This document shows, piece by piece, positions 1-64,000 of a stretch of DNA of 64,000 nucleotides. Position numbers and translations under genes: made by a program. The stretch covers positions 519-64,518 of the forward strand of contig CAMUZZ010000002.1 of assembly GCA_947165355.1 (NCBI GenBank), read 5' to 3'. The stretch is from an uncultured Clostridium sp. (lineage in GTDB: Bacteria; Bacillota; Clostridia; TANB77; CAG-508). Under the pieces are notes generated by a model that ran no database searches, was not told where the DNA came from, and saw only the letters and a list, made by a program, of their open reading frames with translations. The number at the start of each line of letters is the position of its first letter. Positions within the stretch are counted from its first letter, which is position 1.

Positions 1-444
1 TTCTCTCATTGCAATAAAATTATTTAAAGCTTCATCTAAACATTCTAGTAATTCGCTTAATATTTCATCATTTTCTCCGTCATCTGCTTTTAACTGTAAT
101 ACATCTGGCATTTTTGAAATATCTATTGCTCTTAAATTTGCTTCTAATCCTTCTTCCTCAGCTAGCTCTTTTAATTGTTTAATATATATTTTTGCTAAGT
201 CTTTGTTTATGCATACGTTTTTCTCATCAGCAGAATAATTTGCATAATCTATAAAAATGTCAATTTTTCCTCTTGAAACTTTTTGTGAGACATATTTCTT
301 AATTTCATTTTCATAAAAGCTTATGCTTCTAGGAAGTCTAACACTTATATCGCAATACCTATGATTAACCGATTTTATTTCTATGCTATATGTTCGTCCA
401 TTCTTTTCGAGTTTGCTTTTCCCGAATCCTGTCATACTTTTCAT
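1..444 (-). CDS. yloC: YicC/YloC-family protein, N-terminal part (3' end runs off the window)
   Basis: Not in the ORF track because it is truncated. Reverse translation from the ATG at 444-442 gives MKSMTGFGKSKLEKNGRTYSIEIKSVNHRYCDISVRLPRS, the YicC-type N-terminus. SD AAAGGAG lies 8 nt upstream. Confidence 0.75.
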   Translation of the reverse strand, partial: MKSMTGFGKSKLEKNGRTYSIEIKSVNHRYCDISVRLPRSISFYENEIKKYVSQKVSRGKIDIFIDYANYSADEKNVCINKDLAKIYIKQLKELAEEEGLEANLRAIDISKMPDVLQLKADDGENDEILSELLECLDEALNNFIAMRE

Positions 445-457
445 TTATTTAGCTCCT

Positions 458-1795
458 TTATTCATCATCATCGTCATCTATATTAAATTCATTATCTGTT
501 TCTTCGTTTACTATACTTTCCTGTAATCTTAAGTATTTTGTTTGCTTTTTGTAGAATACAACTCCTAGCTTAATTATGTAATATCCCACTATTATAATAA
601 GTGCACTTACTATAATCTTTATAAAATTGTGGTTATATATTTGGTATATGTATGGTAATGCTAAATTAAATATTCCCATAACCAAAGTTTCTATTCCAGA
701 TAAACAGATTTGCGAATCATCTTTTTTGTATGAGACTTCAAATAAGAATATTGAAATTCCTAAAAAAACAAATGATAAAACATCTAAAATAACTATAAAT
801 TTAGGACCTGCAATTTTGTAAAATCCGAATATATTAAATAGTAAAAATATAACGTATCCAACTACATATATAACGCTCATTGATGAAGTTTTAAATAGTT
901 TGGTAAAATCATCTTTTGGAATAGAATTTTTTCTTTTTATTTCTTCATCTATTTCACTTAGATGAGATGCATTTAGCTCTGCTGCTTCTTCGTTTGCTTT
1001 ATTGCTCTCTTCTTCCATGTTCTCAGTAGCTTCTTCTTTTACTTCTTCTGGTTTTTCTTTTTTACTTTTTTTGTTAGATTTAATTTTTATCTTTGTTGAT
1101 TTTTCATCGCTTGCTTTAGAAACATCGTCTGCTGATTTCTTTTTACTACCAGGCGCTTTCTTTTCAGATTTGTTGTCTGTGTTTTTTGACGAGCTATTTG
1201 TTTTTTGGGTTGTTTTTTTAGCCGCTGCGTCATTCTTAGTTTCCTTCTTTTTAGCATCTTCTTTGGCTGTTTCTTTATTTATTTTTTTATCTGAAGTCTT
1301 CTTTTCATCAACCTGTTTATTTACTGTTTTCTTTTCTGTTTTTGCATCTACAGCCTTCTTGTTCTCTTTTAGTTCATTTTTTTGCTTACTAACACTTTTC
1401 TCTGACTTTGAATTTATAACATTGCTTGATGATTTTTTCTCTGAATTTGATTCTTTTACCTTATCTGATGCTTTTTTTTCTGCTGAATTTTGCACATTAT
1501 TGGAAGTAATTTTTGTAGATGTTTTATTCTCTTTTTTACTATTTTTTTCAACTTGGGCTTTTTTTGTTGTATCAGTTTTAGTCTTTTTCTTTTCATCTAC
1601 TCCATCTTTTGAAACATTAGCTTTATTCTTTGGATTGCTTTCCTTTTTGGCTACAACCTCTTTTTCATTTTTTACTACCTTTTTATTTGAAGTGCTCTTG
1701 CTTGTTGAAGATGCTGCACTTTTATTATTATTCTTTTTATTTACTTTTTCTTCTACTTTTTTACTATTTTTCTTTATAACTTCATCTTCTTTCAA
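458..1795 (-). CDS. Lys/Ser/Glu-rich low-complexity protein with C-terminal multi-TM anchor and acidic DDDDDE tail
   Basis: 445-aa ORF abutting the rsmE stop. About 300 aa are K/S/E/N-rich, followed by hydrophobic segments (VIYVVGYVIFLLFNIFGF, FVFLGISIFLF, IIVSALIIIVGYYII). No family recognised. Confidence 0.5.
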   Translation of the reverse strand: MKEDEVIKKNSKKVEEKVNKKNNNKSAASSTSKSTSNKKVVKNEKEVVAKKESNPKNKANVSKDGVDEKKKTKTDTTKKAQVEKNSKKENKTSTKITSNNVQNSAEKKASDKVKESNSEKKSSSNVINSKSEKSVSKQKNELKENKKAVDAKTEKKTVNKQVDEKKTSDKKINKETAKEDAKKKETKNDAAAKKTTQKTNSSSKNTDNKSEKKAPGSKKKSADDVSKASDEKSTKIKIKSNKKSKKEKPEEVKEEATENMEEESNKANEEAAELNASHLSEIDEEIKRKNSIPKDDFTKLFKTSSMSVIYVVGYVIFLLFNIFGFYKIAGPKFIVILDVLSFVFLGISIFLFEVSYKKDDSQICLSGIETLVMGIFNLALPYIYQIYNHNFIKIIVSALIIIVGYYIIKLGVVFYKKQTKYLRLQESIVNEETDNEFNIDDDDDE

Positions 1796-2551
1796 TTAAA
1801 TACAACCCCCAAACTCATACATAATAACACTTGTCATTGCCAAAGCTACTGTTTCTGTTCTAAGTATTCTTTTTCCTAACGTAACTATTTTTGCACCAGA
1901 TAATTTGAGTAGCTCTATTTCATGCTCTTCAAATCCACCTTCTGGACCAATTACAATACCTATTGAAATGTTTTCGTTACTCGATTCTTTTAAATCGTTT
2001 AATACACTATTAAATGAATTGTTTTCTTCCTTTTCATATGGAACAATTAGAACGTTATATTTGTTTATACTATTACAAAGATCTTTAACTTTAATACAAT
2101 TATTGATTTTTGGTATTATGTCTCTTCCAGATTGCTTTGCTGCAACCTCTGATATTTTCTGCCATCTTTCAATTTTCTTTTTTTCATCTTTTCCTGTGAT
2201 AATTGAAACGCACCTTTCCATTTGTACCGGTGTTATTTCCTTTACCCCTAGTTCAACCGATTTTTGTATTATTAACTCCATCTTGTCTGACTTAGGTACC
2301 CCTTGGAATATTGTTATACTAATTTTAGATTCCGCTTCCGATTCAATTTTTTCTAGTATTTTACACTTTATGCTTTCTTTTTGTATTTCGAATATTTCAG
2401 CAGAATAATTTGATGAATCATCTATATTACAAACATGTACTGAGTCTCCTATCTTAGCTCTTAATACGTTTGATATATGTTTTACATCTTCACCTAAAAT
2501 TGTAATTACTTCATTTTCTATTTGATTACTTTTTATAAAAAACTTTGGCAT
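1796..2551 (-). CDS. rsmE: 16S rRNA (uracil1498-N3)-methyltransferase RsmE
   Basis: MPKFFIKSNQI start is typical of RsmE. The C-terminal GPEGGFEEHEIELL...ILRTETVAL motif is present. Start moved to the internal Met at 2551. Confidence 0.85.
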   Translation of the reverse strand: MPKFFIKSNQIENEVITILGEDVKHISNVLRAKIGDSVHVCNIDDSSNYSAEIFEIQKESIKCKILEKIESEAESKISITIFQGVPKSDKMELIIQKSVELGVKEITPVQMERCVSIITGKDEKKKIERWQKISEVAAKQSGRDIIPKINNCIKVKDLCNSINKYNVLIVPYEKEENNSFNSVLNDLKESSNENISIGIVIGPEGGFEEHEIELLKLSGAKIVTLGKRILRTETVALAMTSVIMYEFGGCI

Positions 2552-2706
2552 AAATATCTCTTTTCTCTTATTTTCGTACAGTATTTTATCATATTTTACC
2601 GTTTTCTGTAAATAGTAAACCATAAAATATGTAAACAAATCAAACAAAAGAAAAAGAGCCCTTGGCTCCTTAATTCTTATCTATACCAATTATTGCTTCT
2701 GGCTCT

Positions 2707-3636
2707 TTAATTTCTAACTGCATCTATGATTGCTTCTGCATCAATTTTAAAATACTTTAATAGCTCTTCTGCTTTACCAGACTTTCCAAAGCTGTCATTT
2801 AATCCAAGTCTTGTAAGCTTTTTAGGATAGTTATCTGTTAATACCTCTGAAATAGCAGATCCTAATCCACAAGCTATACTATGATCCTCTACAGAAATTA
2901 ATTTATTTGTTTCCTCTGCACACTTTATTATGGTTTCTTTGTCAATTGGTTTAATAGAACACATATCAACAACACTCACGTTTATTCCTTCTTTTTCAAG
3001 TATTTCTTTCGCTTTAAGTGCTTCTGAAACTGTTATTCCTGTAGCAAATATCGTAGCATCCGTTCCAGTTCCATGTACAATTGATTTTCCAATTTCGAAC
3101 TTTTGATTTTCATCGTATATTGCTGAGGATTTTAGTCTACAAAGTCTAACGTATGCAGGACCTTCCATATTTGATATTTCATTTATTATCCATCTTGTTT
3201 GGGCATCATCTGATGGAGAAAAAACTTTCATATTTGGAAGTGCTCTCATCATTCCTAAATCCTCTAGCATTTGATGGCTAGCTCCATCTTCCCCAACTGT
3301 AACACCCGCATGTGTTGCACATATTTTAACGTTTAAGTTAGGATAGCATATGCTATTTCGTACTTGGTCATATGCTCTTCCAGCAGCAAAAACCGCAAAC
3401 GTGCTTACGTATGGAATTTTACCACATGTTGCAAATCCTGCAGCAGTTCCCATTAAATCTTGTTCAGCTATACCTACATCAAAAAATCTATTTGGAAATT
3501 TAGATGCAAAAATATTTGTTTTAGTTGCTGTAGACAAATCTGCATCTAGTACAACTATCTTACTATTTAATTCACCTATTTTAGCAAGTTCTTCTCCATA
3601 ACTTTGTCTTGTTGCAATTTTTTTATTTTCATCCAT
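2707..3636 (-). CDS. Transketolase, C-terminal subunit (split tkt)
   Basis: 309 aa with FFDVGIAEQDLMGTAAGFA and GASHQMLEDLGMMRALPNM, the pyrimidine-binding and C-terminal domains of transketolase. Confidence 0.9.
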   Translation of the reverse strand: MDENKKIATRQSYGEELAKIGELNSKIVVLDADLSTATKTNIFASKFPNRFFDVGIAEQDLMGTAAGFATCGKIPYVSTFAVFAAGRAYDQVRNSICYPNLNVKICATHAGVTVGEDGASHQMLEDLGMMRALPNMKVFSPSDDAQTRWIINEISNMEGPAYVRLCRLKSSAIYDENQKFEIGKSIVHGTGTDATIFATGITVSEALKAKEILEKEGINVSVVDMCSIKPIDKETIIKCAEETNKLISVEDHSIACGLGSAISEVLTDNYPKKLTRLGLNDSFGKSGKAEELLKYFKIDAEAIIDAVRN

Positions 3637-3655
3637 AATAACTCTCCTTATTTAT

Positions 3656-3693
3656 GTTTACTTTAATTTTTTGCTCCGTCCCCATTATTTAAG
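3656..3693 (-). repeat. Copy R1 of dispersed GGGGACGG-core repeat
   Basis: Minus strand reads CTTAAATAATGGGGACGGAGCAAAAAATTAAAGTAAAC. It overlaps the last 6 codons and stop of the tkt N-subunit and ends just 5' of the SD of the tkt C-subunit. Confidence 0.7.
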
Positions 3694-4502
3694 TCATTTA
3701 ATGCTTGATTGTACTCTTCTTCATTTGGCGCTTTTCCGTGCCATTCAGCTTTGTCTTCCATATAAGAAACACCTTTTCCTTTTGTTGTAATTGCAACAAT
3801 GGCTGTTGGTTTTCCCTTAACTGTTTTTGCTTTGTTAAAAGCTTTAATTAAGTCTTTTATTTTATTTCCGTTTACTGAAATTACGTTAAATCCAAAACTT
3901 TCGAACTTTTCTTCAATTTTATTTAAACCTTTAACTTCTTCAATTGAACCATCTATTTGTAAATTATTATTATCTACTACTACACATAAGTTGTCTAATT
4001 TGTATTTACTTGATGTCATTGCTGCTTCCCATACCTGGCCCTCTTCAATTTCACCATCACCTAAAATGCAATAAACTCTATATCCTAAGCCCTCCATTTT
4101 AGAATTAAGAGCCATACCGTTAGCTACAGATAATCCTTGTCCTAGTGATCCACTCGACATATCAACGCCAGGTACTTTATTTAAATCGGGATGACCCTGT
4201 AGAAAGCTATCTATTTTTCTAAAACTATTTAGTTCTGATTTATCAAAATATCCTCTTTGTGCAAGCACTGAATAAAGTGCTGGACAACAATGACCTTTTG
4301 ATAATATAAGTCTATCTCTAGATTCATCTTTTGGTTTTTCAGGGTTTATATTCATTTGATTAAAATATAATACTGTTAGAATATCTGCAACCGAAAGAGC
4401 TCCCCCTGGATGCCCAGATTGTGCAAAATAAACCTCGTCAATTATATCTTTTCTTACTTGTTTTGCAATATCATTTAGCTCTTGAATATTATCTATTTTC
4501 AT
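3663..4502 (-). CDS. Transketolase, N-terminal (TPP-binding) subunit
   Basis: SGHPGGALSVADIL and GDGEIEEGQVWEAAM motifs. Start set at MKIDNIQEL (4502) behind GGAGGAATCC. The C-terminus GDGAKN is encoded by repeat R1. Confidence 0.9.
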   Translation of the reverse strand: MKIDNIQELNDIAKQVRKDIIDEVYFAQSGHPGGALSVADILTVLYFNQMNINPEKPKDESRDRLILSKGHCCPALYSVLAQRGYFDKSELNSFRKIDSFLQGHPDLNKVPGVDMSSGSLGQGLSVANGMALNSKMEGLGYRVYCILGDGEIEEGQVWEAAMTSSKYKLDNLCVVVDNNNLQIDGSIEEVKGLNKIEEKFESFGFNVISVNGNKIKDLIKAFNKAKTVKGKPTAIVAITTKGKGVSYMEDKAEWHGKAPNEEEYNQALNDLNNGDGAKN

Positions 4503-4726
4503 ATGGATTCCTCCTTGTTTGATTAGCCAAAAATATAAGCTAACCTTCTGCTTTATTTTTATCAATATTTCATATTTTTAGCAATATGTTTTTGTAAATA
4601 ATTAATGAAATTTTTCGTTTTTAATTATATATTTGCTCTTACATTCAACATAAAAACAATCAACAAATTTTGTAAATTAATTGATATTATTACATTTTTA
4701 ATGTATAATAAATAATAGTTGAATAC

Positions 4727-5081
4727 GGGGGTGTAACGGTTTCGACAGTAATTTAGAAGTATAAATAGCGAGTAGTGGATGGTTGCTTCGGCCACTATAA
4801 AAAAGCAAAATAAATATAAACGCTGATAATACAGAATTAGCATACGCTGCCTAATTGCAGCGACGTCTTATCTTTAATGCCCACGTTTTAGAATAAGGCG
4901 ACGAATTTAGTGGGAAACGAAACTATTTCTTGCTATGGAAATAGCGGGTATTTTATAGCTACTCTATGCTAAGGTTTGTTTGTTAACCATAACTTAGGGG
5001 AATTTTAATAACAAACTGCACTCGGAGAAGTTTATATGGAAGAATTATTGGACAGGAGTTCGATTCTCCTCACCTCCACCA
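4727..5081 (+). ncRNA. ssrA: tmRNA (SsrA)
   Basis: 5' GGGGGTGTAACGGTTTCGACAG and 3' GGACAGGAGTTCGATTCTCCTCACCTCCACCA form the tRNA-like domain. The internal tag frame GCT GAT AAT ACA GAA TTA GCA TAC GCT GCC TAA gives ADNTELAYAA. The track ORF at 4625-4843 on the opposite strand is spurious. Confidence 0.9.
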
Positions 5082-5086
5082 AAAAA

Positions 5087-5115
5087 ACTGTAGACATAGT
5101 AGTCTACAGTTTTTA
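5087..5115. terminator. Bidirectional hairpin terminator (tmRNA / hpf)
   Basis: ACTGTAGAC-ATAGTA-GTCTACAGT, with a T-run on the plus side and an A-run on the other. Confidence 0.7.
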
Positions 5116-5135
5116 TATTGTAATTTTAATATATT

Positions 5136-5666
5136 TTATTCTGGTTCAACTAAACCAAAATTAACTCCATCTTTTAATTTAAATATAACATTAACTTTTT
5201 CTGTTTCAGCATTTACAAATGTTAAGAACATATCTTTTGAATCTTGTAATTCTAATTTAGCATCTTCAACTGCCATTGGTCTTACACTATAATATGTTGT
5301 TTTTAAAACTTCTTTTTCTACCTCATGGCTATCATCGTTAAAACTAATATCTTCTTGAGCTCTAATAGAACCTGAATTTATTTGTTTTTCTTTCTTAGTT
5401 TTTGTTTTTCTAATTTGACCTTCAATAATATCTATATCTTTATCTATAGATGCGTATAGGTCATTTTTCTCTGTTACAGCTCTGTATGAATTTCCATTTA
5501 TATTTGCAGAAATTTCAGCAACTTGATTCTTTCCCTCTGTTTTTATTGTTGCTCTAACATCTATTTCTTCTTCAGTGTATTTTTGTAGTCTTTCACACTT
5601 CTTCTCGATATACTCCTTAATTGCTTCTGTTGCTTTTAATTCTTTACCTGTTATTTTAATGTTCAT
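5136..5666 (-). CDS. hpf: Ribosome hibernation promoting factor (long HPF)
   Basis: MNIKITGKELKATEAIKEYIEKK S30AE-type N-domain plus a C-terminal dimerisation domain. ATG at 5666 lies 8 nt after GGAG. Confidence 0.85.
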   Translation of the reverse strand: MNIKITGKELKATEAIKEYIEKKCERLQKYTEEEIDVRATIKTEGKNQVAEISANINGNSYRAVTEKNDLYASIDKDIDIIEGQIRKTKTKKEKQINSGSIRAQEDISFNDDSHEVEKEVLKTTYYSVRPMAVEDAKLELQDSKDMFLTFVNAETEKVNVIFKLKDGVNFGLVEPE

Positions 5667-5923
5667 AAAAACCACTCCTTCCTAGTATCTTTAGTTTTGT
5701 AATTGCTGTAACTTCATTATATATTGTTTTTTTCATTTTTTCAAGATTTTTCCATCTTTTTTAAATCTTAAAAAGTATCTGGTATTTTTTTAATTTTTAT
5801 TCATAAAATGTAATAATATATTTTTATTCTAATTTACATGATATTTGCGTTACTACTTTACTTATGCAACTCCAATATGATATAATATGTAAACTAGATA
5901 TGTAAATTTGAGGAAGTGAATTT

Positions 5924-6271
5924 ATGGATAAAGAAATTTTTATTTTGAATAAACCAAATGAAATGTATTCAAAAGAAAACATAAATAAATTAATTGTTGA
6001 AATTAATAAGCTTAAAATAAGTAAAAATATGAAAAAATTCTTGTTAGTTGCTTGCCTTAATTTGCTTTCTTCAACGAAAACGCCTAAAGCAATAGAGTAT
6101 CAATTACAAACTTTTAAAAAGCAAGGAAGAATAATTCCAGAAAAAACAAAAAGCAAATATGTAAACAAGTTACTAAGCGAATTAAACGAATTATCTGAAG
6201 CAGATTTTACAACGGAAATAGATAATTTAGTTGAATACATTACTTCGAACGATATAAATATTAAAGCATAA
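5924..6271 (+). CDS. Hypothetical protein
   Basis: 115-aa ORF with SD GAGGAAG and a TGATATAAT promoter upstream. No family recognised. Confidence 0.4.
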   Translation: MDKEIFILNKPNEMYSKENINKLIVEINKLKISKNMKKFLLVACLNLLSSTKTPKAIEYQLQTFKKQGRIIPEKTKSKYVNKLLSELNELSEADFTTEIDNLVEYITSNDINIKA

Positions 6272-6359
6272 ATAGAATATTTTGATATCACTAAAAATAC
6301 TATGCAAAAAAGCAAAAGGCATATATATACCTTTTGCTTTTTTGTATCCTCAAAATTTT

Positions 6360-7226
6360 CTATTTATTGCTCTCTAGCAATTTTAATATGTCTTCTTTTC
6401 TATCCATTATTGCTTTATATCCAATGTCTATACACTTATCTATATCGTCAATAACCATTAAGCTTGTACCTTTTGCATCAATTTCTATTGCTAAATCTGA
6501 TTCTCTTTGACCCTTTTTAACATCTTTGATTGAAAAAATATCAACAGCTCTTAGAATTACGTCAAATATACTTTGATTCTCAACATCATAGTCATCTAGC
6601 TTAAAACTTAATCCAATTACAACATCTGCCCCCATATCTCTAAGAACTTCTGTTGGCAAGTTATCAACAGTTCCACCATCTATGAAATTGTATTTTTCAT
6701 AACGGGATGTTGTAAATATACCTGGGAACGCCATACTTGATCTTATAGCTTTTCCAACTGGAGCATCATATAGATAATCTATTCTGTCATTTTGTAAATT
6801 ATAATTTCTTGACATAAAGATGCATTCTTTTGTTGATATAGTATCAACCGTAGCAACTGCAAAAGGTATTTTTATATCTGACATTGTGTGAACATTTTTA
6901 TCTTCTGCTGCTTTTTGAATTAAGTTTTCAACACGCTCACCTGGAATTAAACCTTGAATTTTAATGCTCTTTTTTGTTAAAAACGTACATGCAGATGATA
7001 CTATAGGCTTTTTAGGAACCTTTACCAATTTCTTATAATTATTATATATTATTGCTCTCATTTCTTCTGGCGTATATCCTAGTGCAAATAGAGAAGCAGC
7101 CATTGAACCAGAGCTTGTTCCAGACAATATGTCTACATTTATTCCTAGTTCGTTAAATGCCTTAACTACACCTATATATGCTACTCCTTTTAAACCACCG
7201 CCTGCAAATGCTACCCCTAATTTCAT
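6360..7226 (-). CDS. Patatin-like phospholipase
   Basis: GGGLKG oxyanion loop, GTSSGS (GxSxG) and IDGG (DGG) motifs. Confidence 0.85.
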   Translation of the reverse strand: MKLGVAFAGGGLKGVAYIGVVKAFNELGINVDILSGTSSGSMAASLFALGYTPEEMRAIIYNNYKKLVKVPKKPIVSSACTFLTKKSIKIQGLIPGERVENLIQKAAEDKNVHTMSDIKIPFAVATVDTISTKECIFMSRNYNLQNDRIDYLYDAPVGKAIRSSMAFPGIFTTSRYEKYNFIDGGTVDNLPTEVLRDMGADVVIGLSFKLDDYDVENQSIFDVILRAVDIFSIKDVKKGQRESDLAIEIDAKGTSLMVIDDIDKCIDIGYKAIMDRKEDILKLLESNK

Positions 7227-7320
7227 TTATTTTACCTCATTTCATTAATTAACATGCATTATTATACTACTTTATTAATTTATTGTCTATAATGGAAAAT
7301 TTATCTATTTACAAATAAAA

Positions 7321-7758
7321 CTACAAGTATTTTTTTAAAGTTTCAACGCTATCTTCTTGCATTACTACAAAATCGTCCAATATCTGTCTAACATTTTGAT
7401 CTAAATGATCATCTTTATTTTGATTTTGAAGTCTTACACCTTCTATTATCCCCATACTAGTTCCCTGTACTAACAATTCTGAAAGCTTTTCATTACTTTG
7501 ATCTTTTATTGTTTTCATTTGTATACCATACCATGTCATTGCTTTATTCATTACATTTGTAGCGTGTGGTTGTTTAATTGAGTATTTGTTATACTCTTTT
7601 TCAACTCTTTGAGATATTTCTTTATACTTTCTGTATTCTCCATCTAAAACCTGTTTAAATGTTTGATCACCAACTTTATCGTAAACAAACAAAATTGCAT
7701 CCATTCCCATTGTTGCACCCCTGTTTATTTCATCTAAAACATTAACATTATTATCCAT
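7321..7758 (-). CDS. Hypothetical helical protein (possibly a ferritin-like/four-helix-bundle type)
   Basis: 145-aa ORF with SD AGGAGG. Family assignment is uncertain. Confidence 0.5.
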   Translation of the reverse strand: MDNNVNVLDEINRGATMGMDAILFVYDKVGDQTFKQVLDGEYRKYKEISQRVEKEYNKYSIKQPHATNVMNKAMTWYGIQMKTIKDQSNEKLSELLVQGTSMGIIEGVRLQNQNKDDHLDQNVRQILDDFVVMQEDSVETLKKYL

Positions 7759-7837
7759 ACTAATCCTCCTAAAATTAATTATTCATAATTAGTATGTTCG
7801 AATATATTTTTTTAATTCAATATTATAAATTTATTTT

Positions 7838-8581
7838 TTAGTACTCTACTTTTACTAAAAATAGCCCACTTGGAGATAGTGTTTTTCCTGCTTTAGTTCT
7901 ATCTTTGTCTTCAATTATTTTTGGTACTGTATCAACATCAATTTTTCCCATACCAACATCAACAAGTGTTCCAGCTATAATTCTTACCATGTTGTACAAA
8001 AATCCATTACCTGTAAGTTCTATGTAAATTCTATTATTTTCCATCTCTTTTATTTCCGCAGAATAAATGGTTCTTACACTTGACTTGCTACTTGTTCCGC
8101 TAGATTTAAAAGCTTTAAAGTCATGCTCTCCTTCAAAATATTTTATTGCTTTTTTCATTGCATCAACGTCTAATTTAACTGGCATATGATACTCAAGATT
8201 TCTGTATATTGCGCTCTCACATTCATTGTTATTTATTACATATCTGTATGTTTTCTTTTTACATGTATATCTACTGTGAAATCTTTCGTCAACTTCCTCA
8301 GCCTTTAAAATTCTAATTGATTTTTTTAATTTTGAATTTAGTGCAAGTGCCCATTTATCTATAGGAATACTCTCATTATCTGTTTTAAAATTTGCTATTT
8401 GACCAAGTGCATGAACACCTGCATCAGTTCTTCCAGATGCAATTAAATCAACCTTTTCTTCCCCAGTTAATTCACATATTGCTCTTTCTATTTCGCCTTG
8501 AATATTTAGTTTTTTAGGTTGTTTTTGCCAACCATTAAAATCTTTGCCATCGTATTCAATTGTTAAACGTATATTTCTCAT
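7838..8581 (-). CDS. truA: tRNA pseudouridine(38-40) synthase TruA
   Basis: MRNIRLTIEYDGKDFNGWQKQ and SGRTDAGVHALGQ motifs. Confidence 0.9.
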   Translation of the reverse strand: MRNIRLTIEYDGKDFNGWQKQPKKLNIQGEIERAICELTGEEKVDLIASGRTDAGVHALGQIANFKTDNESIPIDKWALALNSKLKKSIRILKAEEVDERFHSRYTCKKKTYRYVINNNECESAIYRNLEYHMPVKLDVDAMKKAIKYFEGEHDFKAFKSSGTSSKSSVRTIYSAEIKEMENNRIYIELTGNGFLYNMVRIIAGTLVDVGMGKIDVDTVPKIIEDKDRTKAGKTLSPSGLFLVKVEY

Positions 8582-8606
8582 TATTCCCACCCTTCAATGT
8601 TTCAAT

Positions 8607-8662
8607 GGGGACGGTTCTGTTTGACACACTTTTTTAATTTTTGTGTCAAAAGAACCGTCCCC
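8607..8662. repeat. Inverted pair of GGGGACGG-core repeats forming a ~21-bp hairpin
   Basis: GGGGACGGTTCTGTTTGACACA ... TGTGTCAAAAGAACCGTCCCC lies between the cdaA stop and the truA start. No T-run follows on the transcribed strand. Confidence 0.75.
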
Positions 8663-8670
8663 TATTTTGT

Positions 8671-9588
8671 TTATTCTTCTTTATTACTTTCATTTGTAGA
8701 TTTACGTTTTATTCTACGTCTGATGTTTTTTACACCTCTTGATTTCTCGTTGTATTTTTCAGCAAAATCTTTTAATAATATTTGTTTTAAAGTTTCTTCT
8801 TTAACGTCAACTAATAATCTTCCATTTCTTGCAAGCGAAATCTTTCCAGTCTCTTCTGAAACAACAATTGCAACGCTATCTGATTCTTTTGCAATTCCAA
8901 GAGCTGCTCTATGTCTTGTTCCAAGCTCTCTTGCTATATCTTGATTACTTGCAAGTGGTAAAATACATGCTGCCGCTACTATTTTATTTTCAGAAATAAT
9001 TACCGCACCGTCATGTAATGGCGTGTTTGGTACAAATATATTAACTAATAATTGTGGTGATATTTCTGAGTTTACCACAATTCCAGAATCTATTATATCT
9101 TTAATTTTTATATCTTTTTCAAGAACAATTAAAGCTCCAGTTCTAGTTTTAGCAAGCTCTGTAGCCGCTATTACTATTTTATAAATATCTTCCTTAGTTT
9201 GAACATACTTATCTTTTTCAATTCCTATAAATCTTGTTAACTTGTTAGATCCAAGCTGTTCTAATGCCCTTCTAAGCTCTGGCTGGAATATAACAATTAA
9301 TGCAATTACACCGTATGTTAAGAATTGTCTTAAAAAGTAATTTATTATTGTTAATTGGAAAATTGAGCTAAGTGCGGTTAATATAATGTACAAAAATATT
9401 CCTTTTACAAGTTGCATAGCTCTTGAATTTCTTGATATTTTGAAAAATTTATATATTAAAAATACCACAATTGCTATGTCTATTATGTGTGGAACTAATT
9501 TAATTGGATATTGGTACAATTCGTTTAGATAACTTACTATGTGCTCTTGATAATATGTGTTAATATTTGCTAAAAGATTATTAAACAT
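8671..9588 (-). CDS. cdaA: Diadenylate cyclase CdaA (DisA_N domain, 3 N-terminal TM)
   Basis: GALIVLEKD, LHDGAVII and RHRAALGIAKESDSVAIVVSEETGKISLA motifs. Confidence 0.85.
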   Translation of the reverse strand: MFNNLLANINTYYQEHIVSYLNELYQYPIKLVPHIIDIAIVVFLIYKFFKISRNSRAMQLVKGIFLYIILTALSSIFQLTIINYFLRQFLTYGVIALIVIFQPELRRALEQLGSNKLTRFIGIEKDKYVQTKEDIYKIVIAATELAKTRTGALIVLEKDIKIKDIIDSGIVVNSEISPQLLVNIFVPNTPLHDGAVIISENKIVAAACILPLASNQDIARELGTRHRAALGIAKESDSVAIVVSEETGKISLARNGRLLVDVKEETLKQILLKDFAEKYNEKSRGVKNIRRRIKRKSTNESNKEE

Positions 9589-9699
9589 ACTTTCCCCCCG
9601 TTCAAACTTTACTATCTATAAGTATGGCATTTATTTTTAACTATAAAATAAAATGTGCTTGAAACATCAAGCACTAAGCCATTCTCTTTTGTTTTATAA

Positions 9700-9861
9700 T
9701 TATTTATTTACTAAAAAAGATACTACTGTAGCAACTAATGATGCAACCATTAAAAATGCTAAAATTCCAGCAAGTATTCTTGTGCAAACTGTATTTTTTG
9801 ATACATAATGTTTTTTATTTTCTATTTTTACTACATTCTCTTCATTTAAATTTTCGTCCAT
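9700..9861 (-). CDS. Small (53 aa) tail-anchored membrane protein, unannotated
   Basis: Below the ORF-track size cutoff. MDENLNEENVVKIENKKHYVSKNTVCTRILAGILAFLMVASLVATVVSFLVNK. SD AAGGAGGAG sits 6 nt upstream, and a hairpin terminator lies at 9643-9674. Confidence 0.45.
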   Translation of the reverse strand: MDENLNEENVVKIENKKHYVSKNTVCTRILAGILAFLMVASLVATVVSFLVNK

Positions 9862-9962
9862 TTTAACTCCTCCTTAGTTAAACGTCATACAATTATTATG
9901 TTAGCACATAATAGTACTTTTTTCAACAAATTTTAAAAATTTTATGTAGAGCCGAACTTTTG

Positions 9963-10000
9963 CACAAAAAAGGAGCACACCATCTTTCTGGTGCGCTCCT
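9963..10000 (-). terminator. Terminator of cassette A1
   Basis: Minus strand reads AGGAGCGCACCA-GAAAGA-TGGTGTGCTCCT followed by TTTTTT. Confidence 0.7.
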
Positions 10001-10003
10001 TAC

Positions 10004-10231
10004 TCACTGCTCATCTTTCGTTTTGAGGTTGAGCAGGGCTTCGGCCATGCCAAGAAGAGTTTCCTCGTTGTCTCTTCGGGCTACTTCCCGGGGGTCTCCA
10101 GATGCGCTGCTTTTAGGCTCATGGTACCAAATTCCACGTGCGTGAAAATCGGCAATAATTGCCCTTAGCATAGACACATCTGCGCTTTCGATTTGAGCAT
10201 AGCGCTCATTGAACTCTTTGCGTGTGATCAT
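10004..10231 (-). CDS. GC-rich small protein A1 (75 aa), unknown family
   Basis: SD AGGAGG sits 6 nt before the ATG. About 50% GC by hand count (113/228). Paralog of 10457-10690 (shared TLLGMAE). Confidence 0.6.
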   Translation of the reverse strand: MITRKEFNERYAQIESADVSMLRAIIADFHARGIWYHEPKSSASGDPREVARRDNEETLLGMAEALLNLKTKDEQ

Positions 10232-10306
10232 TTGAACCTCCTGTTCATTTGTACCCTCAATTGAGGGGTTGGCCTATAGTACTATCAGAAGTACTGATAC
10301 ATTACT

Positions 10307-10335
10307 ATTATATCATATTATGTTTACTATTTCAA
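10307..10335 (-). promoter_or_regulatory. Sigma-A-type promoter of A1
   Basis: Minus strand: TTGAAA, 17 nt, TGATATAAT (extended -10). Confidence 0.55.
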
Positions 10336-10420
10336 ATAAATATAATTTTTATTCTATTAAATAACCAATATATTATTTAATCTTCAATTACATTCGATGA
10401 TAGAAAAGTAATTTAAAATT

Positions 10421-10450
10421 AGAAAAGCACACCAGCAAAACTGGTGTGCT
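10421..10450 (-). terminator. Terminator of cassette A2
   Basis: Minus strand reads AGCACACCAG-TTTTG-CTGGTGTGCT followed by TTTTC. The stem sequence is related to the A1 terminator. Confidence 0.65.
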
Positions 10451-10456
10451 AAAGTA

Positions 10457-10690
10457 TTAGGATTCTTCATCGTGCAACATATAAAGCTTATGCTCTGCCA
10501 TTCCAAGCAATGTTGCCTCTGCAGTTGCGCCTTCCATTACATCTGATTCTAAGTTTGTAAGATGGAAGTTCTCGTCTTTCAGAGCCTTTTTCATAAGAAC
10601 TCTGTAGCGTGCCGTGATTTCTAAAAGCCGTTTAAGACTGGCTTCTTCAATCTCAGCAACAGCTGCCTTAACTTCGTCTTTCGACATCAT
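10457..10690 (-). CDS. GC-enriched small protein A2 (77 aa), paralog of A1
   Basis: SD AGGAGG sits 8 nt before the ATG. It aligns with A1 without gaps. LLGMAE is encoded with synonymous differences (CTT GGA ATG GCA GAG versus CTT GGC ATG GCC GAA). Confidence 0.6.
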   Translation of the reverse strand: MMSKDEVKAAVAEIEEASLKRLLEITARYRVLMKKALKDENFHLTNLESDVMEGATAEATLLGMAEHKLYMLHDEES

Positions 10691-10766
10691 AAATTTAACC
10701 TCCTAATTTTGACACGATTTCATTCGAAATCTGGGCCTATGTACTTTCGTACGTCTAACAGCCCAT

Positions 10767-10795
10767 ATTATACCATTTTTTAGGTATTACGTCAA
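10767..10795 (-). promoter_or_regulatory. Sigma-A-type promoter of A2
   Basis: Minus strand: TTGACG, 17 nt, TGGTATAAT. A second AATTGACG direct repeat lies 24 nt upstream. Confidence 0.55.
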
Positions 10796-10889
10796 TTGTT
10801 GCAACATGTTTCGTCAATTCTACCTTTGCATTCTAGTATTTCTAATTTTATGTTATAACTATTTTAACTTTTTAAACACAACTTATTTA

Positions 10890-13262
10890 TTATTTTCTTA
10901 GTTTAACTCCACATTTGCTTTCTACAGTTTCAATTATTTTTTCGAAAACTGGCGTTATTTCTTCTTCAGTTAACGTCTTCTTTGGATCATTAAAAGTTAA
11001 AGAATATGCTATAGATTTTTCATTTTCTCCTACATTTTCACCAGTATAAACATCGAAAACCTCAATATTTGTAAGCAGGCTTCCTCCTGCTTTTTTTATG
11101 GCCATTTCAATGTCTTTTGATGTTTTAGTTTTATCCATAACAAAAGCAACGTCTTTATTGATATTTGGATATGCAGAAATTTCCTTGTACTTCATCTTTC
11201 CAACTCTTTTAGCTAATAATTTATCTAAATTTATTTCCATTACAAAAACAGGATCTTTTGCTTGAGATGGATGTAACTTTCCAACAATACCAACGCCTTC
11301 ACCATTTACGTTTATTTCCGCAACTTGACCTGGATGGAACTCTGATGGTATCTCCTTTGGTATTAAGAAGCTGTACCTGTTTGCGTATCCTAAGTAGTCT
11401 AACAATTCTTCTACAATACCTTTAATAATATAAAAATCAACATTTGATTGATTTCCAACACCAATATAATACTTTCCTGTCATTAATGCTGCAATTTTTT
11501 GATTTTCCCCATATTCTTCTCCTTTTTTGAAGAATCCTTTTCCAATTTCGAATATAGAAATATCTTTATTGTAGTGTGCTTTGTTATATTCATAGGTTTT
11601 AACAAGTGATGGAATAACACTGTATCTTAACGTATTACGCTCCTCTGTTATAGGATCTAGAAGTTTAAGCTCCTCAAACTTGTCTGTTGTGAACTTATGA
11701 ACATCTTTGTCGTTTATTAAAATATAAGTTAATGTTTCATTTAATCCAAGCTCAGACATTTTATGTCTTATTGATCTTATTGTATTGTCGTAATCGCCTG
11801 CTTTTTGACCCATAACTGGAATTGTTCCTTTGATGTTATCTACACCATAAATTCTACTTACTTCTTCAATTAAATCCTCTTTTATTGAAATATCTAATCT
11901 TCTACTTGGCACATTTACTGTAACTTCTGAATCATTTGCATCGTACGTAAATGCTAACTTACGAAATACATTTAATATTTCTTCTTTAGATATATCTGAT
12001 CCTAGTACATCGTTTATATTTTTATATGATATTGTAATTTTTTTATCTTCTGGAGAAGTTGCATCATACTGACAAATTCCAGTTTTAACAGTTCCACCAG
12101 CATATTTTTCTAGCATTTGACAAGCTCTTTCTATTGCCATGTATGTTCTATGACAATCTAATCCTTTTTCAAATCTATTGCTTGCTTCACTTCTTACTAT
12201 CTTTTTAGAAGTTTTTCTAACTTTTACACCATCAAATATAGCAGCTTCTATTATTATGTTCTTTGTTTCAGGAGTTACCTCTGTATCTAGTCCACCCATA
12301 ACACCAGCTAGTCCTACAGACTTTTCTTTATTTGCTATAACTATATCGTTGTCATCAAGATCTCTTTCAATATTATCTAGAGTTGTTAGTTTTTCTCCAT
12401 TTTCAGCCATTCTTACTACTATAGTGTCACCTAGTTTATCGGCATCGTAAAAATGTAAAGGTTGTCCAAGCTCTAGCATTACGTAATTACTTATATCTAC
12501 AACATTATTTATTGGTCGTATTCCACAAGCCATTAATCTATTTTTTATAAAATCTGGACTTTCTTTTATTTCGGCATTTTCAACCTTTTTAGCTAAGAAC
12601 AAACTACAGTTTTCAGTTTGAACATCAACTTTAAAGCTATTGTTGATGTCGTCGCCAGATTCACCATGGCTTAGATTTAGCTCTTTTACAGGCCTATCGT
12701 AAACAGCTCCAAGCTCATATGCCATGCCCAGCATGCTTAATAAATCTCCTCTATTTGCTGTTAATTCAAAATCAACTATCTCATCATCAAATCCTAAATA
12801 TTTAATTGGATCTTCACCAACTACACTATCTTCACCAAGCTCAGCTATTCCTTCCTTATCTTCTGGTTTTAAGAACTTGTTGTCCAAACCTAGCTCAGCA
12901 ATAGAACACATCATACCATTTGATTCAACACCTCTGATAGCACCTGCTTTTATTTCTCCTCCTGGTAATTTTGCACCTGGAAGTGCGACAATAACTTTAA
13001 TTCCGGCTCTTGCATTTGGAGCACCACAAACAATTTGCAATATATCTTTTCCAACATTTACTTTGCAAACATGCAAATGATCTGAATCTGGATGCTCTTC
13101 ACATGTAATTATTTCTCCAATTACCAAATTTGTACAATCAATAAAATTGCGTGCTTCATCGTATTCATTACCAACACGAGTCATATCTTCACCAATTGTT
13201 TTAATATCTATGTCATCTGGTAAATCTATATAATCTTTAACAAAATTTCTACTTAATATCAT
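10890..13262 (-). CDS. pheT: Phenylalanine--tRNA ligase beta subunit
   Basis: 790 aa with tRNA-binding, B3/4, B5 and FDX-ACB domain order. It lies immediately downstream of pheS. Confidence 0.95.
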   Translation of the reverse strand: MILSRNFVKDYIDLPDDIDIKTIGEDMTRVGNEYDEARNFIDCTNLVIGEIITCEEHPDSDHLHVCKVNVGKDILQIVCGAPNARAGIKVIVALPGAKLPGGEIKAGAIRGVESNGMMCSIAELGLDNKFLKPEDKEGIAELGEDSVVGEDPIKYLGFDDEIVDFELTANRGDLLSMLGMAYELGAVYDRPVKELNLSHGESGDDINNSFKVDVQTENCSLFLAKKVENAEIKESPDFIKNRLMACGIRPINNVVDISNYVMLELGQPLHFYDADKLGDTIVVRMAENGEKLTTLDNIERDLDDNDIVIANKEKSVGLAGVMGGLDTEVTPETKNIIIEAAIFDGVKVRKTSKKIVRSEASNRFEKGLDCHRTYMAIERACQMLEKYAGGTVKTGICQYDATSPEDKKITISYKNINDVLGSDISKEEILNVFRKLAFTYDANDSEVTVNVPSRRLDISIKEDLIEEVSRIYGVDNIKGTIPVMGQKAGDYDNTIRSIRHKMSELGLNETLTYILINDKDVHKFTTDKFEELKLLDPITEERNTLRYSVIPSLVKTYEYNKAHYNKDISIFEIGKGFFKKGEEYGENQKIAALMTGKYYIGVGNQSNVDFYIIKGIVEELLDYLGYANRYSFLIPKEIPSEFHPGQVAEINVNGEGVGIVGKLHPSQAKDPVFVMEINLDKLLAKRVGKMKYKEISAYPNINKDVAFVMDKTKTSKDIEMAIKKAGGSLLTNIEVFDVYTGENVGENEKSIAYSLTFNDPKKTLTEEEITPVFEKIIETVESKCGVKLRK

Positions 13263-13291
13263 TTTTTACCTCCTACTTATATTTTCGTTAT

Positions 13292-14341
13292 TTAAATATC
13301 CTTTCTGTCGAATTGCTTTAAGAATCTTACATCATTTGCATATAAATATCTCATATCTGGTATTCCATATTTAAACATTGCAAGTCTATCTATTCCAGTT
13401 CCAAATGCAAATCCGCCCCACTCCTCTGGGTCGTATCCATTCATTTTTAGAACATTTGGATGTACAATTCCTGAACCAAGAACTTCTATCCAACCTGTTT
13501 GCTTACATAAGCTACATCCTTTACCTCCGCATTTAAAACATGTACAATCAACTTCATAAGAAGGCTCTGTAAATGGGAAATAACTTGGTCTGAAACGTAA
13601 TTCCGTATTTTCTCCAAGCATTTTTTTCATAAATACTTCCAAAGTTCCTTTTAAATCAGCTAGAGAAACTTTATTTTCTTTTTTATCTATTACTAATCCT
13701 TCAACTTGATTGAATTGATGAGAGTGTGTTGCATCATCTTCTCTTCTATATGTTTTTCCAACGCAAATCATCTTTATTGGCTTTTGATCTTTTGCATATT
13801 TTAGCATCGTGTGAGCTTGTACAGCAGATGTTTGTGTACGAAGTAAATATTCATCAGTTATATAGAATGAATCTTGCATATCTCTTGCAGGATGTCCTTT
13901 TGGTAAATTTAATCTTTCGAAGCAAAACTCATCTGTTTCAAGCTCTGGACCATCTATAACCTCGTATCCCATTGAAACAAATAAATCTTCAATTTCTTCA
14001 ATTGTTCTATTTAGTGGATGCTCGCTTCCTCTTATAGCCTTTTTGCTTGGAAGAGTTATATCTATTGTTTCTTTTTCTAATTTTTTGTTTAATTCTTCTA
14101 ATTTAAAAGCCTCTTCTTTCTCATTTATAATAGTTTCTAACTCATCTCTTACTTCGTTTACCAAGCTTCCAATTATTGGTCTTTCTTCAGCAGATAAACC
14201 TCCCATTCCTCTTAAAACAGAAGTTAATTCACCTTTTTTTCCTAGATATTTAACTTTTAAATCAACTAAAGTTTTTAAATCTTCTACCTTAGAGATTTCT
14301 TCTTTAGCAGTTAATTTAATTTTCTCAATTTCTTCTTTCAT
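13292..14341 (-). CDS. pheS: Phenylalanine--tRNA ligase alpha subunit
   Basis: [23 protein letters not shown] and [13 protein letters not shown] class II motifs. Confidence 0.95.
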
Positions 14342-14401
14342 AATTTCTTCCTTTCTTGGCAGTTTGATTTTAGAATTTTATATTCTAAATTTTACGTTTT
14401 T

Positions 14402-14459
14402 GAATTTTTTGCACCGTCCAAAATTTGACTTAATTTTTTTTGTTCCGTCCCCAAAATTC
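14402..14459 (-). repeat. Tandem pair (R3a, R3b) of the GGGGACGG-core repeat in the pheS 5' UTR
   Basis: Minus strand reads GAATTTTGGGGACGGAACAAAAAAAATTAAG then CAAATTTTGGACGGTGCAAAAAATTC, between the T-box terminator and the pheS SD. Confidence 0.7.
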
Positions 14460-14463
14460 AAAA

Positions 14464-14727
14464 AGAGCTATTCATCCTTAATAGGACGAATAGCTCGTGG
14501 TACCACCTAATTTTATATATTTATGCCAATGCTAAAAAGCTTGCATTTATATACCTTGTTATAGTTTTAACGTAACAACCGTATTGCCTACTATTACTTT
14601 CAGCAAATAACCTAAAAAGTGAAATTTCGTACATATTATGCTTTTTGGATTCACAGCTTAATATCCAAATTCTCTTTAAACAAAACATATATACTACTTT
14701 GCTTTTTAATTGGCTTATTTTAAATAT
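14464..14727 (-). promoter_or_regulatory. T-box riboswitch leader of pheST
   Basis: The T-box sequence AGGTGGTACCACGAGC overlaps the terminator GAGCTATTCGTCC-TATTAAG-GATGAATAGCTC plus TTTTT. An AGAGA box sits in stem I, and a candidate UUC specifier lies in GAAATTTCAC. The promoter TTGTAC-17-TGATACAAT is at 14734-14762. Confidence 0.8.
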
Positions 14728-14779
14728 GTTTAGATTGTATCATACAATTACAAAAAGTACAAGCATACTTTGCAATAAA

Positions 14780-15190
14780 CTAGAATATGCTATAAGCTAC
14801 TAAAGTAATTATAAATCCTAAAACAGCTAAAGCTAAGTCTATTATACCTAGAACTATACCAGCTGTTGCCATACCTTTTCCTTTTTGCTCTGGGAAAATT
14901 TTTAGTTTATTTTTTGCAGCTATACCTAAGCTTAAAGCTATAATTCCAAGCCATAAGTTAGCAATAAAAATACCTACAATACCACAAACCATAGCAGCAA
15001 TTGCTAGTCCATTTGTTTTTGGTGCCACACCTGCTTGACTTGCATTTGTGTTTACTGTTTGTGTGTTATTAACTACTACTGGCTCCTCTTTTACTTCTGT
15101 TTTTTCAACTTCTGCTTTTGCTCCGCAGTTTGGGCAAAATTTTTCGTCATCTCCTAACATTGTTCCACAATGCATACAAAAATTACTCAT
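14780..15190 (-). CDS. Zinc-ribbon membrane protein (DUF4190-like C-terminus)
   Basis: CMHCG...CPNCG zinc ribbon plus Gly/Ile-rich TM hairpins. SD AAGGAGAG. Confidence 0.6.
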   Translation of the reverse strand: MSNFCMHCGTMLGDDEKFCPNCGAKAEVEKTEVKEEPVVVNNTQTVNTNASQAGVAPKTNGLAIAAMVCGIVGIFIANLWLGIIALSLGIAAKNKLKIFPEQKGKGMATAGIVLGIIDLALAVLGFIITLVAYSIF

Positions 15191-15204
15191 TTTAATCTCT
15201 CCTT

Positions 15205-15606
15205 TTATTTTTCGTTTACTATTGATTCTATTTGTGCTATACCTGATACAAGACCCATTCTCATAACAGAGTTCACATATATTTTACTATATTCTGAAGA
15301 AAAATCAATCTCTTTTTGATAAGCTTCTCCAAATGTATCGAATACAACCTTGTGAGTTCCTGCTGGCAATTCAACTTCAGCAGATGCTCCATTTTTAAGT
15401 GATGCAACATTATTTCCGTCAACAAAAATTCTTATTGGAATAGCACATCCCATTAGTCTTTTTCTTCTAGTGAATACAACTTTAACAGTTTTATTTTCTG
15501 GTGCTTTTATATTTTGCTCAAAAAGCGCTCTGTCTATTTTAGTTCCACAAAATTTACAAAATTCGCTTTCGTTTGGTATTTCTTTTCCACACTTATTACA
15601 AAACAT
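15205..15606 (-). CDS. Zinc-ribbon domain protein
   Basis: MFCNKCGKEIPNESEFCKFCG. Start moved to 15606 behind AAAGGGGA. Confidence 0.55.
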   Translation of the reverse strand: MFCNKCGKEIPNESEFCKFCGTKIDRALFEQNIKAPENKTVKVVFTRRKRLMGCAIPIRIFVDGNNVASLKNGASAEVELPAGTHKVVFDTFGEAYQKEIDFSSEYSKIYVNSVMRMGLVSGIAQIESIVNEK

Positions 15607-15732
15607 TAACTTATCCCCTTTCACCATTTTCCAAGATTTTATCATATATTCGCTGTTTTTTCAAGCTATATTGTGTTTTATTTACATAATTTAACATTAA
15701 TTTATATAGTTGTATTTTTTGCTTATCGTTAT

Positions 15733-15996
15733 TTACATCATTAAAAACTTAAGCAATATAATTAGTATAAATCCTGGAATACCTAATAATCCCGTGCAAA
15801 GTACCGTCCAAATGTTTATTCCTATGTGAAAGTTATAATTTGTACCAATTAAATTTGTAATCCATATTAATCCAGCACCCAATAAAGAATTTACTATTAA
15901 TTTAAATATTCTTTTTATTGGAAACAAAAATGATCTTCCAATAAATACTACTAAAGCTATGCATCCGATATATAAAAATAAAGCATAATTTTCCAT
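15733..15996 (-). CDS. bofA: Pro-sigma-K processing inhibitor BofA
   Basis: 87 aa with 2 TM and a C-terminal GLLGIPG motif typical of BofA. A yaaL-like gene is nearby, as in Bacillus. Confidence 0.65.
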   Translation of the reverse strand: MENYALFLYIGCIALVVFIGRSFLFPIKRIFKLIVNSLLGAGLIWITNLIGTNYNFHIGINIWTVLCTGLLGIPGFILIILLKFLMM

Positions 15997-16047
15997 AAAA
16001 TCACCTCTTTATTACTTATGTGATTTTGGACAAATTATGCTTATGTT

Positions 16048-17601
16048 TTACTCATTTTTTAATATTTCGATTGCACATTGTATACCATCTACAGCTGCAG
16101 ACATTATGCCACCTGCATATCCTGGACCTTCTCCGCAAGGATACAATCCATAAATATTCGACATTTTTATTTCGTTCCTTGTTATTTGAACAGGAGAAGA
16201 ACTTCTTGTTTCAACTCCTGTAAGTATCGCATCTGGATTGTCAAAGCCTTCTATTACAGTACCAAAATAATCTATTCCTTCGACCAAAGTTTTAGAAACG
16301 AATTCGGGCAATATTTCATTTAAATTACACATTGTAACGCCCGGCTTGTATGTTGGTTTTATATCTCCTATGTAACTAGTTTTTTTGTTTTCTTTAAAGT
16401 CTTCATATCGCTGTACTGGTGCATAATAATTAGATCCACCTAGCATAAACGCTTTTTCTTCCAATTGTTTTTGAAAATACATTCCTTCTAGCGGAGATTC
16501 TCCTTTAAAATCATCTGGTGTAACATTAACCAAAACAGCGCTATTTGCATTTTCCCCATCTCTTTTATATTTGCTCATTCCATTAGTAACAATTGTTCCA
16601 GGCTCGCTTGATGAAGCTATAACCTCTCCTCCCGGACACATACAAAAAGTATAGCATGATCTTTCATTACCATGATAAACCATTTTATACTCAGCTGGTG
16701 GAAGTTTTAGTTTTGTAATAGTTCCATACTGAGATGTATTTATTGTTGATTGTTTATGCTCTATACGAACACCCACAGAGAAATTCTTTTTTTGCATTTC
16801 CACACCTTTTTTATATAACATCTCAAATGTATCTCTAGCACTATGGCCTATTGCAAGAACTATAGTATCTGTTTCGATTCTTCCAGTATTACAAATAGCA
16901 GCACTTACTATTGAGTTTGTAATTTCTATGTCTATTAATTTAGTATTAAATAAAAACTCTCCACCTAGCTCAATTATTCTATTTCTCATATTTTTTATAA
17001 CTGAAACTAAATTATCTGTTCCTATATGAGGCTTGTTTATGTATAAAATTTGCTCTGGTGCACCAGATTTGTAAAACTCTTCTAAAACTTTTTTACATAG
17101 TGGACTGTTAATTCCGCTTGTTAACTTTCCATCTGAAAAAGTTCCAGCTCCACCTTCACCAAATTGAACATTGGAACTTGGGTTAAGTACACCTGTATTT
17201 CTAAATTTTTCTACATCTTCAATTCGCTCTTCTACTCTTTTTCCTTGCTCTATAACTATTGGTTTAATGCCATTTTGTGCAAGCACTAATGCACAGAACA
17301 ATCCAGCAGGACCAGCTCCAACAATTACCGGTCTCTTTGTAGATTTTCTTTTTACATCAATTTTTTCTTGCTTCTTTTCTTCTACAAGCTCTACATTTTT
17401 TATATGCTTTTCATTTTTACATTTAATTTCTACGCAATAATTGTAATGAACATCTTCTTTTTTTCTTGCATCAATAGATTTTTTTACAATTCTTTTCTCA
17501 GTAACATCTTCTTTTTTTATTCTATATTTTTTAAAAATTCTCTCAAATAAATCATTCTCATCCAAATCTTCTCTTATTTTTATATTACTTATTCTTATCA
17601 T
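16048..17601 (-). CDS. FAD-dependent dehydrogenase (COG2509-type)
   Basis: VIVGAGPAGLFCALVLAQNG dinucleotide-binding motif. ATG at 17601 follows GAAGGA; the track start is a TTG. Confidence 0.8.
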   Translation of the reverse strand: MIRISNIKIREDLDENDLFERIFKKYRIKKEDVTEKRIVKKSIDARKKEDVHYNYCVEIKCKNEKHIKNVELVEEKKQEKIDVKRKSTKRPVIVGAGPAGLFCALVLAQNGIKPIVIEQGKRVEERIEDVEKFRNTGVLNPSSNVQFGEGGAGTFSDGKLTSGINSPLCKKVLEEFYKSGAPEQILYINKPHIGTDNLVSVIKNMRNRIIELGGEFLFNTKLIDIEITNSIVSAAICNTGRIETDTIVLAIGHSARDTFEMLYKKGVEMQKKNFSVGVRIEHKQSTINTSQYGTITKLKLPPAEYKMVYHGNERSCYTFCMCPGGEVIASSSEPGTIVTNGMSKYKRDGENANSAVLVNVTPDDFKGESPLEGMYFQKQLEEKAFMLGGSNYYAPVQRYEDFKENKKTSYIGDIKPTYKPGVTMCNLNEILPEFVSKTLVEGIDYFGTVIEGFDNPDAILTGVETRSSSPVQITRNEIKMSNIYGLYPCGEGPGYAGGIMSAAVDGIQCAIEILKNE

Positions 17602-17652
17602 TTTATTTTCCTTCAATTTTTTTGATTATTATATTATAGATTTACATAAAAT

Positions 17653-17913
17653 TCAATATATTTTCTTGTTACCTATTATATCTAAAGTTAAGCCTCTTGC
17701 TTTTGCCTTTTCTATTAAGTAATCTAATTTTGCTTGCTCAGCCTTTAACGTGTATAAAAAGTAGTCTATAAGTTTTCCTTCAGCATATTGATAATTTTCA
17801 TTTGCATCCTGAATGCTTTTTTTGGTTTTTAAAATTGAAACCATTAATTCCTTTTCCTTTTCTTCCTCGCTTTTTTCAACGATTATGGTTTCTTTTATAT
17901 ACTCTGAACGCAT
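17653..17913 (-). CDS. yaaL: YaaL-like (DUF2508) protein
   Basis: 86-aa helical protein with SD AGGAGG. Size and proximity to bofA resemble the Bacillus recR-yaaL-bofA arrangement. Confidence 0.5.
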   Translation of the reverse strand: MRSEYIKETIIVEKSEEEKEKELMVSILKTKKSIQDANENYQYAEGKLIDYFLYTLKAEQAKLDYLIEKAKARGLTLDIIGNKKIY

Positions 17914-18015
17914 ATCGCCTGTCCTCCTAAAACAATATTCATATTATTCTATTCATAATCTATTTTGTTATGATTATTTTCGTATTACATAATCAAATTA
18001 AATATGACACTTATT

Positions 18016-18044
18016 TTGACATTATTAACATAATGTGCTAGAAT
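18016..18044 (+). promoter_or_regulatory. Sigma-A-type promoter of cassette B
   Basis: TTGACA, 17 nt, TGCTAGAAT. Confidence 0.5.
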
Positions 18045-18092
18045 TGTTCGTATGGGACAATGTTCCAAATTTAAATATGAGGGAGTGTTAAC

Positions 18093-18374
18093 ATGCTTCA
18101 AGAGGTTCCCAACTTCAAAGATGCTATCTTTGAAATAACGGAAAATGAGGGAAATCAGATAGCAACCATTTCTGTTTATGGTCACAAAAAGAGCATTACT
18201 GCTGCCGCGCTAATTAAGGTTATGCGGGATTTTGGCAGAAAGAAACGTTTCTTCAAGTACTATGACAGTTCTGATGTACCCGTAAAGCACCAGCAACTTC
18301 CGAGCAACTCTGACTGCTACTCTGCATTTGCATGCATGAGTATGGAAACTGGAGAGCTGCTCTACTACCTCTAA
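18093..18374 (+). CDS. GC-enriched small protein B (93 aa), unknown family
   Basis: SD GAGGGAG. Visibly higher GC than its neighbours. Convergent with proS. Confidence 0.5.
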   Translation: MLQEVPNFKDAIFEITENEGNQIATISVYGHKKSITAAALIKVMRDFGRKKRFFKYYDSSDVPVKHQQLPSNSDCYSAFACMSMETGELLYYL

Positions 18375-18380
18375 ATAGCA

Positions 18381-18430
18381 TGGAGACCAGGTAAGTGTAT
18401 TTTTACACATTGCCTGGTCTCCACTCTTTT
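18381..18430 (+). terminator. Terminator of cassette B
   Basis: GGAGACCAGG ... CCTGGTCTCC, then CTCTTTTT. Confidence 0.7.
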
Positions 18431-18449
18431 TATAATTATATTTTATATA

Positions 18450-19748
18450 CTACATTTCTATGTCTTTTTTAGTAATGCTCATATCTTTGAATGCTGAATA
18501 TACATCCTCAATTTTCATTACCATTTTCTTACCATCTTTAGTTCTCTCAACTTCAACGTATCCATCTTCAGTATTGTTACCTAGTATTGCAATATATGGA
18601 ATACCTAATATTTTTGCATTTCTTATTTTTTCTCCGATAGAACCCTTTACATCATCTATTATTACCTCAACATCATTGTCTAAAAGCTTTGTATACATAT
18701 CTTCTGCAACATCTTTCTTTTTATCGTTGCTAATTATGTATAAATAATATGGTGTTACAGATACAGGTAGTGAATATCCTACAACATTACCATTTTCAGT
18801 AATTATGTTGTTTTCGTAAATTAATCCTAAAACTCTGCTAACTCCTATTCCATAGCATCCCATGTAGAAAGGTGCTCTGTTATTATCGTTATCAATATAT
18901 TTTATGTCCATAGAATCTGAATATTTTGTTCCTAATGCAAAAATATGTCCAAGCTCGCAAGCTTTTTCTTCTTTTAATTTTTTAACATCATCAATATTAT
19001 ACGTTTCTTTTAAATATTCTTCTGCATTTTCTTTTTCTAAAACTTCAACATTTAGTCCTTGATTTGACTCTTTATCGTATAAAATAGTATCTTCTCCAAT
19101 TCTAGAAAGAGCCATTATTTCCTCTGATCTTTTTCCACCCATTGCACCATTATCTGCTGCAACTGCAACTATATCCATACCAATTTCACTAAATGTTTTA
19201 AAATATGTTTCTCTAACTTTGTTATAAGAATCCATCATTCCTTGTTCGTCTCTGTCAAAAGTGTATAAATCGAACATTAAGAATTCTTTTCCTCTTAGCA
19301 AATAACCTCTGTTTCTTATTTCATTTCTAAATTTTGCTCCTATTTGATAGTATCCAACTGGCATTTGCTTATGAGAAGTTACTCTATTTTCTGCAAACAC
19401 TGTTATTGCTTCTTCAGCTGTTGGAGCTAAGCAATATGTTCCTTTATCTGTTTCAGAAGTCATCATAACACCTTCTTCAACATATTTTTCAAATCTTCCA
19501 GATCTTTCCCATATTTCTTTTTGTTGAATTAATGGCATTTGAACTTCTATAAAATCTGCTCTGTTAAAATTTTTCTTTATAATTTCTTCTACGTTGTCTT
19601 GTACTTTAAGTGGTATGTTATCGTAGGCATACACTCCGCTTCCATATTGTTTTACTTGACTTGTTTGAATTAATATATCCTGTGCTGGATACATTTCGTC
19701 TAAATTACTTAATTTTACGCTTTTCATTCCCATTTTTGAAATTCTCAT
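18450..19748 (-). CDS. proS: Proline--tRNA ligase, short bacterial-type form lacking the INS editing domain
   Basis: 432 aa. LAPTAEEAIT, YQIGAKFRNEIRNRGYLLRGKEFLMFDLYTF (motif 2) and GCYGIGVSRVLG (motif 3). Start at MRISKMG (19748) behind AAGGGGAG. A T-box with a CCU specifier candidate lies upstream. Confidence 0.8.
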   Translation of the reverse strand: MRISKMGMKSVKLSNLDEMYPAQDILIQTSQVKQYGSGVYAYDNIPLKVQDNVEEIIKKNFNRADFIEVQMPLIQQKEIWERSGRFEKYVEEGVMMTSETDKGTYCLAPTAEEAITVFAENRVTSHKQMPVGYYQIGAKFRNEIRNRGYLLRGKEFLMFDLYTFDRDEQGMMDSYNKVRETYFKTFSEIGMDIVAVAADNGAMGGKRSEEIMALSRIGEDTILYDKESNQGLNVEVLEKENAEEYLKETYNIDDVKKLKEEKACELGHIFALGTKYSDSMDIKYIDNDNNRAPFYMGCYGIGVSRVLGLIYENNIITENGNVVGYSLPVSVTPYYLYIISNDKKKDVAEDMYTKLLDNDVEVIIDDVKGSIGEKIRNAKILGIPYIAILGNNTEDGYVEVERTKDGKKMVMKIEDVYSAFKDMSITKKDIEM

Positions 19749-19993
19749 AATTAATCTCCCCTTTACTTTTATTTTGCGTGAAAAAACAAAAAGGACAGTA
19801 CCTAAGGCGTGCATAGCACGGTACCATCCTCTATTTAACTTTATAATTTTAACGGTTTTAAACCGGAAATAGTTTTCTATTTCACTTATAGGTAGGAATT
19901 AAACAATATTATAATTTGGTTTTCACTGTCCCAAACTCACTATATATAAGAGCTTATTTAATTATGTCCTAATCAACGTTTTTTATTTAACTT
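19749..19993 (-). promoter_or_regulatory. T-box riboswitch leader (Pro specifier candidate)
   Basis: T-box AGAGGATGGTACCGTGC overlaps a terminator ending in TTTTTGTTTTTT. The candidate specifier is CCT in TTAATTCCTACC. The promoter TTGACT-17-TGATATAAT is at 20000-20028. Confidence 0.75.
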
Positions 19994-20030
19994 GCGTGCA
20001 TTATATCATTTCTAGTTTTAAAAGTCAACA

Positions 20031-20058
20031 AAAAACGGGGCGGACATACATCCACCCC
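20031..20058 (-). terminator. Terminator of cassette C
   Basis: Minus strand reads GGGGTGGA-TGTATG-TCCGCCCC followed by GTTTTT. Confidence 0.65.
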
Positions 20059-20066
20059 ATAGAAAC

Positions 20067-20330
20067 TCACTTGAACGCTTCCGCGTTCTCGGATTCTGCT
20101 GCCGACTGATTACAAACTTTTTCCGCAATCTTACGGAGAAGCTCCGTTTGCTTGCGCTGTTCATCCAGGAGTAACATAATGCAATTCTCTACGTTATGCA
20201 TCTCCTGCATAATGTCCTGGCTCTTATTTGCCGTATAGTCTGTTGCTTCCGAAGATTTTTTTACAATTCCCCGAATGTCCATCAGCGCCTCTAAAATCCG
20301 AGGCATTTCGTAATCGTAATTGCCGCCCAT
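20067..20330 (-). CDS. GC-enriched small helical protein C (87 aa), unknown family
   Basis: Start set at MGGNYDYEMPRILEAL (20330) behind AAAGGAG. The longer track ORF has no SD. Confidence 0.5.
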   Translation of the reverse strand: MGGNYDYEMPRILEALMDIRGIVKKSSEATDYTANKSQDIMQEMHNVENCIMLLLDEQRKQTELLRKIAEKVCNQSAAESENAEAFK

Positions 20331-20400
20331 GGTGAGCTCCTTTCTCCAGCAATGCTGGTTAAAAATTTTTACATGTGACATATCTGCCACATCCAATATA

Positions 20401-20429
20401 ATTATACCATTTTTATGTTAACCGGTCAA
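20401..20429 (-). promoter_or_regulatory. Sigma-A-type promoter of cassette C
   Basis: Minus strand: TTGACC, 17 nt, TGGTATAAT. Confidence 0.5.
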
Positions 20430-20481
20430 ATTTAAACCCTTATAACTATTGCTTTCAACATGCTTTTTCTTATTCTTCTTA

Positions 20482-21963
20482 TTATAATGAAAATATTTTT
20501 ATTCGCTTATCAATAATGCAACTTTGTATATTGTTCCTTCTATATGACTTAATTCTGTATTCATTCTTTCCATTAAATATAAATTTTACAACTTTTGTAT
20601 AATCAGTATCGCTTATTGGACCCTTTTCTTCTATTTCAATAGTTGCATTACACTGTTTTAAAGTCTCAAAAGTCGTAATAAAACCAATACCAGAACCTCC
20701 TGTATCTTTGTGAGTAGTTGCTGGCTCAATTCCTAATTTTGCTAAAGTTTCTATTTCAAACTCAATGCCAGTGTCTGATATACATAGCTCATAGTATTTT
20801 TCGTTTAAACCAATAAAAGTAAATATTTTTTTATTACTACTATCAATTGAATTAATTGCGATTATAGCATCTTTAATATGATCACCTATCATCGTTTCTA
20901 ACTGTTCTTTTGATATTAGCGCATTAATCATGTGATGTATGTTACCGCTTACTTTTAAGTTAAACTCTATGTTGTTTTGAACACACTCATCTTGCATGTA
21001 TTTGAACATATCATCAATTTCACTAATATCAGTTTTTGGAAGCTCAATTATCAATCTATTTTCTTTTAGCTTATTAGAATGTTCTTTTGTTAACTCTTGT
21101 ATTCTAGATAATATTTCGTTATCTTCAGCGAACTCTGTATCTGCTTTTTTTAATTTTTCATTTACCATTTTTTCAAGAGCTCTCTGACGATTATAAAACT
21201 CATGATTTATTTTACTAACACGGAATGATTCTTCAGTTAATCGTTTTATCTCTGAATCTTTCTCTTGAATTTTAAGCTCATAATCTTTTATAGTGTCGTT
21301 GGTTAGTTTTTGTTTATAATACATTACTATAGTTTTTTGAATTATAACTGTAGTTAATACTCCAAGTAGTATATAAAACCAAAATAACGATTTATATATC
21401 ATTTCATTAGCATAAGTAATAAATGTATACACTAACACTAAAACAATACTAATATTTATTACAGCAATATCAATGTATTCATTTTGTCTCTGTAAGAAGA
21501 TAAATCCATCCTTTAGCCTTCTGGTTTTAAAAATAAAAAACAAAAACATTGCTTCTACTACTTCAATTAAAATTACATTAATTACCAAGCTTATATTATT
21601 ATCTGCTTTAATCAATAATGCTCTTTGGAATACCACAAATTCAATTATTGCAGAAATAACCATTAGTATTAAGGAAACAGCATTGGAAATCATGATTCCA
21701 ACAGTTACGTTTCCCGTCTTTTTCTTGGTAATTGCTTTTATTGCAATTGTTTCAAATATACAAATCATTATCACACTTACAATAATATCAAACACTGTTC
21801 TAAGCAAAAGATACATAATTGTTGACAGAATAACTAGAATACCCATATAAATTTTTTGATATAGTTTAGTATTTTTATAGTTATTAATCTTAAAAAAAAT
21901 CAAAATTGCATAAAAATTTATAAATACAATTTTTACGATATAATTAAAATAATCTACGTTCAT
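20482..21963 (-). CDS. Polytopic sensor histidine kinase (about 6-7 TM, coiled coil, GHKL ATPase)
   Basis: Start at MNVDYFNY (21963) behind GGAGG. Candidate H-box SKINHEFYNRQ. C-terminal ISDTGIEF...GGSGIGF ATP-binding motifs. Confidence 0.8.
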   Translation of the reverse strand: MNVDYFNYIVKIVFINFYAILIFFKINNYKNTKLYQKIYMGILVILSTIMYLLLRTVFDIIVSVIMICIFETIAIKAITKKKTGNVTVGIMISNAVSLILMVISAIIEFVVFQRALLIKADNNISLVINVILIEVVEAMFLFFIFKTRRLKDGFIFLQRQNEYIDIAVINISIVLVLVYTFITYANEMIYKSLFWFYILLGVLTTVIIQKTIVMYYKQKLTNDTIKDYELKIQEKDSEIKRLTEESFRVSKINHEFYNRQRALEKMVNEKLKKADTEFAEDNEILSRIQELTKEHSNKLKENRLIIELPKTDISEIDDMFKYMQDECVQNNIEFNLKVSGNIHHMINALISKEQLETMIGDHIKDAIIAINSIDSSNKKIFTFIGLNEKYYELCISDTGIEFEIETLAKLGIEPATTHKDTGGSGIGFITTFETLKQCNATIEIEEKGPISDTDYTKVVKFIFNGKNEYRIKSYRRNNIQSCIIDKRIKIFSL

Positions 21964-21997
21964 GTAAACCTCCAATTTTATTGGGTTTATTATATCG

Positions 21998-22044
21998 AAA
22001 ATAAAAAAAATAATCAACATAACTGTTTAACCAATTATGTTGAT
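21998..22044 (-). terminator. Hairpin terminator between the 13-codon ORF and the kinase
   Basis: Minus strand reads ATCAACATAA-TTGGTTAAACAG-TTATGTTGAT followed by TATTTTTTTTATTTT. Confidence 0.6.
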
Positions 22045-22055
22045 TTTTCTTAAAA

Positions 22056-22097
22056 CTAGATACCCATTATATATCTTATCCACTCCCAGAAGCTCAT
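22056..22097 (-). CDS. Candidate 13-aa peptide MSFWEWIRYIMGI
   Basis: ATG lies 6 nt after GGGAGGTGA, the stop is TAG, and its own terminator follows. Very short, so speculative. Confidence 0.3.
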   Translation of the reverse strand: MSFWEWIRYIMGI

Positions 22098-22322
22098 ATC
22101 TCTCACCTCCCGTTTCCTTTTGTTATTTCAAAAATATCATTGATAACGGGCATTTGCGGTGATTTGATGGACTGCACTTTTAGTAGAAAAATGTTTATAA
22201 TATGACAAAATATGATAATCAACAACAAAAAAAGAGCAAACCTTATTTTATTTAAGATTTGCTCTTAGATAGATTTATTTACTGTAAAAAAAAGCTTATA
22301 CTAATCGTATAAGCTTTTTTTA

Positions 22323-23099
22323 TTAAATTGTCTTTTTAATTTTGTCTGCATAGTAATATATAAATTCTGTTGGAGTTGGAACTCCAGTTTCATAATTAAT
22401 TCTTGCTGTATATAAATTGGTTAAATCTTCTATTGAAGAAATTCTCCATGCATGTAGTATTGCATTTTGCATTGCTCTGCTAATTGTGCTGCTAGCTCTT
22501 TTGTATTTTGAAACTAAATACTGTACAACCGGAATTGTTTCACCGTTGTCTGCATTTTTAATAACGTAATATATTGCATCAGCCAGATACTTTCTTCCTT
22601 TTAAGTGCATAGCAACACCAATTAAATCAAGCTCTTCATTAATTCTTTTAGAAATTACATCTTCTTCAGAATCTTCAAAATCAAGTTTTGCTTGGTTGGC
22701 TGTAGTTATTTTTCCACCACATTCATTCAAAAGTAGTAATGTATTCAACACATTCTCATGAGAAAAGTTAGCTTGATTCTTATAAAATATAAAATCTATT
22801 TTGTTTTTGTGAAGATAATTATAAACTGATTCAGAATATATGTTAGTAGTTACGATAATTTGGGGCATTTTTTCAGGCTTTTGGTCTTTTAATCCTTGAA
22901 TAAAATCAAAACCGCTACCTTCTCCTTCAGTTAATTCTAAGTCCAGTATAACTGCATCTGGGCTAAAGTTCTTAACGTGTTTTAAGCCTTCTGTTGAAGA
23001 GTTTGTAACTGCTACAATTTCTATGTTGTCCTTCATTTTAGCAATATCAGTATACTTTTTACATTCATTTGCATCATCTTCTACTATTAATATTCTCAT
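22323..23099 (-). CDS. Spo0A-like response regulator (REC + Spo0A_C-type DNA-binding domain)
   Basis: The REC domain has DAVILDLELTEG. The C-terminal LIGVAMHLKGRKYLADAIYYV, STISRAMQNAILHAWR and PTPTEFIYYYADKIK parallel B. subtilis Spo0A IGVPAHIKGYLYLREAI, SRVERAIRHAIEVAW and PTNSEFIAMVADKL. Confidence 0.85.
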   Translation of the reverse strand: MRILIVEDDANECKKYTDIAKMKDNIEIVAVTNSSTEGLKHVKNFSPDAVILDLELTEGEGSGFDFIQGLKDQKPEKMPQIIVTTNIYSESVYNYLHKNKIDFIFYKNQANFSHENVLNTLLLLNECGGKITTANQAKLDFEDSEEDVISKRINEELDLIGVAMHLKGRKYLADAIYYVIKNADNGETIPVVQYLVSKYKRASSTISRAMQNAILHAWRISSIEDLTNLYTARINYETGVPTPTEFIYYYADKIKKTI

Positions 23100-23136
23100 A
23101 AATAATTTCTCCCTCTATTTATCAATTTCACCTTTT

Positions 23137-23153
23137 GTCATTTTTTGTCATTT
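23137..23153. promoter_or_regulatory. Tandem TGTCATT boxes (0A-box-like) in the RR/XRE divergent promoter region
   Basis: TTTTGTCATTTTTTGTCATTTT holds two copies 10 bp apart. A third TTTTGTCAT lies on the minus strand at 22202-22208, upstream of the 13-codon ORF. Confidence 0.35.
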
Positions 23154-23298
23154 TTTATTATCATTTCATATCATACAACATTTTCTTTAATTGTTTAAAC
23201 TACATATGATTAAAACTTTAATCACAGGTTTAAAAAAGTGAATTTTTACATGGTTAGTTTTATTCAAAATCAACATTTTCAGAAAAAGGATGATAAAC

Positions 23299-23613
23299 AT
23301 GAAGGAAGAAATTGGAAAAAGAATTAAAAATGCTAGAGAAAATATGCATATGACAAAAGAAAGCTTTGCTAAAGAAATTGGAATTACCGGACAATACCTA
23401 GGAATTCTGGAAAAAGGTCAAAGCTACTTATCAGTGGAAAAACTAAAGAAATTGTGCGACTTAACAGGCTTATCTGCAGATTATATTTTATTTGGAAAAA
23501 CTATAACTATTGCTCATGACACCCAAAAAGTACTTTCCGGTTTTTCAGACGAACAAATTGCCAATGCTTGCAATACTTTAAAAGATTTAGCTTTGCTTAT
23601 AAAAAATGCATAG
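23299..23613 (+). CDS. XRE-family HTH transcriptional regulator
   Basis: MTKESFAKEIGITGQYLGILEKGQSYLSVEKLKKLCDLTG is a Cro/C1-type HTH. Confidence 0.8.
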   Translation: MKEEIGKRIKNARENMHMTKESFAKEIGITGQYLGILEKGQSYLSVEKLKKLCDLTGLSADYILFGKTITIAHDTQKVLSGFSDEQIANACNTLKDLALLIKNA

Positions 23614-23732
23614 CCTTATAAAAAAACATTACCTACCTTGAATATATTGTTTTTATTTTGAAAATAATATATTGACACAAAAATAGTTTATTGTTAGAAT
23701 GCTCTCTATATTAATTAGGGAGTTTTTTAACA

Positions 23733-23930
23733 ATGGATAACACAAATGAAACAATAAACGACGTATTTAAATCTGAAGAATATTTAAACAATGCCATGAA
23801 AATTGATACAATTAGTAAAGTTTTAATTGAACACTCTGATGTTCCAGAAGAGCTTGTAAATTGGCTTATTGAAGCTGTTAAAGACAACACCTGGCTTGAA
23901 GCAAGAGCTAAATATAACATACACAATTAA
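23733..23930 (+). CDS. Small hypothetical protein (65 aa)
   Basis: Own promoter TTGACA-17-TGTTAGAAT, SD AGGGAG and a strong hairpin terminator (AAGTCACTTACCAAAA...TTTTGGTAAGTGACTT). Host-like composition. Confidence 0.5.
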   Translation: MDNTNETINDVFKSEEYLNNAMKIDTISKVLIEHSDVPEELVNWLIEAVKDNTWLEARAKYNIHN

Positions 23931-24010
23931 AAAAGTCACTTACCAAAAATAAACTTTTGGTAAGTGACTTAATTGTTGATGAAATTTTTTTTATTTCAAA
24001 TTTGTTTGTT

Positions 24011-24805
24011 TTATTTTAAACTCAATTTATTTCTAACATACTCGTAAATCATAATTCCTGCAGCAACAGAAGCATTTAAGCTTTCAGTTTTTCCAAGCAT
24101 TGGAATTTTAACTTTTTTATCAGCAATTTCTTTTATTTCTTCTGAAACTCCATTTGCTTCATTTCCGATAACAATTACTTTTTTCATATAGTTAACATCG
24201 TATATGCTTTCATTTGTATCTAACGCTGTAACTACAATATCAAATCCGTTATCTTTCATTTTCATTAAATCATCTACTAAATTTTCAGATCTGATAACAT
24301 TTACTCTAAAAATTGCACCCATGGTAGATCTAACAACTTTAGAATTAAAAACATCCGCAGTTTCTTCAGAAACTATTATTTGTTTTATGTTTGCACTATC
24401 AACTGTTCTAAGAATTGTACCTAAATTTCCTGGATCTTGTATTCCATCTAATACAATTATTACATCTTCTTTATAATTAATTTTTTGAGTTTTTTCTGCT
24501 CTTTTTATAACAGCTAAAATCCCCTGTGGATTCGAAACATCAGTCATAGTATTAAATACATTGCTACTAACATACACAATGTTTTCTTTTGCTATCTCGT
24601 ATACTAATTTTTTGCACAATGTGTCTTCTTTCATACAGTCTTCGCATACAACAATTGTTTCAATATTAGCCTTTTCTTGAATTGCCTCTTCTATTAGTTT
24701 AGCACCTTCAATAATATATTTTCCTGTTGCATCTCTGTATTTTTTTTCCTTTAACTTTTTTATAGTTTTAACTAATTCGTTGTCTTTGCTTGTTATAACT
24801 TGCAT
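24011..24805 (-). CDS. TrmH/SpoU-family RNA 2'-O-methyltransferase
   Basis: GNEANGVSEE and ESLNASVAAGIMIYE motifs. Start at 24805 behind AGGAGGTGG. Confidence 0.85.
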   Translation of the reverse strand: MQVITSKDNELVKTIKKLKEKKYRDATGKYIIEGAKLIEEAIQEKANIETIVVCEDCMKEDTLCKKLVYEIAKENIVYVSSNVFNTMTDVSNPQGILAVIKRAEKTQKINYKEDVIIVLDGIQDPGNLGTILRTVDSANIKQIIVSEETADVFNSKVVRSTMGAIFRVNVIRSENLVDDLMKMKDNGFDIVVTALDTNESIYDVNYMKKVIVIGNEANGVSEEIKEIADKKVKIPMLGKTESLNASVAAGIMIYEYVRNKLSLK

Positions 24806-24870
24806 TTTCCACCTCCTACTGTAATCTTTGTTTGACTTAAACAAAAACTTACTCAATACTTTAATTTTAC

Positions 24871-24908
24871 GTAAACTTTAATTTTTTGCTTCGTCCCCAA
24901 AATTCAAG
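24871..24908 (-). repeat. Copy R4 of the GGGGACGG-core repeat
   Basis: Minus strand reads CTTGAATTTTGGGGACGAAGCAAAAAATTAAAGTTTAC. It encodes the mfd C-terminus FGDEAKN and its stop. Confidence 0.7.
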
Positions 24909-27900
24909 AATTCTTTTATTGCTTGAAGTTTTTGTTTATCGTTTAATGCGTTTGTTTTTAACGTTATGTATGGATCTTTTCCTTGTGAAAACATTATTTG
25001 ATTTTTGTACTTTTCAACCAAAGATGCAATATCCATATCAAACTTTTTAGCATTGAAATAAAATACAAAATTTTGTCCTCTTTGAGATATCTTTGTTGCA
25101 TTTTTCTCTTTAGCTAAAATTTTAATTCTTGCTATATCAATTAAATTCTCAAGCTCTTCAGGCATTACTCCGTATCTGTCTATTATCTCATCAATTACAT
25201 CTTGAATATCCGCTTCATTTTTACACAATGCAATATCTTGGTAGATTTCAATTTTTTGACCTGAATCTGATATGTATTCATCTGGTATATAACTTGATAC
25301 ATCTATGTCTATTTGTACATCTGTATCTTCTTCCACCTCGTATCCTTGCATTTCTTTTACAACTTGGTCTAGTAATGTACAATACATATCATATCCTACT
25401 TGCTCTATATGACCATGCTGAATTTCTCCAAGCAGGCTTCCTGCTCCCCTTATTTCTAGGTCACGCATTGCAATTTTAAATCCAGACCCAAACTCTGTAA
25501 ATTCACGTATTGATTTAAGCCTTTTATTTGCTACTTCAGATAGTATTTTATCCCTTTTGTACATAATATATGCATAGGCCTGTCTATTACTTCTTCCAAC
25601 TCTTCCACGAATTTGATATAGTTGTGCTAAACCTAATCTTTCTGCATTTTCTACAATAATGGTGTTAGCATTTGGTATATCAATTCCCGATTCCAAAATT
25701 GTTGTACATACAAGCACGTTTATTTTTTTATTTACGAAATCTTCCATTATAGATTCAATTTCGTTTCCTGTCATTTGACCATGCGCATGTGCAACTTTGG
25801 CTTCATCAACTAAGTTAGATATCTCTGCGGCTTTCTTTGCTATATTTTCAACATTATTATATAGATAATATACCTGCCCTCCACGTTCTAACTCCTTAGT
25901 AATTGCTTCTTTTATAACTTCTGTATCATACTCCATTACATAGGTTTGCACAGGCTTACGATTTTGAGGTGGCTCGTATATAACAGACATATCACGCACC
26001 CCAACAATTGACATATGAAGTGTTCTAGGAATTGGAGTTGCTGTCATTGTTAATACATCAACTGTATTTTTTATTTGTTTAATTTTTTCTTTATCCTTTA
26101 CACCAAATCTGTGCTCTTCATCTATTATTAATAGTCCTAAATCCTTAAATTCAACATCATCGCTTAATACACGGTGCGTTCCAATTACAACATCAAGCTC
26201 ACCTAATTTTAGTTTTCTAACAATATCTTCTTGTTGTTTTTTTGTTTTAAATCTGTTTAATACCTCTACTCTTATAGGATATTCCTTCATACGATCACGG
26301 AAATTTTGATATTGCTGCTCTGCTAAAACTGTAGTTGGAACCAAATAAACAACTTGTTTTTGATCCATTACAGCTTTAAAAGTTGCTCTTATTGCAACTT
26401 CAGTTTTTCCATAACCAACATCACCACAAAGAAGTCTATCCATTGGTTTTTGAGATTCCATATCCTTCTTTACTTCTTGAATACAACGTAATTGATCCTC
26501 AGTTTCTGCATATTGAAAGCTATTTTCAAATTCTTGTTGCCATTCATTATCTTCAGAAAAAGCATGGCCTTTTGCATTTTGCCTTTTAGCATATAACTCA
26601 ATCAGCTCTTTAGCTACAGCTCTTAAATTATTTTTTACTCTTGTTTTTGTATTAGACCAATCTTTTCCACCTAGCTTATATATTTTTGGAGCAGCTTCCC
26701 CTCCAACATACTTTCTAACACTATCTAAAGAGCTTGTCGGAACATATAAAATATCATCATTTTTATATCTAATTTTAATGTAATCTTTTGTTGTATCTAC
26801 TGTTGTAACTGTGTCTACTCCTATGTATTGTCCTATTCCATGAACTTTATGAACAACATAATCACCTATTTTTAAATCTGCATAAACAACTTTTTCACTT
26901 TGTTTAAACACATTGTTTACTTTTTTACGCTTGCTTTTTGTTTCGAAAAATTCATCACTGCTTATTACTAAAAGCTTTGTATCTGAACACTCAAAACCAG
27001 CTGATAAAGCTCCAACAGATACTACAACTTCGCCATATTGAACATCTTTTAATTCTTTTGCATATCTATGGTTTATATCGTTATCTGTTAAAAGAATAGA
27101 TATTTTTCTAGCATTTTCTTCATTTCCGCCAAGTATTATTGTTTTTTTCTTTAAATCAATTGCTTCTCTTAAAGAATTAAGTAATATATCTGTTTCAGCT
27201 TTATAATAGTTTACATCTCTATACTTGAAATAATATATGTTGTTTCCAAAAGCCACATCATTTTTTTCTAGATTTATATAATTTATGTTTTCAAAGTTGT
27301 AATCAAAATTACACATATGCTCTATTGCATCTGGAACAATTCTGTTTTTATCAATAAGTGTTTTAACTAAATTGTTATTATCTATTTTTATATTTTCAGC
27401 TCTTTGCTTAATTTTAGTATCTTCATCTAGTATAATTAAATAATCATCTTTAATATAATCTAAAAAACTATTTGGGTTTTGATAAAATAAATCAAAATAT
27501 TTATCAACTTTGCTTAAGTAATTACCTGATAGAATTAATTCTTTATCTTCCTCGGTGCATTTTCCGTACAAATCAATTCTTTGTTTTATATCATCCAAAT
27601 CTTTCTCGAAAATAAACTCATGAGCTGGATATATTTCTATTTCTTCGCTCATCTCAGTTGATCTTTGTGATAGTATTTCAAATTTTCTTATTGAGTCTAT
27701 TTCGTCTCCCCAAAACTCAATTCTTATTCCATATTTATCATCTAATGAAATATCTACAATACCTCCACGTATTGCAAACATTCCTCTACCTTCAACCATT
27801 TCAGAACGCTCATAGCCAAGATTTATTAAGTAGTTTTTTAAATCGTCTATTTTACACTCGCTACCAACTTTTAGTTTAATAATGTTCTTGTACAATGTTT

Positions 27901-28291
27901 TCTTTGCAATCATTTTTTGCATTACAGCTTCAATTGTAGTAACAACAATATTTGCATCATTTTTTTGTATCTTATTTAGTACATCAATTCTCTCGTATGG
28001 CAGGTCTTTACTTGCAACAGCATAATCGTATGTTGCAATTTCTCTTTTAGGAAAAACATGTATATTATCAGAAAAGTATTTTAAATCTCTTGCTATACGT
28101 CTTGATTGCAATTCATTATACGTTATAATGCATATTTTTTTGTTAGTATTATTTTGAATAGCAGATATAAATTGAACTTCACCAACGTCAGATAAGCCCG
28201 ATATAACTACCGGGCCATCTTGTTTTTTTATATTTTGAACTATCTCTTTAAACTTTTCATTTGCAAGCAAATCTTTGTAAAGTTCGTTCAT
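24878..28291 (-). CDS. mfd: Transcription-repair coupling factor Mfd
   Basis: 1137 aa with a CarD-like RID (YVVHKVHGIGQY), the helicase motifs GDVGYGKTEVA and DEEHRFG, and a TRCF C-terminal domain. Confidence 0.95.
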   Translation of the reverse strand: MNELYKDLLANEKFKEIVQNIKKQDGPVVISGLSDVGEVQFISAIQNNTNKKICIITYNELQSRRIARDLKYFSDNIHVFPKREIATYDYAVASKDLPYERIDVLNKIQKNDANIVVTTIEAVMQKMIAKKTLYKNIIKLKVGSECKIDDLKNYLINLGYERSEMVEGRGMFAIRGGIVDISLDDKYGIRIEFWGDEIDSIRKFEILSQRSTEMSEEIEIYPAHEFIFEKDLDDIKQRIDLYGKCTEEDKELILSGNYLSKVDKYFDLFYQNPNSFLDYIKDDYLIILDEDTKIKQRAENIKIDNNNLVKTLIDKNRIVPDAIEHMCNFDYNFENINYINLEKNDVAFGNNIYYFKYRDVNYYKAETDILLNSLREAIDLKKKTIILGGNEENARKISILLTDNDINHRYAKELKDVQYGEVVVSVGALSAGFECSDTKLLVISSDEFFETKSKRKKVNNVFKQSEKVVYADLKIGDYVVHKVHGIGQYIGVDTVTTVDTTKDYIKIRYKNDDILYVPTSSLDSVRKYVGGEAAPKIYKLGGKDWSNTKTRVKNNLRAVAKELIELYAKRQNAKGHAFSEDNEWQQEFENSFQYAETEDQLRCIQEVKKDMESQKPMDRLLCGDVGYGKTEVAIRATFKAVMDQKQVVYLVPTTVLAEQQYQNFRDRMKEYPIRVEVLNRFKTKKQQEDIVRKLKLGELDVVIGTHRVLSDDVEFKDLGLLIIDEEHRFGVKDKEKIKQIKNTVDVLTMTATPIPRTLHMSIVGVRDMSVIYEPPQNRKPVQTYVMEYDTEVIKEAITKELERGGQVYYLYNNVENIAKKAAEISNLVDEAKVAHAHGQMTGNEIESIMEDFVNKKINVLVCTTILESGIDIPNANTIIVENAERLGLAQLYQIRGRVGRSNRQAYAYIMYKRDKILSEVANKRLKSIREFTEFGSGFKIAMRDLEIRGAGSLLGEIQHGHIEQVGYDMYCTLLDQVVKEMQGYEVEEDTDVQIDIDVSSYIPDEYISDSGQKIEIYQDIALCKNEADIQDVIDEIIDRYGVMPEELENLIDIARIKILAKEKNATKISQRGQNFVFYFNAKKFDMDIASLVEKYKNQIMFSQGKDPYITLKTNALNDKQKLQAIKEFLNFGDEAKN

Positions 28292-28350
28292 TATTTATCA
28301 AAACTCCTTTATTGGATTAATTTGACTTTACTATTCATACATCCTGCAAT

Positions 28351-28602
28351 TTAATTTTCTTTTTTAAATTCTTCTAGAGCTTTAGCAATTTGATCAGGGC
28401 ATGATGTAGGCTTAAATCCACACTTTATCCCCTTTAATTTTTCTATTACTTCATCTATTGTCATACCTTTTACAAGCTCAGATATTCCTTTTAAATTTCC
28501 ATCACAACCATTTATTACTTTTAGGCTTTTTACAACATTGTTTTCTATTTCAAAAATCATTTTTGTTGAACAAACACCTTGTGGGCTATAAATATACTCC
28601 AT
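28351..28602 (-). CDS. TSCPD-domain protein (TIGR03905-like)
   Basis: A literal TSCPD motif (KPTSCPDQIAKAL). Start at MEYIYSPQG. Confidence 0.7.
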   Translation of the reverse strand: MEYIYSPQGVCSTKMIFEIENNVVKSLKVINGCDGNLKGISELVKGMTIDEVIEKLKGIKCGFKPTSCPDQIAKALEEFKKEN

Positions 28603-28696
28603 AATTATTATTCCTTTCATGTATATTATTTACATAAAACTTATACTATATGATATCAAAATTTTGCATAATTGTCAATTATAGTGGCTTTTTAAC

Positions 28697-29479
28697 CTAC
28701 TCTGCTTTAGGAGTAAAATACCATCTAATAGAAGTTACAATTCCTTCATTGTTTATATCAAATACTAAACTTCCCATTTCATCTGAACTAGTTGCATAAT
28801 TTGAAACATATGGAGGTTCAGCATGACGATATTCTATCATATATGATGCATCAGGATTTGATGAATCGTAGTTGTAGTAATTGATGAACGCATAATCCAC
28901 ATTTCCAGATTCTTTAACACCATCTTTTACATCTTCTAAACCATGTCCGTATAGGTATTTTCCAAAAGCTTCTACACCTTCATATGCAGAGCTAATTTCT
29001 CTCATTTTATCTTCATCTGTTCCTTCGTTTTGGAAAGAAGATATTACTTGGTCTTTTGTATCACCAACACGTAATCCTTTAGTAAATACATAATCTCTAC
29101 TACCTGTATATGCACTGCTTAGTATCATTTTTCCATCATGTTTGTAAAAAGATAATTGTAAATCCTCAAAAAGATAATCTACAGATTCACCATATATGCT
29201 TTCTTCTGCTTTATTTTCAACTCTTCTTGGTGGCTCTCCAATTACTGCTTTTACCTCATCTTCAGTCATACCGTATTTTAAACTTCCTATAATCATATCA
29301 TCATACGAAAACTTTGCACTTGTATCGTATTCTTGATCTGGATCAACAACAAAATTTTTTATTGGGTTATTCTCTTTTACTTGTTCAGTTGAACTATTCT
29401 CTTTTTTTCCACATCCTGTTATAGCAACTACAACAATTGCAAGTAGTATGCATAAAACAATATCTTTTGTTCTTTTCAT
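28697..29479 (-). CDS. Putative lipoprotein
   Basis: Signal peptide with lipobox AITGC. Confidence 0.6.
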   Translation of the reverse strand: MKRTKDIVLCILLAIVVVAITGCGKKENSSTEQVKENNPIKNFVVDPDQEYDTSAKFSYDDMIIGSLKYGMTEDEVKAVIGEPPRRVENKAEESIYGESVDYLFEDLQLSFYKHDGKMILSSAYTGSRDYVFTKGLRVGDTKDQVISSFQNEGTDEDKMREISSAYEGVEAFGKYLYGHGLEDVKDGVKESGNVDYAFINYYNYDSSNPDASYMIEYRHAEPPYVSNYATSSDEMGSLVFDINNEGIVTSIRWYFTPKAE

Positions 29480-29620
29480 AATTTTTCCTCCTAGTATTTT
29501 AATTACTTATTATTTTATACTAAACAATTTTATATATCAATATTTTTCTAATATAAGAATTCAAAAAAAAATGCTAATAATTTTTAGCATTCTTTTTTAT
29601 TTGCTCTTATAAAGCAATAT

Positions 29621-30364
29621 TTATTTTACGTATTTGTCAATATTTTCATTAGTTAATGATGTCTTTACTTCAACGCAATCTTTTATTTGAGCTTCATATT
29701 TTTCCTTTGAAACCTTTTCGTCGTTAACGTAATAATATAAAGTGTCATTGCTATAGTCTAAATCTGCTTTTGCATATTTAACAAATTCAGTTCCTTCAAT
29801 ACGATACACTGAAGTAATTCCTGTTGGTTCATTAGTTACAGTTACAATATGTTTATTTAAATCTGCTTTAATAAAACTATATTCTCCAGATATTGTTTTG
29901 CTTGAAGCAACAACTTTTCCATCTTTATATGTTACAACTCTAGCATATTGGCTACCTGATGCACATTCAGAACATACTAAATATGCTGGATTTCCATTTA
30001 TACTAGCCATTTTAGCAAAATATGTATCTGTGTGTTTTTGGTTTTCAATTGCCCTGTCTTCACTTTGTTTAAAATACTCTGGTAACACATTTTCCTTTAA
30101 CCAACTTTCGTCTTTTAAAGCTTTTCTTATAGCTTCATTTGCAGTATTTACGCTTGTATTATTGTTATTATTATTCTCTGTAGTTTTGTTTTCTTTTAAC
30201 TCGTTATTTACAGTATTTTCAACTTGGCTAGCAACATTATTTAAAGTTTTTTCAAGTTCTTTTTCATAGTTTTTAATTTTATTTTCCTTTTTTCCACATC
30301 CTGTTAATAACACTACTGTGCTAAGAACTACTCCACCTACTAATAAAACATTTCTAATTTTCAT
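29621..30364 (-). CDS. Putative lipoprotein (paralogous N-terminus with 33515-34399)
   Basis: Lipobox LLTGC, then GKKENKIKNYEKELEKTLNNVASQVEN. Confidence 0.6.
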   Translation of the reverse strand: MKIRNVLLVGGVVLSTVVLLTGCGKKENKIKNYEKELEKTLNNVASQVENTVNNELKENKTTENNNNNNTSVNTANEAIRKALKDESWLKENVLPEYFKQSEDRAIENQKHTDTYFAKMASINGNPAYLVCSECASGSQYARVVTYKDGKVVASSKTISGEYSFIKADLNKHIVTVTNEPTGITSVYRIEGTEFVKYAKADLDYSNDTLYYYVNDEKVSKEKYEAQIKDCVEVKTSLTNENIDKYVK

Positions 30365-30382
30365 AATTATTTCTTCCTTTCT

Positions 30383-31306
30383 TTACTCCATTACATATAT
30401 TTGCGCTGTATCTATGTTAACAATTATTTTAGTTGACTCTCCACCAGCGATATTATATCTTTTTGCTATTACACATAACTGTCCATTTTTATTTAAGTAC
30501 ATATCGTTGTCTACTGAACAATTCTCTAATGATGTTGTTTTCTTGTATTGATTATTATAAAACTCGATTGGACTTGAACCTCTGTATGATAATTGCTCTT
30601 CGCTTGGTGTATACATTTCTTTAAGTTCTTCTGTTAAAATATTTGATAATTTACTTGGGAACTCTGATTCTGTTATTCCTTTTTTATTTAATAGCTCTGC
30701 ATTTGTTACTTCTTTACCAGTTTTAGCATCAATGTTGTATGCTGTTCTTTGTACAGAATCTCCATCCCAAAAGCTTGCCATTACAATAGAAACTACATCA
30801 CCATTAATATGGTATGCATATTCAATTTTCCAACATCCACCTGGATTTCCGTACTTATTGAATGCTTCTTTCATTTCGTTATATTCTTTTAAATATTCGT
30901 CTTGTATTTCTTGATTTAATTTATTTGCATCTTCAGAATCGATGTTAATTTGTGGAATTCTGTAACTGTATGAGTACTTTATTTCTCGTCCACTGTACTC
31001 TGAAACTTTAGTCCATTCCTTTGCATCGTTAACTAAATCGTAAACAATTTCTTTAGTACTATCTTTTTTTATGTTGGTAGTTATTTGATTTTCAGTTTGA
31101 TTTGAAACCTCATTATTTATATCGTTTCCAACATAACTTACTATACCATTTAGTATTTCTTTTGTTTCATCTTCTTTGTCATATACTTTAACATTTACAT
31201 CTGCTTTTCCACATCCGGCTAATGTTACTACAGTTGCTAATGCAACTCCGCATATTACTAAAATTCTTTTGTTCTTTCTTTCCTTCTTAAAATTCATTTT
31301 ATTCAC
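30383..31306 (-). CDS. Putative lipoprotein
   Basis: Lipobox TLAGC. Confidence 0.6.
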   Translation of the reverse strand: MNKMNFKKERKNKRILVICGVALATVVTLAGCGKADVNVKVYDKEDETKEILNGIVSYVGNDINNEVSNQTENQITTNIKKDSTKEIVYDLVNDAKEWTKVSEYSGREIKYSYSYRIPQINIDSEDANKLNQEIQDEYLKEYNEMKEAFNKYGNPGGCWKIEYAYHINGDVVSIVMASFWDGDSVQRTAYNIDAKTGKEVTNAELLNKKGITESEFPSKLSNILTEELKEMYTPSEEQLSYRGSSPIEFYNNQYKKTTSLENCSVDNDMYLNKNGQLCVIAKRYNIAGGESTKIIVNIDTAQIYVME

Positions 31307-31447
31307 TCCTTTTATTTTTATTTGAGAACGCTGCTTTTTTCTAACATTGTTCTGCTATCTCCTCAAACGTTAATTTTATTATAAATTCCATTTGTTTCAA
31401 AAAAATATAAAAGTTGTAAAAAAGTTGTAAATTAATCTTTTGTACAT

Positions 31448-32806
31448 TTATGCTGGAAATTCTAATATAAAAATACTTCCTTTTCCAAGTTCCGATTCAA
31501 TTTTAAGTTCTCCGTTATGCATATCCATAATGCTTTTACAAATTGAAAGACCTAGTCCAGCTCCTCCATTCTTTCTTGAACGAACTTTATCCACTCTGTA
31601 AAATGGCTCCGTTATTTTTTGAATGTTCTCTTTACTTATTCCTGGTCCTTGATCTGCTACTTGTATATATTTTTTATTGTTCATTTCAAATGCGTTAATA
31701 ACAATTTTACTTCCTCTGTCTGATACATTAATAGCATTTTTAATTAAATTAGATGTACTCATTATAATTAATGTTTCATCACCATATATAGTATTTAATT
31801 GATTGTTTATAATTAATTCTACACCAGCATTTTTTAATCTTTCTTCTAGCGTACTATGTATTTCCGAAAATGCTTTGTTCATATCTACGTTTGTTTTTTC
31901 AAAATCTGAATTTTTTTTATATGATAAAAGAAGTAACTTCTTATACATATCTTGTATTCTTTTAGATTCATCTTCTATGTATTTTAAATACTTACTTTTT
32001 TGTTCGTCTGTTAAATTTGCTTTTTCCATTAGTTCAGCATAACCCTGAATAGATGTTAGTGGCGTATTCATTTCGTGAGATAAATTGTCTATAAATAACT
32101 GTTTATTATTTGCCGCTTCTACTAGTTCATTATTTCTTCTTTCAAGTTCCTTTGACATGCTATTAAAATTTGCAGCAAGTTTTCCAAATTCACTATGACC
32201 TTCCTTTAGGTGAATATCATAATTTCCTTTAGAAAGTTTTGTCATTTCATTTTTCATTTTTTGTAATGGTTTAGTTATTGTTTTAGAAATAATATACGCA
32301 ATTAAAGCTATTGCAACTACCAAAATTATGCCAATGTATATACAGTTATTTATTAAATTCTTTCTTGTATCAAATACATCATCTATATTTTTAACCACTA
32401 TTAAATATCTTCCATCATCAACTTTTGATGCTGATGTTATATAATTTAGTTCATTAAAATTATTTGTTTCAGTTGAATATATATTTTCATTTACAGAGCT
32501 TATGAGTTTATTGTAGTCCATAGGATATAAGTTGTTATTATACAACACTTCATTATTCTTACTATATATAATGTAAATACCTTTTTTTTCGTATGCAGGT
32601 GCTATTAGCTCTATAATATCTTTATCGTAATTTATACCTGTATTCTTTAAATTACGCTCTATATCTTTAGCACTTTGAACTACAGCCTGTCTTTCATTCT
32701 CTATATTTGTTTCATGATTTGCATCTATTACTTTCATAGAAATTATAAGAATTGCAATTATTGAAGGAATGCATATGCCAAGGAATATTTTAAATGATAG
32801 TTTCAT
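31448..32806 (-). CDS. Sensor histidine kinase (TM-HAMP-HisKA-HATPase)
   Basis: H-box LSHEMNTPLTSI and G-box GGAGLGLSICKSIM. Confidence 0.9.
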   Translation of the reverse strand: MKLSFKIFLGICIPSIIAILIISMKVIDANHETNIENERQAVVQSAKDIERNLKNTGINYDKDIIELIAPAYEKKGIYIIYSKNNEVLYNNNLYPMDYNKLISSVNENIYSTETNNFNELNYITSASKVDDGRYLIVVKNIDDVFDTRKNLINNCIYIGIILVVAIALIAYIISKTITKPLQKMKNEMTKLSKGNYDIHLKEGHSEFGKLAANFNSMSKELERRNNELVEAANNKQLFIDNLSHEMNTPLTSIQGYAELMEKANLTDEQKSKYLKYIEDESKRIQDMYKKLLLLSYKKNSDFEKTNVDMNKAFSEIHSTLEERLKNAGVELIINNQLNTIYGDETLIIMSTSNLIKNAINVSDRGSKIVINAFEMNNKKYIQVADQGPGISKENIQKITEPFYRVDKVRSRKNGGAGLGLSICKSIMDMHNGELKIESELGKGSIFILEFPA

Positions 32807-32818
32807 CTTTTTCTCCTT

Positions 32819-33475
32819 TTATTTTATTTCTAATCTATATCCATATTTGAACACAGTAACTATTACATCATCCCAATCTAGTTTTTTTCTTAGCCTTTGA
32901 ATATGCATATCTACTGTTCTTGTGTCACCAAAATAATCGTATCCCCATGCAGACTCTAAAAGTTTTTCGCGTGAAAGAGCTAAATTTTTATTCTTTACTA
33001 GTACTTCTAATAAACTAAGCTCCTGAGCTGTCATTTCAACATGATTATTATTTACAAAAACTTCTCTTGTAGAAAAATCTATTTTAACATTTTTGTATTC
33101 AAATACTTCAGTATCTTTCCCTTTTCTTCTTAAAGCTACTTCAATTCTTGCAAGCAACTCCATAGATTCAAATGGCTTAACAATGTAATCTTCAGCACCT
33201 AGCTTTAAACCTTTAACTTTGTCTGCTACGCTATCTTTTGCTGTTAAGAATATAACTGGAACATCTGCTTTTATAAAGTCTTCTGCTATTTCATATCCAT
33301 TTTTCTTTGGAAGCATAATGTCTAGCAAAGCTAAATCTGGATTAAACTCTTTTATTTTTAAAACAGCTGCTTCCCCATCTTCTGCCTCATCACATTCATA
33401 ACCTGCAAGTTCAAGGTTCATTCTAATTAGTTCTCTTATTCTTTCTTCGTCATCAACAATCAATATTTTTCTCAT
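32819..33475 (-). CDS. OmpR-family response regulator
   Basis: MRKILIVDDEERIRE, LALLDIMLP, and a winged-helix C-terminus (RTVDMHIQRLRKKL). Confidence 0.9.
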   Translation of the reverse strand: MRKILIVDDEERIRELIRMNLELAGYECDEAEDGEAAVLKIKEFNPDLALLDIMLPKKNGYEIAEDFIKADVPVIFLTAKDSVADKVKGLKLGAEDYIVKPFESMELLARIEVALRRKGKDTEVFEYKNVKIDFSTREVFVNNNHVEMTAQELSLLEVLVKNKNLALSREKLLESAWGYDYFGDTRTVDMHIQRLRKKLDWDDVIVTVFKYGYRLEIK

Positions 33476-33514
33476 ATGCATCTCCTCTGTAGTTTATAAA
33501 AAAACTTTAATCAA

Positions 33515-34399
33515 TTATAGTTGGTATTTTTCAGCTAAATATGAATTAATAACTCCTTTTGAAATTTCAACAGTTTTTACACCGTCTGCTCCACTTCCAA
33601 ACGAATACTTAGGTAAAACAACAACAAATTGATCATCTAAAATTCCATAATTTCCGTTTTGATTTAATATTTCGTCAATTGATTTGTCTACATCATTTTG
33701 AATATATGAGAAATTGTTATTTACGTAATTTTTTATTATCTCACGCAAAGCATTTTTTAGCTCTGTTTCATTTTTAGCCATAGTTCCAATAGTTAAAAGT
33801 TCTCCACTTTGAGCATCGTATGTATAAAACTCTCTTGCTGTCCAGCTAACACCGCCCATGCTTCCGCTTTGATTAGCTTCTATGGTAACCACTTTACTGT
33901 TATTTGCAGCAGTTTTCATTACATAGCTTACCCCGTAAGGTGTATCATATGCTTTCATACCACCTTCGGTGTATTCATTAGCTGACTTTGTTAATTCATT
34001 CCAGTTTTTGTCTGATATTTCTCTTAGAGAATTTTCTATTTTAGTTGCAGCAGCTGAATTAGCTAAATTCTTTACTGTAGGTATGTTTCTTTTATTATAA
34101 AAAACTGTTTTGCCTTCTTTATCTTGTGTTGTATATTCTTCACTTCTGAATGAAATTTCAAACCCATTTTGATTTGTAGTACTTGATGAAGATGTTGCAT
34201 TATTAGTTGTATTTGTTGTATCAATTTGATTTTCTAAACTATTAACTTCATTTTCAATTTGCGCAGCAACATTATTTAATGTTTTTTCAAGTTCTTTTTC
34301 ATAATTTTTAATTTTATTTTCCTTTTTTCCACATCCTGTTAATAGTACTGCTGTGCTAAGCGCTACAACTCCTATTAATAAACCTCTTTTTACATTCAT
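33515..34399 (-). CDS. Putative lipoprotein
   Basis: Lipobox LLTGC. The N-terminal 30 aa are nearly identical to 29621-30364. Confidence 0.6.
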   Translation of the reverse strand: MNVKRGLLIGVVALSTAVLLTGCGKKENKIKNYEKELEKTLNNVAAQIENEVNSLENQIDTTNTTNNATSSSSTTNQNGFEISFRSEEYTTQDKEGKTVFYNKRNIPTVKNLANSAAATKIENSLREISDKNWNELTKSANEYTEGGMKAYDTPYGVSYVMKTAANNSKVVTIEANQSGSMGGVSWTAREFYTYDAQSGELLTIGTMAKNETELKNALREIIKNYVNNNFSYIQNDVDKSIDEILNQNGNYGILDDQFVVVLPKYSFGSGADGVKTVEISKGVINSYLAEKYQL

Positions 34400-34520
34400 T
34401 TGTATATCTCCTCCTTATACTATACAATAAGAAACCATGTCTTATTTTTTCCGATTATATCATACAAGCATTTCTATTGTAATAAAATTAAATAAATTTA
34501 TTTAAATTTGAGAGGTTATT

Positions 34521-35678
34521 ATGAGAATTTTTATTGTACTTAAGAAAAATGTTATTTCTATGTTGCTTTGTGCATTTTTGCTTTGTTTAGTTATTTTTTC
34601 TAAAACAAATATAAGAGCTGCAAAAGATGGATTAGTTTTATGGGCTACTTGTGTTGTTCCTTCATTATTTCCTTTTTTCATTGCAACAGAAATGCTAAAC
34701 TATACAAATGTTGCATTATATATTGGAAAAAAGCTTAACAAATTTATGAGACCGCTTTTTAACATCCCTGGCGAAGGCGCATATGCGTTTATAATGGGAA
34801 TTATATGTGGATGCCCTGTTGGATCACATATTGTTTGTAGCTTATATAATAACGGAATCTGCTCAAAGAATGAAGCCGAGAGAATGCTTGCTTTTACTAA
34901 TAACTCTGGCCCCTTATTTATTATTGGAACTGTAGGAATTCTTTTATTTGGAAACAAAACCATTGGAATTTTGCTCTTTTTAACTCATTTCTTTTCTGCT
35001 GTATCAGTTGGCTTAATACTTGGTGCTATATCCAACTGTTTTAAACAGTTTAAAACAGCTGTAAACAATTATAAAAGAGTTAAAAACACTAAAAAAACTC
35101 TCCAATTTACAAACTTAGGAGAAGTCTTAACAACAAGTATTTCTTTATCAATTACTAATGTACTTCAAATTGGAGGATTTATTGTTCTTTTTTCAATTAT
35201 GATTTCAATTTTAAAGCAAGTAAATTTCTTTACAGCATTTGGCTTGCCATTCTCATATCTGCATATTTCAAATAATTTTTCTACAGCTTTACTTGAAGGT
35301 ATTATAGAGCTCACAAACGGAGTTACTGCAGTATGTCAATTGCATTCAAAAGTTATTTCATCTAATGTTGTTTTGTGTGGATTTTTACTTGGATTTGGTG
35401 GAGTTTGCGTAGCTCTTCAAGTACTAAGCGTAATATCTAAATGTGGTTTATCTATAAAATCATATTTAAGAGGAAAACTATTACAAGGACTTACACAAGC
35501 TTTTTACACTCTGTTACTTGTAAAGAATTTATCTATTTTTAATTTTGACATTCCTACAAATAATAATTGCTTGGTCAGTAATTCTTTAATTTGGATATTG
35601 TTATTTATGATTCTTTTGCAAACATACATTGTTTTTGCCAATGAAAAAAGAAGTGTTGCTCATAATTTTAAAAAATGA
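34521..35678 (+). CDS. ylbJ: Sporulation integral membrane protein YlbJ-like (nucleoside-recognition/Gate domains)
   Basis: VVPSLFPFFIATEML and MRPLFNIPGEGAYAFIMG...AERMLAFTNNSGPLFIIG resemble YlbJ. Confidence 0.65.
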   Translation: MRIFIVLKKNVISMLLCAFLLCLVIFSKTNIRAAKDGLVLWATCVVPSLFPFFIATEMLNYTNVALYIGKKLNKFMRPLFNIPGEGAYAFIMGIICGCPVGSHIVCSLYNNGICSKNEAERMLAFTNNSGPLFIIGTVGILLFGNKTIGILLFLTHFFSAVSVGLILGAISNCFKQFKTAVNNYKRVKNTKKTLQFTNLGEVLTTSISLSITNVLQIGGFIVLFSIMISILKQVNFFTAFGLPFSYLHISNNFSTALLEGIIELTNGVTAVCQLHSKVISSNVVLCGFLLGFGGVCVALQVLSVISKCGLSIKSYLRGKLLQGLTQAFYTLLLVKNLSIFNFDIPTNNNCLVSNSLIWILLFMILLQTYIVFANEKRSVAHNFKK

Positions 35679-35742
35679 ATATATAATTTAGTATAAATGT
35701 TTTTGGAAAGGAGAGCATGATTTTTTTCTTGCAAATAAATAC

Positions 35743-35952
35743 ATGGAGTTTAATAATTATCAGCCATACAATCCATATGATATAAGTAATATTGATAGTC
35801 AAAATTTAAATGAATCAAACTTTTTTAATCCTTCAGTTCAGTATGAACAAGCTTATATGTATTATAGATATTTGTCTATGCAAATGGAATATAAAATTAA
35901 ATGTAAAGAATACGAAAATTTATGTGGTGCCAATGGGCAAAAAAAATGCTAG
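35743..35952 (+). CDS. Hypothetical N/Y-rich small protein
   Basis: 69-aa ORF with a terminator hairpin after the stop, but no clear SD. Confidence 0.3.
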   Translation: MEFNNYQPYNPYDISNIDSQNLNESNFFNPSVQYEQAYMYYRYLSMQMEYKIKCKEYENLCGANGQKKC

Positions 35953-35974
35953 AATTTTATAATTCTAGCATTTT

Positions 35975-36051
35975 TGGTAGCGAGAAGTGGATTCGAACCA
36001 CCGACCTGCCGGGTATGAACCGGATGCTCTAGCCAACTGAGCTATCTCGCC
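35975..36051 (-). tRNA. tRNA-Met (CAU anticodon, elongator type)
   Basis: Minus strand reads GGCGAGATAGCTCAGTTGGCTAGAGCATCCGGTTCATACCCGGCAGGTCGGTGGTTCGAATCCACTTCTCGCTACCA. It folds as a cloverleaf with encoded CCA. The anticodon arm resembles Bacillus elongator tRNA-Met; Ile2 (lysidine) is not excluded. Confidence 0.9.
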
Positions 36052-36163
36052 ATGAGCAGATTTAATTATAATTGCTTTTTTACATTTTGTCAATAAAAAA
36101 ACGAAATAATTTACATTATTTCGTTTTTGAAAACATTTAATTATTAACTTGATGTTATACTAT

Positions 36164-36454
36164 TTATCTGGTTTTGCCTTTATCTTTATCTGTGTTGTTC
36201 ATTTCTATATGTGGATTTTTATATATTTCATTAACTGTAATATTTTTTATTCTTAATACTTCTGTTTTTCTTGATTGACGTGCTTTTATATTTTCTTCTG
36301 AAGATTCTTGTACTTTCTTTAATGTATTTTGGAATTCTTCAACTTTTTCTTCGTCATCAACTATAAATCCGCTAAAGGCGTCTTTAATTCTTGCTGCAAA
36401 TGATTTTAATACAACCATCATGTTAGCTTTGTTTTCTACTCTGGAATTTTCCAT
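36164..36454 (-). CDS. Hypothetical protein
   Basis: 96-aa ORF with SD GGAGGTG. Confidence 0.4.
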   Translation of the reverse strand: MENSRVENKANMMVVLKSFAARIKDAFSGFIVDDEEKVEEFQNTLKKVQESSEENIKARQSRKTEVLRIKNITVNEIYKNPHIEMNNTDKDKGKTR

Positions 36455-36594
36455 TGCTAATTTGCACCTCCATTTTTTTCAAAATAGCATTCGTACATAA
36501 TATATGATAGCATATTTTTTTCGAAAAAGCAAATTTTACAGCTATAATTTGTATTTTTTGCTCTATTCAAAACTTACGTATAATAAATCTAATT

Positions 36595-36632
36595 GTAAAC
36601 TTAAATTTTTTGCTCCGTCCCCAAAATTTAAG
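36595..36632 (-). repeat. Copy R5 of the GGGGACGG-core repeat
   Basis: Minus strand reads CTTAAATTTTGGGGACGGAGCAAAAAATTTAAGTTTAC, starting 2 nt after the sigA stop. Confidence 0.7.
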
Positions 36633-36633
36633 T

Positions 36634-38400
36634 TTAGTTCATATAGTCTTTAAGTTTTTTACTTCTACTTGGGTGTCTTAGCTTTCTTAAAGCCTTAGCT
36701 TCAATTTGTCTAATTCTTTCACGAGTTACTTTAAACTCTTTTCCAACTTCTTCAAGAGTTCTTGCTTTTCCATCTTCTAATCCAAATCTAAGTTTTAAAA
36801 CTTTAGCTTCTCTTGGTGTTAATGTTTGCATTACTTCTTCTAATTGCTCCTTTAGTAATGTGTATGCAACTGAATCTTGTGGAGCTGGAGAATCATCATC
36901 TTGAATAAAGTCTCCTAAATGGCTATCATCTTCTTCTCCTATTGGAGTTTCAAGTGATACAGGATCTTGAGCAATTTTTTGTATTTCAATTACCTTATCA
37001 ACTGGAATTTCCATTTCTTTTGCAATTTCTTCAGCGGTAGGCTCTCTTCCAAGTTGTTGTAATAGATGTCTTGAAGTACGTATTAATTTGTTTATAGTTT
37101 CAACCATATGAACTGGAATTCTTATAGTTCTTGCTTGGTCTGCTATAGCTCTTGTTATAGCTTGTCTTATCCACCATGTAGCATAAGTACTAAATTTGTA
37201 TCCTTTTGTATAATCGAATTTTTCAACAGCTTTAATAAGACCCATATTTCCTTCTTGGATTAAATCTAGGAATAGCATTCCTCTTCCAACATATTTTTTA
37301 GCTATACTAACAACTAATCTAAGGTTTGACTCTGAAAGCTTCTTTTTAGCCTCTTCGTCACCTTTTAAAATTCCTTTGGCCAATTCAATTTCTTGTTCGT
37401 ATGTTAATAGAGGTATTTTTCCAATTTCTCTTAAATACATTCTAACTGGATCATCAACACTAACACCTTCAATGTTATTAACGTCTATATCTTCAAGCTT
37501 TATTTCTTCTACTTCTTCTAAATCTTCTAAATCTGGCTCTTCATCCAAATCTTCTTCTTTGTCAATTGAAATTCCCATTTTTTCGAATTTGTCAAATAGC
37601 TCTTCAATTTGATCTGTTGAAGCATCACTTAAGTTAGCTGCTAGCTCTCCGTATGTCATTCCACCTTGTTTTTGAGCTTTTTCAATTATTTTACCAATTT
37701 TGTCTTCAGGCTCTGCTTTTGCTTCGCTGCTCTTTGTATCTTCTGAATCATTTTCTTTTTCAGCCTTTTCTGACTTAGATTCTTTTTTAGATTTTACAGA
37801 TTCTTCATCGCTTTTTGTTTTATCTGAATTTTCATTTTCTGCTTTTTTTGTTTTAGCAGATTGCTCTTCTTTAATTGCTTTTTCTTTCTTTTCTTCTTTA
37901 CTTACCTTAGCTGGTTTTTCCTCTTTGCTTACTTTAGCTACTTTTTCTTCTTTGCTCATCTGTGCTGTTTTTTCTTCTTTTTCATTTTTTTCAGTATCTT
38001 TAGATTTTGTACTTTTTTTGTTTTCTTTTTCAACTACAGCAACCTCTGTTATTACCTTAATTACTATTGTTTGTTTTTTCTCGTTAATATTCCATTCAAT
38101 ATTGTTTGATATAGTATCTGGCTCTAATTCAACTTTTTTTCTGTCTACTACTACTTTTAGTTTTGTTTTTGCTGTATCGATTTTATCCTCATCTTTACAT
38201 TTAACAAAATTTAGTACTAGTTTTGTATCATTTAAATTTATGTTATATGTTTCTTTTTTCTGAAATTCGCTCTGTATAGAAAATTTTCCACTTCTACTTG
38301 ATGTTAATTCTTCTTTGTTTATAGTGCATGCTGTATCTTTGCTTTTTATTACTTTGCCTAATTTATCTATAAGTTCAATTTCAATACTATAATTTTCCAT
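36634..38400 (-). CDS. sigA: RNA polymerase sigma factor SigA/RpoD with ~230-aa N-terminal extension
   Basis: The C-terminal ~360 aa is a complete group-1 sigma ([27 protein letters not shown]; region 4 [26 protein letters not shown]). The N-terminus adds a ~115-aa beta-rich module and a KE-rich linker. Confidence 0.9.
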
Positions 38401-38417
38401 TTTTAGATTTATACCTC

Positions 38418-40274
38418 CTACTTCATTCTAGCCAATTTTATTATTATTTCGCTTAAAGATTTTTCTAAATTAGCTACTTCATCCTTTGTTAAATTTGCTG
38501 GATTCTCTAATTGTTTAATTATGCTATTTCTTTCATTTATTAATTTATCTTTCCCATAATTTAGTAAAACATCATCTATACACTTTGAAACCTCAACAAT
38601 TTCAAAATCTGTAGCCATAATGCCACTAAGATGATTTACAACTTCTTCATCAGAAAATAAGTCTAATATATTCTCAATATTATTACTATTTCCTTTTTCT
38701 AATTCTTCATACAATTTTGTAAGAATTTCCTTATTCTTTGGAGACTTAATGTCATCCACTCTAATATTTTCTTTTATTTTTTTGTATGATTGATCTGGAT
38801 AGTTTACAAGTAGATAAATAATAAGATTTTCTCTTCTTAAGATAGCTTCACCTATGTTCTGACTTTCATCACTAATTTTAGGTTTAGCAGCCGAACTTTT
38901 TCGCTCTAGTAACTTATTTGAATTTTCTTTTGAATATAAAATTTTATTTATTTCAGCATATATAGCTTCTTTTGAAATTTTGTAGTCTAGTGCTATTTTG
39001 TCTATATAAACTTCTTTTTCTATGCTATTTGTAACTTTTGATAGTTCTTTTGCAATTTCTGTTAAGAATTTTATTTTGTCATTTGCAACGTCTAAATTTA
39101 AGTTTTGTTTTAGATTTTTAATTTTAAATTCTACAAGTGATATAGCGTTATCTATGCATCTATTTAATCTGTCTGGTCCATACTTTAAAATGTATTCATC
39201 TGGATCTTTAGCGCCTTCTATTTGAAGAATTCTTACATCACATCCAAGATTTTGCAATATTTCTAGACCTCTTATTGTTGCAGCTTGACCAGCTCCATCT
39301 GCATCATATCCTACAATTACTTGCTCGCTTGATTTTCTAAGTAATCTTCCCTGAGCCTCTGTTAATGCAGTTCCTAGAGATGCTACAACATTTGTAATTC
39401 CTCTTTGATGAAGTGATATTGTATCCATGTATCCTTCAACAATTAGAATTTTTTTAAGGCTTGATTCATGCGCTACTTTTTTTGCAGCATACAAACCATA
39501 TAAATGTCTTCCTTTTGAGTATGCAATATTCTCTGTAGAGTTTATATATTTTGCTTGTCTTTTAAACGCCATTTTTTCTTCTTCACTTGCATCAGCCTTA
39601 GGTGGATCTATTAGAATTCTACCTCCGAAAGCAACAAATTTGCCTCTTTCATCTTGAATAGGAAACATTAATCTTTTTCTGAACCTATCTATAAATTCAC
39701 CTTTTTCGTTTTTATTTACAAGTGTTGAAGCTAAAATTTCTTCGTCTTTAAAACCTTGACTTTTTAAAAACTTATATAATTCATTATAATTTCCTGAATA
39801 CCCTATATAAAATGTTTTTAAAGTATTATTGTCTAACTTTCTCTTTTTTACGTATTCTTGTGCAATTTTAGATGATGGATTATATAAATTTTTATGATAA
39901 AAAAGTGCGGCAGCTTGATTTATTTCGTATATTTTTGATCTGATGTAATAGTTTTTATCGTCTTCGTCTGATGAAGATAAAGTTGGAAGCTGAACATTAG
40001 CCCTATTTGCTAAAACTTCAACTGCCTCTCTAAATCCTATTCCTTCTATTTTGCTTACAAAATGAAATACGTTTCCACCAACTCCACAGCCAAAACAGTG
40101 GAAAATTTGCTTATCTGGTGACACGGCAAATGACGGAGATTTTTCGTTATGAAATGGACATATACCAAAATAGCTTCTACCACTTCGTTTTAATGCAACA
40201 TAGCTTGAAATTACATCAACTATGTCATTTTTTGATTTAATTTCATCTAAGAGTTCATCTTCATAACGTACCAT
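38418..40274 (-). CDS. dnaG: DNA primase DnaG
   Basis: Zinc finger [30 protein letters not shown] and Toprim EGYMD. Confidence 0.95.
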
Positions 40275-40486
40275 CAAAAACTACCTTTCTTTCTTTTTCC
40301 ATATTATATAATTCGACACAAATTATGGAAATCCTTCTATAATTTACATAATTTGTTAAGTATGTTTTAATTAAATATATTAGGCTATATACCTTTATTT
40401 TTAACTATTTTAAAACCTACAAAAATCTACCAGGTTATTTTTGAGTTAACCTGGTAGATTTTATTTACTTTTTTTCTACCTATAAA

Positions 40487-41074
40487 TTATCCTTGTGATG
40501 TTCCTGTACTTTGTGCATCGAATGGAATAAATTTACTAACTATATTACTTGTATTTATATCATTTGCAATTCCATCTGCTGATCTGTTCTCTCTAAAAGA
40601 AACATCAATTTTGTTATCTACTAATTTTTCCATTTCTACTGTTGATGCATTTTCTACTAAAACTAGTTCACTTACTAAAATTTGCTTTGCATTGTTTAGC
40701 ATTTTCTTTTCTCCAGTAGATAGTCCTTTTTCTTTTTGTTTAAAGCTTAAGTTTCTAACTACATCTGCTACTTCGTAGATGTCTCCGCTTTTCATTTTAT
40801 CCATATTATCTCTATATCTTTTATTCCAATTATCAGACATCGCTGTTTCATCGTTTTCTAATATTGTAAATACTTTTCCAATTTCATCTTTAGAAATGAT
40901 ATTTCTTAAACCTTGTTTAGATGCTTGATTGCTTGGAACCATTACCTTTACTCCTCCAGGCATTGAAATATTTATATATTCTATTTCTTCATCTAAAATG
41001 TTCTTTTTATCTATTGAATCTATTGTCCCAGCACCATGCATAGGATATACGACTTTGTCCCCTACATTAAACAT
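40487..41074 (-). CDS. carD: CarD-family transcriptional regulator
   Basis: MFNVGDKVVYPMHGAGTIDSI (CarD_CdnL_TRCF N-domain). Start at 41074 behind GGAAGGAG. Confidence 0.8.
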   Translation of the reverse strand: MFNVGDKVVYPMHGAGTIDSIDKKNILDEEIEYINISMPGGVKVMVPSNQASKQGLRNIISKDEIGKVFTILENDETAMSDNWNKRYRDNMDKMKSGDIYEVADVVRNLSFKQKEKGLSTGEKKMLNNAKQILVSELVLVENASTVEMEKLVDNKIDVSFRENRSADGIANDINTSNIVSKFIPFDAQSTGTSQG

Positions 41075-41246
41075 GTAAGAATCAACTCCTTCCTCTTGCA
41101 ATTTATTGAAGTTAATAAAGGTATTTTCTTTTTCAACTACATTTATTATTATACTACAAAAAATGGCAAAAGTCAAAGCTTTTGCCATTTTTTATTGGAT
41201 GTATTTTAAAAAGTTTTTTTAATTATTTTCTAATAATCTCAAAGCA

Positions 41247-41468
41247 AATTTGAGTAATATTTCTATAAATTTAATAAAAAAAGAAGATAGATACATAACC
41301 ATTCAAACCTTACTGGTCGCTCCTACATAGTGGAAAAATATAGTGTTTCCCATCGTTATATATTGATAAATATTTTTTTAGTGGCAAGCTCCCAAACTGC
41401 GCGGTTTTCATTTATATATATCTATCTTCTTTGTATATTGGTAATATTTTAGAAATATTACTCAAATT
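41247..41468. repeat. Nested inverted-repeat element (MITE-like or long-stem RNA), 222 bp
   Basis: The outer IR AATTTGAGTAATATTTCT (41247-41264) pairs with AGAAATATTACTCAAATT (41451-41468) perfectly. The inner IR AAAGAAGATAGATA (41280-41293) pairs with TATCTATCTTCTTT (41419-41432). The ~120-nt core is GC-richer. Confidence 0.55.
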
Positions 41469-41928
41469 ATTTGTTGGTTGATCCGAAACCTCCAACTCTT
41501 TCTCCAACTGCATTGTCATTGTCTACTGTTAAAAACTTTTGGAACATTGCTTGTGCAATTGCTTCCCCTTTCTTTATTACAACATCTTCATCTTTTATGT
41601 TAATACATTGAACCATTATATGTCCATCATTGTCTATGTTTCCGTAATAATCTGCATCTATTATTCCAGCACTATGTGGAAACATAATTCCTTGTTTCTT
41701 TGGTCCTGAACTTCTTGGAAATAACATTAATACTTCATCATCTTGCATATAAGCTTTTAATCCTGTTGGTATTAATGTTGGCTTTTGGCCTAGCTTAAAA
41801 CTTGGTATTACAGTTTCTTCAGCAGCCTCTATATCGTATGCAGCAGATCTTGCTGTTTTTCTTACTGGCATATTAATTCCTTTATCTTCAAATCCTTTTG
41901 CTATTTCAAATCCTCTTGTCTTTTCCAT
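41467..41928 (-). CDS. dut: dUTP diphosphatase
   Basis: SAAYDI, RSSGPKK and AGIIDADYYG motifs. Start at MEKTRGFE behind AGGAGGA. Confidence 0.85.
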   Translation of the reverse strand: MEKTRGFEIAKGFEDKGINMPVRKTARSAAYDIEAAEETVIPSFKLGQKPTLIPTGLKAYMQDDEVLMLFPRSSGPKKQGIMFPHSAGIIDADYYGNIDNDGHIMVQCINIKDEDVVIKKGEAIAQAMFQKFLTVDNDNAVGERVGGFGSTNK

Positions 41929-41995
41929 TTTGAATCCTCCTAAATTAAATTTCACGCACATTATAATATTACGATTTTTAAGTGTCAATGTATTA

Positions 41996-43387
41996 TTATC
42001 TTTTTATAAATCTAGCTTTTAATAATCTTACTACATTATGATTTAGCAACACTGCATAAATAATTGTTAATATTAAAGCTATTACTTGTATAATTATATT
42101 TTTTGAATAATATGCTAAAAAAACTATTGCCGTTATTGTTGTTGAAACCAATAAAGTTTTTGATTTTTTTAGATTTACAAACTTTTTAATCTTTACCATT
42201 CTGTACGCATAAATGAAAATTGATGAAACTAACGTTGATATAGCTGCAGCGTATAATCCTATAAATTTTATTAGAATTATATTTACCCCTACATTGATAA
42301 TGGCTGAAATTACTGTTGTTTTACCAACAATTCTAGATTCCATATATGCCGCAAAAATTCCCCCAAAAAAGCTTGCCATATTTGAAAAATACACAGCAAA
42401 AACAAGTATTGGAATGTACATATATGCATCATTGTAGTCTCCATGTATTAATAACGTGAATACAAGAGGTACAGCTGCTATTACACCAACAGTTGCTGCA
42501 TACACCAAATTTCTTAATGATTTATATATTCGATTGTAGTATTGAGTGCTATTTTCTTCATGAAGTGCCTTGGCGGCCGATTCTTTCCATGCAACCGAAA
42601 AATAATTGTATACAGTATTTATTATTGTTGGGAACTTGTTTGATACTGCATAAATACCATTAAACGAAGCTCCTAACATCCATGTAACAATCATTCTGTC
42701 TGATAAAGTAATTACAATCCATGATAAACTATTTGGAATTAATGGAATTGAATATTTTATCATTCTTTTCATTGTTATTTTATCAAGACTTTTTACATCC
42801 ATATATTTTGGTAATTTAATTACAATTGCTAAAAGTACTGCAACTACCATATTTGCTATAATTACAGCTAAAAGTAATCCATCAACATTCATATTTGTTC
42901 CAAGAACAAATACAATGTTTAAAATAATTGTTAAAACGCTTAAAATAAAATTTGAAAGCGAATATAGCTTTATTTTTCCAAGACCTCTAACTAAACAATT
43001 CATCAGTGCCATTGCCACAACAGCAATAACATATGGTATGAAAAATACGCTTGTATGAATTGAAAAAACTTTTATAACTATAAATATTATAATACACGAT
43101 ATAAATGTGGTTGCCATTATTGTTAATATTGTTTCACTTATAATGGATTTTTCCTCTTGCTTGCTCTTGGCATCAATTAAAAATCTAAACATTGATTCTT
43201 CAAGTGTTAGAGTAATGATTGGTGTTAAAAATGTTATTATTGTTATTATTAAGTCGTACCTACCAAATTGCTCTGTTGTTAATCGCGCTGTATAAAGTGA
43301 TACAAGTAGAAAAGATACAATTTGTGTACTAAATTTTCCGAGAGCTATTATTACGGTATTTTTTATTAATTCTTTTTCTTGCTTCAT
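41996..43387 (-). CDS. Polysaccharide flippase (Wzx/MOP superfamily)
   Basis: About 14 TM with the typical N-terminus KNTVIIALGKFSTQIVSFLLVSLYTARL. Confidence 0.75.
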   Translation of the reverse strand: MKQEKELIKNTVIIALGKFSTQIVSFLLVSLYTARLTTEQFGRYDLIITIITFLTPIITLTLEESMFRFLIDAKSKQEEKSIISETILTIMATTFISCIIIFIVIKVFSIHTSVFFIPYVIAVVAMALMNCLVRGLGKIKLYSLSNFILSVLTIILNIVFVLGTNMNVDGLLLAVIIANMVVAVLLAIVIKLPKYMDVKSLDKITMKRMIKYSIPLIPNSLSWIVITLSDRMIVTWMLGASFNGIYAVSNKFPTIINTVYNYFSVAWKESAAKALHEENSTQYYNRIYKSLRNLVYAATVGVIAAVPLVFTLLIHGDYNDAYMYIPILVFAVYFSNMASFFGGIFAAYMESRIVGKTTVISAIINVGVNIILIKFIGLYAAAISTLVSSIFIYAYRMVKIKKFVNLKKSKTLLVSTTITAIVFLAYYSKNIIIQVIALILTIIYAVLLNHNVVRLLKARFIKR

Positions 43388-43529
43388 TTTAATTTCCTCT
43401 CTGTAGAATACTCTTCTGTAAAATTTTATCATAATAAAATAAAAAAGACAATTTTATAAATTATTATGTGTTATTTTAATAGCTCAAATAAAAATCATTT
43501 CATAAAGAAATGATTTTTATTATTACACT

Positions 43530-44486
43530 TTATTTCTTATAATTTTCATTTTCTTCTCTCTTGTCGTTATATTCTTTGACAAAATATAATGGTCTGTGTT
43601 TTGTTTCGTTGAAAATTCTTCCTAAATATTCTCCCATTATTCCAATTAGCATAATCTGTACACATGAGAAGAATAATATTAGTAGAATTCCCGCTTGGTG
43701 AATTTGTACCAATTGACCATTAACTATGCATTTAATAACAACATGAATTAAATATCCTAACAATAAAAGAAATGTTGGTATTGTTAGATATGTTGAAATT
43801 CTTAAAGGTGACGTTGTAAAAGAAGTAATACCATCAATTGCAAGATCAAATAACTTTTTGTAATTCCATTTTGTTTTTCCTGCAATACGTGGATCTCTAT
43901 CGTATAAAACTTCTTTCTTGTTGTATCCAATCCAACTAAACATACTCTTTGAACATCTGTGAGTTTCTCTTAATTGTAATAGGGCGTTTACACATCGTCT
44001 ATCAAGTAATCTGAAGTCTCCCGTATCTTTTTGTATTTCAACACCTGCTAGCTTCTGCAATACTCGGTAATACATTTTTGATGTAAACTTCTTAAAAAAA
44101 GATTCACCTTTTCTAGATTTTCTTCTAGCATACACATCGTCATAACCTTGTTCCCAGTATGTAATTAACTTTGGAATAAGCTCTGGTGGATCTTGAAGAT
44201 CCGCATCTAAAAATATCACTGCATCTCCAGTTGCATAATCTAATCCAGCAATCATAGCAACTTCTTTTCCAAAATTTCGTGAAAAATCTACATAGCTTAT
44301 TCTGTTATCTTTGGCTCGAAACTCTTTAATAAGTTGTAAAGTTTTATCTTTACTACCATCATTAACGAATAGCACTTCAAACTCATAATTTTCTATTTTA
44401 TTAATTACATTACTTAACCTTTCGTACAACATAGGAATTGCTTCTTCTTCATTGTATGCAGGTATTATTATTGTTATTTTCTTCAT
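43530..44486 (-). CDS. GT2 polyprenyl-phosphate glycosyltransferase (GtrB/ArnC-like, 2 C-terminal TM)
   Basis: IIIPAYNEEEAI, VNDGSKD, FLDADLQDPPE. Start at MKKITIII (44486). Confidence 0.8.
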   Translation of the reverse strand: MKKITIIIPAYNEEEAIPMLYERLSNVINKIENYEFEVLFVNDGSKDKTLQLIKEFRAKDNRISYVDFSRNFGKEVAMIAGLDYATGDAVIFLDADLQDPPELIPKLITYWEQGYDDVYARRKSRKGESFFKKFTSKMYYRVLQKLAGVEIQKDTGDFRLLDRRCVNALLQLRETHRCSKSMFSWIGYNKKEVLYDRDPRIAGKTKWNYKKLFDLAIDGITSFTTSPLRISTYLTIPTFLLLLGYLIHVVIKCIVNGQLVQIHQAGILLILFFSCVQIMLIGIMGEYLGRIFNETKHRPLYFVKEYNDKREENENYKK

Positions 44487-44496
44487 AAAACCCTCT

Positions 44497-45501
44497 CTAT
44501 TTATTTTTTTCAATATAATTCCATGAATCTTTACACATATCATCCAAAGTTTTTTCAGCTACCCATCCAAGCTCTTCTTTTGCTTTTGTTGGATCTGCAT
44601 AACATGTGGCAATATCTCCGGGTCTTCTAGGAGCAATTTTATATTTAACTTGTTTTCCTGTGGCTTTTTCAAATGCCTTAACCATATCTAAAACACTATA
44701 TCCTGTTCCAGTTCCAAGATTATAAATATATAATCCTTCATTTTCTTTATCTAGCTTTTCTAATGCCTTAACATGACCCTTTGCTAAGTCTACAACATGA
44801 ATATAGTCTCTAACACCTGTCCCATCTGGTGTTGGATAATCGTTTCCAAATACAGAAAGCTCTGGTAAAATTCCAGCTGCAACTCTTACAACATAAGGCA
44901 TTAAATTATTTGGAATTCCTTGAGGCTCTTCCCCAATTAATCCACTTTCATGGGCACCAACTGGATTAAAATATCTTAAAATACAAATATCCATTGTGTT
45001 ATCTGATGCATAAACGTCTTTTAATATTTGCTCAATAAATAATTTTGTTGTTCCATATGGATTTGTGGTTCCTCCAACATTGCATTCTTCTGTAATTGGA
45101 ATAACTTCTGGATCTCCATATACGGTCGCAGAAGAGCTAAATATAAATTTTTTACAATCATATTTTTTCATAACATCAAGAACTGCTAAGCATCCACCTA
45201 TGTTATTTTCGTAGTATTCAATAGGCTTTTTAACAGATTCTCCAACAGCTTTGTATCCAGCAAAATTAATTACCGAATCAATTTTATTTTCTGAAAAAAC
45301 CTTTTCTAACGCAGATTTGTCTTTATAGTCCATCTCATAAAACTTAAAGTCTTTTCCTGTTATAGTCTTTATTTTATCTAATACTTCTGGTTTACTATTT
45401 GAAAAGTTATCTATTATAATAATTTCCTTTCCAGAATTTAATAACTCTACAGCTGTGTGACTTCCAATGTATCCAGCTCCTCCTGGTAATAATACTGCCA
45501 T
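44497..45501 (-). CDS. galE: UDP-glucose 4-epimerase
   Basis: GGAGYIGSHT, YGTTK, and a typical GalE C-terminus. Confidence 0.9.
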   Translation of the reverse strand: MAVLLPGGAGYIGSHTAVELLNSGKEIIIIDNFSNSKPEVLDKIKTITGKDFKFYEMDYKDKSALEKVFSENKIDSVINFAGYKAVGESVKKPIEYYENNIGGCLAVLDVMKKYDCKKFIFSSSATVYGDPEVIPITEECNVGGTTNPYGTTKLFIEQILKDVYASDNTMDICILRYFNPVGAHESGLIGEEPQGIPNNLMPYVVRVAAGILPELSVFGNDYPTPDGTGVRDYIHVVDLAKGHVKALEKLDKENEGLYIYNLGTGTGYSVLDMVKAFEKATGKQVKYKIAPRRPGDIATCYADPTKAKEELGWVAEKTLDDMCKDSWNYIEKNK

Positions 45502-45542
45502 AAAATTCCCCCTCTTAATTTATTATTACAAATACTTATTTA

Positions 45543-46481
45543 CTAGTCTATATTTATTTTTTTCTTAATTATATACTGCGGTCTTTGTTTAGTTTCGTCG
45601 TATATTCTACCAATGTATTCAGATATTATTCTTAAAGATAGTAACTGAACTCCTGCAAAAAAAGTTATTCCTATCATTAGAGAAGTCCAACCTGCGGATA
45701 AGTCATTTAGCTTAAAAATGTACGATAATAAGGCATATACTAGTAATGCAAAAGATATGAATATGCTAAATACTCCCAAACCTCCAACGATTTTTAGAGG
45801 TTTATTTGAAAAACTAATTATTCCGTCGCTAGCTAGTCTAAGCATTTTTCTTAATGGATATTTTGTTTTTCCTGCAAAACGTTCTTTTCTTTCATATTCG
45901 TATGGAATCTGTTTGTATCCAACCCAACTAAACAAACCTCTTAAAAATTTGTTATGTTCTGGCATTTCATTTATAGTATCTACAACTTTTCTGTCTACTA
46001 GCCTAAAATCTCCTGTATCTTTTGGAATTTCAACGTCAGACAGAGCATTTAATGTTTTATAAAACATCTTTGCAGATAATAATTTAAATGGAGATTCTCC
46101 TGCTCTAGACTTTCTTTTGCCATATATTACTTCATATCCTTGCTCCCACAAATTTAACATTTCTGGTATTAGCTCTGGTGGATCTTGTAAATCCGCATCA
46201 ATAATTACTATTGCATCACCAGTTGCATACTTTAGTCCAGCAGTCACAGCTGCTTGATGTCCGAAATTTCTTGAGAATGAAATAACTTTTAAATTATCAT
46301 CATTTTGAGCAAGTTCTTCTAAAATATCTAATGTTTTGTCTTGGCTTCCATCGTTTACACAAACTATCTCATAGTAATACTCTTTTAAATTATTTAACGT
46401 GCTTGATAATCTTTTGTAGCATTCATTTACTACATCTTCTTCAAAGTACATTGGTACTATAATTGAAACCTTTTTCTTCAT
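45543..46481 (-). CDS. GT2 polyprenyl-phosphate glycosyltransferase (GtrB-like), paralog of 43530-44486
   Basis: IIVPMYFEE, VNDGSQD, IIDADLQDPPE, and 2 C-terminal TM. Confidence 0.8.
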   Translation of the reverse strand: MKKKVSIIVPMYFEEDVVNECYKRLSSTLNNLKEYYYEIVCVNDGSQDKTLDILEELAQNDDNLKVISFSRNFGHQAAVTAGLKYATGDAIVIIDADLQDPPELIPEMLNLWEQGYEVIYGKRKSRAGESPFKLLSAKMFYKTLNALSDVEIPKDTGDFRLVDRKVVDTINEMPEHNKFLRGLFSWVGYKQIPYEYERKERFAGKTKYPLRKMLRLASDGIISFSNKPLKIVGGLGVFSIFISFALLVYALLSYIFKLNDLSAGWTSLMIGITFFAGVQLLSLRIISEYIGRIYDETKQRPQYIIKKKINID

Positions 46482-46595
46482 TACGCCAGTTCTCCCTTAA
46501 AACTAAAGACGGTGCTAGACTCTAAAATTCTTACACCATCTTCTTTATAGTTACTGTTATGTTTTTACACGGAAAAATATTTTTTAAACTTAATT

Positions 46596-47561
46596 TTATT
46601 TTAACCAATCTGGATTTGCTAAGTACCAATCTATTGTTTTTATAATTCCATCTTCGAATTTTGTTTTTGGTTCCCATCCTAATTCATTTTTAATTTTTGT
46701 AGGATCTATAGCATATCTGTAGTCATGTCCTTTTCTGTCTGTTACATGCTCTATTAATGATTCTGGTTTGTTAAGATGTTTTAATATTAATTTAACAATT
46801 TCTATGTTTCTCTTTTCGTTGTGTCCACCAATATTATATCTTTCACCAGCTTTTCCTTTGTGTAATACTAGGTCTATTGCCTCACAGTGATCCTCTACAT
46901 ATAGCCAATCTCTTATGTTTAATCCTTCACCATATACTGGAAGCTTTTCATCTTTTAAAGCTAATTTAATCATATGAGGAATTAATTTTTCATTATGTTG
47001 ATATGGACCATAGTTGTTTGAACAGTTTGTTACTGATACGTTCATTTTATATGTTTCTTTGTATGCAAGAGCTATTAAATCTGAACTTGCTTTAGAAGCT
47101 GAATATGGTGAGTTTGGCTTAATTGGAGATTTTTCTGTGAAATATCCTTCTTCTCCTAAAGTACCATATACTTCATCTGTAGAAATGTGTACAAATTTGT
47201 TTGCACTACCTTCTCCCCAGAATCTTTTAGCGGCCTCTAATAAAGTATGTGTTCCTATTACGTTTGTTTGTGTAAATATGAAAGGTGTTTTTATGCTGTT
47301 ATCAACATGTGATTCAGCTGCAAAATGTACAACTGCGTCTATGTTGTATTTTTCGTATGTTTCCATTACTTTGTCTAGATCACATATATCACCTTGAACA
47401 AATTCTATTTTGTCCATTATTTTCTTTAAGTTATCCATATTTCCTGCATACGTTAGTTTATCGAATACTACAATGTTATATTCTGGATGTTTGTTTACCA
47501 TAAATTCTGCAAAGTTACTTCCTATAAATCCTGCAGCTCCTGTTACTAATATGTTTTTCAT
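46596..47561 (-). CDS. rfbB: dTDP-glucose 4,6-dehydratase
   Basis: TGAAGFIGSNF, STDEVYG, YSASKASSD. Confidence 0.95.
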   Translation of the reverse strand: MKNILVTGAAGFIGSNFAEFMVNKHPEYNIVVFDKLTYAGNMDNLKKIMDKIEFVQGDICDLDKVMETYEKYNIDAVVHFAAESHVDNSIKTPFIFTQTNVIGTHTLLEAAKRFWGEGSANKFVHISTDEVYGTLGEEGYFTEKSPIKPNSPYSASKASSDLIALAYKETYKMNVSVTNCSNNYGPYQHNEKLIPHMIKLALKDEKLPVYGEGLNIRDWLYVEDHCEAIDLVLHKGKAGERYNIGGHNEKRNIEIVKLILKHLNKPESLIEHVTDRKGHDYRYAIDPTKIKNELGWEPKTKFEDGIIKTIDWYLANPDWLK

Positions 47562-47586
47562 AATAATTATTCCTTCTTTCTTTTTT

Positions 47587-48492
47587 TTATTTTCCTACAA
47601 TTATGGTCTGATTACCATCTTTTTCAATATAATTTTCCTTAACGCCTAACTGATTCATCCATTCTCTTGTTTCTACTGTCTTATGCGGACCAGTATTATA
47701 TCCTTGTCCTATATTGTTATCCCATAACCATTGTGGCGTTGGCCATAAACAATATGTTGGACTAATTTCTTTATATAAATCAAATGTTGCTCCATTTTGT
47801 CCATGATGCGACATCTGAACATAATCGCTCTTTAGTTCGTCTTTGCAATTTTTTAATAATTTTTCACTACTTTCTTTACCTGTGTCGCCTAGAAACAAAA
47901 CTGTTTGCTTATCAATAAAAAATTTGTATACCGTACTTGTATTATTTCCAAAATTTTCTGTTATATCATTTTCGTATACATTAATTACCTTCACTTTTAT
48001 TTTTTTTGATATTTCAAACTCTTGTCCAAATTCAGGATTTATTATACTGTCTTTATCTTTTTGTTTTTCTAATGCATCATGTAATGAATCATATTGATTA
48101 ATTCTATCTGATTCATATTGTTCAACCATGCTCCTTGGCACTTCACGGTACACAATTGTGTCAATATCTATATCTGTATTGTTTATAATATCTACCAAAG
48201 CACCAGTATGGTCTGCATGATAGTGAGTTATAAACCAATAATCCACTTTTCCACCATTGTTGTTGATGTATTCTTGTAAATTATTAGAGTCTGCAGTTGT
48301 ACCTCCATCTACTACAATATTTTTGCCTGTACTAGTTTTGATAAAATATCCCATCATTTGTATTGGAGAATTATCTTTTAGCTGAGTTAATTCGACATAC
48401 TCTTTATCAGTGTGTTTAAAAGTTACTAATATTACAACAATGAGTAGTGTACTTGCTATACATGCTCTATAATATACGCTTTTGCTTTTCAT
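47587..48492 (-). CDS. Membrane-anchored/exported metallo-beta-lactamase-fold protein
   Basis: N-terminal TM and an HYHADHTG (HxHxDH) motif. Confidence 0.7.
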   Translation of the reverse strand: MKSKSVYYRACIASTLLIVVILVTFKHTDKEYVELTQLKDNSPIQMMGYFIKTSTGKNIVVDGGTTADSNNLQEYINNNGGKVDYWFITHYHADHTGALVDIINNTDIDIDTIVYREVPRSMVEQYESDRINQYDSLHDALEKQKDKDSIINPEFGQEFEISKKIKVKVINVYENDITENFGNNTSTVYKFFIDKQTVLFLGDTGKESSEKLLKNCKDELKSDYVQMSHHGQNGATFDLYKEISPTYCLWPTPQWLWDNNIGQGYNTGPHKTVETREWMNQLGVKENYIEKDGNQTIIVGK

Positions 48493-48511
48493 TGTTTTTT
48501 TTCCTCAATGA

Positions 48512-49090
48512 CTATATATTTTTAAATAAATCTGTTTCTTTTAATTCTTTTAATGATGGCCATAACGCATCTTTTTCTGATGTTAATAAATCTTCTGGTT
48601 TTAAATCTCCCATAGGCCAATTTATTGCTACATCTGGATCATTCCATTTTAATCCACCTTCAGCACTGTGATTATAAACATCGTCGCATTTATAAGCAAA
48701 TTCAGCTTCATCTGATAGTACTAAAAATCCATGTGCAAATCCCTTTGGAATCATAAACATTTTTTTGTTTTCTTCAGTTAGTATTACACCTTCCCATTTA
48801 CCATAAGTACTGCTTCCTGGTCTTAGGTCTACTGCAACATCAAAAACCTCTCCTTTAATGCATCTAACAAGCTTAGCTTGTGTATTTTCTTTTTGAAAAT
48901 GTAATCCTCTTAAAACACCTTTTTTAGATTTTGATTGGTTATCTTGTACAAAATCGTAATTTAATCCAATTTCTTCAAAATCTGCTTTACTATATGTTTC
49001 CATGAAATAACCTCTGTTATCTCCAAAAACTGTTGGTTCTACTATACATACACCTTCAATTGATGTGTCGGTTCTTTTAAATTTTCCCAT
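48512..49090 (-). CDS. rfbC: dTDP-4-dehydrorhamnose 3,5-epimerase
   Basis: DNRGYFMETY, RGLHFQ, PKGFAHGF. Start at MGKFKRTD (49090). Confidence 0.9.
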   Translation of the reverse strand: MGKFKRTDTSIEGVCIVEPTVFGDNRGYFMETYSKADFEEIGLNYDFVQDNQSKSKKGVLRGLHFQKENTQAKLVRCIKGEVFDVAVDLRPGSSTYGKWEGVILTEENKKMFMIPKGFAHGFLVLSDEAEFAYKCDDVYNHSAEGGLKWNDPDVAINWPMGDLKPEDLLTSEKDALWPSLKELKETDLFKNI

Positions 49091-49233
49091 GAATACTATC
49101 TCCTTAAAAAATATATTTTTGCAATTATATATTGCATCGATTGTGAGTATTTTATAACATAATTCAATATTTATCAATGGCTATTTTGTAAAATATGCAT
49201 GAAATATAAAAGAAACCTTGCTTAGGTTTCTTT

Positions 49234-50265
49234 TTATGTTATTGATCTTATAAAATACTCTAAACTATTTCCATCTGAAACTCTTACTCTTGGAAGTTTG
49301 TATTTATCGTCACCTGCTTTAACGCGTCCTCCTTCAACAGTAAAAGCCATAATAAATGGAGAATCTTTTAATGCGCTTATTGCTGTGTCGTTGTAGTGTC
49401 CAAAAGGATAGCAGAATATATTTGCATTACCAAGCATCTCTGATGATTTATTTAAATCTTCTAATATTTGGTCATGTGTCCAATTTACCATTCTTCCTTT
49501 TCCATTAGCACCTGCTTGATGCATGTTTACTGAATGAGATTCCCAAATAACACACTCCATTGTTGGGTCATATATGTCTGGATACATATCTAGTATTACG
49601 AAAGATGTTGCTGGAACATGATACTTTTGAAGCATTGGAACAGCAAACATAAAAAACGTTGGATTTCCATCATCTACTGTAAGAACAACACTTTTTGATG
49701 GTAGTTTTATTTTACCATCTACAAAGTCATTAACCTCTTCCCACGTTGGAAAATAAAAATCGTTCTCTGTCATATATTTTAATTGTTTTTCAAACATATT
49801 TATGTCTAAACAGTTATTGTCCATTTTGTCTTGTATATCATCATAGAAAAAATGATACATAAGAACTGGTAAACCATTTGTAAGCTCTTCTCTAACAATT
49901 ACCTTTTGAGTTTTTTCGGTTTTATTTCCAGCATTATCTGTTACGTACACTGTAACCTCGTACTCGCCTGCTTTTGAGGTATCAATTTCAGAATGTTGTA
50001 TTTTTGATGTTATATCTCCATCAATATCATCAGTTGCAGTTGCTTTAACTTTGTATTCTTCTCCAATTGCAATTATAGTTTTTTCATCTGAAAGAGTTAA
50101 CTCTGGGGCTACAGTATCTGAAACCTTGTTTTTTTCACCAACTAGAGTATTTTCCTCCTTGTTATTGAATTTCTTTGATATAAAAATTACAGCTACTACA
50201 ACAAGAGCTATAAATAATAAAAAAAATATTGGATTTTTTTGCTTTTTGCCATATCTCTTACTCAT
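49234..50265 (-). CDS. Polysaccharide deacetylase (NodB) with N-terminal TM and Ig-like domain
   Basis: LTVDDG NodB motif and an upstream DDIDGDITSKI Ig-like segment. Confidence 0.75.
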   Translation of the reverse strand: MSKRYGKKQKNPIFFLLFIALVVVAVIFISKKFNNKEENTLVGEKNKVSDTVAPELTLSDEKTIIAIGEEYKVKATATDDIDGDITSKIQHSEIDTSKAGEYEVTVYVTDNAGNKTEKTQKVIVREELTNGLPVLMYHFFYDDIQDKMDNNCLDINMFEKQLKYMTENDFYFPTWEEVNDFVDGKIKLPSKSVVLTVDDGNPTFFMFAVPMLQKYHVPATSFVILDMYPDIYDPTMECVIWESHSVNMHQAGANGKGRMVNWTHDQILEDLNKSSEMLGNANIFCYPFGHYNDTAISALKDSPFIMAFTVEGGRVKAGDDKYKLPRVRVSDGNSLEYFIRSIT

Positions 50266-50350
50266 TATTTTTCCCCCTTACTAAACTTTATTTATTTTAT
50301 CCAAAATGCTTATTTTAGTCAATATAAAACTAAATATATGCAGCGGCAAT

Positions 50351-50379
50351 TTGATAAAATTTACATAATGTGGTATAAT
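50351..50379 (+). promoter_or_regulatory. Sigma-A-type promoter of cassette D
   Basis: TTGATA, 17 nt, TGGTATAAT. Confidence 0.5.
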
Positions 50380-50457
50380 ATATTTACTGTTAGCAAATGG
50401 CTACAGTCGCTCTTCGGAGTGTAAACAAACCTACCACAATTAAGGGAGGAAACACAA

Positions 50458-50877
50458 ATGAAAAAGGCATTTCTGTTAGGTTTTGGCGTAATCGTTACCC
50501 TTCTGGGAACGATAGGATTTCTTCTTCTGCCGGTGTTTATACACTTGGTAGTTACAAAGTGCTTCGTCGACATGAGTGCTGGTACGAAATTAATTCTTTT
50601 CTGCATTGCAATTGAAGGATGTTTTGTACAAGCCGGTATACTCGAGTATTTATCCAAAAAAGAATACGGAGGAAGTCCTTGGGTGATACTGAGAGTATCG
50701 CTGATTCCCCTAGCTATAATAATATTTGCCACTATAGTAGCGTGGCCTGCAGTATTATTAGAGCACCTGGGATTCGGTAGCACGGCACAATATCTTGGCA
50801 CATTCATATGGCTTGTGGTTTTTATTTTTATTTTGATTGCAGTCGCAGTTTACGAACCCAAAACAGAAAAGCACTAA
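50458..50877 (+). CDS. GC-enriched 4-TM membrane protein D (139 aa), unknown family
   Basis: SD AAGGGAGGA. It is the only plus-strand gene inside the minus-strand polysaccharide locus. Composition is visibly higher in GC. The antisense track ORF at 50361-50807 is a shadow. Confidence 0.55.
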   Translation: MKKAFLLGFGVIVTLLGTIGFLLLPVFIHLVVTKCFVDMSAGTKLILFCIAIEGCFVQAGILEYLSKKEYGGSPWVILRVSLIPLAIIIFATIVAWPAVLLEHLGFGSTAQYLGTFIWLVVFIFILIAVAVYEPKTEKH

Positions 50878-50888
50878 AACACAAAAAA

Positions 50889-50918
50889 AGGAGTAGTGAA
50901 TTCTACTCCTCTTTTCTT
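50889..50918. terminator. Bidirectional terminator (cassette D / rfbA)
   Basis: AGGAGTAG-TGAATT-CTACTCCT, flanked by an A-run and a T-run. Confidence 0.7.
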
Positions 50919-50930
50919 TGTTTACTTATT

Positions 50931-51821
50931 TTACTCTTGACCAAATTTATTTTGAGATAAATCTTTTAAGTATTTTCCATAATCTGTTTTCATATATCTA
51001 TCTGCTAAATGAGATAATTGATCAGCTGATATCCATCCGTTTTTGTATGCAATTTCTTCTGGACAGCTTATTTGTAATCCTTGTCTTTTTTGTACAGTTT
51101 GTACGAAACTTACAGTTTCTTGAAGGGCATCATGTGTTCCTGTATCGAACCATGTCATTCCTCTTCCTAATTTTTCAACTTTTAATTTATTCTTTTTCAT
51201 ATACTCTTCATTAACTGTTGTTATTTCAAGCTCTCCTCTTGCAGATGGTTTAACATTTTTTGCAATTTGAACAACATCATTAGTATAGAAATATAATCCT
51301 GGTACCGCATAATTTGATTTAGGATTTGCTGGTTTTTCTTCTATTGATACAGCTTTACCATCATCTGCAATTTCAACAACTCCATAAGCTTTTGGATCTT
51401 TTACATAATATCCAAATATTGTAGATTCATCTTCTCTTGCCATTGCCTCTTTAAGCTTTTCTGTTAAATGCTCACCATAGAACATATTGTCGCCTAAAAT
51501 CATGGCAACATTATCATCACCAATAAATTTTTCACCTATTATAAATGCTTCAGCTAATCCATTTGGTTTATCTTGTATAGCATATTCAAAATGCATTCCC
51601 CATTGAGATCCATCACCTAATAGTTCTTTAAATGCTGCGTTATCTCTTGGTGTTGTAATTATTAATACTTCTTTTATACCAGCATTCATTAAAACAGAAA
51701 TTGGATAATAAATCATTGGTTTATCATATACTGGCATTAATTGTTTTGATACTGCTATGGTTAGCGGATATAATCTAGTTCCACTACCTCCTGCTAAAAC
51801 TATTCCTTTTCTATTCTTCAT
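50931..51821 (-). CDS. rfbA: Glucose-1-phosphate thymidylyltransferase
   Basis: [16 protein letters not shown]. Start at MKNRKG (51821). Confidence 0.95.
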
Positions 51822-51935
51822 AATATACTTCCTTTCCGTATTTATATTATATTTTAGGTTAATTTTTTTAACATCAGATACAAATATTATACTACTTTTC
51901 ATGTTTTATGTCAACTTTAGTAAGTTTTATTTAAA

Positions 51936-52796
51936 TTATTTACTTAGTTCTACCTTTAAATATCTGTCTAAAGCATCTTCCCAGGTTGGAACTTCAATTC
52001 CAGCTGCGTTTAGTTTTGCTTTTGATAATTGAGAATTTTCTGGTCTTTTGGCTTGAACTACGTTCATCATTTTAATATATTCCTCTGTTGTAACAGGATT
52101 TACTTTGCAAGTAATTCCTGCTTTTTGGAATATAGTTTTTGTAAAGTCATACCATGTTGTGAATCCTTCATTTGTTGTGTGATATACCCCGTATGGTATT
52201 TTCTTTTCAATAGCTTGTTTTATAATTTCAGCTAAATCTTCAGCATATGTTGGGCTTCCATGTTGATCTGCTACAACACTTATTTCGTCCTTTGTAGATC
52301 CTAATTTAAGCATTGTTCTAACAAAGTTGTTTCCTTCTCCATATAACCAAGCTGTTCTGAAAATATAGTATTCTTTAGTATTTTCTTCAATTGCTTGCTC
52401 TCCTAATAATTTTGTTCTTCCATACTCTGTAACTGGCGCCTTTGGATCATCTTCATTATGAGCTTTATCTATTGATAAGTTTCCTCCGAATACGTAATCT
52501 GTGCTTATATGTACAAGTTTTGCTCCTACCTTATTTGCTGCTATTGCTAGGTTTCTAGGTCCATCTGCATTTATTTTTTCTACTATGGGTCCAGCTGTTT
52601 CTGCTTTATCAACAGCTGTATATGCAGCACAGTTTATTATATATTCTGGTTTGTTTTCTTCTACAAATTTAATTACTGCTTCTTTATCTGTTATATCTAA
52701 ATCTGCAACATCCGTTAAAATCAATTCTTCGTTTGCAAGCTTTGATTTAACTGAATTTGCAAGCATTCCATTTGCTCCTGTTATTAATATTTTCAT
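51936..52796 (-). CDS. rfbD: dTDP-4-dehydrorhamnose reductase
   Basis: MKILITGANGMLA, STDYVF, YGRTK. Confidence 0.9.
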   Translation of the reverse strand: MKILITGANGMLANSVKSKLANEELILTDVADLDITDKEAVIKFVEENKPEYIINCAAYTAVDKAETAGPIVEKINADGPRNLAIAANKVGAKLVHISTDYVFGGNLSIDKAHNEDDPKAPVTEYGRTKLLGEQAIEENTKEYYIFRTAWLYGEGNNFVRTMLKLGSTKDEISVVADQHGSPTYAEDLAEIIKQAIEKKIPYGVYHTTNEGFTTWYDFTKTIFQKAGITCKVNPVTTEEYIKMMNVVQAKRPENSQLSKAKLNAAGIEVPTWEDALDRYLKVELSK

Positions 52797-52885
52797 AAGC
52801 CTAAAACCTTCTTTCATTATTAATATGCGATTATAATATCACTAAAATAGGAAAAGTACAAGTGTTAGCTTGTACTTTTCTTATT

Positions 52886-53575
52886 TTAGTGCTTTTTAAA
52901 TGATTTTATATAACTTTCACCTGTTACAGTATTTTGCACTGTAGACATTGTGTATTTTCCCATATATTCCTCTTGTCCTGATGCATATTCTTTGTATAAA
53001 TCAAATTCCGTGTATGATGTACCAGCAGCGGAATCTCTGCTTATGTTTTCAGTCATATATACATATCCAGCTTTTTTAGGAGAAATTTTATACATACCAT
53101 TATCGTATTTCATACCGTCTATAGATTTGTTTTCGTTTAATTCTGTTCCGAACATAGTGTAAACTATATTATTAACTTGCTCTTTTGATATCTCGTTTTT
53201 TTCTTTTACACTATCTATTTTGATGTATCCATTACAAATTGCGTTGTACACTACTTCTAAATACTGATCTGTAGTTAGATTTTTTCCATTTTCAAAATTA
53301 TTTAGTATTGCGGCTGCATATATTTGGTTTTCCGTGCTAATTTCTACTCGAACTATGTCTGCTGGCTTTTCTTTATCGTTTTCTGTTTTTTCTTCTGTTT
53401 GGCCTTTTGGCTGTTCTACTTGCTGGTCTGTTTCATTTGCTTGTTCAGCCGTTTGTACTGCCTCATTTTCATCGGTTTGTTCTTGATTCTTTTTTGGGAT
53501 TGAATAACCAATCCCTATAGCAATTAAAACTATAATTATCAAAACAATAACTTTTTTAATATTTAGTTCTTTCAT
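52886..53575 (-). CDS. Membrane-anchored hypothetical protein
   Basis: N-terminal TM, a Q/E-rich linker, and a globular C-terminus. Confidence 0.45.
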   Translation of the reverse strand: MKELNIKKVIVLIIIVLIAIGIGYSIPKKNQEQTDENEAVQTAEQANETDQQVEQPKGQTEEKTENDKEKPADIVRVEISTENQIYAAAILNNFENGKNLTTDQYLEVVYNAICNGYIKIDSVKEKNEISKEQVNNIVYTMFGTELNENKSIDGMKYDNGMYKISPKKAGYVYMTENISRDSAAGTSYTEFDLYKEYASGQEEYMGKYTMSTVQNTVTGESYIKSFKKH

Positions 53576-53599
53576 ATAACCTCCACACCTTATAAAAAG

Positions 53600-56321
53600 C
53601 TATCTATACAGATAATTCATGTCAACATTTCCTTTAATTCCATTAACACTACCTGTTGAAGTATATTGCCACATTTTATAAGGTTTAGTATAACTACATC
53701 TGCTACTCCATTGAGCTACCCATTTGTCGTATGCGTCCAGTTTGCTATCATTTAAGCTTGTTACCATCCAATAGTAACTTGCATATATTCCAACGTCATA
53801 TCCGTTTGCTTTTATTGTGTCACAAAAAGTTTTACATATATTAACTAACATAGCATCTGAAGGCATTCCCTTTCTTTCTTTATATCCATCAGCATCTTCC
53901 ATATCAAACCAAACTCCCAATGGTACTCTATGTCCTCTTATTAATCTTAAAACATGGTTTGCCTCTGAAATAGCACCTGCTTCATTTAATGCATACGAAT
54001 ATAAATATACTCCATAGTCAATACCTAATCTTTCACATTCATTCATATTTCTTACAAAACGAGAATCATCTTGCTCAGGTAAATTTTCACCATATCCACA
54101 CCTTAGTATTGCAAAATCAATTCCTGAATTCTTAACAGTATTCCAATCAATATTTCCTTGGTGGTTAGATACATCTATACCTTTTAATTGTTTTTTTGTT
54201 GGAATATTAATACTAAAAATTTGAGCATCTGTACCATTTGATTCATATACCCCTACGTTAGTTCCATTCGCTGAATTAGCGCCATCCACATCTAAATATA
54301 AACCATTTTTTCTAGACACTATACTATATTTATTATTCTCAACTTCTATAATCGACCATTGTTGTGAAACACTCTCATTCCAATCATATTGAACTACATT
54401 TCTTTCATTTGAATCTAATGTCAACACCTTGTTAGAATGCAATGCTTCAATTTTATAATAACCATCCTTTAAATAACTAATTCTAAATTTTTGTTGGTTA
54501 ACGTCGTCTTTAGACCATATTTGTAAATTAGCGCTATTTGACATTCCTCCACCTGATATGTCTAAAACCATATTACTTTTTATTTTGGTTTCTATTTGAT
54601 AAGTTCCTTCATCAATAGCTCTTTTACTTGTTTTTTCAAGAATAAACTGTTGCGCTAATGTTCCATTTCCTTTATATGTTTGCAAGCGCGTACCAACTTC
54701 TGTGTTTCCACCACATAAATCAGCATATAAATTATTGCATTTTGAAATAAAACTATACTTATTATTTCCTAAGTCTTTTATTATCCATTTTTGCGCATCA
54801 GTTCCATTGCTATCGTACTGCTGTATTCCAACTTCCATGTCTAATGATGCACCAGGAATATCTAAACTTCTTCCGGAATGTACTAGCTTAATGCTATAAT
54901 AACCGTTATCTAAGTATTTTATATCAAATTTTTGACAATTTGCGTCTGTATCATTACACACTACTATCTGTGCAGAGTTTTCTTTTTTTCCATTAGCTGC
55001 ACCTAATACTTTTGATGTATCTTTTGCCGATTTAATTTTATATATTCCATCATCTATTGATTTTTGACCTTTCTCATTTTCCACACTTTCAAACGTAAAA
55101 TGTTGTGCTAATGTTCCATTCATACCATACATCTGAACTTGAGTTCCGATTATTGTCTCTTCCTCCAGGTATATCCCAACATAAATCATTGCATTTCGAT
55201 ATTACTGTATATCTGTTTTCTTCAACTTCCCTTATTATCCATTTTTGTGCATCAGTACCATTTGAACTATATTGTTGTATTTTTATTTCCATATCTCTGC
55301 TTGCACCTGGCACATCTATTGATTTATTAGATTTTACTGATTTAATTTCATAATATCCATTATTTAAATACTTTACATTAAATACTAAATTTGAATCTTC
55401 AGTATAATCTTTAACAACAATTTTTGCTCCATCTTTTTTAGATTCGTTCTCTAATCCTAAATACTTATTGCTGTTTATTCCTAAACTAATTTTATAATCC
55501 CCATCTTCAATTGTCTTTGTTCCTTGCTGATGAATTACTTTTTCAAAAACAAATTGTTGCGCAACGGTTCCATTTCCATAATACATCTGTATCTTAGTTC
55601 CAACTTCTGTTGATGCACCTGGTAAGTCCCAATATAAATTATTACACTTTGATATTAAGCTATATGAACCATTGTCATTTGGGGTTATTTTCCATTTTTG
55701 AGCATCTGTTCCATTGGATTCATACTGATGTAGTTTTGTTTCTATGTTGTGACTTGCTCCTGGAACATCGATTACTTTAGATGAATTAATTGCTGTAATT
55801 GTGTAGCATCCATCATCGCAGGATTTTATTCTGAATATATAATTTGACTCATTTGTATAATTTTGCAAAACAATTTTTGCTTCATTGTTGTTTGAATTAT
55901 TTTCTATGCATAAATACCTTTTATCATTTTTTTGAGACTTTATTCTATATTCCCCATCTTCTAAAACTTTTTCGTATTCTTCTGTACTCTCTATATTAGA
56001 TTTATATAGTTTCGCCGTATTTTTCTTAACAATTAGTTCTTCTTTATTTTCACTGCTTTCTTCTGGTTCTTCAGATTTTTTTTTCTGAATATTGTTTTCT
56101 GATTTTTCTTCTTGTTTTTTTATTTCTTGCTCATCAACTTTAGCGTCCTCTAATGTATTCTTTTCATTTTTATCTTCATGTTCTACACAATTCAATATAT
56201 CTGTCGACTCAACTTTTATACTATTGTCACTTATTGATTCTTCTGCAAAAACAAAAATCGGATTTAAACATAAAATTGTTATCAAAGCAACAAAAACTAG
56301 TATTTTATTTGTTCTTTTCAT
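53600..56321 (-). pseudogene. Secreted multi-ricin-lectin (beta-trefoil, QxW) GH25 muramidase, interrupted by a 1-nt frameshift near 55160-55168
   Basis: Track ORFs 55089-56321 and 53600-55189 overlap in different frames. Deleting one G in CCTGGAGGAAGAG restores DIPGEETIIGTQVQMYGMNGTLAQHF, colinear with the sister repeat DLPGASTEVGTKIQMYYGNGTVAQQF. The signal peptide is at 56321. The GH25 domain (GIDVSNHQG...WQYTS) is at the C-terminus. Confidence 0.65.
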
Positions 56322-56391
56322 TACAAAATATCTCCTTCTTCATTGCTACAAATTTATTGTATATTTATTTTTTTATTTTGACAATGGTAAT

Positions 56392-57330
56392 TTATTCCTT
56401 ACTCCTATCTTCAATTTGTTTATATCTTAGTAAGTTTAATTGGTAGTTTTCCTTGTTTGTTCTAACAACAGTATCTAGTATTACTCCGCACTGTGCAATA
56501 ATTACAGATAGTATAATAAACCCTGTAGCTAAAATTGCAGAAGGAACTTTTGTTATGTATTGAGTTTTGAAAAACTCAACAATAACTGGTATTCCAATAA
56601 TTAATCCTATTAAAAACATTATAATTGCTATTCTGAAATAGAATTTTAAAGGATTGTAATCTTTGTACATTCTTATTATTGTTTTAATTACCTTAAATCC
56701 ATCTTTTACAGTATTTAATTTTGATTCACTACCTTCTGGTCGGTCTCTGTAGTCAATAGGAATTTCTTTAATAGTTAAACCTTTATCTAGTGCATACAAT
56801 GACATTTCAGTTTCAATCTCAAATTTTGGACTCATAACTGGCATATTTTTAACATATTTTTTATTAAAAACTCTATAGCCTGTCATTATATCTTTTAATT
56901 TAGTTTTAAATAGTATGTTAATTGATTTTTTAACGATGTTGTTTCCGAACTCATGAAATGGCCTTTTATTCTCTTTTTGATATGTTCCATTTGATAATCT
57001 ATCCCCAATGCACATATCAACTTCACCATTTACAACCGGTTCCATTAATTTATGAACGAATTCTGCAGGATATGTATCATCACCATCTACCATTATATAT
57101 ATATCTGCATCTATATCGTAAAACATTGACCTAACAACATTTCCTTTTCCTTGTTTGTACTCATGTTTTAGTATAGCACCATTGTTTAATGCAATTTCAG
57201 CAGTTTTATCTTTAGAGTTATTATCATATACATATATATCTGCATCAGGAAGCTCTCTTTTGAAATCTTTTATAACTTTTTCTATCGTTAATTCTTCGTT
57301 ATAACATGGTATTAATACGGCAACTTTCAT
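56392..57330 (-). CDS. GT2 polyprenyl-phosphate glycosyltransferase (C-terminal TMs)
   Basis: VLIPCYNEE, DNNSKD, MVDGDDTYP. Confidence 0.8.
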   Translation of the reverse strand: MKVAVLIPCYNEELTIEKVIKDFKRELPDADIYVYDNNSKDKTAEIALNNGAILKHEYKQGKGNVVRSMFYDIDADIYIMVDGDDTYPAEFVHKLMEPVVNGEVDMCIGDRLSNGTYQKENKRPFHEFGNNIVKKSINILFKTKLKDIMTGYRVFNKKYVKNMPVMSPKFEIETEMSLYALDKGLTIKEIPIDYRDRPEGSESKLNTVKDGFKVIKTIIRMYKDYNPLKFYFRIAIIMFLIGLIIGIPVIVEFFKTQYITKVPSAILATGFIILSVIIAQCGVILDTVVRTNKENYQLNLLRYKQIEDRSKE

Positions 57331-58613
57331 TCTTTTTCTCTCCTTATCATCTTTATATATTTTCCTATTTTACTTATATCGATTGTTTCTCCATATAACG
57401 CTAATATTGCAAATGCAGTAATAGCTTGTATTCTATTTGTAAACCAAGCATGAATTCCTGAGTGACCTGCAAATATAAAAAACCAAACGTATGGAATAAA
57501 TGATACAATAATTAAAGTAATTGCAACTTTGCATTCTTTTATTTTTTTTCTGTACAAACAAAATAATAATGCCCACATTCCAGTTAAAATAATCATAATT
57601 TTTTGTGCAATTGGTGTAAAAAAATAGTTGAAGTTCATTTTTATTGTATCTAATCGACTTACAGGATATTTTTCATTACCATTAACTCTAAATAAAATCT
57701 GATCCAAAGCTAGAGTAATCGCATCTTTTTTTAGTACAAAAGAAGCAAAAACCCATTTTGTAAAAAATAATGATGCATAACCAAGTACCCACAATATTCC
57801 TAATTCAATTACCATTAATATTTGCTTAAAAAAACCTAAACCTTTTCTGCTTTCAAGTAGAATAATTAAAATAATTGGCATTCCAAATGTAACTAACGGA
57901 TAGGTTAGTAAATCAAAGAACGTTGCAAATGCCCCTATAATAAAGAAAGCAGCATATATATTACTTTCCTTATTATATTTGTACAATAGTAAAACACTAA
58001 TCATTGCTAATAGCGTAACAACAAATATGCATGTGTACTGTATAGAAACTGGTATAACCACAATAAACATCATGCTAATTGCCAGTGCAAAAGCTATTGA
58101 AACCCTTGTACCTAATTGCTTTCCTATTAAAGATAATGTTATCGCTAAGAATATAAATACAGTAATCATCATAATGTATCTTATATCTGTATAGGTAAAG
58201 AAAATTAATAATGGTCTTATTACAACTTGGACGCCATGCCAATATCTTGAATATTCATGATTGTTAACATCTTCATTCAATGCGCTTTCTAATGAAGAAA
58301 TTCCTCCTCCAGTTTCATCTTCGTAAAAAGAATTTTCCATCGAATTTTTCAAGTTGCTCTCGTTAATTCCTTTATTCATTGCAATATTTAATATTAATGC
58401 ATCTGTATGACTATCTAATAATGCCCCAGATTGTTTGAAAAAAGGGATATAACATATTCCTTCTTCCTTAAAAACATCTATAGAAGCTTCTACATTTTTT
58501 CTTATTCTATTATTGGGTAACGAATACGTTACTATCATAGAAATAGAAAACGCTGCTGCCAAAATTACATATATTATTGCATATTTTAAAATCTTTTTTC
58601 CAATGTTTTTCAT
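57327..58613 (-). CDS. Polytopic membrane protein (candidate polymerase or GT-C-type transferase)
   Basis: 428 aa with more than 10 TM. Its stop overlaps the downstream GT2 start by 4 nt, which suggests translational coupling. Confidence 0.5.
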   Translation of the reverse strand: MKNIGKKILKYAIIYVILAAAFSISMIVTYSLPNNRIRKNVEASIDVFKEEGICYIPFFKQSGALLDSHTDALILNIAMNKGINESNLKNSMENSFYEDETGGGISSLESALNEDVNNHEYSRYWHGVQVVIRPLLIFFTYTDIRYIMMITVFIFLAITLSLIGKQLGTRVSIAFALAISMMFIVVIPVSIQYTCIFVVTLLAMISVLLLYKYNKESNIYAAFFIIGAFATFFDLLTYPLVTFGMPIILIILLESRKGLGFFKQILMVIELGILWVLGYASLFFTKWVFASFVLKKDAITLALDQILFRVNGNEKYPVSRLDTIKMNFNYFFTPIAQKIMIILTGMWALLFCLYRKKIKECKVAITLIIVSFIPYVWFFIFAGHSGIHAWFTNRIQAITAFAILALYGETIDISKIGKYIKMIRREKE

Positions 58614-58619
58614 AAGTGT

Positions 58620-59006
58620 TTATCCCCTTTTTATATTCATAATTAGTAAACCTATTATTATTATACTTGCACCAATAATACCTTGAACCGTAATATTCTC
58701 TTTAAAAATAATCTTAGATGCAATTAAAGTTAGTACTTGAATTATTCCAGTACATATCGGTGTAATATAGCTTAAATCAAATATTACAACCATTCTAGTA
58801 TAAAGAAAGAAACTTCCTATGTAACAAATAAAACCAATTAAACTTATTGGACTTATGCTGAAGTTTACACCTCCATCAACCATAGAAAAACTACCTGTAT
58901 TTCCACCTAATTTCATAAGTATTAGTCCTGATAGCGATAAAACCAAATAAACAATTATTAATGCAATTTTCATACTTTTTTTACTCCTTTTTAATGTCAT
59001 TTCCAT
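58620..59006 (-). CDS. Small 4-TM transporter-like protein (EamA/SMR/GtrA-like; candidate lipid-linked sugar flippase)
   Basis: About 128 aa with four hydrophobic helices. The start is uncertain (59006 or 58973). Confidence 0.5.
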   Translation of the reverse strand: MEMTLKRSKKSMKIALIIVYLVLSLSGLILMKLGGNTGSFSMVDGGVNFSISPISLIGFICYIGSFFLYTRMVVIFDLSYITPICTGIIQVLTLIASKIIFKENITVQGIIGASIIIIGLLIMNIKRG

Positions 59007-59032
59007 TACTATTTCCCTTTCTTGAATACAAA

Positions 59033-60070
59033 TTACCACTTTATATCTTTTTTCATAATCTTAGTTAAAAATTTATAAAAGGCAATAAATGCTCTAAATA
59101 AATGTAATATGTATATTTTCTTAACAATAGCAATTTTAAAATTACTTTTCTTATGCTTTAGTGAATAAATTATGTTCAAATACTTAGTCTTTTTCCATCT
59201 CGGAAAATTTTCATTTAAATATTTGTAATTATTTTTATAACAATCTTTGTATCCTTCAGAATTTGATACTCTCAGCATTAAAGAAACTCCTAAATGTAAA
59301 AAAGCTTGTGCTGATAATATATCGATCATGCTTTTAGATGCATTATTTTTAATATATACGTTTTCGGTTTCTTTCATTGTTTTTTGTGCTTCGTATATTT
59401 CGTCCACTTTTGTACTAACTATCATTGAACCTTCACGTACATTATAGTTATACAAATAATCATCAACAAAAGTAATTTTATCAATGTTTAAATAATTTAA
59501 AGACAAAAACAACATATCATCTAAAGCTTTTGGAGTACTTTTTATATTTGGCATTTTCTTTAGTACACCCGATTTAAATATTTTATTCCATAAAGATGTA
59601 TTTACGGAGATAACCTCTTCAAAATTAACGTTTTTTTGTATAGTTCTGTTCTCATATTTCATTTCTTTAGATAATATTTTTCCGCTTTTACTATCAATTC
59701 TGTAAAAACCGCAAACACACATTTCTGCATTGCTCTTCGTAATTTCTTTGTACATTTTTTCAACAAAACATGTGTCAACTGTATCATCCGAATCTACAAA
59801 TGTGATGTAATCGCCTGTTGCTTTCTTTATGCCATCCATCCTTGCTTTCCAAACGCCTTCATTTTTTTTATCAACTAATATAAATCTGTGTTTTTCATCA
59901 TTTTTGACATACTCATTGATTATATCTTTTGATGAGTCTTTAGAGCCATCATTTACACAAATAACTTCAAAATCTGTGTATGTTTGTCTACTAATGCTCT
60001 CTAATGTTTCAGACAAATATTTTTCAGCATTGTATATCGGGATTATTATACTAACACTGGGATTTTTCAA
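59033..60070 (-). CDS. GT2 glycosyltransferase
   Basis: SIIIPIYNAEKYL, VNDGSKD, FVDSDD. Confidence 0.8.
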   Translation of the reverse strand: MKNPSVSIIIPIYNAEKYLSETLESISRQTYTDFEVICVNDGSKDSSKDIINEYVKNDEKHRFILVDKKNEGVWKARMDGIKKATGDYITFVDSDDTVDTCFVEKMYKEITKSNAEMCVCGFYRIDSKSGKILSKEMKYENRTIQKNVNFEEVISVNTSLWNKIFKSGVLKKMPNIKSTPKALDDMLFLSLNYLNIDKITFVDDYLYNYNVREGSMIVSTKVDEIYEAQKTMKETENVYIKNNASKSMIDILSAQAFLHLGVSLMLRVSNSEGYKDCYKNNYKYLNENFPRWKKTKYLNIIYSLKHKKSNFKIAIVKKIYILHLFRAFIAFYKFLTKIMKKDIKW

Positions 60071-60418
60071 TTATTTTTCCTCCTTATTTTGCTCTTTTTC
60101 TTTGATTGCAATATAATGATTCAAATCTTTTATTTTATCATTTAACTTACTTATTCTAATTCCATCAATAAATACTTCTATTAGTAAAAATACAATAATT
60201 ATAAAAAACACAAAATTTACAGGTGCAATAAACCCTAGTAAATTAGAAAACCATTCAACTATGTTTGAAAATATACTCATAAATATAAGCAAAATACTTC
60301 CTAACATCCATATAATAGAGCTTTCCATTTTTAATTGAGATTTTTTAATCTTTTTTACGCATAGAAAAAAAGATATAAACGAAAGAACAATTAGAATAAT
60401 TTTTAAAGTGATAGACAT
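60071..60418 (-). CDS. DUF2304-type small membrane protein (GacJ-like)
   Basis: 115 aa with 3-4 TM, directly downstream of and abutting a ~230-aa GT2, as with GacI/GacJ. Confidence 0.6.
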   Translation of the reverse strand: MSITLKIILIVLSFISFFLCVKKIKKSQLKMESSIIWMLGSILLIFMSIFSNIVEWFSNLLGFIAPVNFVFFIIIVFLLIEVFIDGIRISKLNDKIKDLNHYIAIKEKEQNKEEK

Positions 60419-61119
60419 TATATTTCACCTCTCTTATATTTTCTAGTAACAGCTCTTATGAAAATAATAGATAATATCATATTTGCCATATATTTTATCG
60501 ATTTAATAGGATTTAAGTAGCTCTCTCCAAATTCTCTATCCTTCATTTCAACTTGTACTTCAGTTACTTTGAATCCTTTCTTTATCATATATACAATTGT
60601 ATCTGGCTCTGGCGTTAGGCTATTGTTTATTATAAATTCTTTAATTGCCCTTCTTCCAAAAGCTCTCATTCCTGATGTAGGATCTTTTATTCTCTTAAAT
60701 GTCGTTAGTTTTATACTACATGAAATTAACCTGCTACCTAACATCCTCATAGAAAACGGCTTTTTATTTTCAACAAATCGAGAGCCTATTGCAACATCAA
60801 AATTTTCTTTTTCTATTTTTTCTACTAGTCTTTTTAGGTATTTTGCTTCATGTTGTCCATCACCATCAAATTGTATTGCAACGTCATATCCATTTTTATA
60901 TGCATACTTCATTCCTAGTTGTATACCAGATGTTAATCCCATATTTATTGGTAATGAAAGCATATTGAATTTATTTTTTCTACAAACATCTTCTGTATTA
61001 TCTCGAGAACAATCGTTTATTACAACATAATCATAGCTTGTATTTTCAGTTACGTCTTTTACTGTTTTCTCAATATTCAAAGCCTCGTTATAAGCTGGTA
61101 TTATAATTAAAACCTTCAT
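60418..61119 (-). CDS. GT2 polyprenyl-phosphate sugar synthase (GacI-like)
   Basis: IIIPAYNEALNI, INDCSRD, QFDGDGQH. 233 aa with no TM. Confidence 0.8.
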   Translation of the reverse strand: MKVLIIIPAYNEALNIEKTVKDVTENTSYDYVVINDCSRDNTEDVCRKNKFNMLSLPINMGLTSGIQLGMKYAYKNGYDVAIQFDGDGQHEAKYLKRLVEKIEKENFDVAIGSRFVENKKPFSMRMLGSRLISCSIKLTTFKRIKDPTSGMRAFGRRAIKEFIINNSLTPEPDTIVYMIKKGFKVTEVQVEMKDREFGESYLNPIKSIKYMANMILSIIFIRAVTRKYKRGEI

Positions 61120-61140
61120 TTTTAAATCCCCATTCTTATA

Positions 61141-63264
61141 TTAATTTATTTCATATATATACTGATTTCTATCTTCGTCACTATAAATAATGTTTAGATG
61201 AAACATTTCCGCATCCTCATCCGATACTTTGGATAGAGAAAAATAATACTTTACATTCAAATCTTTTAGATTTTGGTACGTTAAGTTTGCAACATATGCA
61301 TCTGGAGCAATATTATCAAACCTCATTTCATCAGATAAGTTGATGCTTATATGAGCAAAACGATTATACACATCGTTATATTTTTTTTCTGGATCCACAA
61401 TGTTTAGCCATTTAAAACTTGGATATGTATGAACTCCATTCAATGAGTTTGCACCGTTAGCAATTAGATATTGTCCAGTTATATTATTACTGCCAATCCA
61501 CAATGCATCTTCGTCTTTATCAACAATACTTTTTATTTGATTTGAAATATCAGTTTTAGTAACCGGACCAATACCAACAGATACTGGATTTACTTTTACA
61601 CCAGCCATTATTGCAACGGCAAACATGACAAATGCCCATTGCTTTACTTTTCCTTTTATAGAAAAATAGGTTAAACAATACACCATGGCTAAAACTATTT
61701 CATATTTTAATAAGGTAAAAAAACTATTGTATATAGACTGTCTTATCATTATATATGAGAATAAAGCTACTACTAACGAAATAATAATCGCTTGGGATTT
61801 TGAAAATAATTTGTTATCCTTAAATCTTTCAATTAGCATTATAGATAATACTATTCCAATTATTCCTGTAATAATATGTGTTCTTGGCGCAGGTGAAAAA
61901 TATAGTAAAGAAAGCTTTGCTAATAAACTATTAAATCCAACAAATTCCCATACTAGATATACTATATATAAAACAATTAAAGCTAAAGTTAATCCATAAA
62001 AATTAGATTTTTTTTCATTTTTTAAATCTTTAAAAAAAGCTATACCTAATATAACTAATCCTGTGAACGAATAAATATATGTACTTGGCTCACATGTATT
62101 TACAATTTGTTCCGTATATGGAAAAAATATATTAGCCGTGTACCCGATAAAATAGTTAAAATCTAAGCTACCCCCAAGATCCATCCTCTTACCTGGATAT
62201 ACTGTTCCCATCATTGTTTTTATATCATCCAGTGATAACATCACAAATCTTGATACAAGCACACCTACTGCAATCAATGTAATTGAAATAATTAAATAAT
62301 CAGATTTTTTTAGTTTTCTCCAATTTTTAATCAAACTATTTAACATAAAAATTGCCATCAAAAATCCAAATGGGACCTGAAAAGCTGGATATAACATAAA
62401 TGCAAATCCTGGTAAGCAAATTATTATTCCTAATGCTAATAATAATTTTTTCCATATTTTATAATCTAAATGATTCATGTAACAACAAAACAATACAATT
62501 GTAGCTGCTCCATATATATAGCTATCAACAACCGCCGTACTCATCCACCACATCATAGGAGGCGCTATAGCTAAAGTAATACCTCCTACAAGCACTAATA
62601 AGCTGTTATCCTTCCTTGTTATTATTCTTACCAATTCTATAGAAACTAAAACTAGAGCTATCATTTTCAAGCACCAATAAAAAGAAAAACCTCTTTCCAC
62701 ACTCAAAAAATGGAACCCCCACAATAAAGGACGACATATCTCTAATACATCTGAAACAGGTGCTGATATCATAAGCATATTACCTGTTCCTTCTGCTATA
62801 TTTTTATTATGCACATCGTAATGTTTACTTGATGCTTGTCCTATCATAAAAGAAGATTGTGTGAGCCATTCATCAGATCTAATTCCTCTAGCTTCCCCCA
62901 ACACCTCATTTGATGTATCAGGTTCATTCATATATTGACTCCACATTCCTATAGAAGAAAAATTTACTTTAAATATTACCATAAGGACAAAAAGTATACC
63001 TGCAATAACATATCTATACTTCATAATGAAATCACAAATCTTCTTAACTGTCTTAGAAAACTTGTTTAATAGCCAAAAAATTCCTAAAGCAATGTAAATT
63101 CCATATATATAAGCCACTCTTGTTATCATTTGCATATTAAAATCAATTTTTTCAAATTTATATAGCTCTATAATAAATGGAAGTATAATAGCCATTATTC
63201 CCCATATAATCTTATTTGTAACAATTTTTTTAAATGCATTCTTTATTTTATCCTTATGTATCAA
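61141..63264 (-). CDS. Large polytopic membrane protein (GT-C-like; GacL/YfhO-type candidate)
   Basis: 707 aa with about 14 TM followed by a soluble C-terminal domain. Confidence 0.55.
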   Translation of the reverse strand: MIHKDKIKNAFKKIVTNKIIWGIMAIILPFIIELYKFEKIDFNMQMITRVAYIYGIYIALGIFWLLNKFSKTVKKICDFIMKYRYVIAGILFVLMVIFKVNFSSIGMWSQYMNEPDTSNEVLGEARGIRSDEWLTQSSFMIGQASSKHYDVHNKNIAEGTGNMLMISAPVSDVLEICRPLLWGFHFLSVERGFSFYWCLKMIALVLVSIELVRIITRKDNSLLVLVGGITLAIAPPMMWWMSTAVVDSYIYGAATIVLFCCYMNHLDYKIWKKLLLALGIIICLPGFAFMLYPAFQVPFGFLMAIFMLNSLIKNWRKLKKSDYLIISITLIAVGVLVSRFVMLSLDDIKTMMGTVYPGKRMDLGGSLDFNYFIGYTANIFFPYTEQIVNTCEPSTYIYSFTGLVILGIAFFKDLKNEKKSNFYGLTLALIVLYIVYLVWEFVGFNSLLAKLSLLYFSPAPRTHIITGIIGIVLSIMLIERFKDNKLFSKSQAIIISLVVALFSYIMIRQSIYNSFFTLLKYEIVLAMVYCLTYFSIKGKVKQWAFVMFAVAIMAGVKVNPVSVGIGPVTKTDISNQIKSIVDKDEDALWIGSNNITGQYLIANGANSLNGVHTYPSFKWLNIVDPEKKYNDVYNRFAHISINLSDEMRFDNIAPDAYVANLTYQNLKDLNVKYYFSLSKVSDEDAEMFHLNIIYSDEDRNQYIYEIN

Positions 63265-63287
63265 AAGATTTCTCTCCCTTCTTAATT

Positions 63288-64000
63288 TTAAACTTTTCTA
63301 ACATCATAATTTGGAGAATTTAAACTGAAGTTTGGATTATAGTATCTGTCACCTTTTTCATATATATCGTGCCATTTTTCTTTAAATTTTCTTATTTCTT
63401 CTTCAAATCTAGCAACTTTTTCTGGTGTATCTTCATATCCTCTTGTTTTTGACTCGTAGTGAATAACATTAACAAAAGGATCATATACAATTAATTTTCC
63501 TAACTGTCTGATTTTTAAACAAAAATCTAAGTCATTAAAAGCAACTGGCATGCCTTCATCCATATATCCAACTTCTTCGTATATTGATTTTTTTGTCATT
63601 ATACATGCTGCAGTAACAGCATTAAAATCTTGAATGGTTCCTTCTCTAGCGAAGTAACCATGTTGATATCTTGGTAAACCTCTGAATAAATGTATAGCAA
63701 CATTATCAACTCCAAATATAATTCCAGCATGTTGTATTGTATTGTCTGGATAATATAATCTCACACCAACAGCTCCAATATCATCTCTTGATGCAAAACC
63801 AAGCATATCTTCTAACCAATCTGCAGTTTCAATTTCTGTGTCATTATTTAGTTGTACAATAAATTCACCTTTGCTGTTCTTTACACCTAAATTTATTATT
63901 TTTGAATAGTTAAAACCTTGATCTTCATATTTTATAACTCTTATTCTATCATCCTTTTGGATGTTATCGTAGTATTCCCAAATATCTTTCGTCTCACTGT
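63288..64000 (-). CDS. GT2 glycosyltransferase (5' end beyond the window)
   Basis: The frame stays open upstream of the track Met. It translates ...GVKNSKGEFIVQLNNDTEIETADWLEDMLGFASRDDIGAVG, a typical GT2 DxD region. Confidence 0.7.
   Translation of the reverse strand, partial: SETKDIWEYYDNIQKDDRIRVIKYEDQGFNYSKIINLGVKNSKGEFIVQLNNDTEIETADWLEDMLGFASRDDIGAVGVRLYYPDNTIQHAGIIFGVDNVAIHLFRGLPRYQHGYFAREGTIQDFNAVTAACIMTKKSIYEEVGYMDEGMPVAFNDLDFCLKIRQLGKLIVYDPFVNVIHYESKTRGYEDTPEKVARFEEEIRKFKEKWHDIYEKGDRYYNPNFSLNSPNYDVRKV

Follow-up and report, generated by a model that had tools for sequence, protein, structure and literature searches.

GC-rich, moron-like single-gene units as candidate accessory genes between core genes of an AT-rich gut Clostridium

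Described systems of compact accessory genes

The phage moron, a concept of Juhala and Hendrix, is a one-ORF unit that carries a promoter and a factor-independent terminator of its own and is inserted between genes that adjoin each other in relatives (PMC3594210). Five cassettes, C1 to C5, encoding the small proteins P1 to P5 (ORFs 10004–10231, 10457–10690, 18093–18374, 20067–20330, and 50458–50877), are described here; positions refer to the window, i.e. the whole 64-kb stretch of DNA that was analyzed. They resemble morons, which have an accessory function, in anatomy—a promoter and an intrinsic terminator around one ORF—in patchy distribution, and in a composition unlike that of their flanks (GC3 of 0.37–0.54 versus 0.18 ± 0.02). 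Insertion between genes adjacent in relatives is seen for C1/C2 and C4. In contrast to morons, the cassettes do not reside in a phage or prophage genome but in the core chromosome (at pheT/cdaA, proS, a Spo0A-kinase gene, and rfbA), and no phage genes lie near them; neither PHROG nor phage matches were found. Furthermore, their shift in composition is upward in GC, and some are conserved across sister lineages. We favor, with a probability of roughly 0.55, a reading as moron-like chromosomal accessory genes: five monocistronic units that belong to four unrelated, lineage-restricted families and form neither one mobile family nor one system.

In species-specific orphans of gut bacteria, GC and GC3 track host GC nearly one-to-one, with a rho of 0.96 (PMC11293555, Genome Res 2024). 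The cassettes share with these orphans short length, low codon adaptation, restriction to a species or genus (found for P1/P2, P4, and P5), purifying selection, and the lack, for the most part, of viral matches; their GC3, however, is 2–3 times that of the host. Integron gene cassettes are likewise compact single-gene units, often small orphans, with a composition unlike the host. The units described here differ by each carrying a promoter and a terminator and by being scattered over 41 kb; no attC-like site, array, or common imperfect inverted repeats or ends were found, and none of the window ORFs examined encodes an integrase. Type I toxin–antitoxin systems and dual-function RNAs (hok/sok-like mRNAs, SR1, and RNAIII) also are small genes that stand alone and combine a strong promoter with a highly structured transcript, and the predicted 5′–3′ pairing over the SD region in C3 and C4 and the hydrophobic nature of P5 add to this likeness. 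However, type I toxins are shorter than 60 aa, whereas P1–P4 are hydrophilic with 75–93 aa and P5 has 139 aa; the transcripts match no Rfam family, and neither a strong antisense promoter nor an antisense RNA was identified.

Composition and anatomy of the five cassettes

The window has a GC content of 29.5%, and the ORFs of P1 to P5 have GC contents of 0.496, 0.419, 0.422, 0.455, and 0.402. The preliminary description had counted by hand 113 G+C in 228 nt for the first ORF, which is exact, and its guess of approximately 40–45% for the remaining four agrees with the computed values. In 200-nt windows, the five are the only ones among non-genic regions to reach a GC of at least 0.40; other such peaks fall within host genes of normal GC3. 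GC3 amounts to 0.49, 0.40, 0.47, 0.54, and 0.37 for P1 to P5 compared with 0.180 ± 0.023 (maximum 0.235) for 46 long host ORFs, placing the five at z = 8–15. A CAI-like index separates them equally (0.29–0.43 versus 0.72 ± 0.04, host minimum 0.64), so that all five are extreme outliers by GC3 and codon usage. The codon CGG, present in P1–P4, occurs 5 times in 471 cassette codons and once in 17,068 host codons, and CTC, CTG, CCC, CGC, and GCC are enriched 7- to 30-fold. Near-absence from housekeeping genes had been proposed for CGG, GGG, CCC, GCC, and CTG, and codon counts bear this out for CGG and show CCC, GCC, and CTG to be enriched in the cassettes. GC1 and GC2 are likewise elevated, altering the amino-acid composition of the products.

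In every cassette, an extended −10 promoter close to the consensus is combined with a 5′ hairpin, a strong SD, and a hairpin terminator rich in G+C, as the preliminary description had stated for promoter, SD, and terminator; its contrast of a foreign-looking coding sequence with host-like expression signals is supported. The promoters match TTGACA-17-TATAAT at 11 of 12 positions plus the TG extension; the window has eight sites of this quality, five of which are the cassette promoters. The SDs read, from C1 to C5, AGGAGG, AGGAGG, GAGGGAG, AAGGAG, and GGGAGG; each ORF starts 6–9 nt 3′ of its SD and fills the transcript. 5′-terminal stem-loops of this kind protect mRNA in Firmicutes from 5′-end-dependent decay. 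An AT-rich small gene of host type (23733–23930) is built in the same way, and hence, this architecture is generic for the organism.

C1 and C2 form a two-cassette block on the minus strand (approximately 9946–10840, delimited by alignment with L004, L005, and L010), with C2 followed by C1. C1 features the promoter TTGAAA-17 nt-TG-n-TATAAT (10307–10335), which is kept as a block in the relative L006; a 5′ UTR (10232–10300) with two hairpins, one of them 5′-terminal, and the AGGAGG SD in the loop of a small hairpin; the CDS of P1 (10004–10231; 75 aa, acidic, soluble; GC 0.50, GC3 0.49); and a terminator (9970–10001) with a 13-bp stem and a T-run. C2 consists of the promoter TTGACG-17 nt-TG-n-TATAAT (10767–10795), the CDS of P2 (10457–10690; 77 aa, acidic, soluble; GC 0.42, GC3 0.40), and a terminator (10426–10450), to which the stem of the C1 terminator is homologous. 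P1 and P2 are tandem paralogs with 31% identity and a common E-x-TLLGMAE motif, written in synonymous codon variants. The five products regarded as separate hence reduce to four families, which are unrelated to each other. In the close relatives L004, L005, and L010, the block is absent and pheT directly precedes the promoter of a 53-aa gene; in L006, the site holds a single divergent cassette similar to C1. The genes flanking the cassettes—cdaA, pheT, a DUF2508/YaaL-like gene, proS with its T-box leader, a kinase, a deacetylase, and rfbA—enclose them as originally described (cdaA/pheT, yaaL-like/proS, proS leader/kinase, and deacetylase/rfbA), except that the 53-aa gene, a conserved AT-rich gene for a membrane protein (9700–9861), separates C1 from cdaA.

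C3 lies on the plus strand, with the P3 gene oriented opposite to nearly all host genes. Its promoter TTGACA-17 nt-TG-n-TAGAAT (18016–18044) is followed by the CDS of P3 (18093–18374; 93 aa, soluble; GC 0.42, GC3 0.47). A long G+C-rich hairpin with T-runs (18382–18431) between the convergent genes C3 and proS is, as judged by sequence and fold, probably a bidirectional terminator. The structure model of P3 has a pLDDT of 46 and is useless.

C4 lies on the minus strand and comprises the promoter TTGACC-17 nt-TG-n-TATAAT (20401–20429), which has approximately 2 differences in 50 nt relative to the ortholog locus L140; a 5′ UTR (20331–20394) with two hairpins, kept in L140 by compensatory changes, and then the AAGGAG SD; the CDS of P4 (20067–20330; 87 aa, acidic, soluble; GC 0.455, GC3 0.54); and a terminator (20035–20060), the T-run of which touches the −35 box of the proS leader promoter. 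In addition, the SD-proximal sequence is predicted to pair with the stop-codon region in both orthologs. The AlphaFold2 model of P4 shows helices 5–27 and 31–85 at a mean pLDDT of 75 and predicts a helical hairpin; Foldseek returned no match to this model below E = 2.6. The predicted fold, the acidic nature, and the size of P4 resemble sporulation phosphorelay regulators (Sda and the Spo0E family), and its gene adjoins that of a probable Spo0A-directed orphan kinase, which P4 could, speculatively, modulate. However, P4 has no match to Spo0E-like PF09388 at E ≤ 1, reads KSQDI where SQELD is expected, and is absent from relatives that retain the kinase–proS synteny. The C-terminal motif LLxEQRKQxELL resembles YebO, the match to YebO-like PF13974 being confined to the C-terminal 31 residues and below the family cut-off (20.9 bits versus 27; E = 4.4e-4).

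C5 lies on the plus strand. The promoter TTGATA-17 nt-TG-n-TATAAT (50351–50379) is conserved in the relative L084, as are both hairpins of the 5′ UTR (50386–50457)—a 5′ hairpin and a UUCG-tetraloop hairpin, retained through compensatory changes and followed by the GGGAGG SD. P5 (50458–50877; GC 0.40, GC3 0.37) is a basic integral membrane protein of 139 aa with approximately four transmembrane segments. The hairpin at 50883–50916 has the form of a terminator in both directions and is common to C5 on the plus strand and rfbA on the minus strand.

Coding status, distribution, and age

As judged by sequence, the five ORFs appear to be protein-coding. P4 has an ortholog (P0006) at the equivalent kinase/proS site of a sister lineage, with 56% identity compared with 94% for proS, a pS of 0.70, and a dN/dS of 0.18; P5 has an ortholog (P0004), 80% identical and also with a dN/dS of 0.18, at the equivalent deacetylase/rfbA site. 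These ratios support coding, as do the synonymous differences within the motif of P1 and P2; the peptide is also kept, with synonymous changes, in the L006 protein. For P3, for which no ortholog was found, the evidence of coding consists of an SD, an ORF, and a GC1 that exceeds GC2. Genes for structured non-coding RNAs tend to be GC-rich where the genome is AT-rich, and they would resemble the cassettes as GC-rich elements with their own promoter and terminator; whole-transcript folding is strongly negative (z = −3.6 to −8.8), and fortuitous ORFs could arise because stop codons are scarce in GC-rich sequence. Yet the purifying selection on P4 and P5, the conservation of the P1/P2/L006 motif at the peptide level, and the placement of ORFs that fill the transcripts behind strong SDs make this explanation highly improbable; moreover, no Rfam 15 covariance model matched at the gathering threshold or at E ≤ 1, and no consensus structure with covariation support was found.

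That the products belong to no recognized family, as had been suspected, holds in every search. Pfam, NCBIfam, and PHROGs contain no family for P1–P5, the PADLOC models of defence-system proteins do not match any of them, and a PDB sequence search with P3 and P4 returned nothing. A word-indexed search of 5.8 billion proteins with P1/P2, P4, and P5 recovered only the proteins themselves or orthologs at the same sites, and the P1/P2 profile, run exhaustively with HMMER against 1.84 billion representatives, recovered only itself. P3 is also without a match in the phage and IMG/VR searches and in tblastn of the loci of relatives; tblastn of 80 pheT and 44 proS loci of relatives gave no homolog of P1–P4.

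Presence or absence with clean boundaries is seen for C1 and C2 (in L004, L005, and L010) and for C4, which in L095 and L096 is replaced by AT-rich filler, while conservation of the proS promoter and T-box extends to the edge of the C4 terminator. At the C5 site, the one relative compared carries the cassette. In other genera, unrelated GC-rich orphans occupy the same hot spots downstream of pheT and beside proS. The five units had been taken for a dispersed family of mobile mini-cassettes or for the parts of one multi-component system. Their similar architecture and promoter type and their occurrence in the same species would fit either; the architecture, however, is generic, as the gene at 23733–23930 shows. 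Apart from C1 and C2, which alone are related, the −10 box is the only sequence that the cassettes have in common, and they share neither ends nor repeats; therefore, they are not one mobile family; neither a transposase nor, among the window ORFs examined, another recombinase was found. Nothing but the species joins the five into a system: The orthologs of P4 and P5 came from different sample sets and occur without sign of the others, and the same sites in relatives hold unrelated cargo. Both versions are thus improbable.

Repeated and recent acquisition would be too simple a reading: C4 and C5 are older than a split across which synonymous divergence is saturated or nearly so. P4 keeps a high GC3 in both orthologs (0.53 and 0.64) despite this saturation. 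Between L032 and L070, the pheT proteins are 95% identical (dS 0.30), whereas the products of the adjacent GC-rich gene are 58% identical (dS 1.14). By these sequence comparisons, cassette alleles seem far older or more diverged than their flanks. In a 190-aa family of relatives, where host GC3 is approximately 0.1, 21 W→S and 15 S→W changes were inferred—a balance not expected under passive amelioration of an old import.

mRNA folding and the origin of the GC-richness

Compared with synonymous-codon permutations, the native CDSs of C1 to C5 fold more stably, with z = −4.4, −1.5, −1.8, −2.3, and −4.3, and orthologs and GC-rich ORFs of relatives with z = −2.2 to −5.9; host segments range from +0.7 to −1.3, and 28 E. 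coli genes (34–60% GC) have a mean z of −0.75. Seven independent GC-rich families differ from the E. coli set with p = 4e-4 (Mann–Whitney). Nulls that preserve local or per-site GC weaken the signal: The seven families then reach p = 0.025, and the five genes of the window by themselves p = 0.11. This excess of predicted folding is suggestive of selection on RNA. It would suit native, fast-evolving genes, the GC-richness of which is no relic of import but is kept by selection—compact, structured mRNAs might resist AU-directed RNases and persist, e.g. in stress or sporulation—or by GC-biased gene conversion, which would act at recombination hot spots. GC3 retained past dS saturation without S→W excess, the strong constraint on promoter and 5′ UTR, and the pairing of SD-proximal sequence and stop-codon region in both C4 orthologs point the same way. 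However, the genes are missing from the corresponding sites of close relatives, the host makes almost no use of codons such as CGG, and the raised GC1 and GC2 shift amino-acid composition; in addition, the 190-aa family has no conserved consensus structure (covariation term +3.15). Native origin is, on balance, unlikely.

De novo birth from local non-coding DNA and assembly chimeras would both account for orphans in intergenic locations, and they are the least credible of the alternatives. Local intergenic DNA is AT-rich and, hence, cannot give a GC3 near 0.5, and the REP-like GC-rich repeats of some relatives are absent from the cassettes; independent assemblies from ENA, Logan, and NCBI contain the same cassette junctions at 98–100% identity.

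For moron-like accessory genes, import from an unsampled GC-richer gene pool would be the most likely history. Each gene is a complete unit—strong sigma-A-type extended −10 promoter, 5′-terminal stem-loop, SD, ORF, and intrinsic terminator—slotted between core genes with the neighboring signals undisturbed, and C1 and C2 are a tandem duplicate pair. After import, the units would have been exchanged at a small number of intergenic hot spots by recombination between conserved flanking sequences. A search of phage GenBank records and IMG/VR for a donor or mobile vector returned nothing except one match of P4, 30 aa at 50% identity, to a 57-aa ORF of a high-GC viral contig. The products would most likely act by binding other proteins or membranes, perhaps in strain-specific roles related to conflict or niche.

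A broader and tentative view, against which the odds stand, is that these gut Clostridia (Clostridium sp. CAG:492/440-like, genomes of approximately 1.5 Mb) hold a distinct class of GC-rich, hypervariable, monocistronic orphan genes at fixed intergenic hot spots. Selection for transcripts that are unusually stable or gated in translation, or else biased gene conversion, might maintain their GC and excess folding; alternatively, an unsampled GC-rich mobile reservoir might continuously supply the same sites. If so, composition would be a built-in tracer for the origin of bacterial orphan genes, which is debated between import, rapid divergence, and de novo birth: In a host this AT-rich (GC3 of approximately 0.1–0.2), it cleanly separates orphans from native DNA, which argues against birth from local non-coding DNA. 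Reusable hot spots, old alleles, and a GC3 without sign of amelioration offer a tractable system for weighing continual import from an unseen pool against selection on composition and RNA structure, and five expressed-looking small proteins are flagged in an uncultured gut lineage of reduced genome.

Composition, architecture, and coding status of the cassettes

The five cassettes C1 to C5 encode the predicted proteins P1 (10004-10231, minus strand), P2 (10457-10690, minus strand), P3 (18093-18374, plus strand), P4 (20067-20330, minus strand), and P5 (50458-50877, plus strand). Their flanking genes are those of the preliminary description: cdaA, pheT, a DUF2508 gene, proS, a kinase, a polysaccharide deacetylase, and rfbA. 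The cassette ORFs have a GC content of 40-50% in a window of 29.5%; that they are compositional outliers had been judged by eye and is confirmed by computation, and the hand count for 10004-10231 (113 G+C in 228 nt) is exact. The GC3 of P1 to P5 is 0.49, 0.40, 0.47, 0.54, and 0.37, which is 8-15 standard deviations away from the 46 long ordinary ORFs of the window, referred to here as host genes (0.180 +/- 0.023, maximum 0.235). A CAI-like index trained on these host genes yields 0.29-0.43 for the cassettes versus 0.72 +/- 0.04 for the host, whose minimum is 0.64. The codon CGG accounts for 5 of 471 cassette codons—with at least one in each of P1 to P4—versus 1 of 17,068 host codons, and CTC, CTG, CCC, CGC, and GCC are 7- to 30-fold more common in the cassettes than in the host. 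Systematic scanning of the window turned up no other ORF with aberrant GC3; its remaining GC peaks fall within host genes whose GC3 is normal.

Every cassette carries its own expression signals, as had been proposed: a promoter with an 11/12 match to TTGACA-17-TATAAT plus a TG extension, a strong Shine-Dalgarno (SD) sequence, and a G+C-rich terminator hairpin. The 64-kb window contains eight such promoter sites, five of which belong to the cassettes. The layout is generic for the organism, since a stand-alone 65-aa ORF of AT-rich, host-like composition (23733-23930, plus strand; with SD and terminator), located 3' of an XRE-type HTH gene (23290-23613, plus strand), features the same kind of extended -10 promoter (11/12; 23672-23700, plus strand), and so does the proS leader. 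Throughout the window the GC skew is negative and nearly all genes lie on the minus strand, C3 and C5 being two of the few exceptions.

A known noncoding RNA identity is ruled out for the cassettes, none of which has an Rfam match at the gathering threshold in a scan of the whole window or at E<=1 at each site. The Rfam finds in the window are only the tmRNA (4727-5081, plus strand; tag peptide ADNTELAYAA), tRNA-Met, and two T-boxes. In another lineage (L140/L141), the corresponding kinase/proS site holds an ortholog of P4, P0006. Measured from their common MG(G)NYDYE start, the two proteins are 56% identical with a dN/dS of 0.18 and a pS of 0.70; the in-frame extension upstream is not conserved, which places the start of P4 at the ATG at 20330. 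The ortholog of P5, P0004, likewise occupies the matching deacetylase/rfbA site; it is 80% identical (dN/dS 0.18) and comes from a lineage with ~79% DNA identity. Both proteins are hence under purifying selection. P1 and P2 form a tandem pair of paralogs (31% identity; E = 0.003 for the one pairwise comparison), whose common motif E-x-TLLGMAE is encoded with synonymous differences and whose cassettes have homologous terminator stems. P3, for which no ortholog was found, is assigned as coding by its SD, ORF length, and GC1>GC2 pattern. From these sequence features, the five cassettes are concluded to be protein genes, with P3 as the less certain case. Within-species SNPs were rejected as a coding test because the loci came from an exact-protein look-up and are biased. 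The 148-aa ORF antisense to P5 (50361-50807, minus strand), which extends into the C5 promoter and lacks an SD, probably results from GC-rich codon usage in P5, a membrane protein with few Tyr, His, and Gln residues.

Occupancy of the insertion sites in relatives

The host is a member of an uncultured lineage of gut Clostridia, with Clostridium sp. CAG:492, CAG:440, and CAG:575 as relatives, and its closest pheT match, at 89% identity, is found in sheep-gut MAGs. A tblastn search with P1 to P4 in 80 pheT loci (10-kb flanks) and 44 proS loci of relatives yielded no homolog. The cassettes had been suspected of being presence/absence polymorphisms, and alignments at two sites bear this out with clean boundaries. 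In the relatives' loci L004, L005, and L010, the conserved promoter of an AT-rich gene for a 53-aa membrane protein lies directly 3' of pheT; the window therefore has ~890 extra bases (~9946-10840) with C2 and C1. This 53-aa gene, which the preliminary description does not mention, lies between C1 and cdaA (9700-9861, minus strand; promoter at about 9898-9926 and terminator at 9655-9674, both minus strand), encodes a single-TM protein, and has conserved counterparts in many relatives (13 tblastn matches). L006 (pheT 89%) carries at the post-pheT site one 74-aa GC-rich ORF, which shares its promoter block with C1 and one DNA motif with C2, its coding sequence having otherwise diverged until almost unrecognizable. 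L095 and L096 retain the kinase-proS synteny, with unrelated AT-rich DNA in the space of C4 and with a conservation of proS promoter and T-box that reaches the edge of the C4 terminator. The T-box leader (19802-19985, minus strand; 56.7 bits, E = 4e-11, below the Rfam gathering score of 93) is highly conserved in sequence in L095, L096, and L140. Since the junctions of the cassettes recur in independent assemblies, assembly chimerism is excluded. The cassettes are thus polymorphic among relatives and occupy reusable intergenic hot spots.

Unrelated AT-rich insertions are found 3' of pheT in L009 (L009:12380-13140, ~750 nt) and between kinase and proS in L095 (L095:1236-1700, ~400 nt), so the same sites turn over cargo of either composition. 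Other GC-rich ORFs of relatives at equivalent intergenic sites have a GC3 of 0.35-0.60. One family of 177-216 aa (L032, L045, L070) lies 3' of pheT and is encoded on the opposite strand, L110-L118 carry a pair of 215-aa paralogs 5' of proS, and L031, L048, and L065 have single ORFs of 74-93 aa; none of them matches Pfam, PHROG, or PADLOC.

The kinase that neighbors C4 (20482-22020), probably an orphan sporulation kinase, has 512 aa, multiple TM segments, and a weak match to HATPase_c; together with the adjacent Spo0A (22323-23099; REC and Spo0A_C domains), it occupies the region 20482-23099 on the minus strand. With only ~60% identity between lineages whose proS is 94% identical, it is itself hypervariable. 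P4 could be linked to this kinase.

Orphan proteins and the relation between the cassettes

P1, P2, and P4 are acidic and soluble, P3 is soluble, and P5 is basic with approximately four predicted transmembrane segments. AlphaFold2 predicts P4 as a helical hairpin of helices 5-27 and 31-85 (mean pLDDT 75); the model of P3 is unusable (pLDDT 46). The preliminary description had recognized no family for any product, in agreement with the absence of above-threshold matches in Pfam, NCBIfam, PHROGs, and PADLOC, of more than weak coiled-coil noise in a PDB sequence search with P3 and P4, and of informative Foldseek matches past threshold for the P4 model against PDB and BFVD. A YebO-like motif at the C terminus of P4 is sub-threshold in Pfam (E = 4e-4). 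A word-indexed search of 5.8 billion proteins with the P1/P2 profile, P4, and P5 returned only the queries and the two same-site orthologs, and an exhaustive HMMER search of 1.84 billion representatives with the P1/P2 profile only the query. A phage origin was rejected: tblastn of P3, P4, and two relatives' ORFs against GenBank phages gave no match, and IMG/VR scans with all families gave only a weak one, between P4 and a 57-aa ORF on a high-GC contig (50% identity over 30 aa).

The cassettes are five complete monocistronic units of four families, orphan and foreign in composition. Apart from C1 and C2, they have only the -10 box in common, with no terminal repeats or att-like sites. The initial interpretation holds for their foreign-looking, self-contained, and polymorphic nature but not for their unity: a dispersed family of mobile mini-cassettes is contradicted by C1 and C2 being the only related pair and by the lack of common ends or repeats, and nothing beyond residence in one species ties the five into one multi-part system. 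In our reading, the cassettes would be acquired from an unsampled GC-richer pool and exchanged by recombination in the flanks, which would make them a chromosomal analogue of morons, the self-contained accessory genes of phages (reviewed in PMC3594210). Their function may be accessory, perhaps conflict-related. In a large survey of species-specific orphans of the gut, orphan GC normally follows host GC with a rho of 0.96 (PMC11293555), which makes the cassettes of the window atypical orphans. Such moron-like orphans in a core chromosome have an unusual clade-wide compositional signature, which could make the origin of orphan genes testable.

Retention of GC content and RNA folding

The main rival to acquisition from a GC-richer pool is direct selection for high GC content and RNA folding. 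Divergence of the relatives' GC-rich genes greatly exceeds that of their flanks. For L032 versus L070, identity is 95% in pheT (dS 0.30, GC3 0.10-0.11) and 58% in the adjoining GC-rich gene (dS 1.14, dN 0.33, GC3 0.42-0.47). At synonymous third positions of this family, 21 W->S (A or T to G or C) versus 15 S->W changes are inferred, and hence no S->W excess. Although synonymous divergence between the P4 orthologs of the two lineages is saturated, their GC3 is still 0.53 and 0.64. Diverged alleles with retained GC3 imply either divergence in a GC-richer pool with repeated import at the same sites or maintenance of the composition in place, and this stationarity favors the rival.

Whole cassette transcripts are predicted to fold much more stably than their dinucleotide-shuffled versions (z = -3.6 to -8.8), an effect due in part to hairpins of the terminator and leader. 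Against synonymous-codon permutations, the coding sequences of P1 to P5 have z values of -4.4, -1.5, -1.8, -2.3, and -4.3, and orthologs and GC-rich ORFs of relatives -2.2 to -5.9; host segments range from +0.7 to -1.3, and 28 E. coli genes of 34-60% GC give -0.75 +/- 1.24. Seven independent families differ from the E. coli set with a Mann-Whitney p = 4e-4. The effect is smaller with stricter nulls in which local or per-site GC is held constant (seven families, p = 0.025; the five window genes alone, p = 0.11), and no conserved consensus RNA structure was found in the relatives' 190-aa family. In the orthologs of C4 and C5, the 5' UTR hairpins persist through compensatory changes. For C4 (20035-20394, minus strand), both orthologs have a predicted pairing of the SD-proximal GAGCUCAC with the region of the stop codon, which is stronger in that of L140. 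The RNA-level signal is suggestive and may serve as a lead rather than a finding. In the predicted fold of C3 (18051-18432, plus strand), the SD region pairs with the post-terminator tail at the extreme 3' end.

REP-like palindromic repeats (TGTAGGGG...), common in some relatives, were rejected as a source of the cassettes, from which they are absent. They have no Rfam family and occur in 5-13 copies per locus in L079, L064, L067, L062, and L061. Arrays of these repeats form ORF-less GC-rich islands directly 3' of pheT in some relatives (L062:2541-2800, L064:5620-5850, L079:12368-12610) and elsewhere in those loci. One of these loci also contains a skipping-rope RNA (RF02924, 73 bits) at L079:7449-7529.

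Follow-up and report, generated by a model that had tools for sequence, protein, structure and literature searches.

Two small genes, orfA and orfB, lie between pheT and orf53-cdaA in the genome of a gut Firmicute with 29.5 % GC; each has its own promoter, leader and terminator, both differ in base composition from the host genes, and the two proteins are distant copies of one another. With modest confidence, a little above even, we regard them as chromosomal 'moron-like' accessory cassettes, foreign by composition, that encode fast-evolving small three-helix binder proteins. They would be two independently transcribed protein-coding genes, diverged copies of a soluble family of about 75 residues, and the slot between pheT and orf53-cdaA would be a variable site occupied by autonomous cassettes. 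In the following, the window denotes the whole stretch of 64,000 nucleotides that was analysed.

Layout of the two cassettes

The orfA/orfB pair is located on the minus strand of the window and both cassettes are complete (Table 1), so that the order promoter, leader, ORF and terminator proposed in the initial annotation was borne out, with near-consensus promoters and both terminators detected. The leaders are present as well, their length being nearer 70 nt than the 75 nt given there. The surrounding genes are pheST, cdaA, a truA-like gene, hpf and transketolase genes. Genes related to sporulation (BofA, DUF2508) also occur nearby.

Table 1. Positions of cassette elements, flanking repeats and further cassettes in the window
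Feature	Position	Strand	Details
Cassette A promoter	10795-10767	-	-35 TTGACG, 17-nt spacer, TG-extended -10 TATAAT; consensus match 11/12
Cassette A leader	10691..10760	-	about 70 nt, two hairpins, precedes SD
orfA	10690-10457	-	77 aa; ATG start; SD AGGAGG
Cassette A intrinsic terminator	10417..10450	-	11-bp stem 10450-10426 and T-run
Cassette B promoter	10335-10307	-	TTGAAA-TAGTAAACATAATATGA-TATAAT, 17-nt spacer, TG-extended -10; consensus match 11/12
Cassette B leader	10232..10300	-	about 70 nt, two hairpins, precedes SD
orfB	10231-10004	-	75 aa; ATG start; SD AGGAGG
Cassette B intrinsic terminator	9962..10001	-	13-bp stem AAGGAGCGCACCA...UGGUGUGCUCCUU at 10001-9970 and T-run
Direct repeat AATTTTATGT, right copy	9938..9947	.	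perfect 10 nt, spacing 906 nt
Direct repeat AATTTTATGT, left copy	10844..10853	.	same perfect 10 nt as 9938..9947
Cassette-class member	18016..18432	+	promoter TTGACA-TTATTAACATAATGTGC-TAGAAT; orphan ORF 18093-18374, 93 aa, GC3 0.47; terminator
Cassette-class member	20030..20429	-	promoter TTGACC-GGTTAACATAAAAATGG-TATAAT; two-hairpin leader; orphan ORF 20330-20067, 87 aa, GC3 0.54; terminator
Cassette-class member	50351..50919	+	promoter TTGATA-AAATTTACATAATGTGG-TATAAT; two-hairpin leader; orphan membrane ORF 50458-50877, 139 aa, GC3 0.37; terminator

The spacer of the cassette B promoter carries the motif AACATAAT. At the cassette A promoter, an additional TTGACG is present 22 nt upstream. 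The cassette A leader consists of the hairpin GUAC-GAAA-GUAC, the segment AUAGGCCCA, the hairpin GAUUUC-GAAU-GAAAUC, 11 nt and the SD AGGAGGUU; the cassette B leader has the same order with the hairpin AGUACU-UCUGAU-AGUACU, AUAGGCCAA, the hairpin CCCUC-AAUU-GAGGG, 11 nt and again AGGAGGUU. In both, the second hairpin stands exactly 11 nt 5' of the unpaired AGGAGG, which is followed by the ATG at a spacing of 6-9 nt, and between B and A three of five pairs of this hairpin are substituted on both sides. The cassette A terminator reads AGCACACCAG-UUUUG-CUGGUGUGCU before its T-run, and the terminator stems of the two cassettes (GCGCACCAG/ATGGTGTGC versus GCACACCAG/CTGGTGTGC) are related, as had been noticed earlier. 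This anatomy fits a stable monocistronic mRNA and would suit constitutive and high expression. No terminator was found between the pheT stop (10890) and the cassette A terminator; the pheST transcript probably ends at the latter, too, and read-through from the T-box-controlled pheST operon may also transcribe cassette A. The perfect direct repeat brackets the two-cassette block. A rough chance estimate for it is about 0.05, and the repeat, which is suggestive of a target-site duplication, may be an insertion or recombination scar or may have arisen by chance.

Coding status, paralogy and predicted fold

BLASTP aligned orfA and orfB with 31 % identity over 70 residues (E=0.003, 19 bits). In a shuffle test the local score was 47 compared with 25 ± 4.8 (p=0.0005), and the semi-global z-score was 5.7. 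By sequence comparison, orfA and orfB are true paralogs. That the proteins align almost without gaps was a slightly generous description: the alignment stood, with two to three small gaps needed. Identity per codon position amounted to 0.41/0.51/0.25, hence third positions were random (saturated), and 13 of the 20 identical residues are encoded by differing codons, as in the TLLGMAE motif with ACT CTT CTT GGC ATG GCC GAA in one copy and ACA TTG CTT GGA ATG GCA GAG in the other. Among strains, orfB has two SNPs, both synonymous. The initial annotation had noted the different codons of the motif and argued for selection at the protein level; these data agree in placing the similarity there. Gene callers recovered orfA and orfB in independent assemblies, and the ORFs were identical across independent samples; the exact orfA protein is on record in five contigs and the exact orfB protein in three, while one orfA variant carries the substitution F42V. 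On these sequence grounds, orfA and orfB are protein-coding.

AF2 modelled both proteins as three-helix bundles, orfA with helices 4-16, 19-42 and 49-76 (pLDDT 81, pTM 0.69) and orfB with helices 4-15, 19-31 and 47-74 (pLDDT 78, pTM 0.63), the confidence being moderate for an input of a two-sequence alignment. The small, acidic and helical products predicted from the first inspection were recovered, the acidity being mild. The residues that A and B have in common are for the most part hydrophobic or small, as suits the packing of helices (I14, L22, I25, LLGMAE); the loops and the remaining sequence are variable. Such proteins would be non-enzymatic and may bind a partner stoichiometrically, either inhibiting it or serving as an adaptor, and they may form homo- or heterodimers.

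Structured RNAs classically show up as GC-rich islands in AT-rich genomes, and the islands might accordingly be structured non-coding or dual-function RNAs in which the ORFs are incidental. We consider this very improbable. The folds of the whole cassettes, terminators included, were better than those of shuffled sequences (z = -5.9 and -3.4), the second leader hairpin survives three double substitutions, orfB occupies the island where GC peaks in the window, and the ORF of the related cassette C described below is devoid of synonymous variation. The leaders folded alone were not clearly better than shuffles (z = -0.7 and -1.5 for A and B). Against an RNA stand the consensus AGGAGG 6-9 nt from the ATG in both cassettes, the 75- and 77-codon frames that are both intact in sequence of 41-50 % GC, the coherent AF2 folds of both proteins, and the similarity of A and B that tracks codon positions and amino acids, not nucleotides. 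A search of Rfam at E<=1 across positions 9000-15500 yielded the pheS T-box as sole match and no family for the leaders; known RNA leaders, riboswitches included, were therefore rejected.

In Pfam and NCBIfam (both at E<=10), PHROGs and PADLOC no family reached the threshold for orfA or orfB; the best family match, DUF6261 with 14.1 bits at a cut-off of 27, was rejected. Each protein retrieved only itself in word-indexed searches of 5.8 billion protein clusters; an HMMER profile run exhaustively against 1.84 billion representative proteins, and scans of contigs from genomes, viruses and metagenomes with back-translated patterns, likewise returned self-matches alone. A three-sequence profile added nothing from the 5.8 billion clusters except close variants of cassette C. 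Phage and plasmid records contained no homolog by blastn, and when every ORF of 97 loci was searched by hmmsearch with the A1 profile, no further family member emerged. The PDB sequence search had a de novo designed helix bundle as its only match (E=0.01). The absence of homologs covers relatives closer than roughly 40-45 % identity; because A and B themselves reach only 19 bits, a third member just as remote would escape the billion-sequence searches. Foldseek against PDB and BFVD obtained generic helical matches alone, all with E>=0.25 and the best in PDB with E=0.76. Matches to L29/eL35-type ribosomal proteins, the Nas2 N-domain, MazG-like and uncharacterised phage proteins were rejected at this level. 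Together, orfA and orfB appear to form a lineage-restricted orphan family that is recorded in one species and probably has a relative in a sister species.

Size, the shape of a helical hairpin or bundle, mild acidity, the arrangement as tandem paralogs and the sporulation-related neighbours would also suit membership in one of the established groups of small helical regulatory proteins, i.e., phosphorelay inhibitors like Spo0E or Sda, anti-sigma and anti-anti-sigma factors, type II antitoxins or secreted pairs of the WXG100/Esx kind. Such a membership is highly unlikely, given the almost empty Pfam and NCBIfam results, fold matches in PDB no better than E=0.76, the lack of WxG and Spo0E SQELD-type motifs in both sequences and the lack of an operon with a toxin or sigma factor; moreover, the genes are absent from sister species, unlike core regulators of this type. 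A Spo0E-like phosphatase was rejected, as the SQELD-type motif and a Pfam match are missing. Since orfA and orfB are mutual paralogs in separate transcription units, with a terminator and a promoter between them, a toxin-antitoxin pair is unlikely. EsxA and EsxB of the WXG100 proteins resemble the pair as adjacent small helical paralogs that could heterodimerise, and EsxA was hit in the fold search at an insignificant E=7.2; orfA and orfB differ from them in length (about 75 versus about 100 aa), in separate transcription and in the absence of type VII secretion genes nearby. Without a Pfam WXG100 match and a WxG motif, and with this fold value, WXG100/Esx membership was rejected.

Base composition and occupancy of the slot

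The GC3 values of orfA (0.40) and orfB (0.49) are far above those of the host genes (mean 0.180, sd 0.024, maximum 0.235, n=45), and no 75-codon chunk of host genes exceeded 0.303 (n=197). In orfB, the site of the window's GC maximum, the codons CGC, CGG, CCC, CTG and GCC occur, which are unusual in a genome of 29 % GC. As GC3 outliers, orfA and orfB have a history different from that of the surrounding chromosome. Of the five nearest relatives with conserved synteny, four (L004, L005, L010 and L013) lack the block, and in them pheT directly adjoins orf53-cdaA; L009 carries another insert in this slot.

The sister species, represented by L006 and L084-L087, has a single cassette C with a 74-aa ORF in the same slot and orientation. 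Its promoter and early leader are about 88 % identical to those of cassette B over 45 nt. The DNA alignment of the B and C ORFs exceeded codon-shuffled controls (z=+4.2), and the comparison of A and C proteins yielded p=0.03; with the A1 profile, C went undetected (E=26-43, 6362 ORFs searched). The ORF of cassette C is probably related to orfA and orfB, at the edge of recognition. Four-fold sites of the two species were identical at 0.52, with 0.44 expected, which is near saturation, and cassette GC3 was 0.44-0.49 in both species. Between strains ORF C had no synonymous changes, compared with 36/442 synonymous codon changes in pheT and 35/306 in cdaA. Its codon 38 has three alleles, ATG, CTG and CAG, and these hint, together with F42V of orfA, at diversifying change in loops. 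ORF C was intact in all six alleles seen, and the L006 allele has lost the SD region of the cassette by a deletion of about 34 nt. In this species, the segment of ORF plus terminator looks younger than the promoter. A TGA-as-Trp read-through in P0010 (YSAWERR) was judged a gene-caller artefact.

The shared slot, orientation, similar size and near-identical promoter with early leader of B and C, as well as the faint similarity of C to both ORFs, are consistent with old, vertically inherited, lineage-specific genes that were present in the common ancestor with the L006/L084 species and lost elsewhere, while selection for mRNA structure, stability or escape from nucleases maintained their GC. Neutral sites near saturation and yet an elevated GC3 in both species, the synonymous invariance of ORF C and the strong folds of the whole cassettes point in this direction. 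We consider such an inheritance rather unlikely: the slot is empty in most of the closest relatives, orfB uses codons rare for its host, C escapes the profile, and the invariance of ORF C fits a recent sweep or cargo exchange equally well. As counterpoint to a recent transfer, the slot of the sister species is filled behind a near-identical promoter while neutral sites are close to saturated; this pattern could reflect long residence with the GC held up by selection.

Foreign DNA fragments that are open by chance and tolerated in a permissive intergenic slot would be non-functional debris, an interpretation to which we give little credence. No search found homologs, the distribution among relatives is patchy, the slot accepts other inserts and one cassette C allele has lost its SD region, all as expected for debris. 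Both copies, however, have retained complete sets of near-consensus signals despite randomised third codon positions; core residues are kept between the copies, the SNPs in orfB are synonymous, the ORFs do not differ among independent samples, and ORF C is intact in each of the alleles seen.

The initial annotation had assumed a duplication of the whole module followed by divergence. Promoter core, part of the leader, SD and terminator stem are indeed related. A simple duplication in place with slow divergence is unlikely, because both genes are GC3 outliers, the block is missing from most relatives and a set of like cassettes shares a special promoter. Most likely, the split of A and B is older than their arrival, or the slot turns over. 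For accessory cassettes of the kind favoured here, arrival would have occurred most likely by horizontal transfer or cassette exchange, and most of the divergence of A and B probably preceded it. The roles in binding and conflict we infer only by analogy: the proteins may serve a process that evolves fast and differs among strains, for example conflict with phages or between bacteria, or adaptation to a niche. A partner, donor or mobility gene was not identified for the cassettes.

A shared promoter and comparison with known systems

The unusual promoter with AACATAAT in the spacer is common to three further GC-rich orphan cassettes in the window (Table 1), and the near-identical promoter TTGAC.AAGTAAACATAAT.TG.TATAAT was observed before unrelated genes within one genome and across related genomes. 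Relatedness of orfA and orfB to the cargos of the other cassettes (isl1, isl2, L089, L094) was at chance level. That one type of promoter stands before GC-rich orphan genes with no relation to each other is the more novel lead, and a promoter search offers a practical handle for further 'dark-matter' genes in uncultured gut bacteria. Tentatively, and with considerable doubt, one may think of a cassette system not described before, in AT-rich gut Firmicutes with reduced genomes: a sigma-A promoter of this sequence, portable or propagated, plus a short structured leader would serve as resident expression platform, behind which unrelated GC-rich orphan cargos of ORF plus terminator are inserted, swapped and swept through populations, with the high GC maybe actively maintained and the loops of the helical proteins under diversifying selection. 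The cargo GC3 of 0.4-0.5 versus 0.18 in the host poses the testable question whether selection maintains the foreign composition or slots turn over before amelioration.

Morons of phages are defined as extra DNA in comparison to related genomes, with own promoter and terminator and a differing GC content that implies horizontal transfer (Cumby, Davidson & Maxwell 2012, PMC3594210). The cassettes likewise are extra DNA at a fixed position relative to the four relatives with an empty slot, each has its own promoter and terminator, the GC content is unlike that of the neighbours and the cargo is small. Unlike morons, they reside among chromosomal housekeeping genes (pheT, cdaA), not in a prophage, and form a tandem paralogous pair; phage genes were not found in the annotated neighbourhoods, and viral DNA and protein collections gave no match. 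If the moron-like reading is true, the locus is a clean natural case of small-protein genes with moron anatomy among core genes, outside a recognisable mobile element, and the proteins represent a new orphan three-helix family beyond any sequence or fold library.

Integron cassettes share with the locus a fixed expression platform, exchangeable small ORFs that each end in a hairpin, and the two-unit array; the younger appearance of ORF plus terminator in the sister species is a further likeness. Differences are the promoter in every unit and the 3' end, which is a GC-rich stem with T-run lacking attC R'/R'' core sites, and no integrase domain was present among the annotated genes around the locus or the 50-kb cassette. 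Putative mobile promoters, or promoter propagation, have reportedly been described in prokaryotes. They resemble the present case in that a near-identical promoter stands before unrelated genes within and across genomes. What sets the cassettes apart is that their promoter is specifically associated with orphan cargo of raised GC whose leaders and terminators are built alike. A transposable element carrying the shared promoter was not identified. Novel families of small proteins have reportedly been described from gut microbiomes. With fewer than 100 residues, no known domain, a restricted range and an origin from gut metagenome assemblies, orfA and orfB are similar to these; their family is far rarer and stands out by an unusually clear foreign composition and autonomous expression signals.

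Tandem cassettes behind pheT

The stretch behind pheT holds two full monocistronic units, cassettes A and B, each composed of promoter, leader, ORF (orfA or orfB) and terminator. Ninety-five nt separate the pheT stop from cassette A, and an AT-rich spacer of 90 nt precedes cassette B. In a consensus scan both promoters had 11 of 12 matches and the TG extension, and both terminators were recovered computationally. No terminator was present in the interval between pheT and cassette A (10796-10889). The pheST transcript, controlled by a T-box ahead of pheS, probably reads on into orfA and stops at the cassette A terminator. Unlike the window, the related locus L004 has a pheT terminator of its own. 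A perfect 10-nt direct repeat (AATTTTATGT, spacing 906 nt) flanks the two-cassette block and could be a junction scar or a coincidence in AT-rich DNA.

Coordinates of the cassettes and neighboring features in the window
Feature	Coordinates	Strand	Details
tmRNA	4727-5081	+	tag ADNTELAYAA
orf53	9700-9861	-	53 aa
orf53 promoter region	9862-9935		TTGAAAA..ATGTGCTAACATAAT
Direct repeat	9938-9947		
Cassette B terminator	10001-9970	-	13-bp stem
orfB	10231-10004	-	75 aa
Cassette B leader		-	~70 nt, then AGGAGG
Cassette B promoter	10335-10307	-	TTGAAA-17-TGaTATAAT; pattern match 10307-10335
Cassette A terminator	10450-10426	-	11-bp stem + T-run
orfA	10690-10457	-	77 aa
Cassette A leader		-	~70 nt, then AGGAGG
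Cassette A promoter	10795-10767	-	TTGACG-17-TGgTATAAT
Direct repeat	10844-10853		
pheT stop	10890		
pheS T-box	14479-14719	-	
Orphan cassette	18016-18432	+	93 aa, GC3 0.47; pattern match 18016-18044
Orphan cassette	20429-20030	-	87 aa, GC3 0.54; pattern match 20401-20429
tRNA-Met	35975-36051	-	
Orphan cassette	50351-50919	+	139-aa membrane protein, GC3 0.37; pattern match 50351-50379

Judged by sequence comparison, the paralogy of orfA and orfB is statistically solid: BLASTP gave 31% identity (E=0.003), the local score was 47 versus 25 +/- 4.8 for shuffled sequences (p=0.0005), and the semi-global z-score was 5.7. In a codon alignment guided by the protein, identities at codon positions 1, 2 and 3 were 0.41, 0.51 and 0.25, thus third positions are random. 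Different codons encode 13 of the 20 identical residues, TLLGMAE residues among them, and orfB showed only two differences from three other assemblies, both synonymous and in third position. The similarity is therefore kept at the protein level, in line with the initial annotation. The kinship includes non-coding parts. The -35 and extended -10 elements are alignable; common to both cassettes are the leader segment GUAC-loop-GUAC-(A/U)AUAGGCC(C/A)A, the SD region AGGAGGUU and the terminator stem GC(A/G)CACCAG. Leader hairpin 2 lies in both exactly 11 nt upstream of the SD, with 3 of 5 stem pairs changed on both sides (AUUUC/GAAAU in A, CCCUC/GAGGG in B). Since silent sites are saturated, these conserved promoter, leader, SD and terminator pieces are, by this comparison, under selection. 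We regard A and B with good confidence as real, autonomously expressed, accessory protein genes. That they are junk is improbable in view of two full sets of conserved signals. A role of the islands as RNA only is highly improbable, as neither the SD sites nor the codon-position pattern would fit it.

An orphan family of predicted helical proteins

The orfA/orfB family is new. Pfam, NCBIfam, PHROGs and PADLOC contained no family for either protein, no match came from phage and plasmid records or from genome, viral and metagenome contigs scanned by pattern, and a PDB sequence search gave no useful match. A word-indexed search of 5.8 billion clusters and an exhaustive profile search of 1.84 billion representatives returned self-hits only, to be read against a score of just 19 bits between A and B: an equally distant third member would miss the E-value thresholds in libraries so large. 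Membership in known small-regulator families is very improbable, since these families failed each test applied.

AlphaFold2 predicted, from the two-sequence alignment, three-helix bundles for both proteins (pLDDT 78 and 81, pTM 0.63 and 0.69), and their net charge is slightly negative. The invariant positions are mainly hydrophobic or small (I14, L22, I25, L59, L60, G61, M62, A63, L67), next to a few glutamates, and we therefore read them as a helix-packing core, not a catalytic site. Foldseek against PDB and BFVD yielded generic helical matches only, with E-values of at least 0.25 and without functional information.

The pheT-orf53 slot in relatives and cassette C

A PheT scan provided 80 related loci from MAGs of uncultured gut 'Clostridia/Bacilli'. 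In L004, L005, L010 and L013 (PheT 73-89% identical) the 0.9-kb block is missing, and pheT is followed directly by orf53 and cdaA. The orf53 of relatives is conserved, 48-53 aa long and tail-anchored; the copy in the window, immediately ahead of cdaA, encodes a membrane protein, also tail-anchored, and has no family assignment. Its promoter region is strongly conserved and includes an ACATAAT string as in the cassette promoters. Locus L009 carries another insert in the slot (8376-9140), an ORF on the opposite strand for a predicted membrane protein of 168 aa. The slot acts as an accessory-DNA hotspot.

A single cassette, C, occupies the slot in a sister species, represented by L006 (PheT 89%) and the same-species metagenome contigs L084-L087 and L097. 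It consists of the promoter TTGACA-CAGTAAACATAATATGA-TAAAAT, a structured leader, an ORF of 74 aa (MNETEYKKIRDSIKNASCKFELDRIIDDLRGRVYSCNMYLSTCRGNATPEDIKEAGSLTALLRLAEEEFFYRYSA; GC3 0.44) and a terminator 3' of the ORF. Promoter and first ~20 leader bases are ~88% identical to B; fourfold degenerate pheT sites between the two species are nearly saturated (0.52 identical vs 0.44 expected). The motifs I-x-x-A-S/D, L-x-x-I-I-x-D and LL-x-(M/L)-AE are colinear in C, A and B. The protein comparison of A and C gave weak support (p=0.03), the DNA comparison of B and C z=+4.2 against codon shuffles; the A1 profile, used in hmmsearch for further members, left C undetected, and hhalign returned E=0.21. 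The ORF of C is thus a probable third family member, as yet unproven. Public gene calls for C (P0010, L084:2394-2633) run past a TGA as Trp to the C-terminus YSAWERR, with YSA as the end under table 11; the read-through is apparently an artefact, the caller having used genetic code 4 for short contigs.

Differences between strains at cassette C, with L084 as reference
Region	L084 vs L097	L084 vs L086
pheT	36 synonymous in 442 codons	38 synonymous in 411 codons
cdaA	35 synonymous in 306 codons	beyond aligned stretch
ORF C	0 synonymous, 2 nonsynonymous (M38Q, two base changes; T48S)	0 differences
128 nt 3' of ORF C	0 differences	0 differences
Promoter + early leader of C (105 nt)	8 differences	7 differences

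In the genes flanking C 8-11% of codons differ synonymously, in ORF C none, and promoter and early leader vary more than the ORF (L084:2394-2621, L086, L097, L006:3095-3319). In an otherwise invariant ORF, three alleles occur at codon 38: ATG, CTG (M38L, in L006) and CAG. The F42V change in a fragment of orfA from a different sample likewise lies at the helix 2/loop boundary. The numbers are small: the cargo of C (late leader, ORF, terminator) may be younger than promoter and flanks, by a sweep or exchange, or may be under nucleotide-level constraint. Under either reading, change is concentrated in a loop. In the L006 allele (3060-3130 vs L084:2330-2430) a deletion of ~34 nt has removed the original start codon together with the SD, so that leader sequence is joined to the ORF via a new ATG; the 74-aa ORF is still open.

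Base composition and the recurrent promoter

The window has a GC content of 29.5%; the orfB island reaches 55% in 150-nt windows, its highest value. GC3 was 0.49 for orfB and 0.40 for orfA, versus a mean of 0.180 for 45 host ORFs (sd 0.024, maximum 0.235), and none of 197 75-codon chunks of host genes exceeded 0.303. Codons of orfB include CGC, CGG, CCC, CTG and GCC, rare for such a genome. Synonymous sites saturated between A and B, together with both GC3 values far above the host, call for either a GC-richer donor with recent arrival or a GC content held by selection. In the first case, A and B would have diverged inside the donor and reached the host recently; selection for high GC, the main rival, appears unlikely. 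Morons are defined by their own promoter, own terminator, deviant GC and prophage context (PMC3594210). A and B have the first three of these four features, but lack the prophage context. By a small margin over even chances, we consider them moron-like chromosomal cassettes for fast-evolving small proteins, predicted three-helix binders.

Three further GC-rich islands in the window are self-contained orphan genes with an anatomy like A and B: the promoter is of the extended -10 type and has AACATAAT in its spacer, the leader contains a hairpin, the SD is strong, and a terminator ends the unit. Pfam, PHROGs and PADLOC held no family for the 93-, 87- and 139-aa ORFs. The pattern TTGNNN-N4-6-(A/T)ACATAA-N4-6-TANNAT matched only four times on both strands of the 64 kb, each time at a cassette promoter, B included; the promoter of A is a degenerate form. 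A stricter B/C-type pattern had no match in viral contigs and was found in 10 metagenome contigs, all AT-rich (L088-L097), in each properly positioned ahead of an SD and its ORF; these ORFs belong to no known family, and most have raised GC. Looser matches in loci of relatives (L009, L020, L023, L032, L070) likewise lie upstream of unknown genes. In this clade, the promoter TTGAC.AAGTAAACATAAT.TG.TATAAT recurs before orphan genes that are unrelated to one another and for the most part GC-elevated; it may have been propagated or be mobile, or may serve a shared regulator as its operator. There are hints of cargo turnover behind a resident promoter. A genuine cassette system, one special promoter tied to unrelated GC-rich orphan cargos, is a tentative and not very likely reading; the link between promoter and cargos is a more unusual lead than one orphan small-protein pair without function. 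The window also contains ordinary housekeeping RNAs, a tmRNA, a tRNA-Met and the pheS T-box leader.

What the first reader, a model, noticed from the sequence alone, without database searches (positions are those of the whole stretch)
20067..23930. Accessory regulatory island: Spo0A_C-type response regulator with its own polytopic kinase, an XRE regulator and several mini-ORFs
The regulator at 22323-23099 has a REC domain fused to a DNA-binding domain clearly homologous to Spo0A. Examples are HLKGRKYLADAIYYV, SRAMQNAILHAWR and PTPTEFIYYYADKIK. It is much more diverged than a genuine Spo0A, and it sits next to a 6-7 TM GHKL kinase (20482-21963). Canonical Spo0A is an orphan regulator fed by a phosphorelay or by orphan kinases. 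A Spo0A-domain paralog wired as a classical membrane two-component pair is therefore atypical. The pair is surrounded by four further elements. These are a 13-codon ORF between the two genes, the GC-rich cassette C, a divergent XRE repressor (23299-23613) and a 65-aa stand-alone gene (23733-23930). The ensemble looks like a self-contained signalling module, possibly peptide-responsive, that might cross-talk with sporulation promoters.
Basis: partly seen in the sequence, partly recalled or inferred. Interest (0 to 1): 0.6.

Follow-up and report, generated by a model that had tools for sequence, protein, structure and literature searches.

The report
Peptide-kinase-Spo0A-like regulator signalling cassette
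The flagged genes form a conserved but undescribed signalling cassette of uncultured gut Clostridia, in which a 13-residue tryptophan-rich peptide gene, an unclassified seven-helix membrane histidine kinase, a deeply diverged copy of the sporulation regulator Spo0A and a small repressor travel together, and the peptide and the kinase's membrane sensor vary together like pheromone-receptor dialects.

Summary
The regulator at 22323-23099 has REC plus Spo0A_C domains (Pfam, 60.6 bits). The genome's true spo0A lies on another contig. The neighbouring 493-aa protein has seven TM helices and a histidine-kinase fold.

This is not a one-off island. XRE, regulator, mini-ORF and kinase recur together in 62 of 64 modules from other species, in different genomic contexts.

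In the window's order, 109 of 401 sampled genomes carry the kinase, and 104 of those also carry the regulator. Outside the order the kinase is almost absent.

- **The 13-codon ORF is a real gene.** MSFWEWIRYIMGI has a strong SD, synonymous codon variation, a structured leader, and its own promoter and terminator.
- **Peptide and sensor vary together.** In three near-identical locus pairs, DNA identity falls from 95-100% to 50-68% only between mid-peptide and kinase residue ~200.
- **Shared promoter repeats.** 10-bp-phased TTTGTCAT-like repeats mark the peptide promoter and the XRE/regulator promoter region, but not the kinase promoter.

Best reading: a peptide-sensing, autoregulated two-component circuit. 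Export route, regulon and Spo0A cross-talk are unresolved. GC-rich "cassette C" is only a neighbour. I found no published description.

The parts
23733..23930 (+). 65-aa acidic small protein (S65), an optional companion of the cassette. It has its own promoter (23672-23700, TTGACA-17-TAGAAT) and a bidirectional terminator (23933-23970).
   Evidence: ORF; promoter and terminator. tblastn finds homologues next to XRE in about 14 of 64 modules. No Pfam or PHROG family matches.
23290..23613 (+). XRE-family HTH regulator (107 aa), transcribed divergently from the response regulator.
   Evidence: Pfam HTH_3 E 3.2e-11. A divergent XRE is present in 58 of 64 modules. It stays 98-100% identical across pherotype switches, so it is not the peptide's specificity partner.
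23202..23229 (.). Imperfect palindrome ACATATGATTAAA/TTTAATCACAGGT between the repeat array and the XRE start. It is a candidate XRE operator (inference only).
   Evidence: Inverted repeat I6, 13-nt arms, 85% complementary.
23136..23174 (+). Array of four T[GA]TCAT boxes (TGTCAT, TGTCAT, TATCAT, TATCAT). Start-to-start spacing is 10, 13 and 10 bp. The boxes are oriented towards XRE, in the XRE/regulator divergent promoter region.
   Evidence: Tandem boxes are rare in the genome: 5 tandem pairs in 893 kb, 3 of them in this module and the other 2 inside ORFs. 10-bp-phased repeats are conserved across 58 loci (216 repeated 8-mers at d=10, against 6-43 at other spacings).
22323..23099 (-). Response regulator: REC domain (E7 D8 D9, D53, T85, K107 conserved) plus a diverged Spo0A_C DNA-binding domain (helix STISRAMQNAILHAW).
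   Evidence: The cassette regulators form a monophyletic clade separate from true Spo0A.
22232..22321 (-). Two intrinsic terminators after the regulator gene (22287-22321 and 22232-22266).
22194..22217 (-). Mini-ORF promoter: boxes TATCAT-N4-TGTCAT followed by TATAAA (-10).
   Evidence: The same 10-bp-phased repeat signal is seen upstream of the mini-ORF in 62 loci (185 at d=10, against 0-19 at other spacings). The repeat words match those of the XRE-side array and drift together by lineage.
22098..22193 (-). Structured 5' leader of the mini-ORF. In relatives it holds a hairpin plus UAUUUUU tract, and an upstream CACUUCC/CACUACC segment that pairs with the SD. The window's own version is a diverged form.
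   Evidence: 89% of cells paired, against 34-45% in slid controls; 12 of 17 pairs show compensatory change. No Rfam family matches.
22056..22097 (-). 13-codon gene encoding MSFWEWIRYIMGI, a leaderless Trp-rich peptide.
   Evidence: Present in 62 of 64 modules. Codon variation is synonymous (Ser AGY and TCN, Phe, Glu). It co-varies with the kinase sensor. Public gene calls do not include it.
22012..22045 (-). Terminator of the mini-ORF. Its 3' arm carries the -35 (TTGATT) of the kinase promoter.
   Evidence: The arrangement is conserved: TATTGATT in 29 of 62 and TATATAAT in 40 of 62 loci.
21989..22017 (-). Kinase promoter TTGATT-17-TATAAT, without phased repeats.
   Evidence: The region between mini-ORF and kinase shows no 10-bp repeat signal (d10 = 1).
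20482..21963 (-). Polytopic histidine kinase (493 aa). Residues 1-~205 form 7 TM helices with minimal loops; TM1-5 are hypervariable. The H-box is SKINHEFYNRQ (H254). The N-box-like motif is GDHIKDAI, with Asp where Asn is usual. G1 is DTGIEF and G2 is GGSGIGF.

Best explanation
The region encodes a self-contained peptide-sensing two-component cassette.

The 13-residue Trp-rich peptide is made from its own small transcription unit, without leader or dedicated processing genes. It is the cognate ligand, or binding partner, of the membrane-embedded seven-helix sensor of the adjacent histidine kinase. The kinase is transcribed from its own constitutive-looking promoter.

The kinase autophosphorylates on H254 and passes the phosphate to D53 of the REC-Spo0A_C regulator. 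The phosphorylated regulator binds tandem, 10-bp-phased TTTGTCAT-like boxes. These sit upstream of the peptide gene, giving positive feedback, and in the divergent XRE/regulator promoter region. The XRE protein adds a local repressor or relay layer.

**Shown by comparison:**
- membership and conservation of the four parts;
- translation-level selection on the peptide;
- histidine-kinase fold and motifs;
- co-variation of the peptide with the sensor half only;
- shared phased repeats at two of the three promoter regions.

**Inferred:**
- phosphotransfer between kinase and regulator;
- which protein binds the repeats;
- activation rather than repression;
- whether the peptide acts from outside (cell-to-cell signalling) or within the producer's membrane;
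- what lies downstream.
For: 1. **Conserved module.** The XRE, regulator and kinase triad recurs in about 60 of 79 genome loci with differing flanks.
2. **Co-occurrence.** 104 of 109 kinase-positive genomes in the order carry the regulator paralog. Only 2 paralog-positive genomes lack the kinase.
3. **The mini-ORF is a gene.** It is present in 62 of 64 modules, always with a strong SD, at 12-18 codons and 18% Trp. Codons vary synonymously.
4. **Hypervariable block.** In L017/L018, L027/L040 and L028/L034, nucleotide identity is 95-100% across XRE, regulator, leader and the kinase cytoplasmic half. It is 50-68% from mid-peptide to kinase residue ~200. L028/L036 show the reverse pattern: an identical peptide and sensor on flanks only 88-93% identical.
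5. **Quantified co-variation.** Among 14 pairs whose kinase cytoplasmic halves are nearly identical, peptide distance tracks TM distance (Spearman 0.84). A partial Mantel test of peptide against TM, controlling for cytoplasmic half and regulator, gives r = 0.17, p = 0.0015.
6. **Kinase identity.** AF2 predicts 7 TM helices plus DHp and CA domains. Foldseek hits HK853, CpxA, WalK, AgrC and KinB at probability 1.0. His254, DxG and GGxGxGF are invariant.
7. **Regulator competence.** The REC catalytic residues are conserved.
8. **Promoter repeats.** 10-bp-phased direct repeats occur at the peptide promoter and in the XRE/regulator region but not at the kinase promoter. The same word is used in both regions and drifts by lineage. 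In the 893-kb genome, intergenic tandem boxes occur only here.
Against: - There is no experimental or transcript evidence.
- No exporter, protease or modifying enzyme is part of the cassette, so secretion is unexplained.
- The kinase's Mg-binding Asn is replaced by an invariant Asp, and its sequence hit to HATPase_c is sub-threshold. Catalytic competence is therefore inferred from fold and motifs.
- A terminator-like hairpin and an SD-sequestering helix lie between the peptide promoter and the peptide ORF, and have no explanation.
- Part of the box signal overlaps sigma-A-like hexamers (TTGTCA, TATCAT). Whether the regulator or XRE binds is unknown.
- WIN and L020 carry near-identical peptides but sensors that are 70% different.
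- L024/L030 have near-identical peptides but sensors that are 44% different.
- In some genomes (G300, genus g40) the regulator is unlinked from the peptide and kinase.
Confidence: 0.68

Rival explanations
1. The peptide is not a secreted signal. It is a private, membrane-resident regulatory subunit of the kinase, comparable to MgrB/PhoQ, SafA/PhoQ or PmrR. It partitions into the producer's own membrane and tunes kinase activity as a feedback element.
For: - The sensor has seven helices with loops of only 2-7 residues, so any binding site must lie within the bilayer.
- The peptide is short, amphipathic and Trp-rich, as interfacial peptides are.
- No export or processing gene is present in the cassette.
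- Co-variation needs only physical contact, not secretion.
Against: - The sharply bounded allele blocks are the signature of social discrimination (pherotypes) in agr and comQXP. So is sharing of an identical peptide and sensor block across more diverged backgrounds (L028/L036). A private subunit has no obvious reason to diversify this fast.
- Tandem cassettes hold a second regulator and kinase without a peptide gene (L038). This looks like an extra receptor for a peptide made elsewhere.
Confidence: 0.22
2. The regulator is a functional back-up or modulator of Spo0A. It binds 0A boxes, so the cassette feeds a peptide signal into sporulation promoters.
For: - The output domain is homologous to Spo0A_C (alignment to PDB 1FC3/1LQ1).
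- The repeat word TTTGTCAT shares TTTGTC with the clostridial and Bacillus 0A box TGTCGAA.
- In G300 the peptide promoter carries TGTCGAA next to TGTCAT.
- L008 has a TTTGTCGAAA word among its repeats.
Against: - The recognition-helix segment is conserved within the family but differs from Spo0A at most positions. True Spo0A proteins of the same order keep SRVERAIRHAIEVAW unchanged.
- The two clades are separated by more than 6 substitutions per site.
- In G000, intergenic tandem TRTCAT boxes occur only in the cassette.
- About 73% of genomes in the order have Spo0A but no cassette.
Confidence: 0.1
3. The mini-ORF is a cis-acting leader peptide, acting by Trp-codon attenuation or ribosome arrest to control kinase expression. 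Its product has no function of its own.
For: - The ORF is Trp-rich, lies immediately upstream of the kinase, and is followed by a terminator hairpin.
- It has a structured leader.
Against: - The kinase has its own canonical promoter, located inside and after that terminator (TTGATT-17-TATAAT), and this is conserved in most loci.
- Non-Trp positions are conserved at the amino-acid level through synonymous codons: F3, E5, I/L7, Y9 and G12.
- The peptide co-varies with the sensor protein sequence.
- No antiterminator alternative to the downstream hairpin was evident.
Confidence: 0.04
4. The peptide is an effector, either membrane-active (PSM-like) or bacteriocin-like. The kinase senses it only for auto-induction or immunity.
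For: - It is a leaderless, amphipathic, Trp-rich peptide in a separate, highly regulated mini-gene.
- In G000 no target other than the cassette's own promoters carries intergenic tandem boxes. The peptide may therefore be the main output.
Against: - The peptide has net charge about 0 and only 12-18 residues.
- There is no immunity or transporter gene.
- G000 is only 67% complete, so the regulon may simply be unseen.
Confidence: 0.06

Closest known systems
agr system (AgrB-AgrD-AgrC-AgrA) of staphylococci, listeriae and clostridia
   Same: - A short ribosomal peptide is encoded next to a polytopic (6-7 TM) histidine kinase.
- A hypervariable block covers the peptide gene and the kinase sensor half, with a conserved kinase core and regulator (specificity groups).
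- Promoters are auto-regulated through direct repeats.
- AgrC's cytoplasmic domain is among the structural hits.
   Different: - No ORF in the cassette hits AgrB.
- The peptide has no leader, no C-terminal tail and no conserved Cys (Cys is 0.2% of residues), so no thiolactone can form.
- The regulator output is Spo0A_C, not LytTR.
- The kinase has no significant sequence match to HPK10 or HATPase_c_5 models.
- The genes form four separate transcription units rather than an operon.
ComQXPA of Bacillus subtilis
   Same: - A polytopic kinase (ComP) senses a short Trp-containing peptide.
- A pherotype polymorphism block spans the peptide gene and the N-terminal sensor of the kinase.
   Different: - There is no ComQ isoprenyl transferase.
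- ComX is cut from a precursor of about 55 aa and prenylated on Trp. Here the ORF itself is 12-18 codons.
- ComA is NarL-type, not Spo0A_C.
ComCDE / BlpRH / Pln three-component peptide systems of streptococci and lactobacilli
   Same: They share the logic of an inducing peptide, a membrane histidine kinase and a response regulator, with auto-induction through direct repeats.
   Different: Those peptides carry double-glycine leaders and need a dedicated ABC exporter-protease. Their regulators are LytTR-type.
Spo0A (master regulator of sporulation)
   Same: The domain architecture REC + Spo0A_C is the same. The fold-determining residues of the DNA-binding domain are kept (G161, G168, Y171, R208, A209, W218, P241, T242, E245). 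Both appear to use tandem, 10-bp-spaced sites sharing a TGTC core.
   Different: - It is not orthologous, forming a separate clade. It scores 92.9 against the 200-bit cutoff of TIGR02875.
- The recognition helix has been changed.
- It has a dedicated cognate kinase, where Spo0A relies on orphan kinases or a phosphorelay.
- It is present in only about 27% of genomes of an order in which about 90% have Spo0A.
Second Spo0A of Clostridium thermocellum (Clo1313_0637 / Cthe_3087; PMC4890492)
   Same: Both are additional Spo0A-type regulators in a Clostridia genome.
   Different: That protein is 49% identical to B. subtilis Spo0A and is discussed as a stress or sporulation regulator. The cassette regulator is only 23% identical to its own genome's Spo0A, and comes with a kinase and a peptide.
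Small membrane-protein modulators of kinases (MgrB, SafA, PmrR)
   Same: A tiny hydrophobic peptide is encoded near, or regulated by, a two-component system and acts on the kinase's membrane portion.
   Different: Those proteins are 29-65 aa with a full TM helix. They are not hypervariable and are not organised as allele blocks with the sensor.

Membership tests
Spo0A (orthologous master regulator; NCBIfam TIGR02875) | Score above the equivalog cutoff (200 bits). | tested here: not met
   92.9 bits. The genome's other gene on C7 scores 159 bits on the Spo0A_C domain alone.
Spo0A (orthologous master regulator; NCBIfam TIGR02875) | Spo0A_C DNA-binding domain (PF08769) fused to REC. | tested here: met
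   PF08769 at 60.6 bits against a cutoff of 25, covering 1-104/104; PF00072 at 45 bits. It aligns to PDB 1FC3/1LQ1.
Spo0A (orthologous master regulator; NCBIfam TIGR02875) | Recognition-helix signature SRVERAIRHAIEVAW, and placement inside the Spo0A clade. | tested here: not met
   The helix reads STISRAMQNAILHAW and is conserved within the family. 13 true Spo0A proteins of the order keep the signature. The two clades are separate (100/100 and 96/93 support).
Two-component histidine kinase (DHp + GHKL CA domain) | DHp helical hairpin with a conserved phospho-acceptor His, followed by an alpha/beta ATP-binding domain. | tested here: met
   AF2 model at pLDDT 75.7. Foldseek hits HK853, CpxA, WalK, AgrC and KinB at probability 1.0. 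H254 is invariant in 21 sequences.
Two-component histidine kinase (DHp + GHKL CA domain) | N, G1 and G2 boxes of the GHKL ATP site. | tested here: inconclusive
   G1 (D397xG399) and G2 (G422GxGxGF) are invariant and align to KinB. The N-box position reads GDH[LI][RK]DAI, with invariant Asp in place of Asn; this alignment was made by eye. Pfam HATPase_c scores 19.6 against a cutoff of 26.4.
Two-component histidine kinase (DHp + GHKL CA domain) | Autophosphorylation and phosphotransfer to the partner regulator. | not testable with these tools
   This requires biochemistry. Only genomic co-occurrence (104 of 109 genomes) and adjacency support the pairing.
agr-type quorum sensing | AgrB peptidase, an AgrD precursor with a Cys for the thiolactone ring, and a LytTR regulator. 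| tested here: not met
   No AgrB or LytTR hit on any cassette ORF. The peptide is leaderless and lacks conserved Cys.
agr-type quorum sensing | Hypervariable specificity block covering the peptide and the kinase sensor half. | tested here: met
ComQXPA | Adjacent ComQ isoprenyl transferase and a ComX precursor of about 55 aa. | tested here: not met
   The cassette holds only XRE, regulator, a 12-18-codon ORF and the kinase.
Double-glycine-leader peptide pheromones (ComC/BlpC/PlnA) | N-terminal leader ending in GG, plus a dedicated ABC exporter. | tested here: not met
   In-frame stops or the SD lie within a few codons upstream of the ATG. The cassette has no transporter.
XRE/Cro-CI HTH regulators | HTH_3 domain. 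| tested here: met
   PF01381 at 43.5 bits against a cutoff of 23.

The most novel reading that the evidence does not exclude
This would be a previously unrecognised class of Gram-positive cell-to-cell signalling in an abundant, uncultured order of gut and rumen Clostridia. Its features would be:
- an unprocessed, leaderless, ribosomally made 12-18-residue Trp-rich peptide as the pheromone;
- sensing inside the membrane by a new seven-helix histidine-kinase family that carries an Asp-type N-box;
- signal delivery to a Spo0A-derived DNA-binding domain that has been re-targeted to TTTGTCAT repeats;
- diversification of the system into pherotypes by exchange of a peptide-plus-sensor allele block.
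Probability: 0.42. Interest if true: 0.85.

Novelty: new variant of a known kind. Interest (0 to 1): 0.72.

Why it matters
[quoted passage not shown] This family shows the domain has been recruited into an ordinary kinase-regulator pair. Domain-based surveys of sporulation capacity in gut metagenomes can therefore over-count or mis-assign Spo0A.
- **A possible new signalling system in uncultured gut bacteria.** If the peptide is a signal, the cassette would be a peptide communication system with pherotypes. It occurs in small-genome Clostridia (1.1-2 Mb) that are common in human, ruminant, rabbit and chicken guts and have no cultured model.
- **Unannotated components.** All four parts are currently labelled 'hypothetical', given only a generic name, or not called at all. 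The peptide gene is missing from every public gene call inspected.
- **A minimal, testable system.** A peptide that needs no processing enzymes would be one of the simplest peptide signalling systems known. It could be tested directly with synthetic peptides.

Tried and rejected
- **Rfam.** Searches of the window region and of L020 found only the proS T-box and no family for the mini-ORF leader.
- **Sequence search of PDB with the kinase profile.** It gave only a marginal KinB hit (E 0.03). Fold search was needed.
- **Simple k-mer enrichment in the intergenic regions.** AT-rich words dominated and it was uninformative. A spacing test replaced it.
- **Counting T[AG]TCAT across loci.** The count showed strong strand-biased enrichment. 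Part of it coincides with -10-like elements (TATGATAAT), so I do not rest the box argument on it.
- **Regulon prediction in the one-contig relative G300.** The pattern TGTCRWW-N3-4-TGTCRW gave 15 hits against 3 controls, but these mix genuine 0A-box pairs with coding-region hits. No clear target set emerged.
- **Search for an empty site.** The proS neighbourhood is not syntenic within the genus, so this failed in same-genus genomes lacking the cassette.
- **Literature.** Four full-text searches found no description of this cassette. They found only a 'second Spo0A' in C. thermocellum.
- **Trp-attenuator idea for the mini-ORF.** Considered and rejected; see the rival explanations.
- **XRE as the peptide receptor (RRNPP-like).** Rejected. 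XRE is only 107 aa and stays identical across pherotype switches.

Full report
**1. What is in the sequence**

On the minus strand between mfd/spoU-methylase and a T-box-controlled proS, the window carries the following features in order:

- A divergent XRE gene (23290-23613, +), followed by a separately promoted 65-aa gene (23733-23930, +).
- A 258-aa response regulator (22323-23099) followed by two terminators.
- A promoter and about 95 nt of leader, then a 13-codon ORF (22056-22097, MSFWEWIRYIMGI) with SD GGGAGGTGA.
- A terminator (22012-22045) whose 3' arm supplies the -35 of a TTGATT-17-TATAAT promoter.
- A 493-aa polytopic protein (20482-21963).
- A GC-richer 87-aa gene (20067-20330) with its own promoter and terminator.

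The regulator hits Response_reg and Spo0A_C, full-length, at 60.6 bits against a cutoff of 25. It reaches only 92.9 of the 200 bits required for the Spo0A equivalog.

**2. It is not the genome's Spo0A**

The assembly is 893 kb, 67% complete, in 33 contigs. It has a second Spo0A_C gene on contig 7 scoring 159 bits. That gene carries the canonical helix SRVERAIRHAIEVAW.

I built a maximum-likelihood tree of 61 cassette regulators, 13 true Spo0A proteins from the same order, and one distant relative.

- The cassette regulators form one clade (support 96/93).
- The true Spo0A proteins form another (100/100).
- Branches of 3.64, 1.44 and 1.2 substitutions per site separate them.

The cassette regulators keep the REC catalytic residues: E7, D8, D9, D53, T85 and K107. 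They have their own conserved helix, STISRAMQNAILHAW.

**3. The neighbour is a histidine kinase of an unclassified family**

Public records call it 'hypothetical protein', and it has no precomputed Pfam domain. An alignment of 21 homologues shows these invariant features:

- H254 within SKINHEFYNRQ.
- D361, H362 and D365 within GDH[LI][RK]DAI.
- D397xG399.
- G422GxGxGF.

The AlphaFold2 model (pLDDT 75.7) has seven TM helices with very short loops. A long helix carries H254, followed by a second helix and an alpha/beta domain. Foldseek against PDB returns only histidine-kinase cores at probability 1.0: HK853, LvrB, CpxA, WalK, AgrC, DesK and KinB.

By sequence, only the G1-G2 region aligns marginally to KinB. 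The usual Mg-binding Asn appears to be replaced by Asp. That alignment is my own, made by eye.

The family comprises 1407 clusters at 50% identity (E <= 1e-3) among 1.84 billion representatives.

**4. The parts form a conserved cassette**

Context look-ups for three regulator homologues showed the same XRE, regulator and ~490-aa protein arrangement in three different genomic neighbourhoods. No gene was called between regulator and kinase.

A scan of species-representative genomes with the kinase profile returned 79 loci. All were uncultured gut or rumen Clostridia MAGs, including Clostridium sp. CAG:245 and CAG:452. tblastn found the divergent XRE and the regulator upstream of the kinase wherever sequence was available.

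Tallies from those 79 loci plus the context look-up loci (duplicates removed) and the window:

| Feature | Count |
|---|---|
| Modules with regulator and kinase that also have a divergent XRE | 58 of 64 |
| Modules with a 12-18-codon Trp-rich ORF between regulator and kinase | 62 of 64 |

The two modules lacking the ORF are the upstream copies of tandemly duplicated cassettes. In those, regulator and kinase are only 31 nt apart.

The GC-rich 87-aa gene recurs only in L005/L006, two assemblies that share the window's synteny. It is therefore a neighbour and not a component. The 65-aa gene is detected next to XRE in about 14 modules.

**5. Distribution**

| Sample | Result |
|---|---|
| 401 genomes of the window's order, kinase present | 109 genomes (16 of 49 genera; 4 of 9 in the window's own genus) |
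| Kinase-positive genomes also carrying a regulator paralog at E <= 1e-58 | 104 of 109 |
| Paralog-positive genomes lacking the kinase | 2 |
| Genomes with a Spo0A-level match | 363 of 401 |
| ~380 genomes of other orders of the class | 3 weak kinase matches |

One of the three weak matches (G760) is a Spo0A_C-type regulator plus kinase pair without a recognisable mini-ORF.

The cassette is thus order-specific, patchy and found in varying locations. It is accessory, but it is a family and not a one-off island.

Some genomes split it. In G300, XRE, mini-ORF and kinase sit at 431-433 kb. The regulator paralog sits alone at 597 kb and has a further-diverged helix.

**6. The mini-ORF is a translated gene**

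- The start is always ATG, 6-9 nt after a GGAGGTGA or GGTGGTGA SD.
- In-frame stops or the SD itself lie just upstream, so there is no leader peptide.
- Conserved residues are encoded by alternative synonymous codons: Ser by AGT/AGC and by TCA/TCT, Phe by TTT/TTC, Glu by GAA/GAG, and Leu/Ile by several codons.
- Trp makes up 18% of residues and Cys 0.2%.

**7. The peptide and the kinase's sensor half vary together, and nothing else does**

| Locus pair | Regulator and kinase cytoplasmic half (protein) | TM region (protein) | Peptide |
|---|---|---|---|
| L017/L018 | 0-8% different | 40% different | different |
| L027/L040 | 0-8% different | 68% different | different |
| L028/L034 | 0-8% different | 54% different | different |

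Sliding-window DNA identity is 95-100% through XRE, regulator and leader. It falls to 50-68% from the middle of the mini-ORF to about kinase residue 140-200, then returns to 95-100%.

L028/L036 show the converse. Flanks are 88-93% identical but the peptide and sensor block is 97-100% identical.

Among 14 pairs with kinase cytoplasmic distance below 0.16, peptide distance follows TM distance (Spearman 0.84; the pairs are not independent). A partial Mantel test over all 59 modules gives r = 0.17, p = 0.0015 for peptide against TM, controlling for cytoplasmic half and regulator.

This pattern defines agr specificity groups and comQXP pherotypes. I take it as the strongest evidence that the peptide contacts the sensor.

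There are exceptions. WIN and L020 share almost the same peptide, yet their sensors are 70% different. L024/L030 differ by one terminal residue, yet their sensors are 44% different.

**8. Promoter architecture**

I counted 8-mers repeated with at most one mismatch at each spacing from 6 to 24 bp. This test is unbiased with respect to the repeat word.

| Region | Count at d=10 | Count at d=20 | Other spacings |
|---|---|---|---|
| XRE/regulator intergenic | 216 | 127 | 6-43 |
| Promoter part upstream of the mini-ORF | 185 | 88 | 0-19 |
| Mini-ORF to kinase | 1 | 4 | 1-26 |

The repeated word is T[GA]TCA[TC]-like, as in TTTTGTCAT. It has the same orientation relative to XRE and to the mini-ORF. 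It drifts in both regions together by lineage, giving TGTAAT, CTACAT and TTGTCAA variants.

In the window the arrays lie at 23136-23174 (four boxes) and 22202-22217 (two boxes, followed by TATAAA). In the whole 893-kb assembly only five tandem pairs exist. Three are in the cassette and the other two lie inside ORFs.

Direct repeats with one-helical-turn spacing fit a response regulator better than a dimeric HTH repressor. From my own knowledge, the Spo0A C-domain is known to bind tandem 0A boxes. I therefore infer that the cassette regulator binds them. This is not shown, and some boxes coincide with sigma-A-like hexamers.

A palindrome at 23202-23229 is a candidate XRE operator.

**9. An unexplained RNA element**

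Across 48 loci, the mini-ORF leader contains two helices.

- **Hairpin.** 92% of cells are paired and 9 of 10 pairs show compensatory changes. An invariant UAUUUUU tract follows it.
- **SD-sequestering helix.** An upstream CACUUCC/CACUACC segment pairs with the SD. One pair switches U-A to A-U together with GGAGGUG to GGUGGUG.

Overall, 89% of cells are paired, against 34-45% in slid controls. No Rfam family matches. The window's own leader is a diverged version with a weak fold z-score. I cannot say what opens the SD or reads through the hairpin.

**10. Mechanism proposed**

- The kinase is made constitutively.
- The peptide is made from a regulated mini-gene, reaches the kinase's membrane-embedded sensor, and changes kinase output.
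- The phosphorylated regulator acts on the phased boxes at the peptide and XRE promoters, closing a feedback loop.
- XRE gates or relays the signal.

Whether the peptide acts between cells (my preferred reading, because of the pherotype pattern and the peptide-less receptor cassettes) or only within the producer's membrane is open. So are the export route, any N-terminal formyl group or other modification, the regulon, and cross-talk with Spo0A.

**11. Comparison with known systems, and novelty**

The logic is that of agr, ComQXPA or ComCDE. Every component differs, however.

- There is no processing enzyme or exporter.
- The peptide is leaderless.
- The kinase family has no model in Pfam or NCBIfam.
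- The output domain is Spo0A_C, which the literature treats as unique to Spo0A (PMC6136694).

Four literature searches found no description. The nearest mention is the 'second Spo0A' of C. thermocellum, which is 49% identical to B. subtilis Spo0A and is a different case (PMC4890492).

Earlier AI notes from this scan describe the same cassette in other genomes. I treated them as leads.

I classify the finding as a new variant of a known kind: a peptide-linked two-component system.

Noticed in passing
window 20067-20330 (-), with promoter 20401-20429 and terminator 20035-20060: An 87-aa helical protein gene that is GC-richer than its surroundings (GC about 0.38 against 0.27). It has its own TTGACC-17-TATAAT promoter and terminator. 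A homologue (62% identical) was found only at the same position in L005/L006. No family matches. It is not part of the signalling cassette.
   Followed up: partly
window 19802-19985 (-) and 18450-19748 (-): A T-box leader (56.7 bits, below the Rfam gathering score of 93; E 2e-10) lies upstream of a short, 432-aa ProRS. Only 3 of 8 same-genus genomes carry this ProRS type.
   Followed up: partly
L037 580-3009, L038 3555-6300, L041 (tandem cassettes): Tandem duplication of the cassette. The upstream copy (XRE, regulator, kinase) has no mini-ORF, and its regulator and kinase are only about 30 nt apart. The kinase is intact in L038 and frameshifted in L037. It may be an orphan receptor for a peptide made elsewhere.
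   Followed up: partly
L090 (G300:C1:431-433 kb) and L091 (G300:C1:597 kb): A split cassette. XRE, mini-ORF (MSWWEELGRYLKRWF) and kinase occur without a regulator. The regulator paralog sits alone 165 kb away, with its helix diverged to TTITNGIKNAIYHAW. The mini-ORF promoter there reads TGTCGAATTATGTCAT, a canonical 0A box beside a cassette-type box.
   Followed up: partly
L087 3378-5768 (G760, a different family of the class): A distant pair: a Spo0A_C-type regulator (helix SVERAMQNAIDRTW) and a 467-aa polytopic kinase, with no recognisable mini-ORF in the 200-nt spacer. This may resemble the ancestral state before the peptide gene was added.
   Followed up: partly
L096 about 2013-2040 (G300:C1:1277912-1277939): Three 11-bp-phased ATGTCGT/ATGTCAT boxes lie upstream of a DUF2829-like 161-aa gene, in what looks like a prophage region with a terminase-small-subunit-like ORF nearby.
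   Followed up: no
window 22323-23099 (regulator residues 105-109) and 20482-21963 (kinase residues 360-366): Two departures from family norms, conserved across the cassette family. The REC domain has YK[NK]Q where most receivers have K-P. The kinase has Asp where the N-box Asn is expected (my alignment by eye).
   Followed up: partly
It has no Pfam or PHROG match.
   Followed up: no
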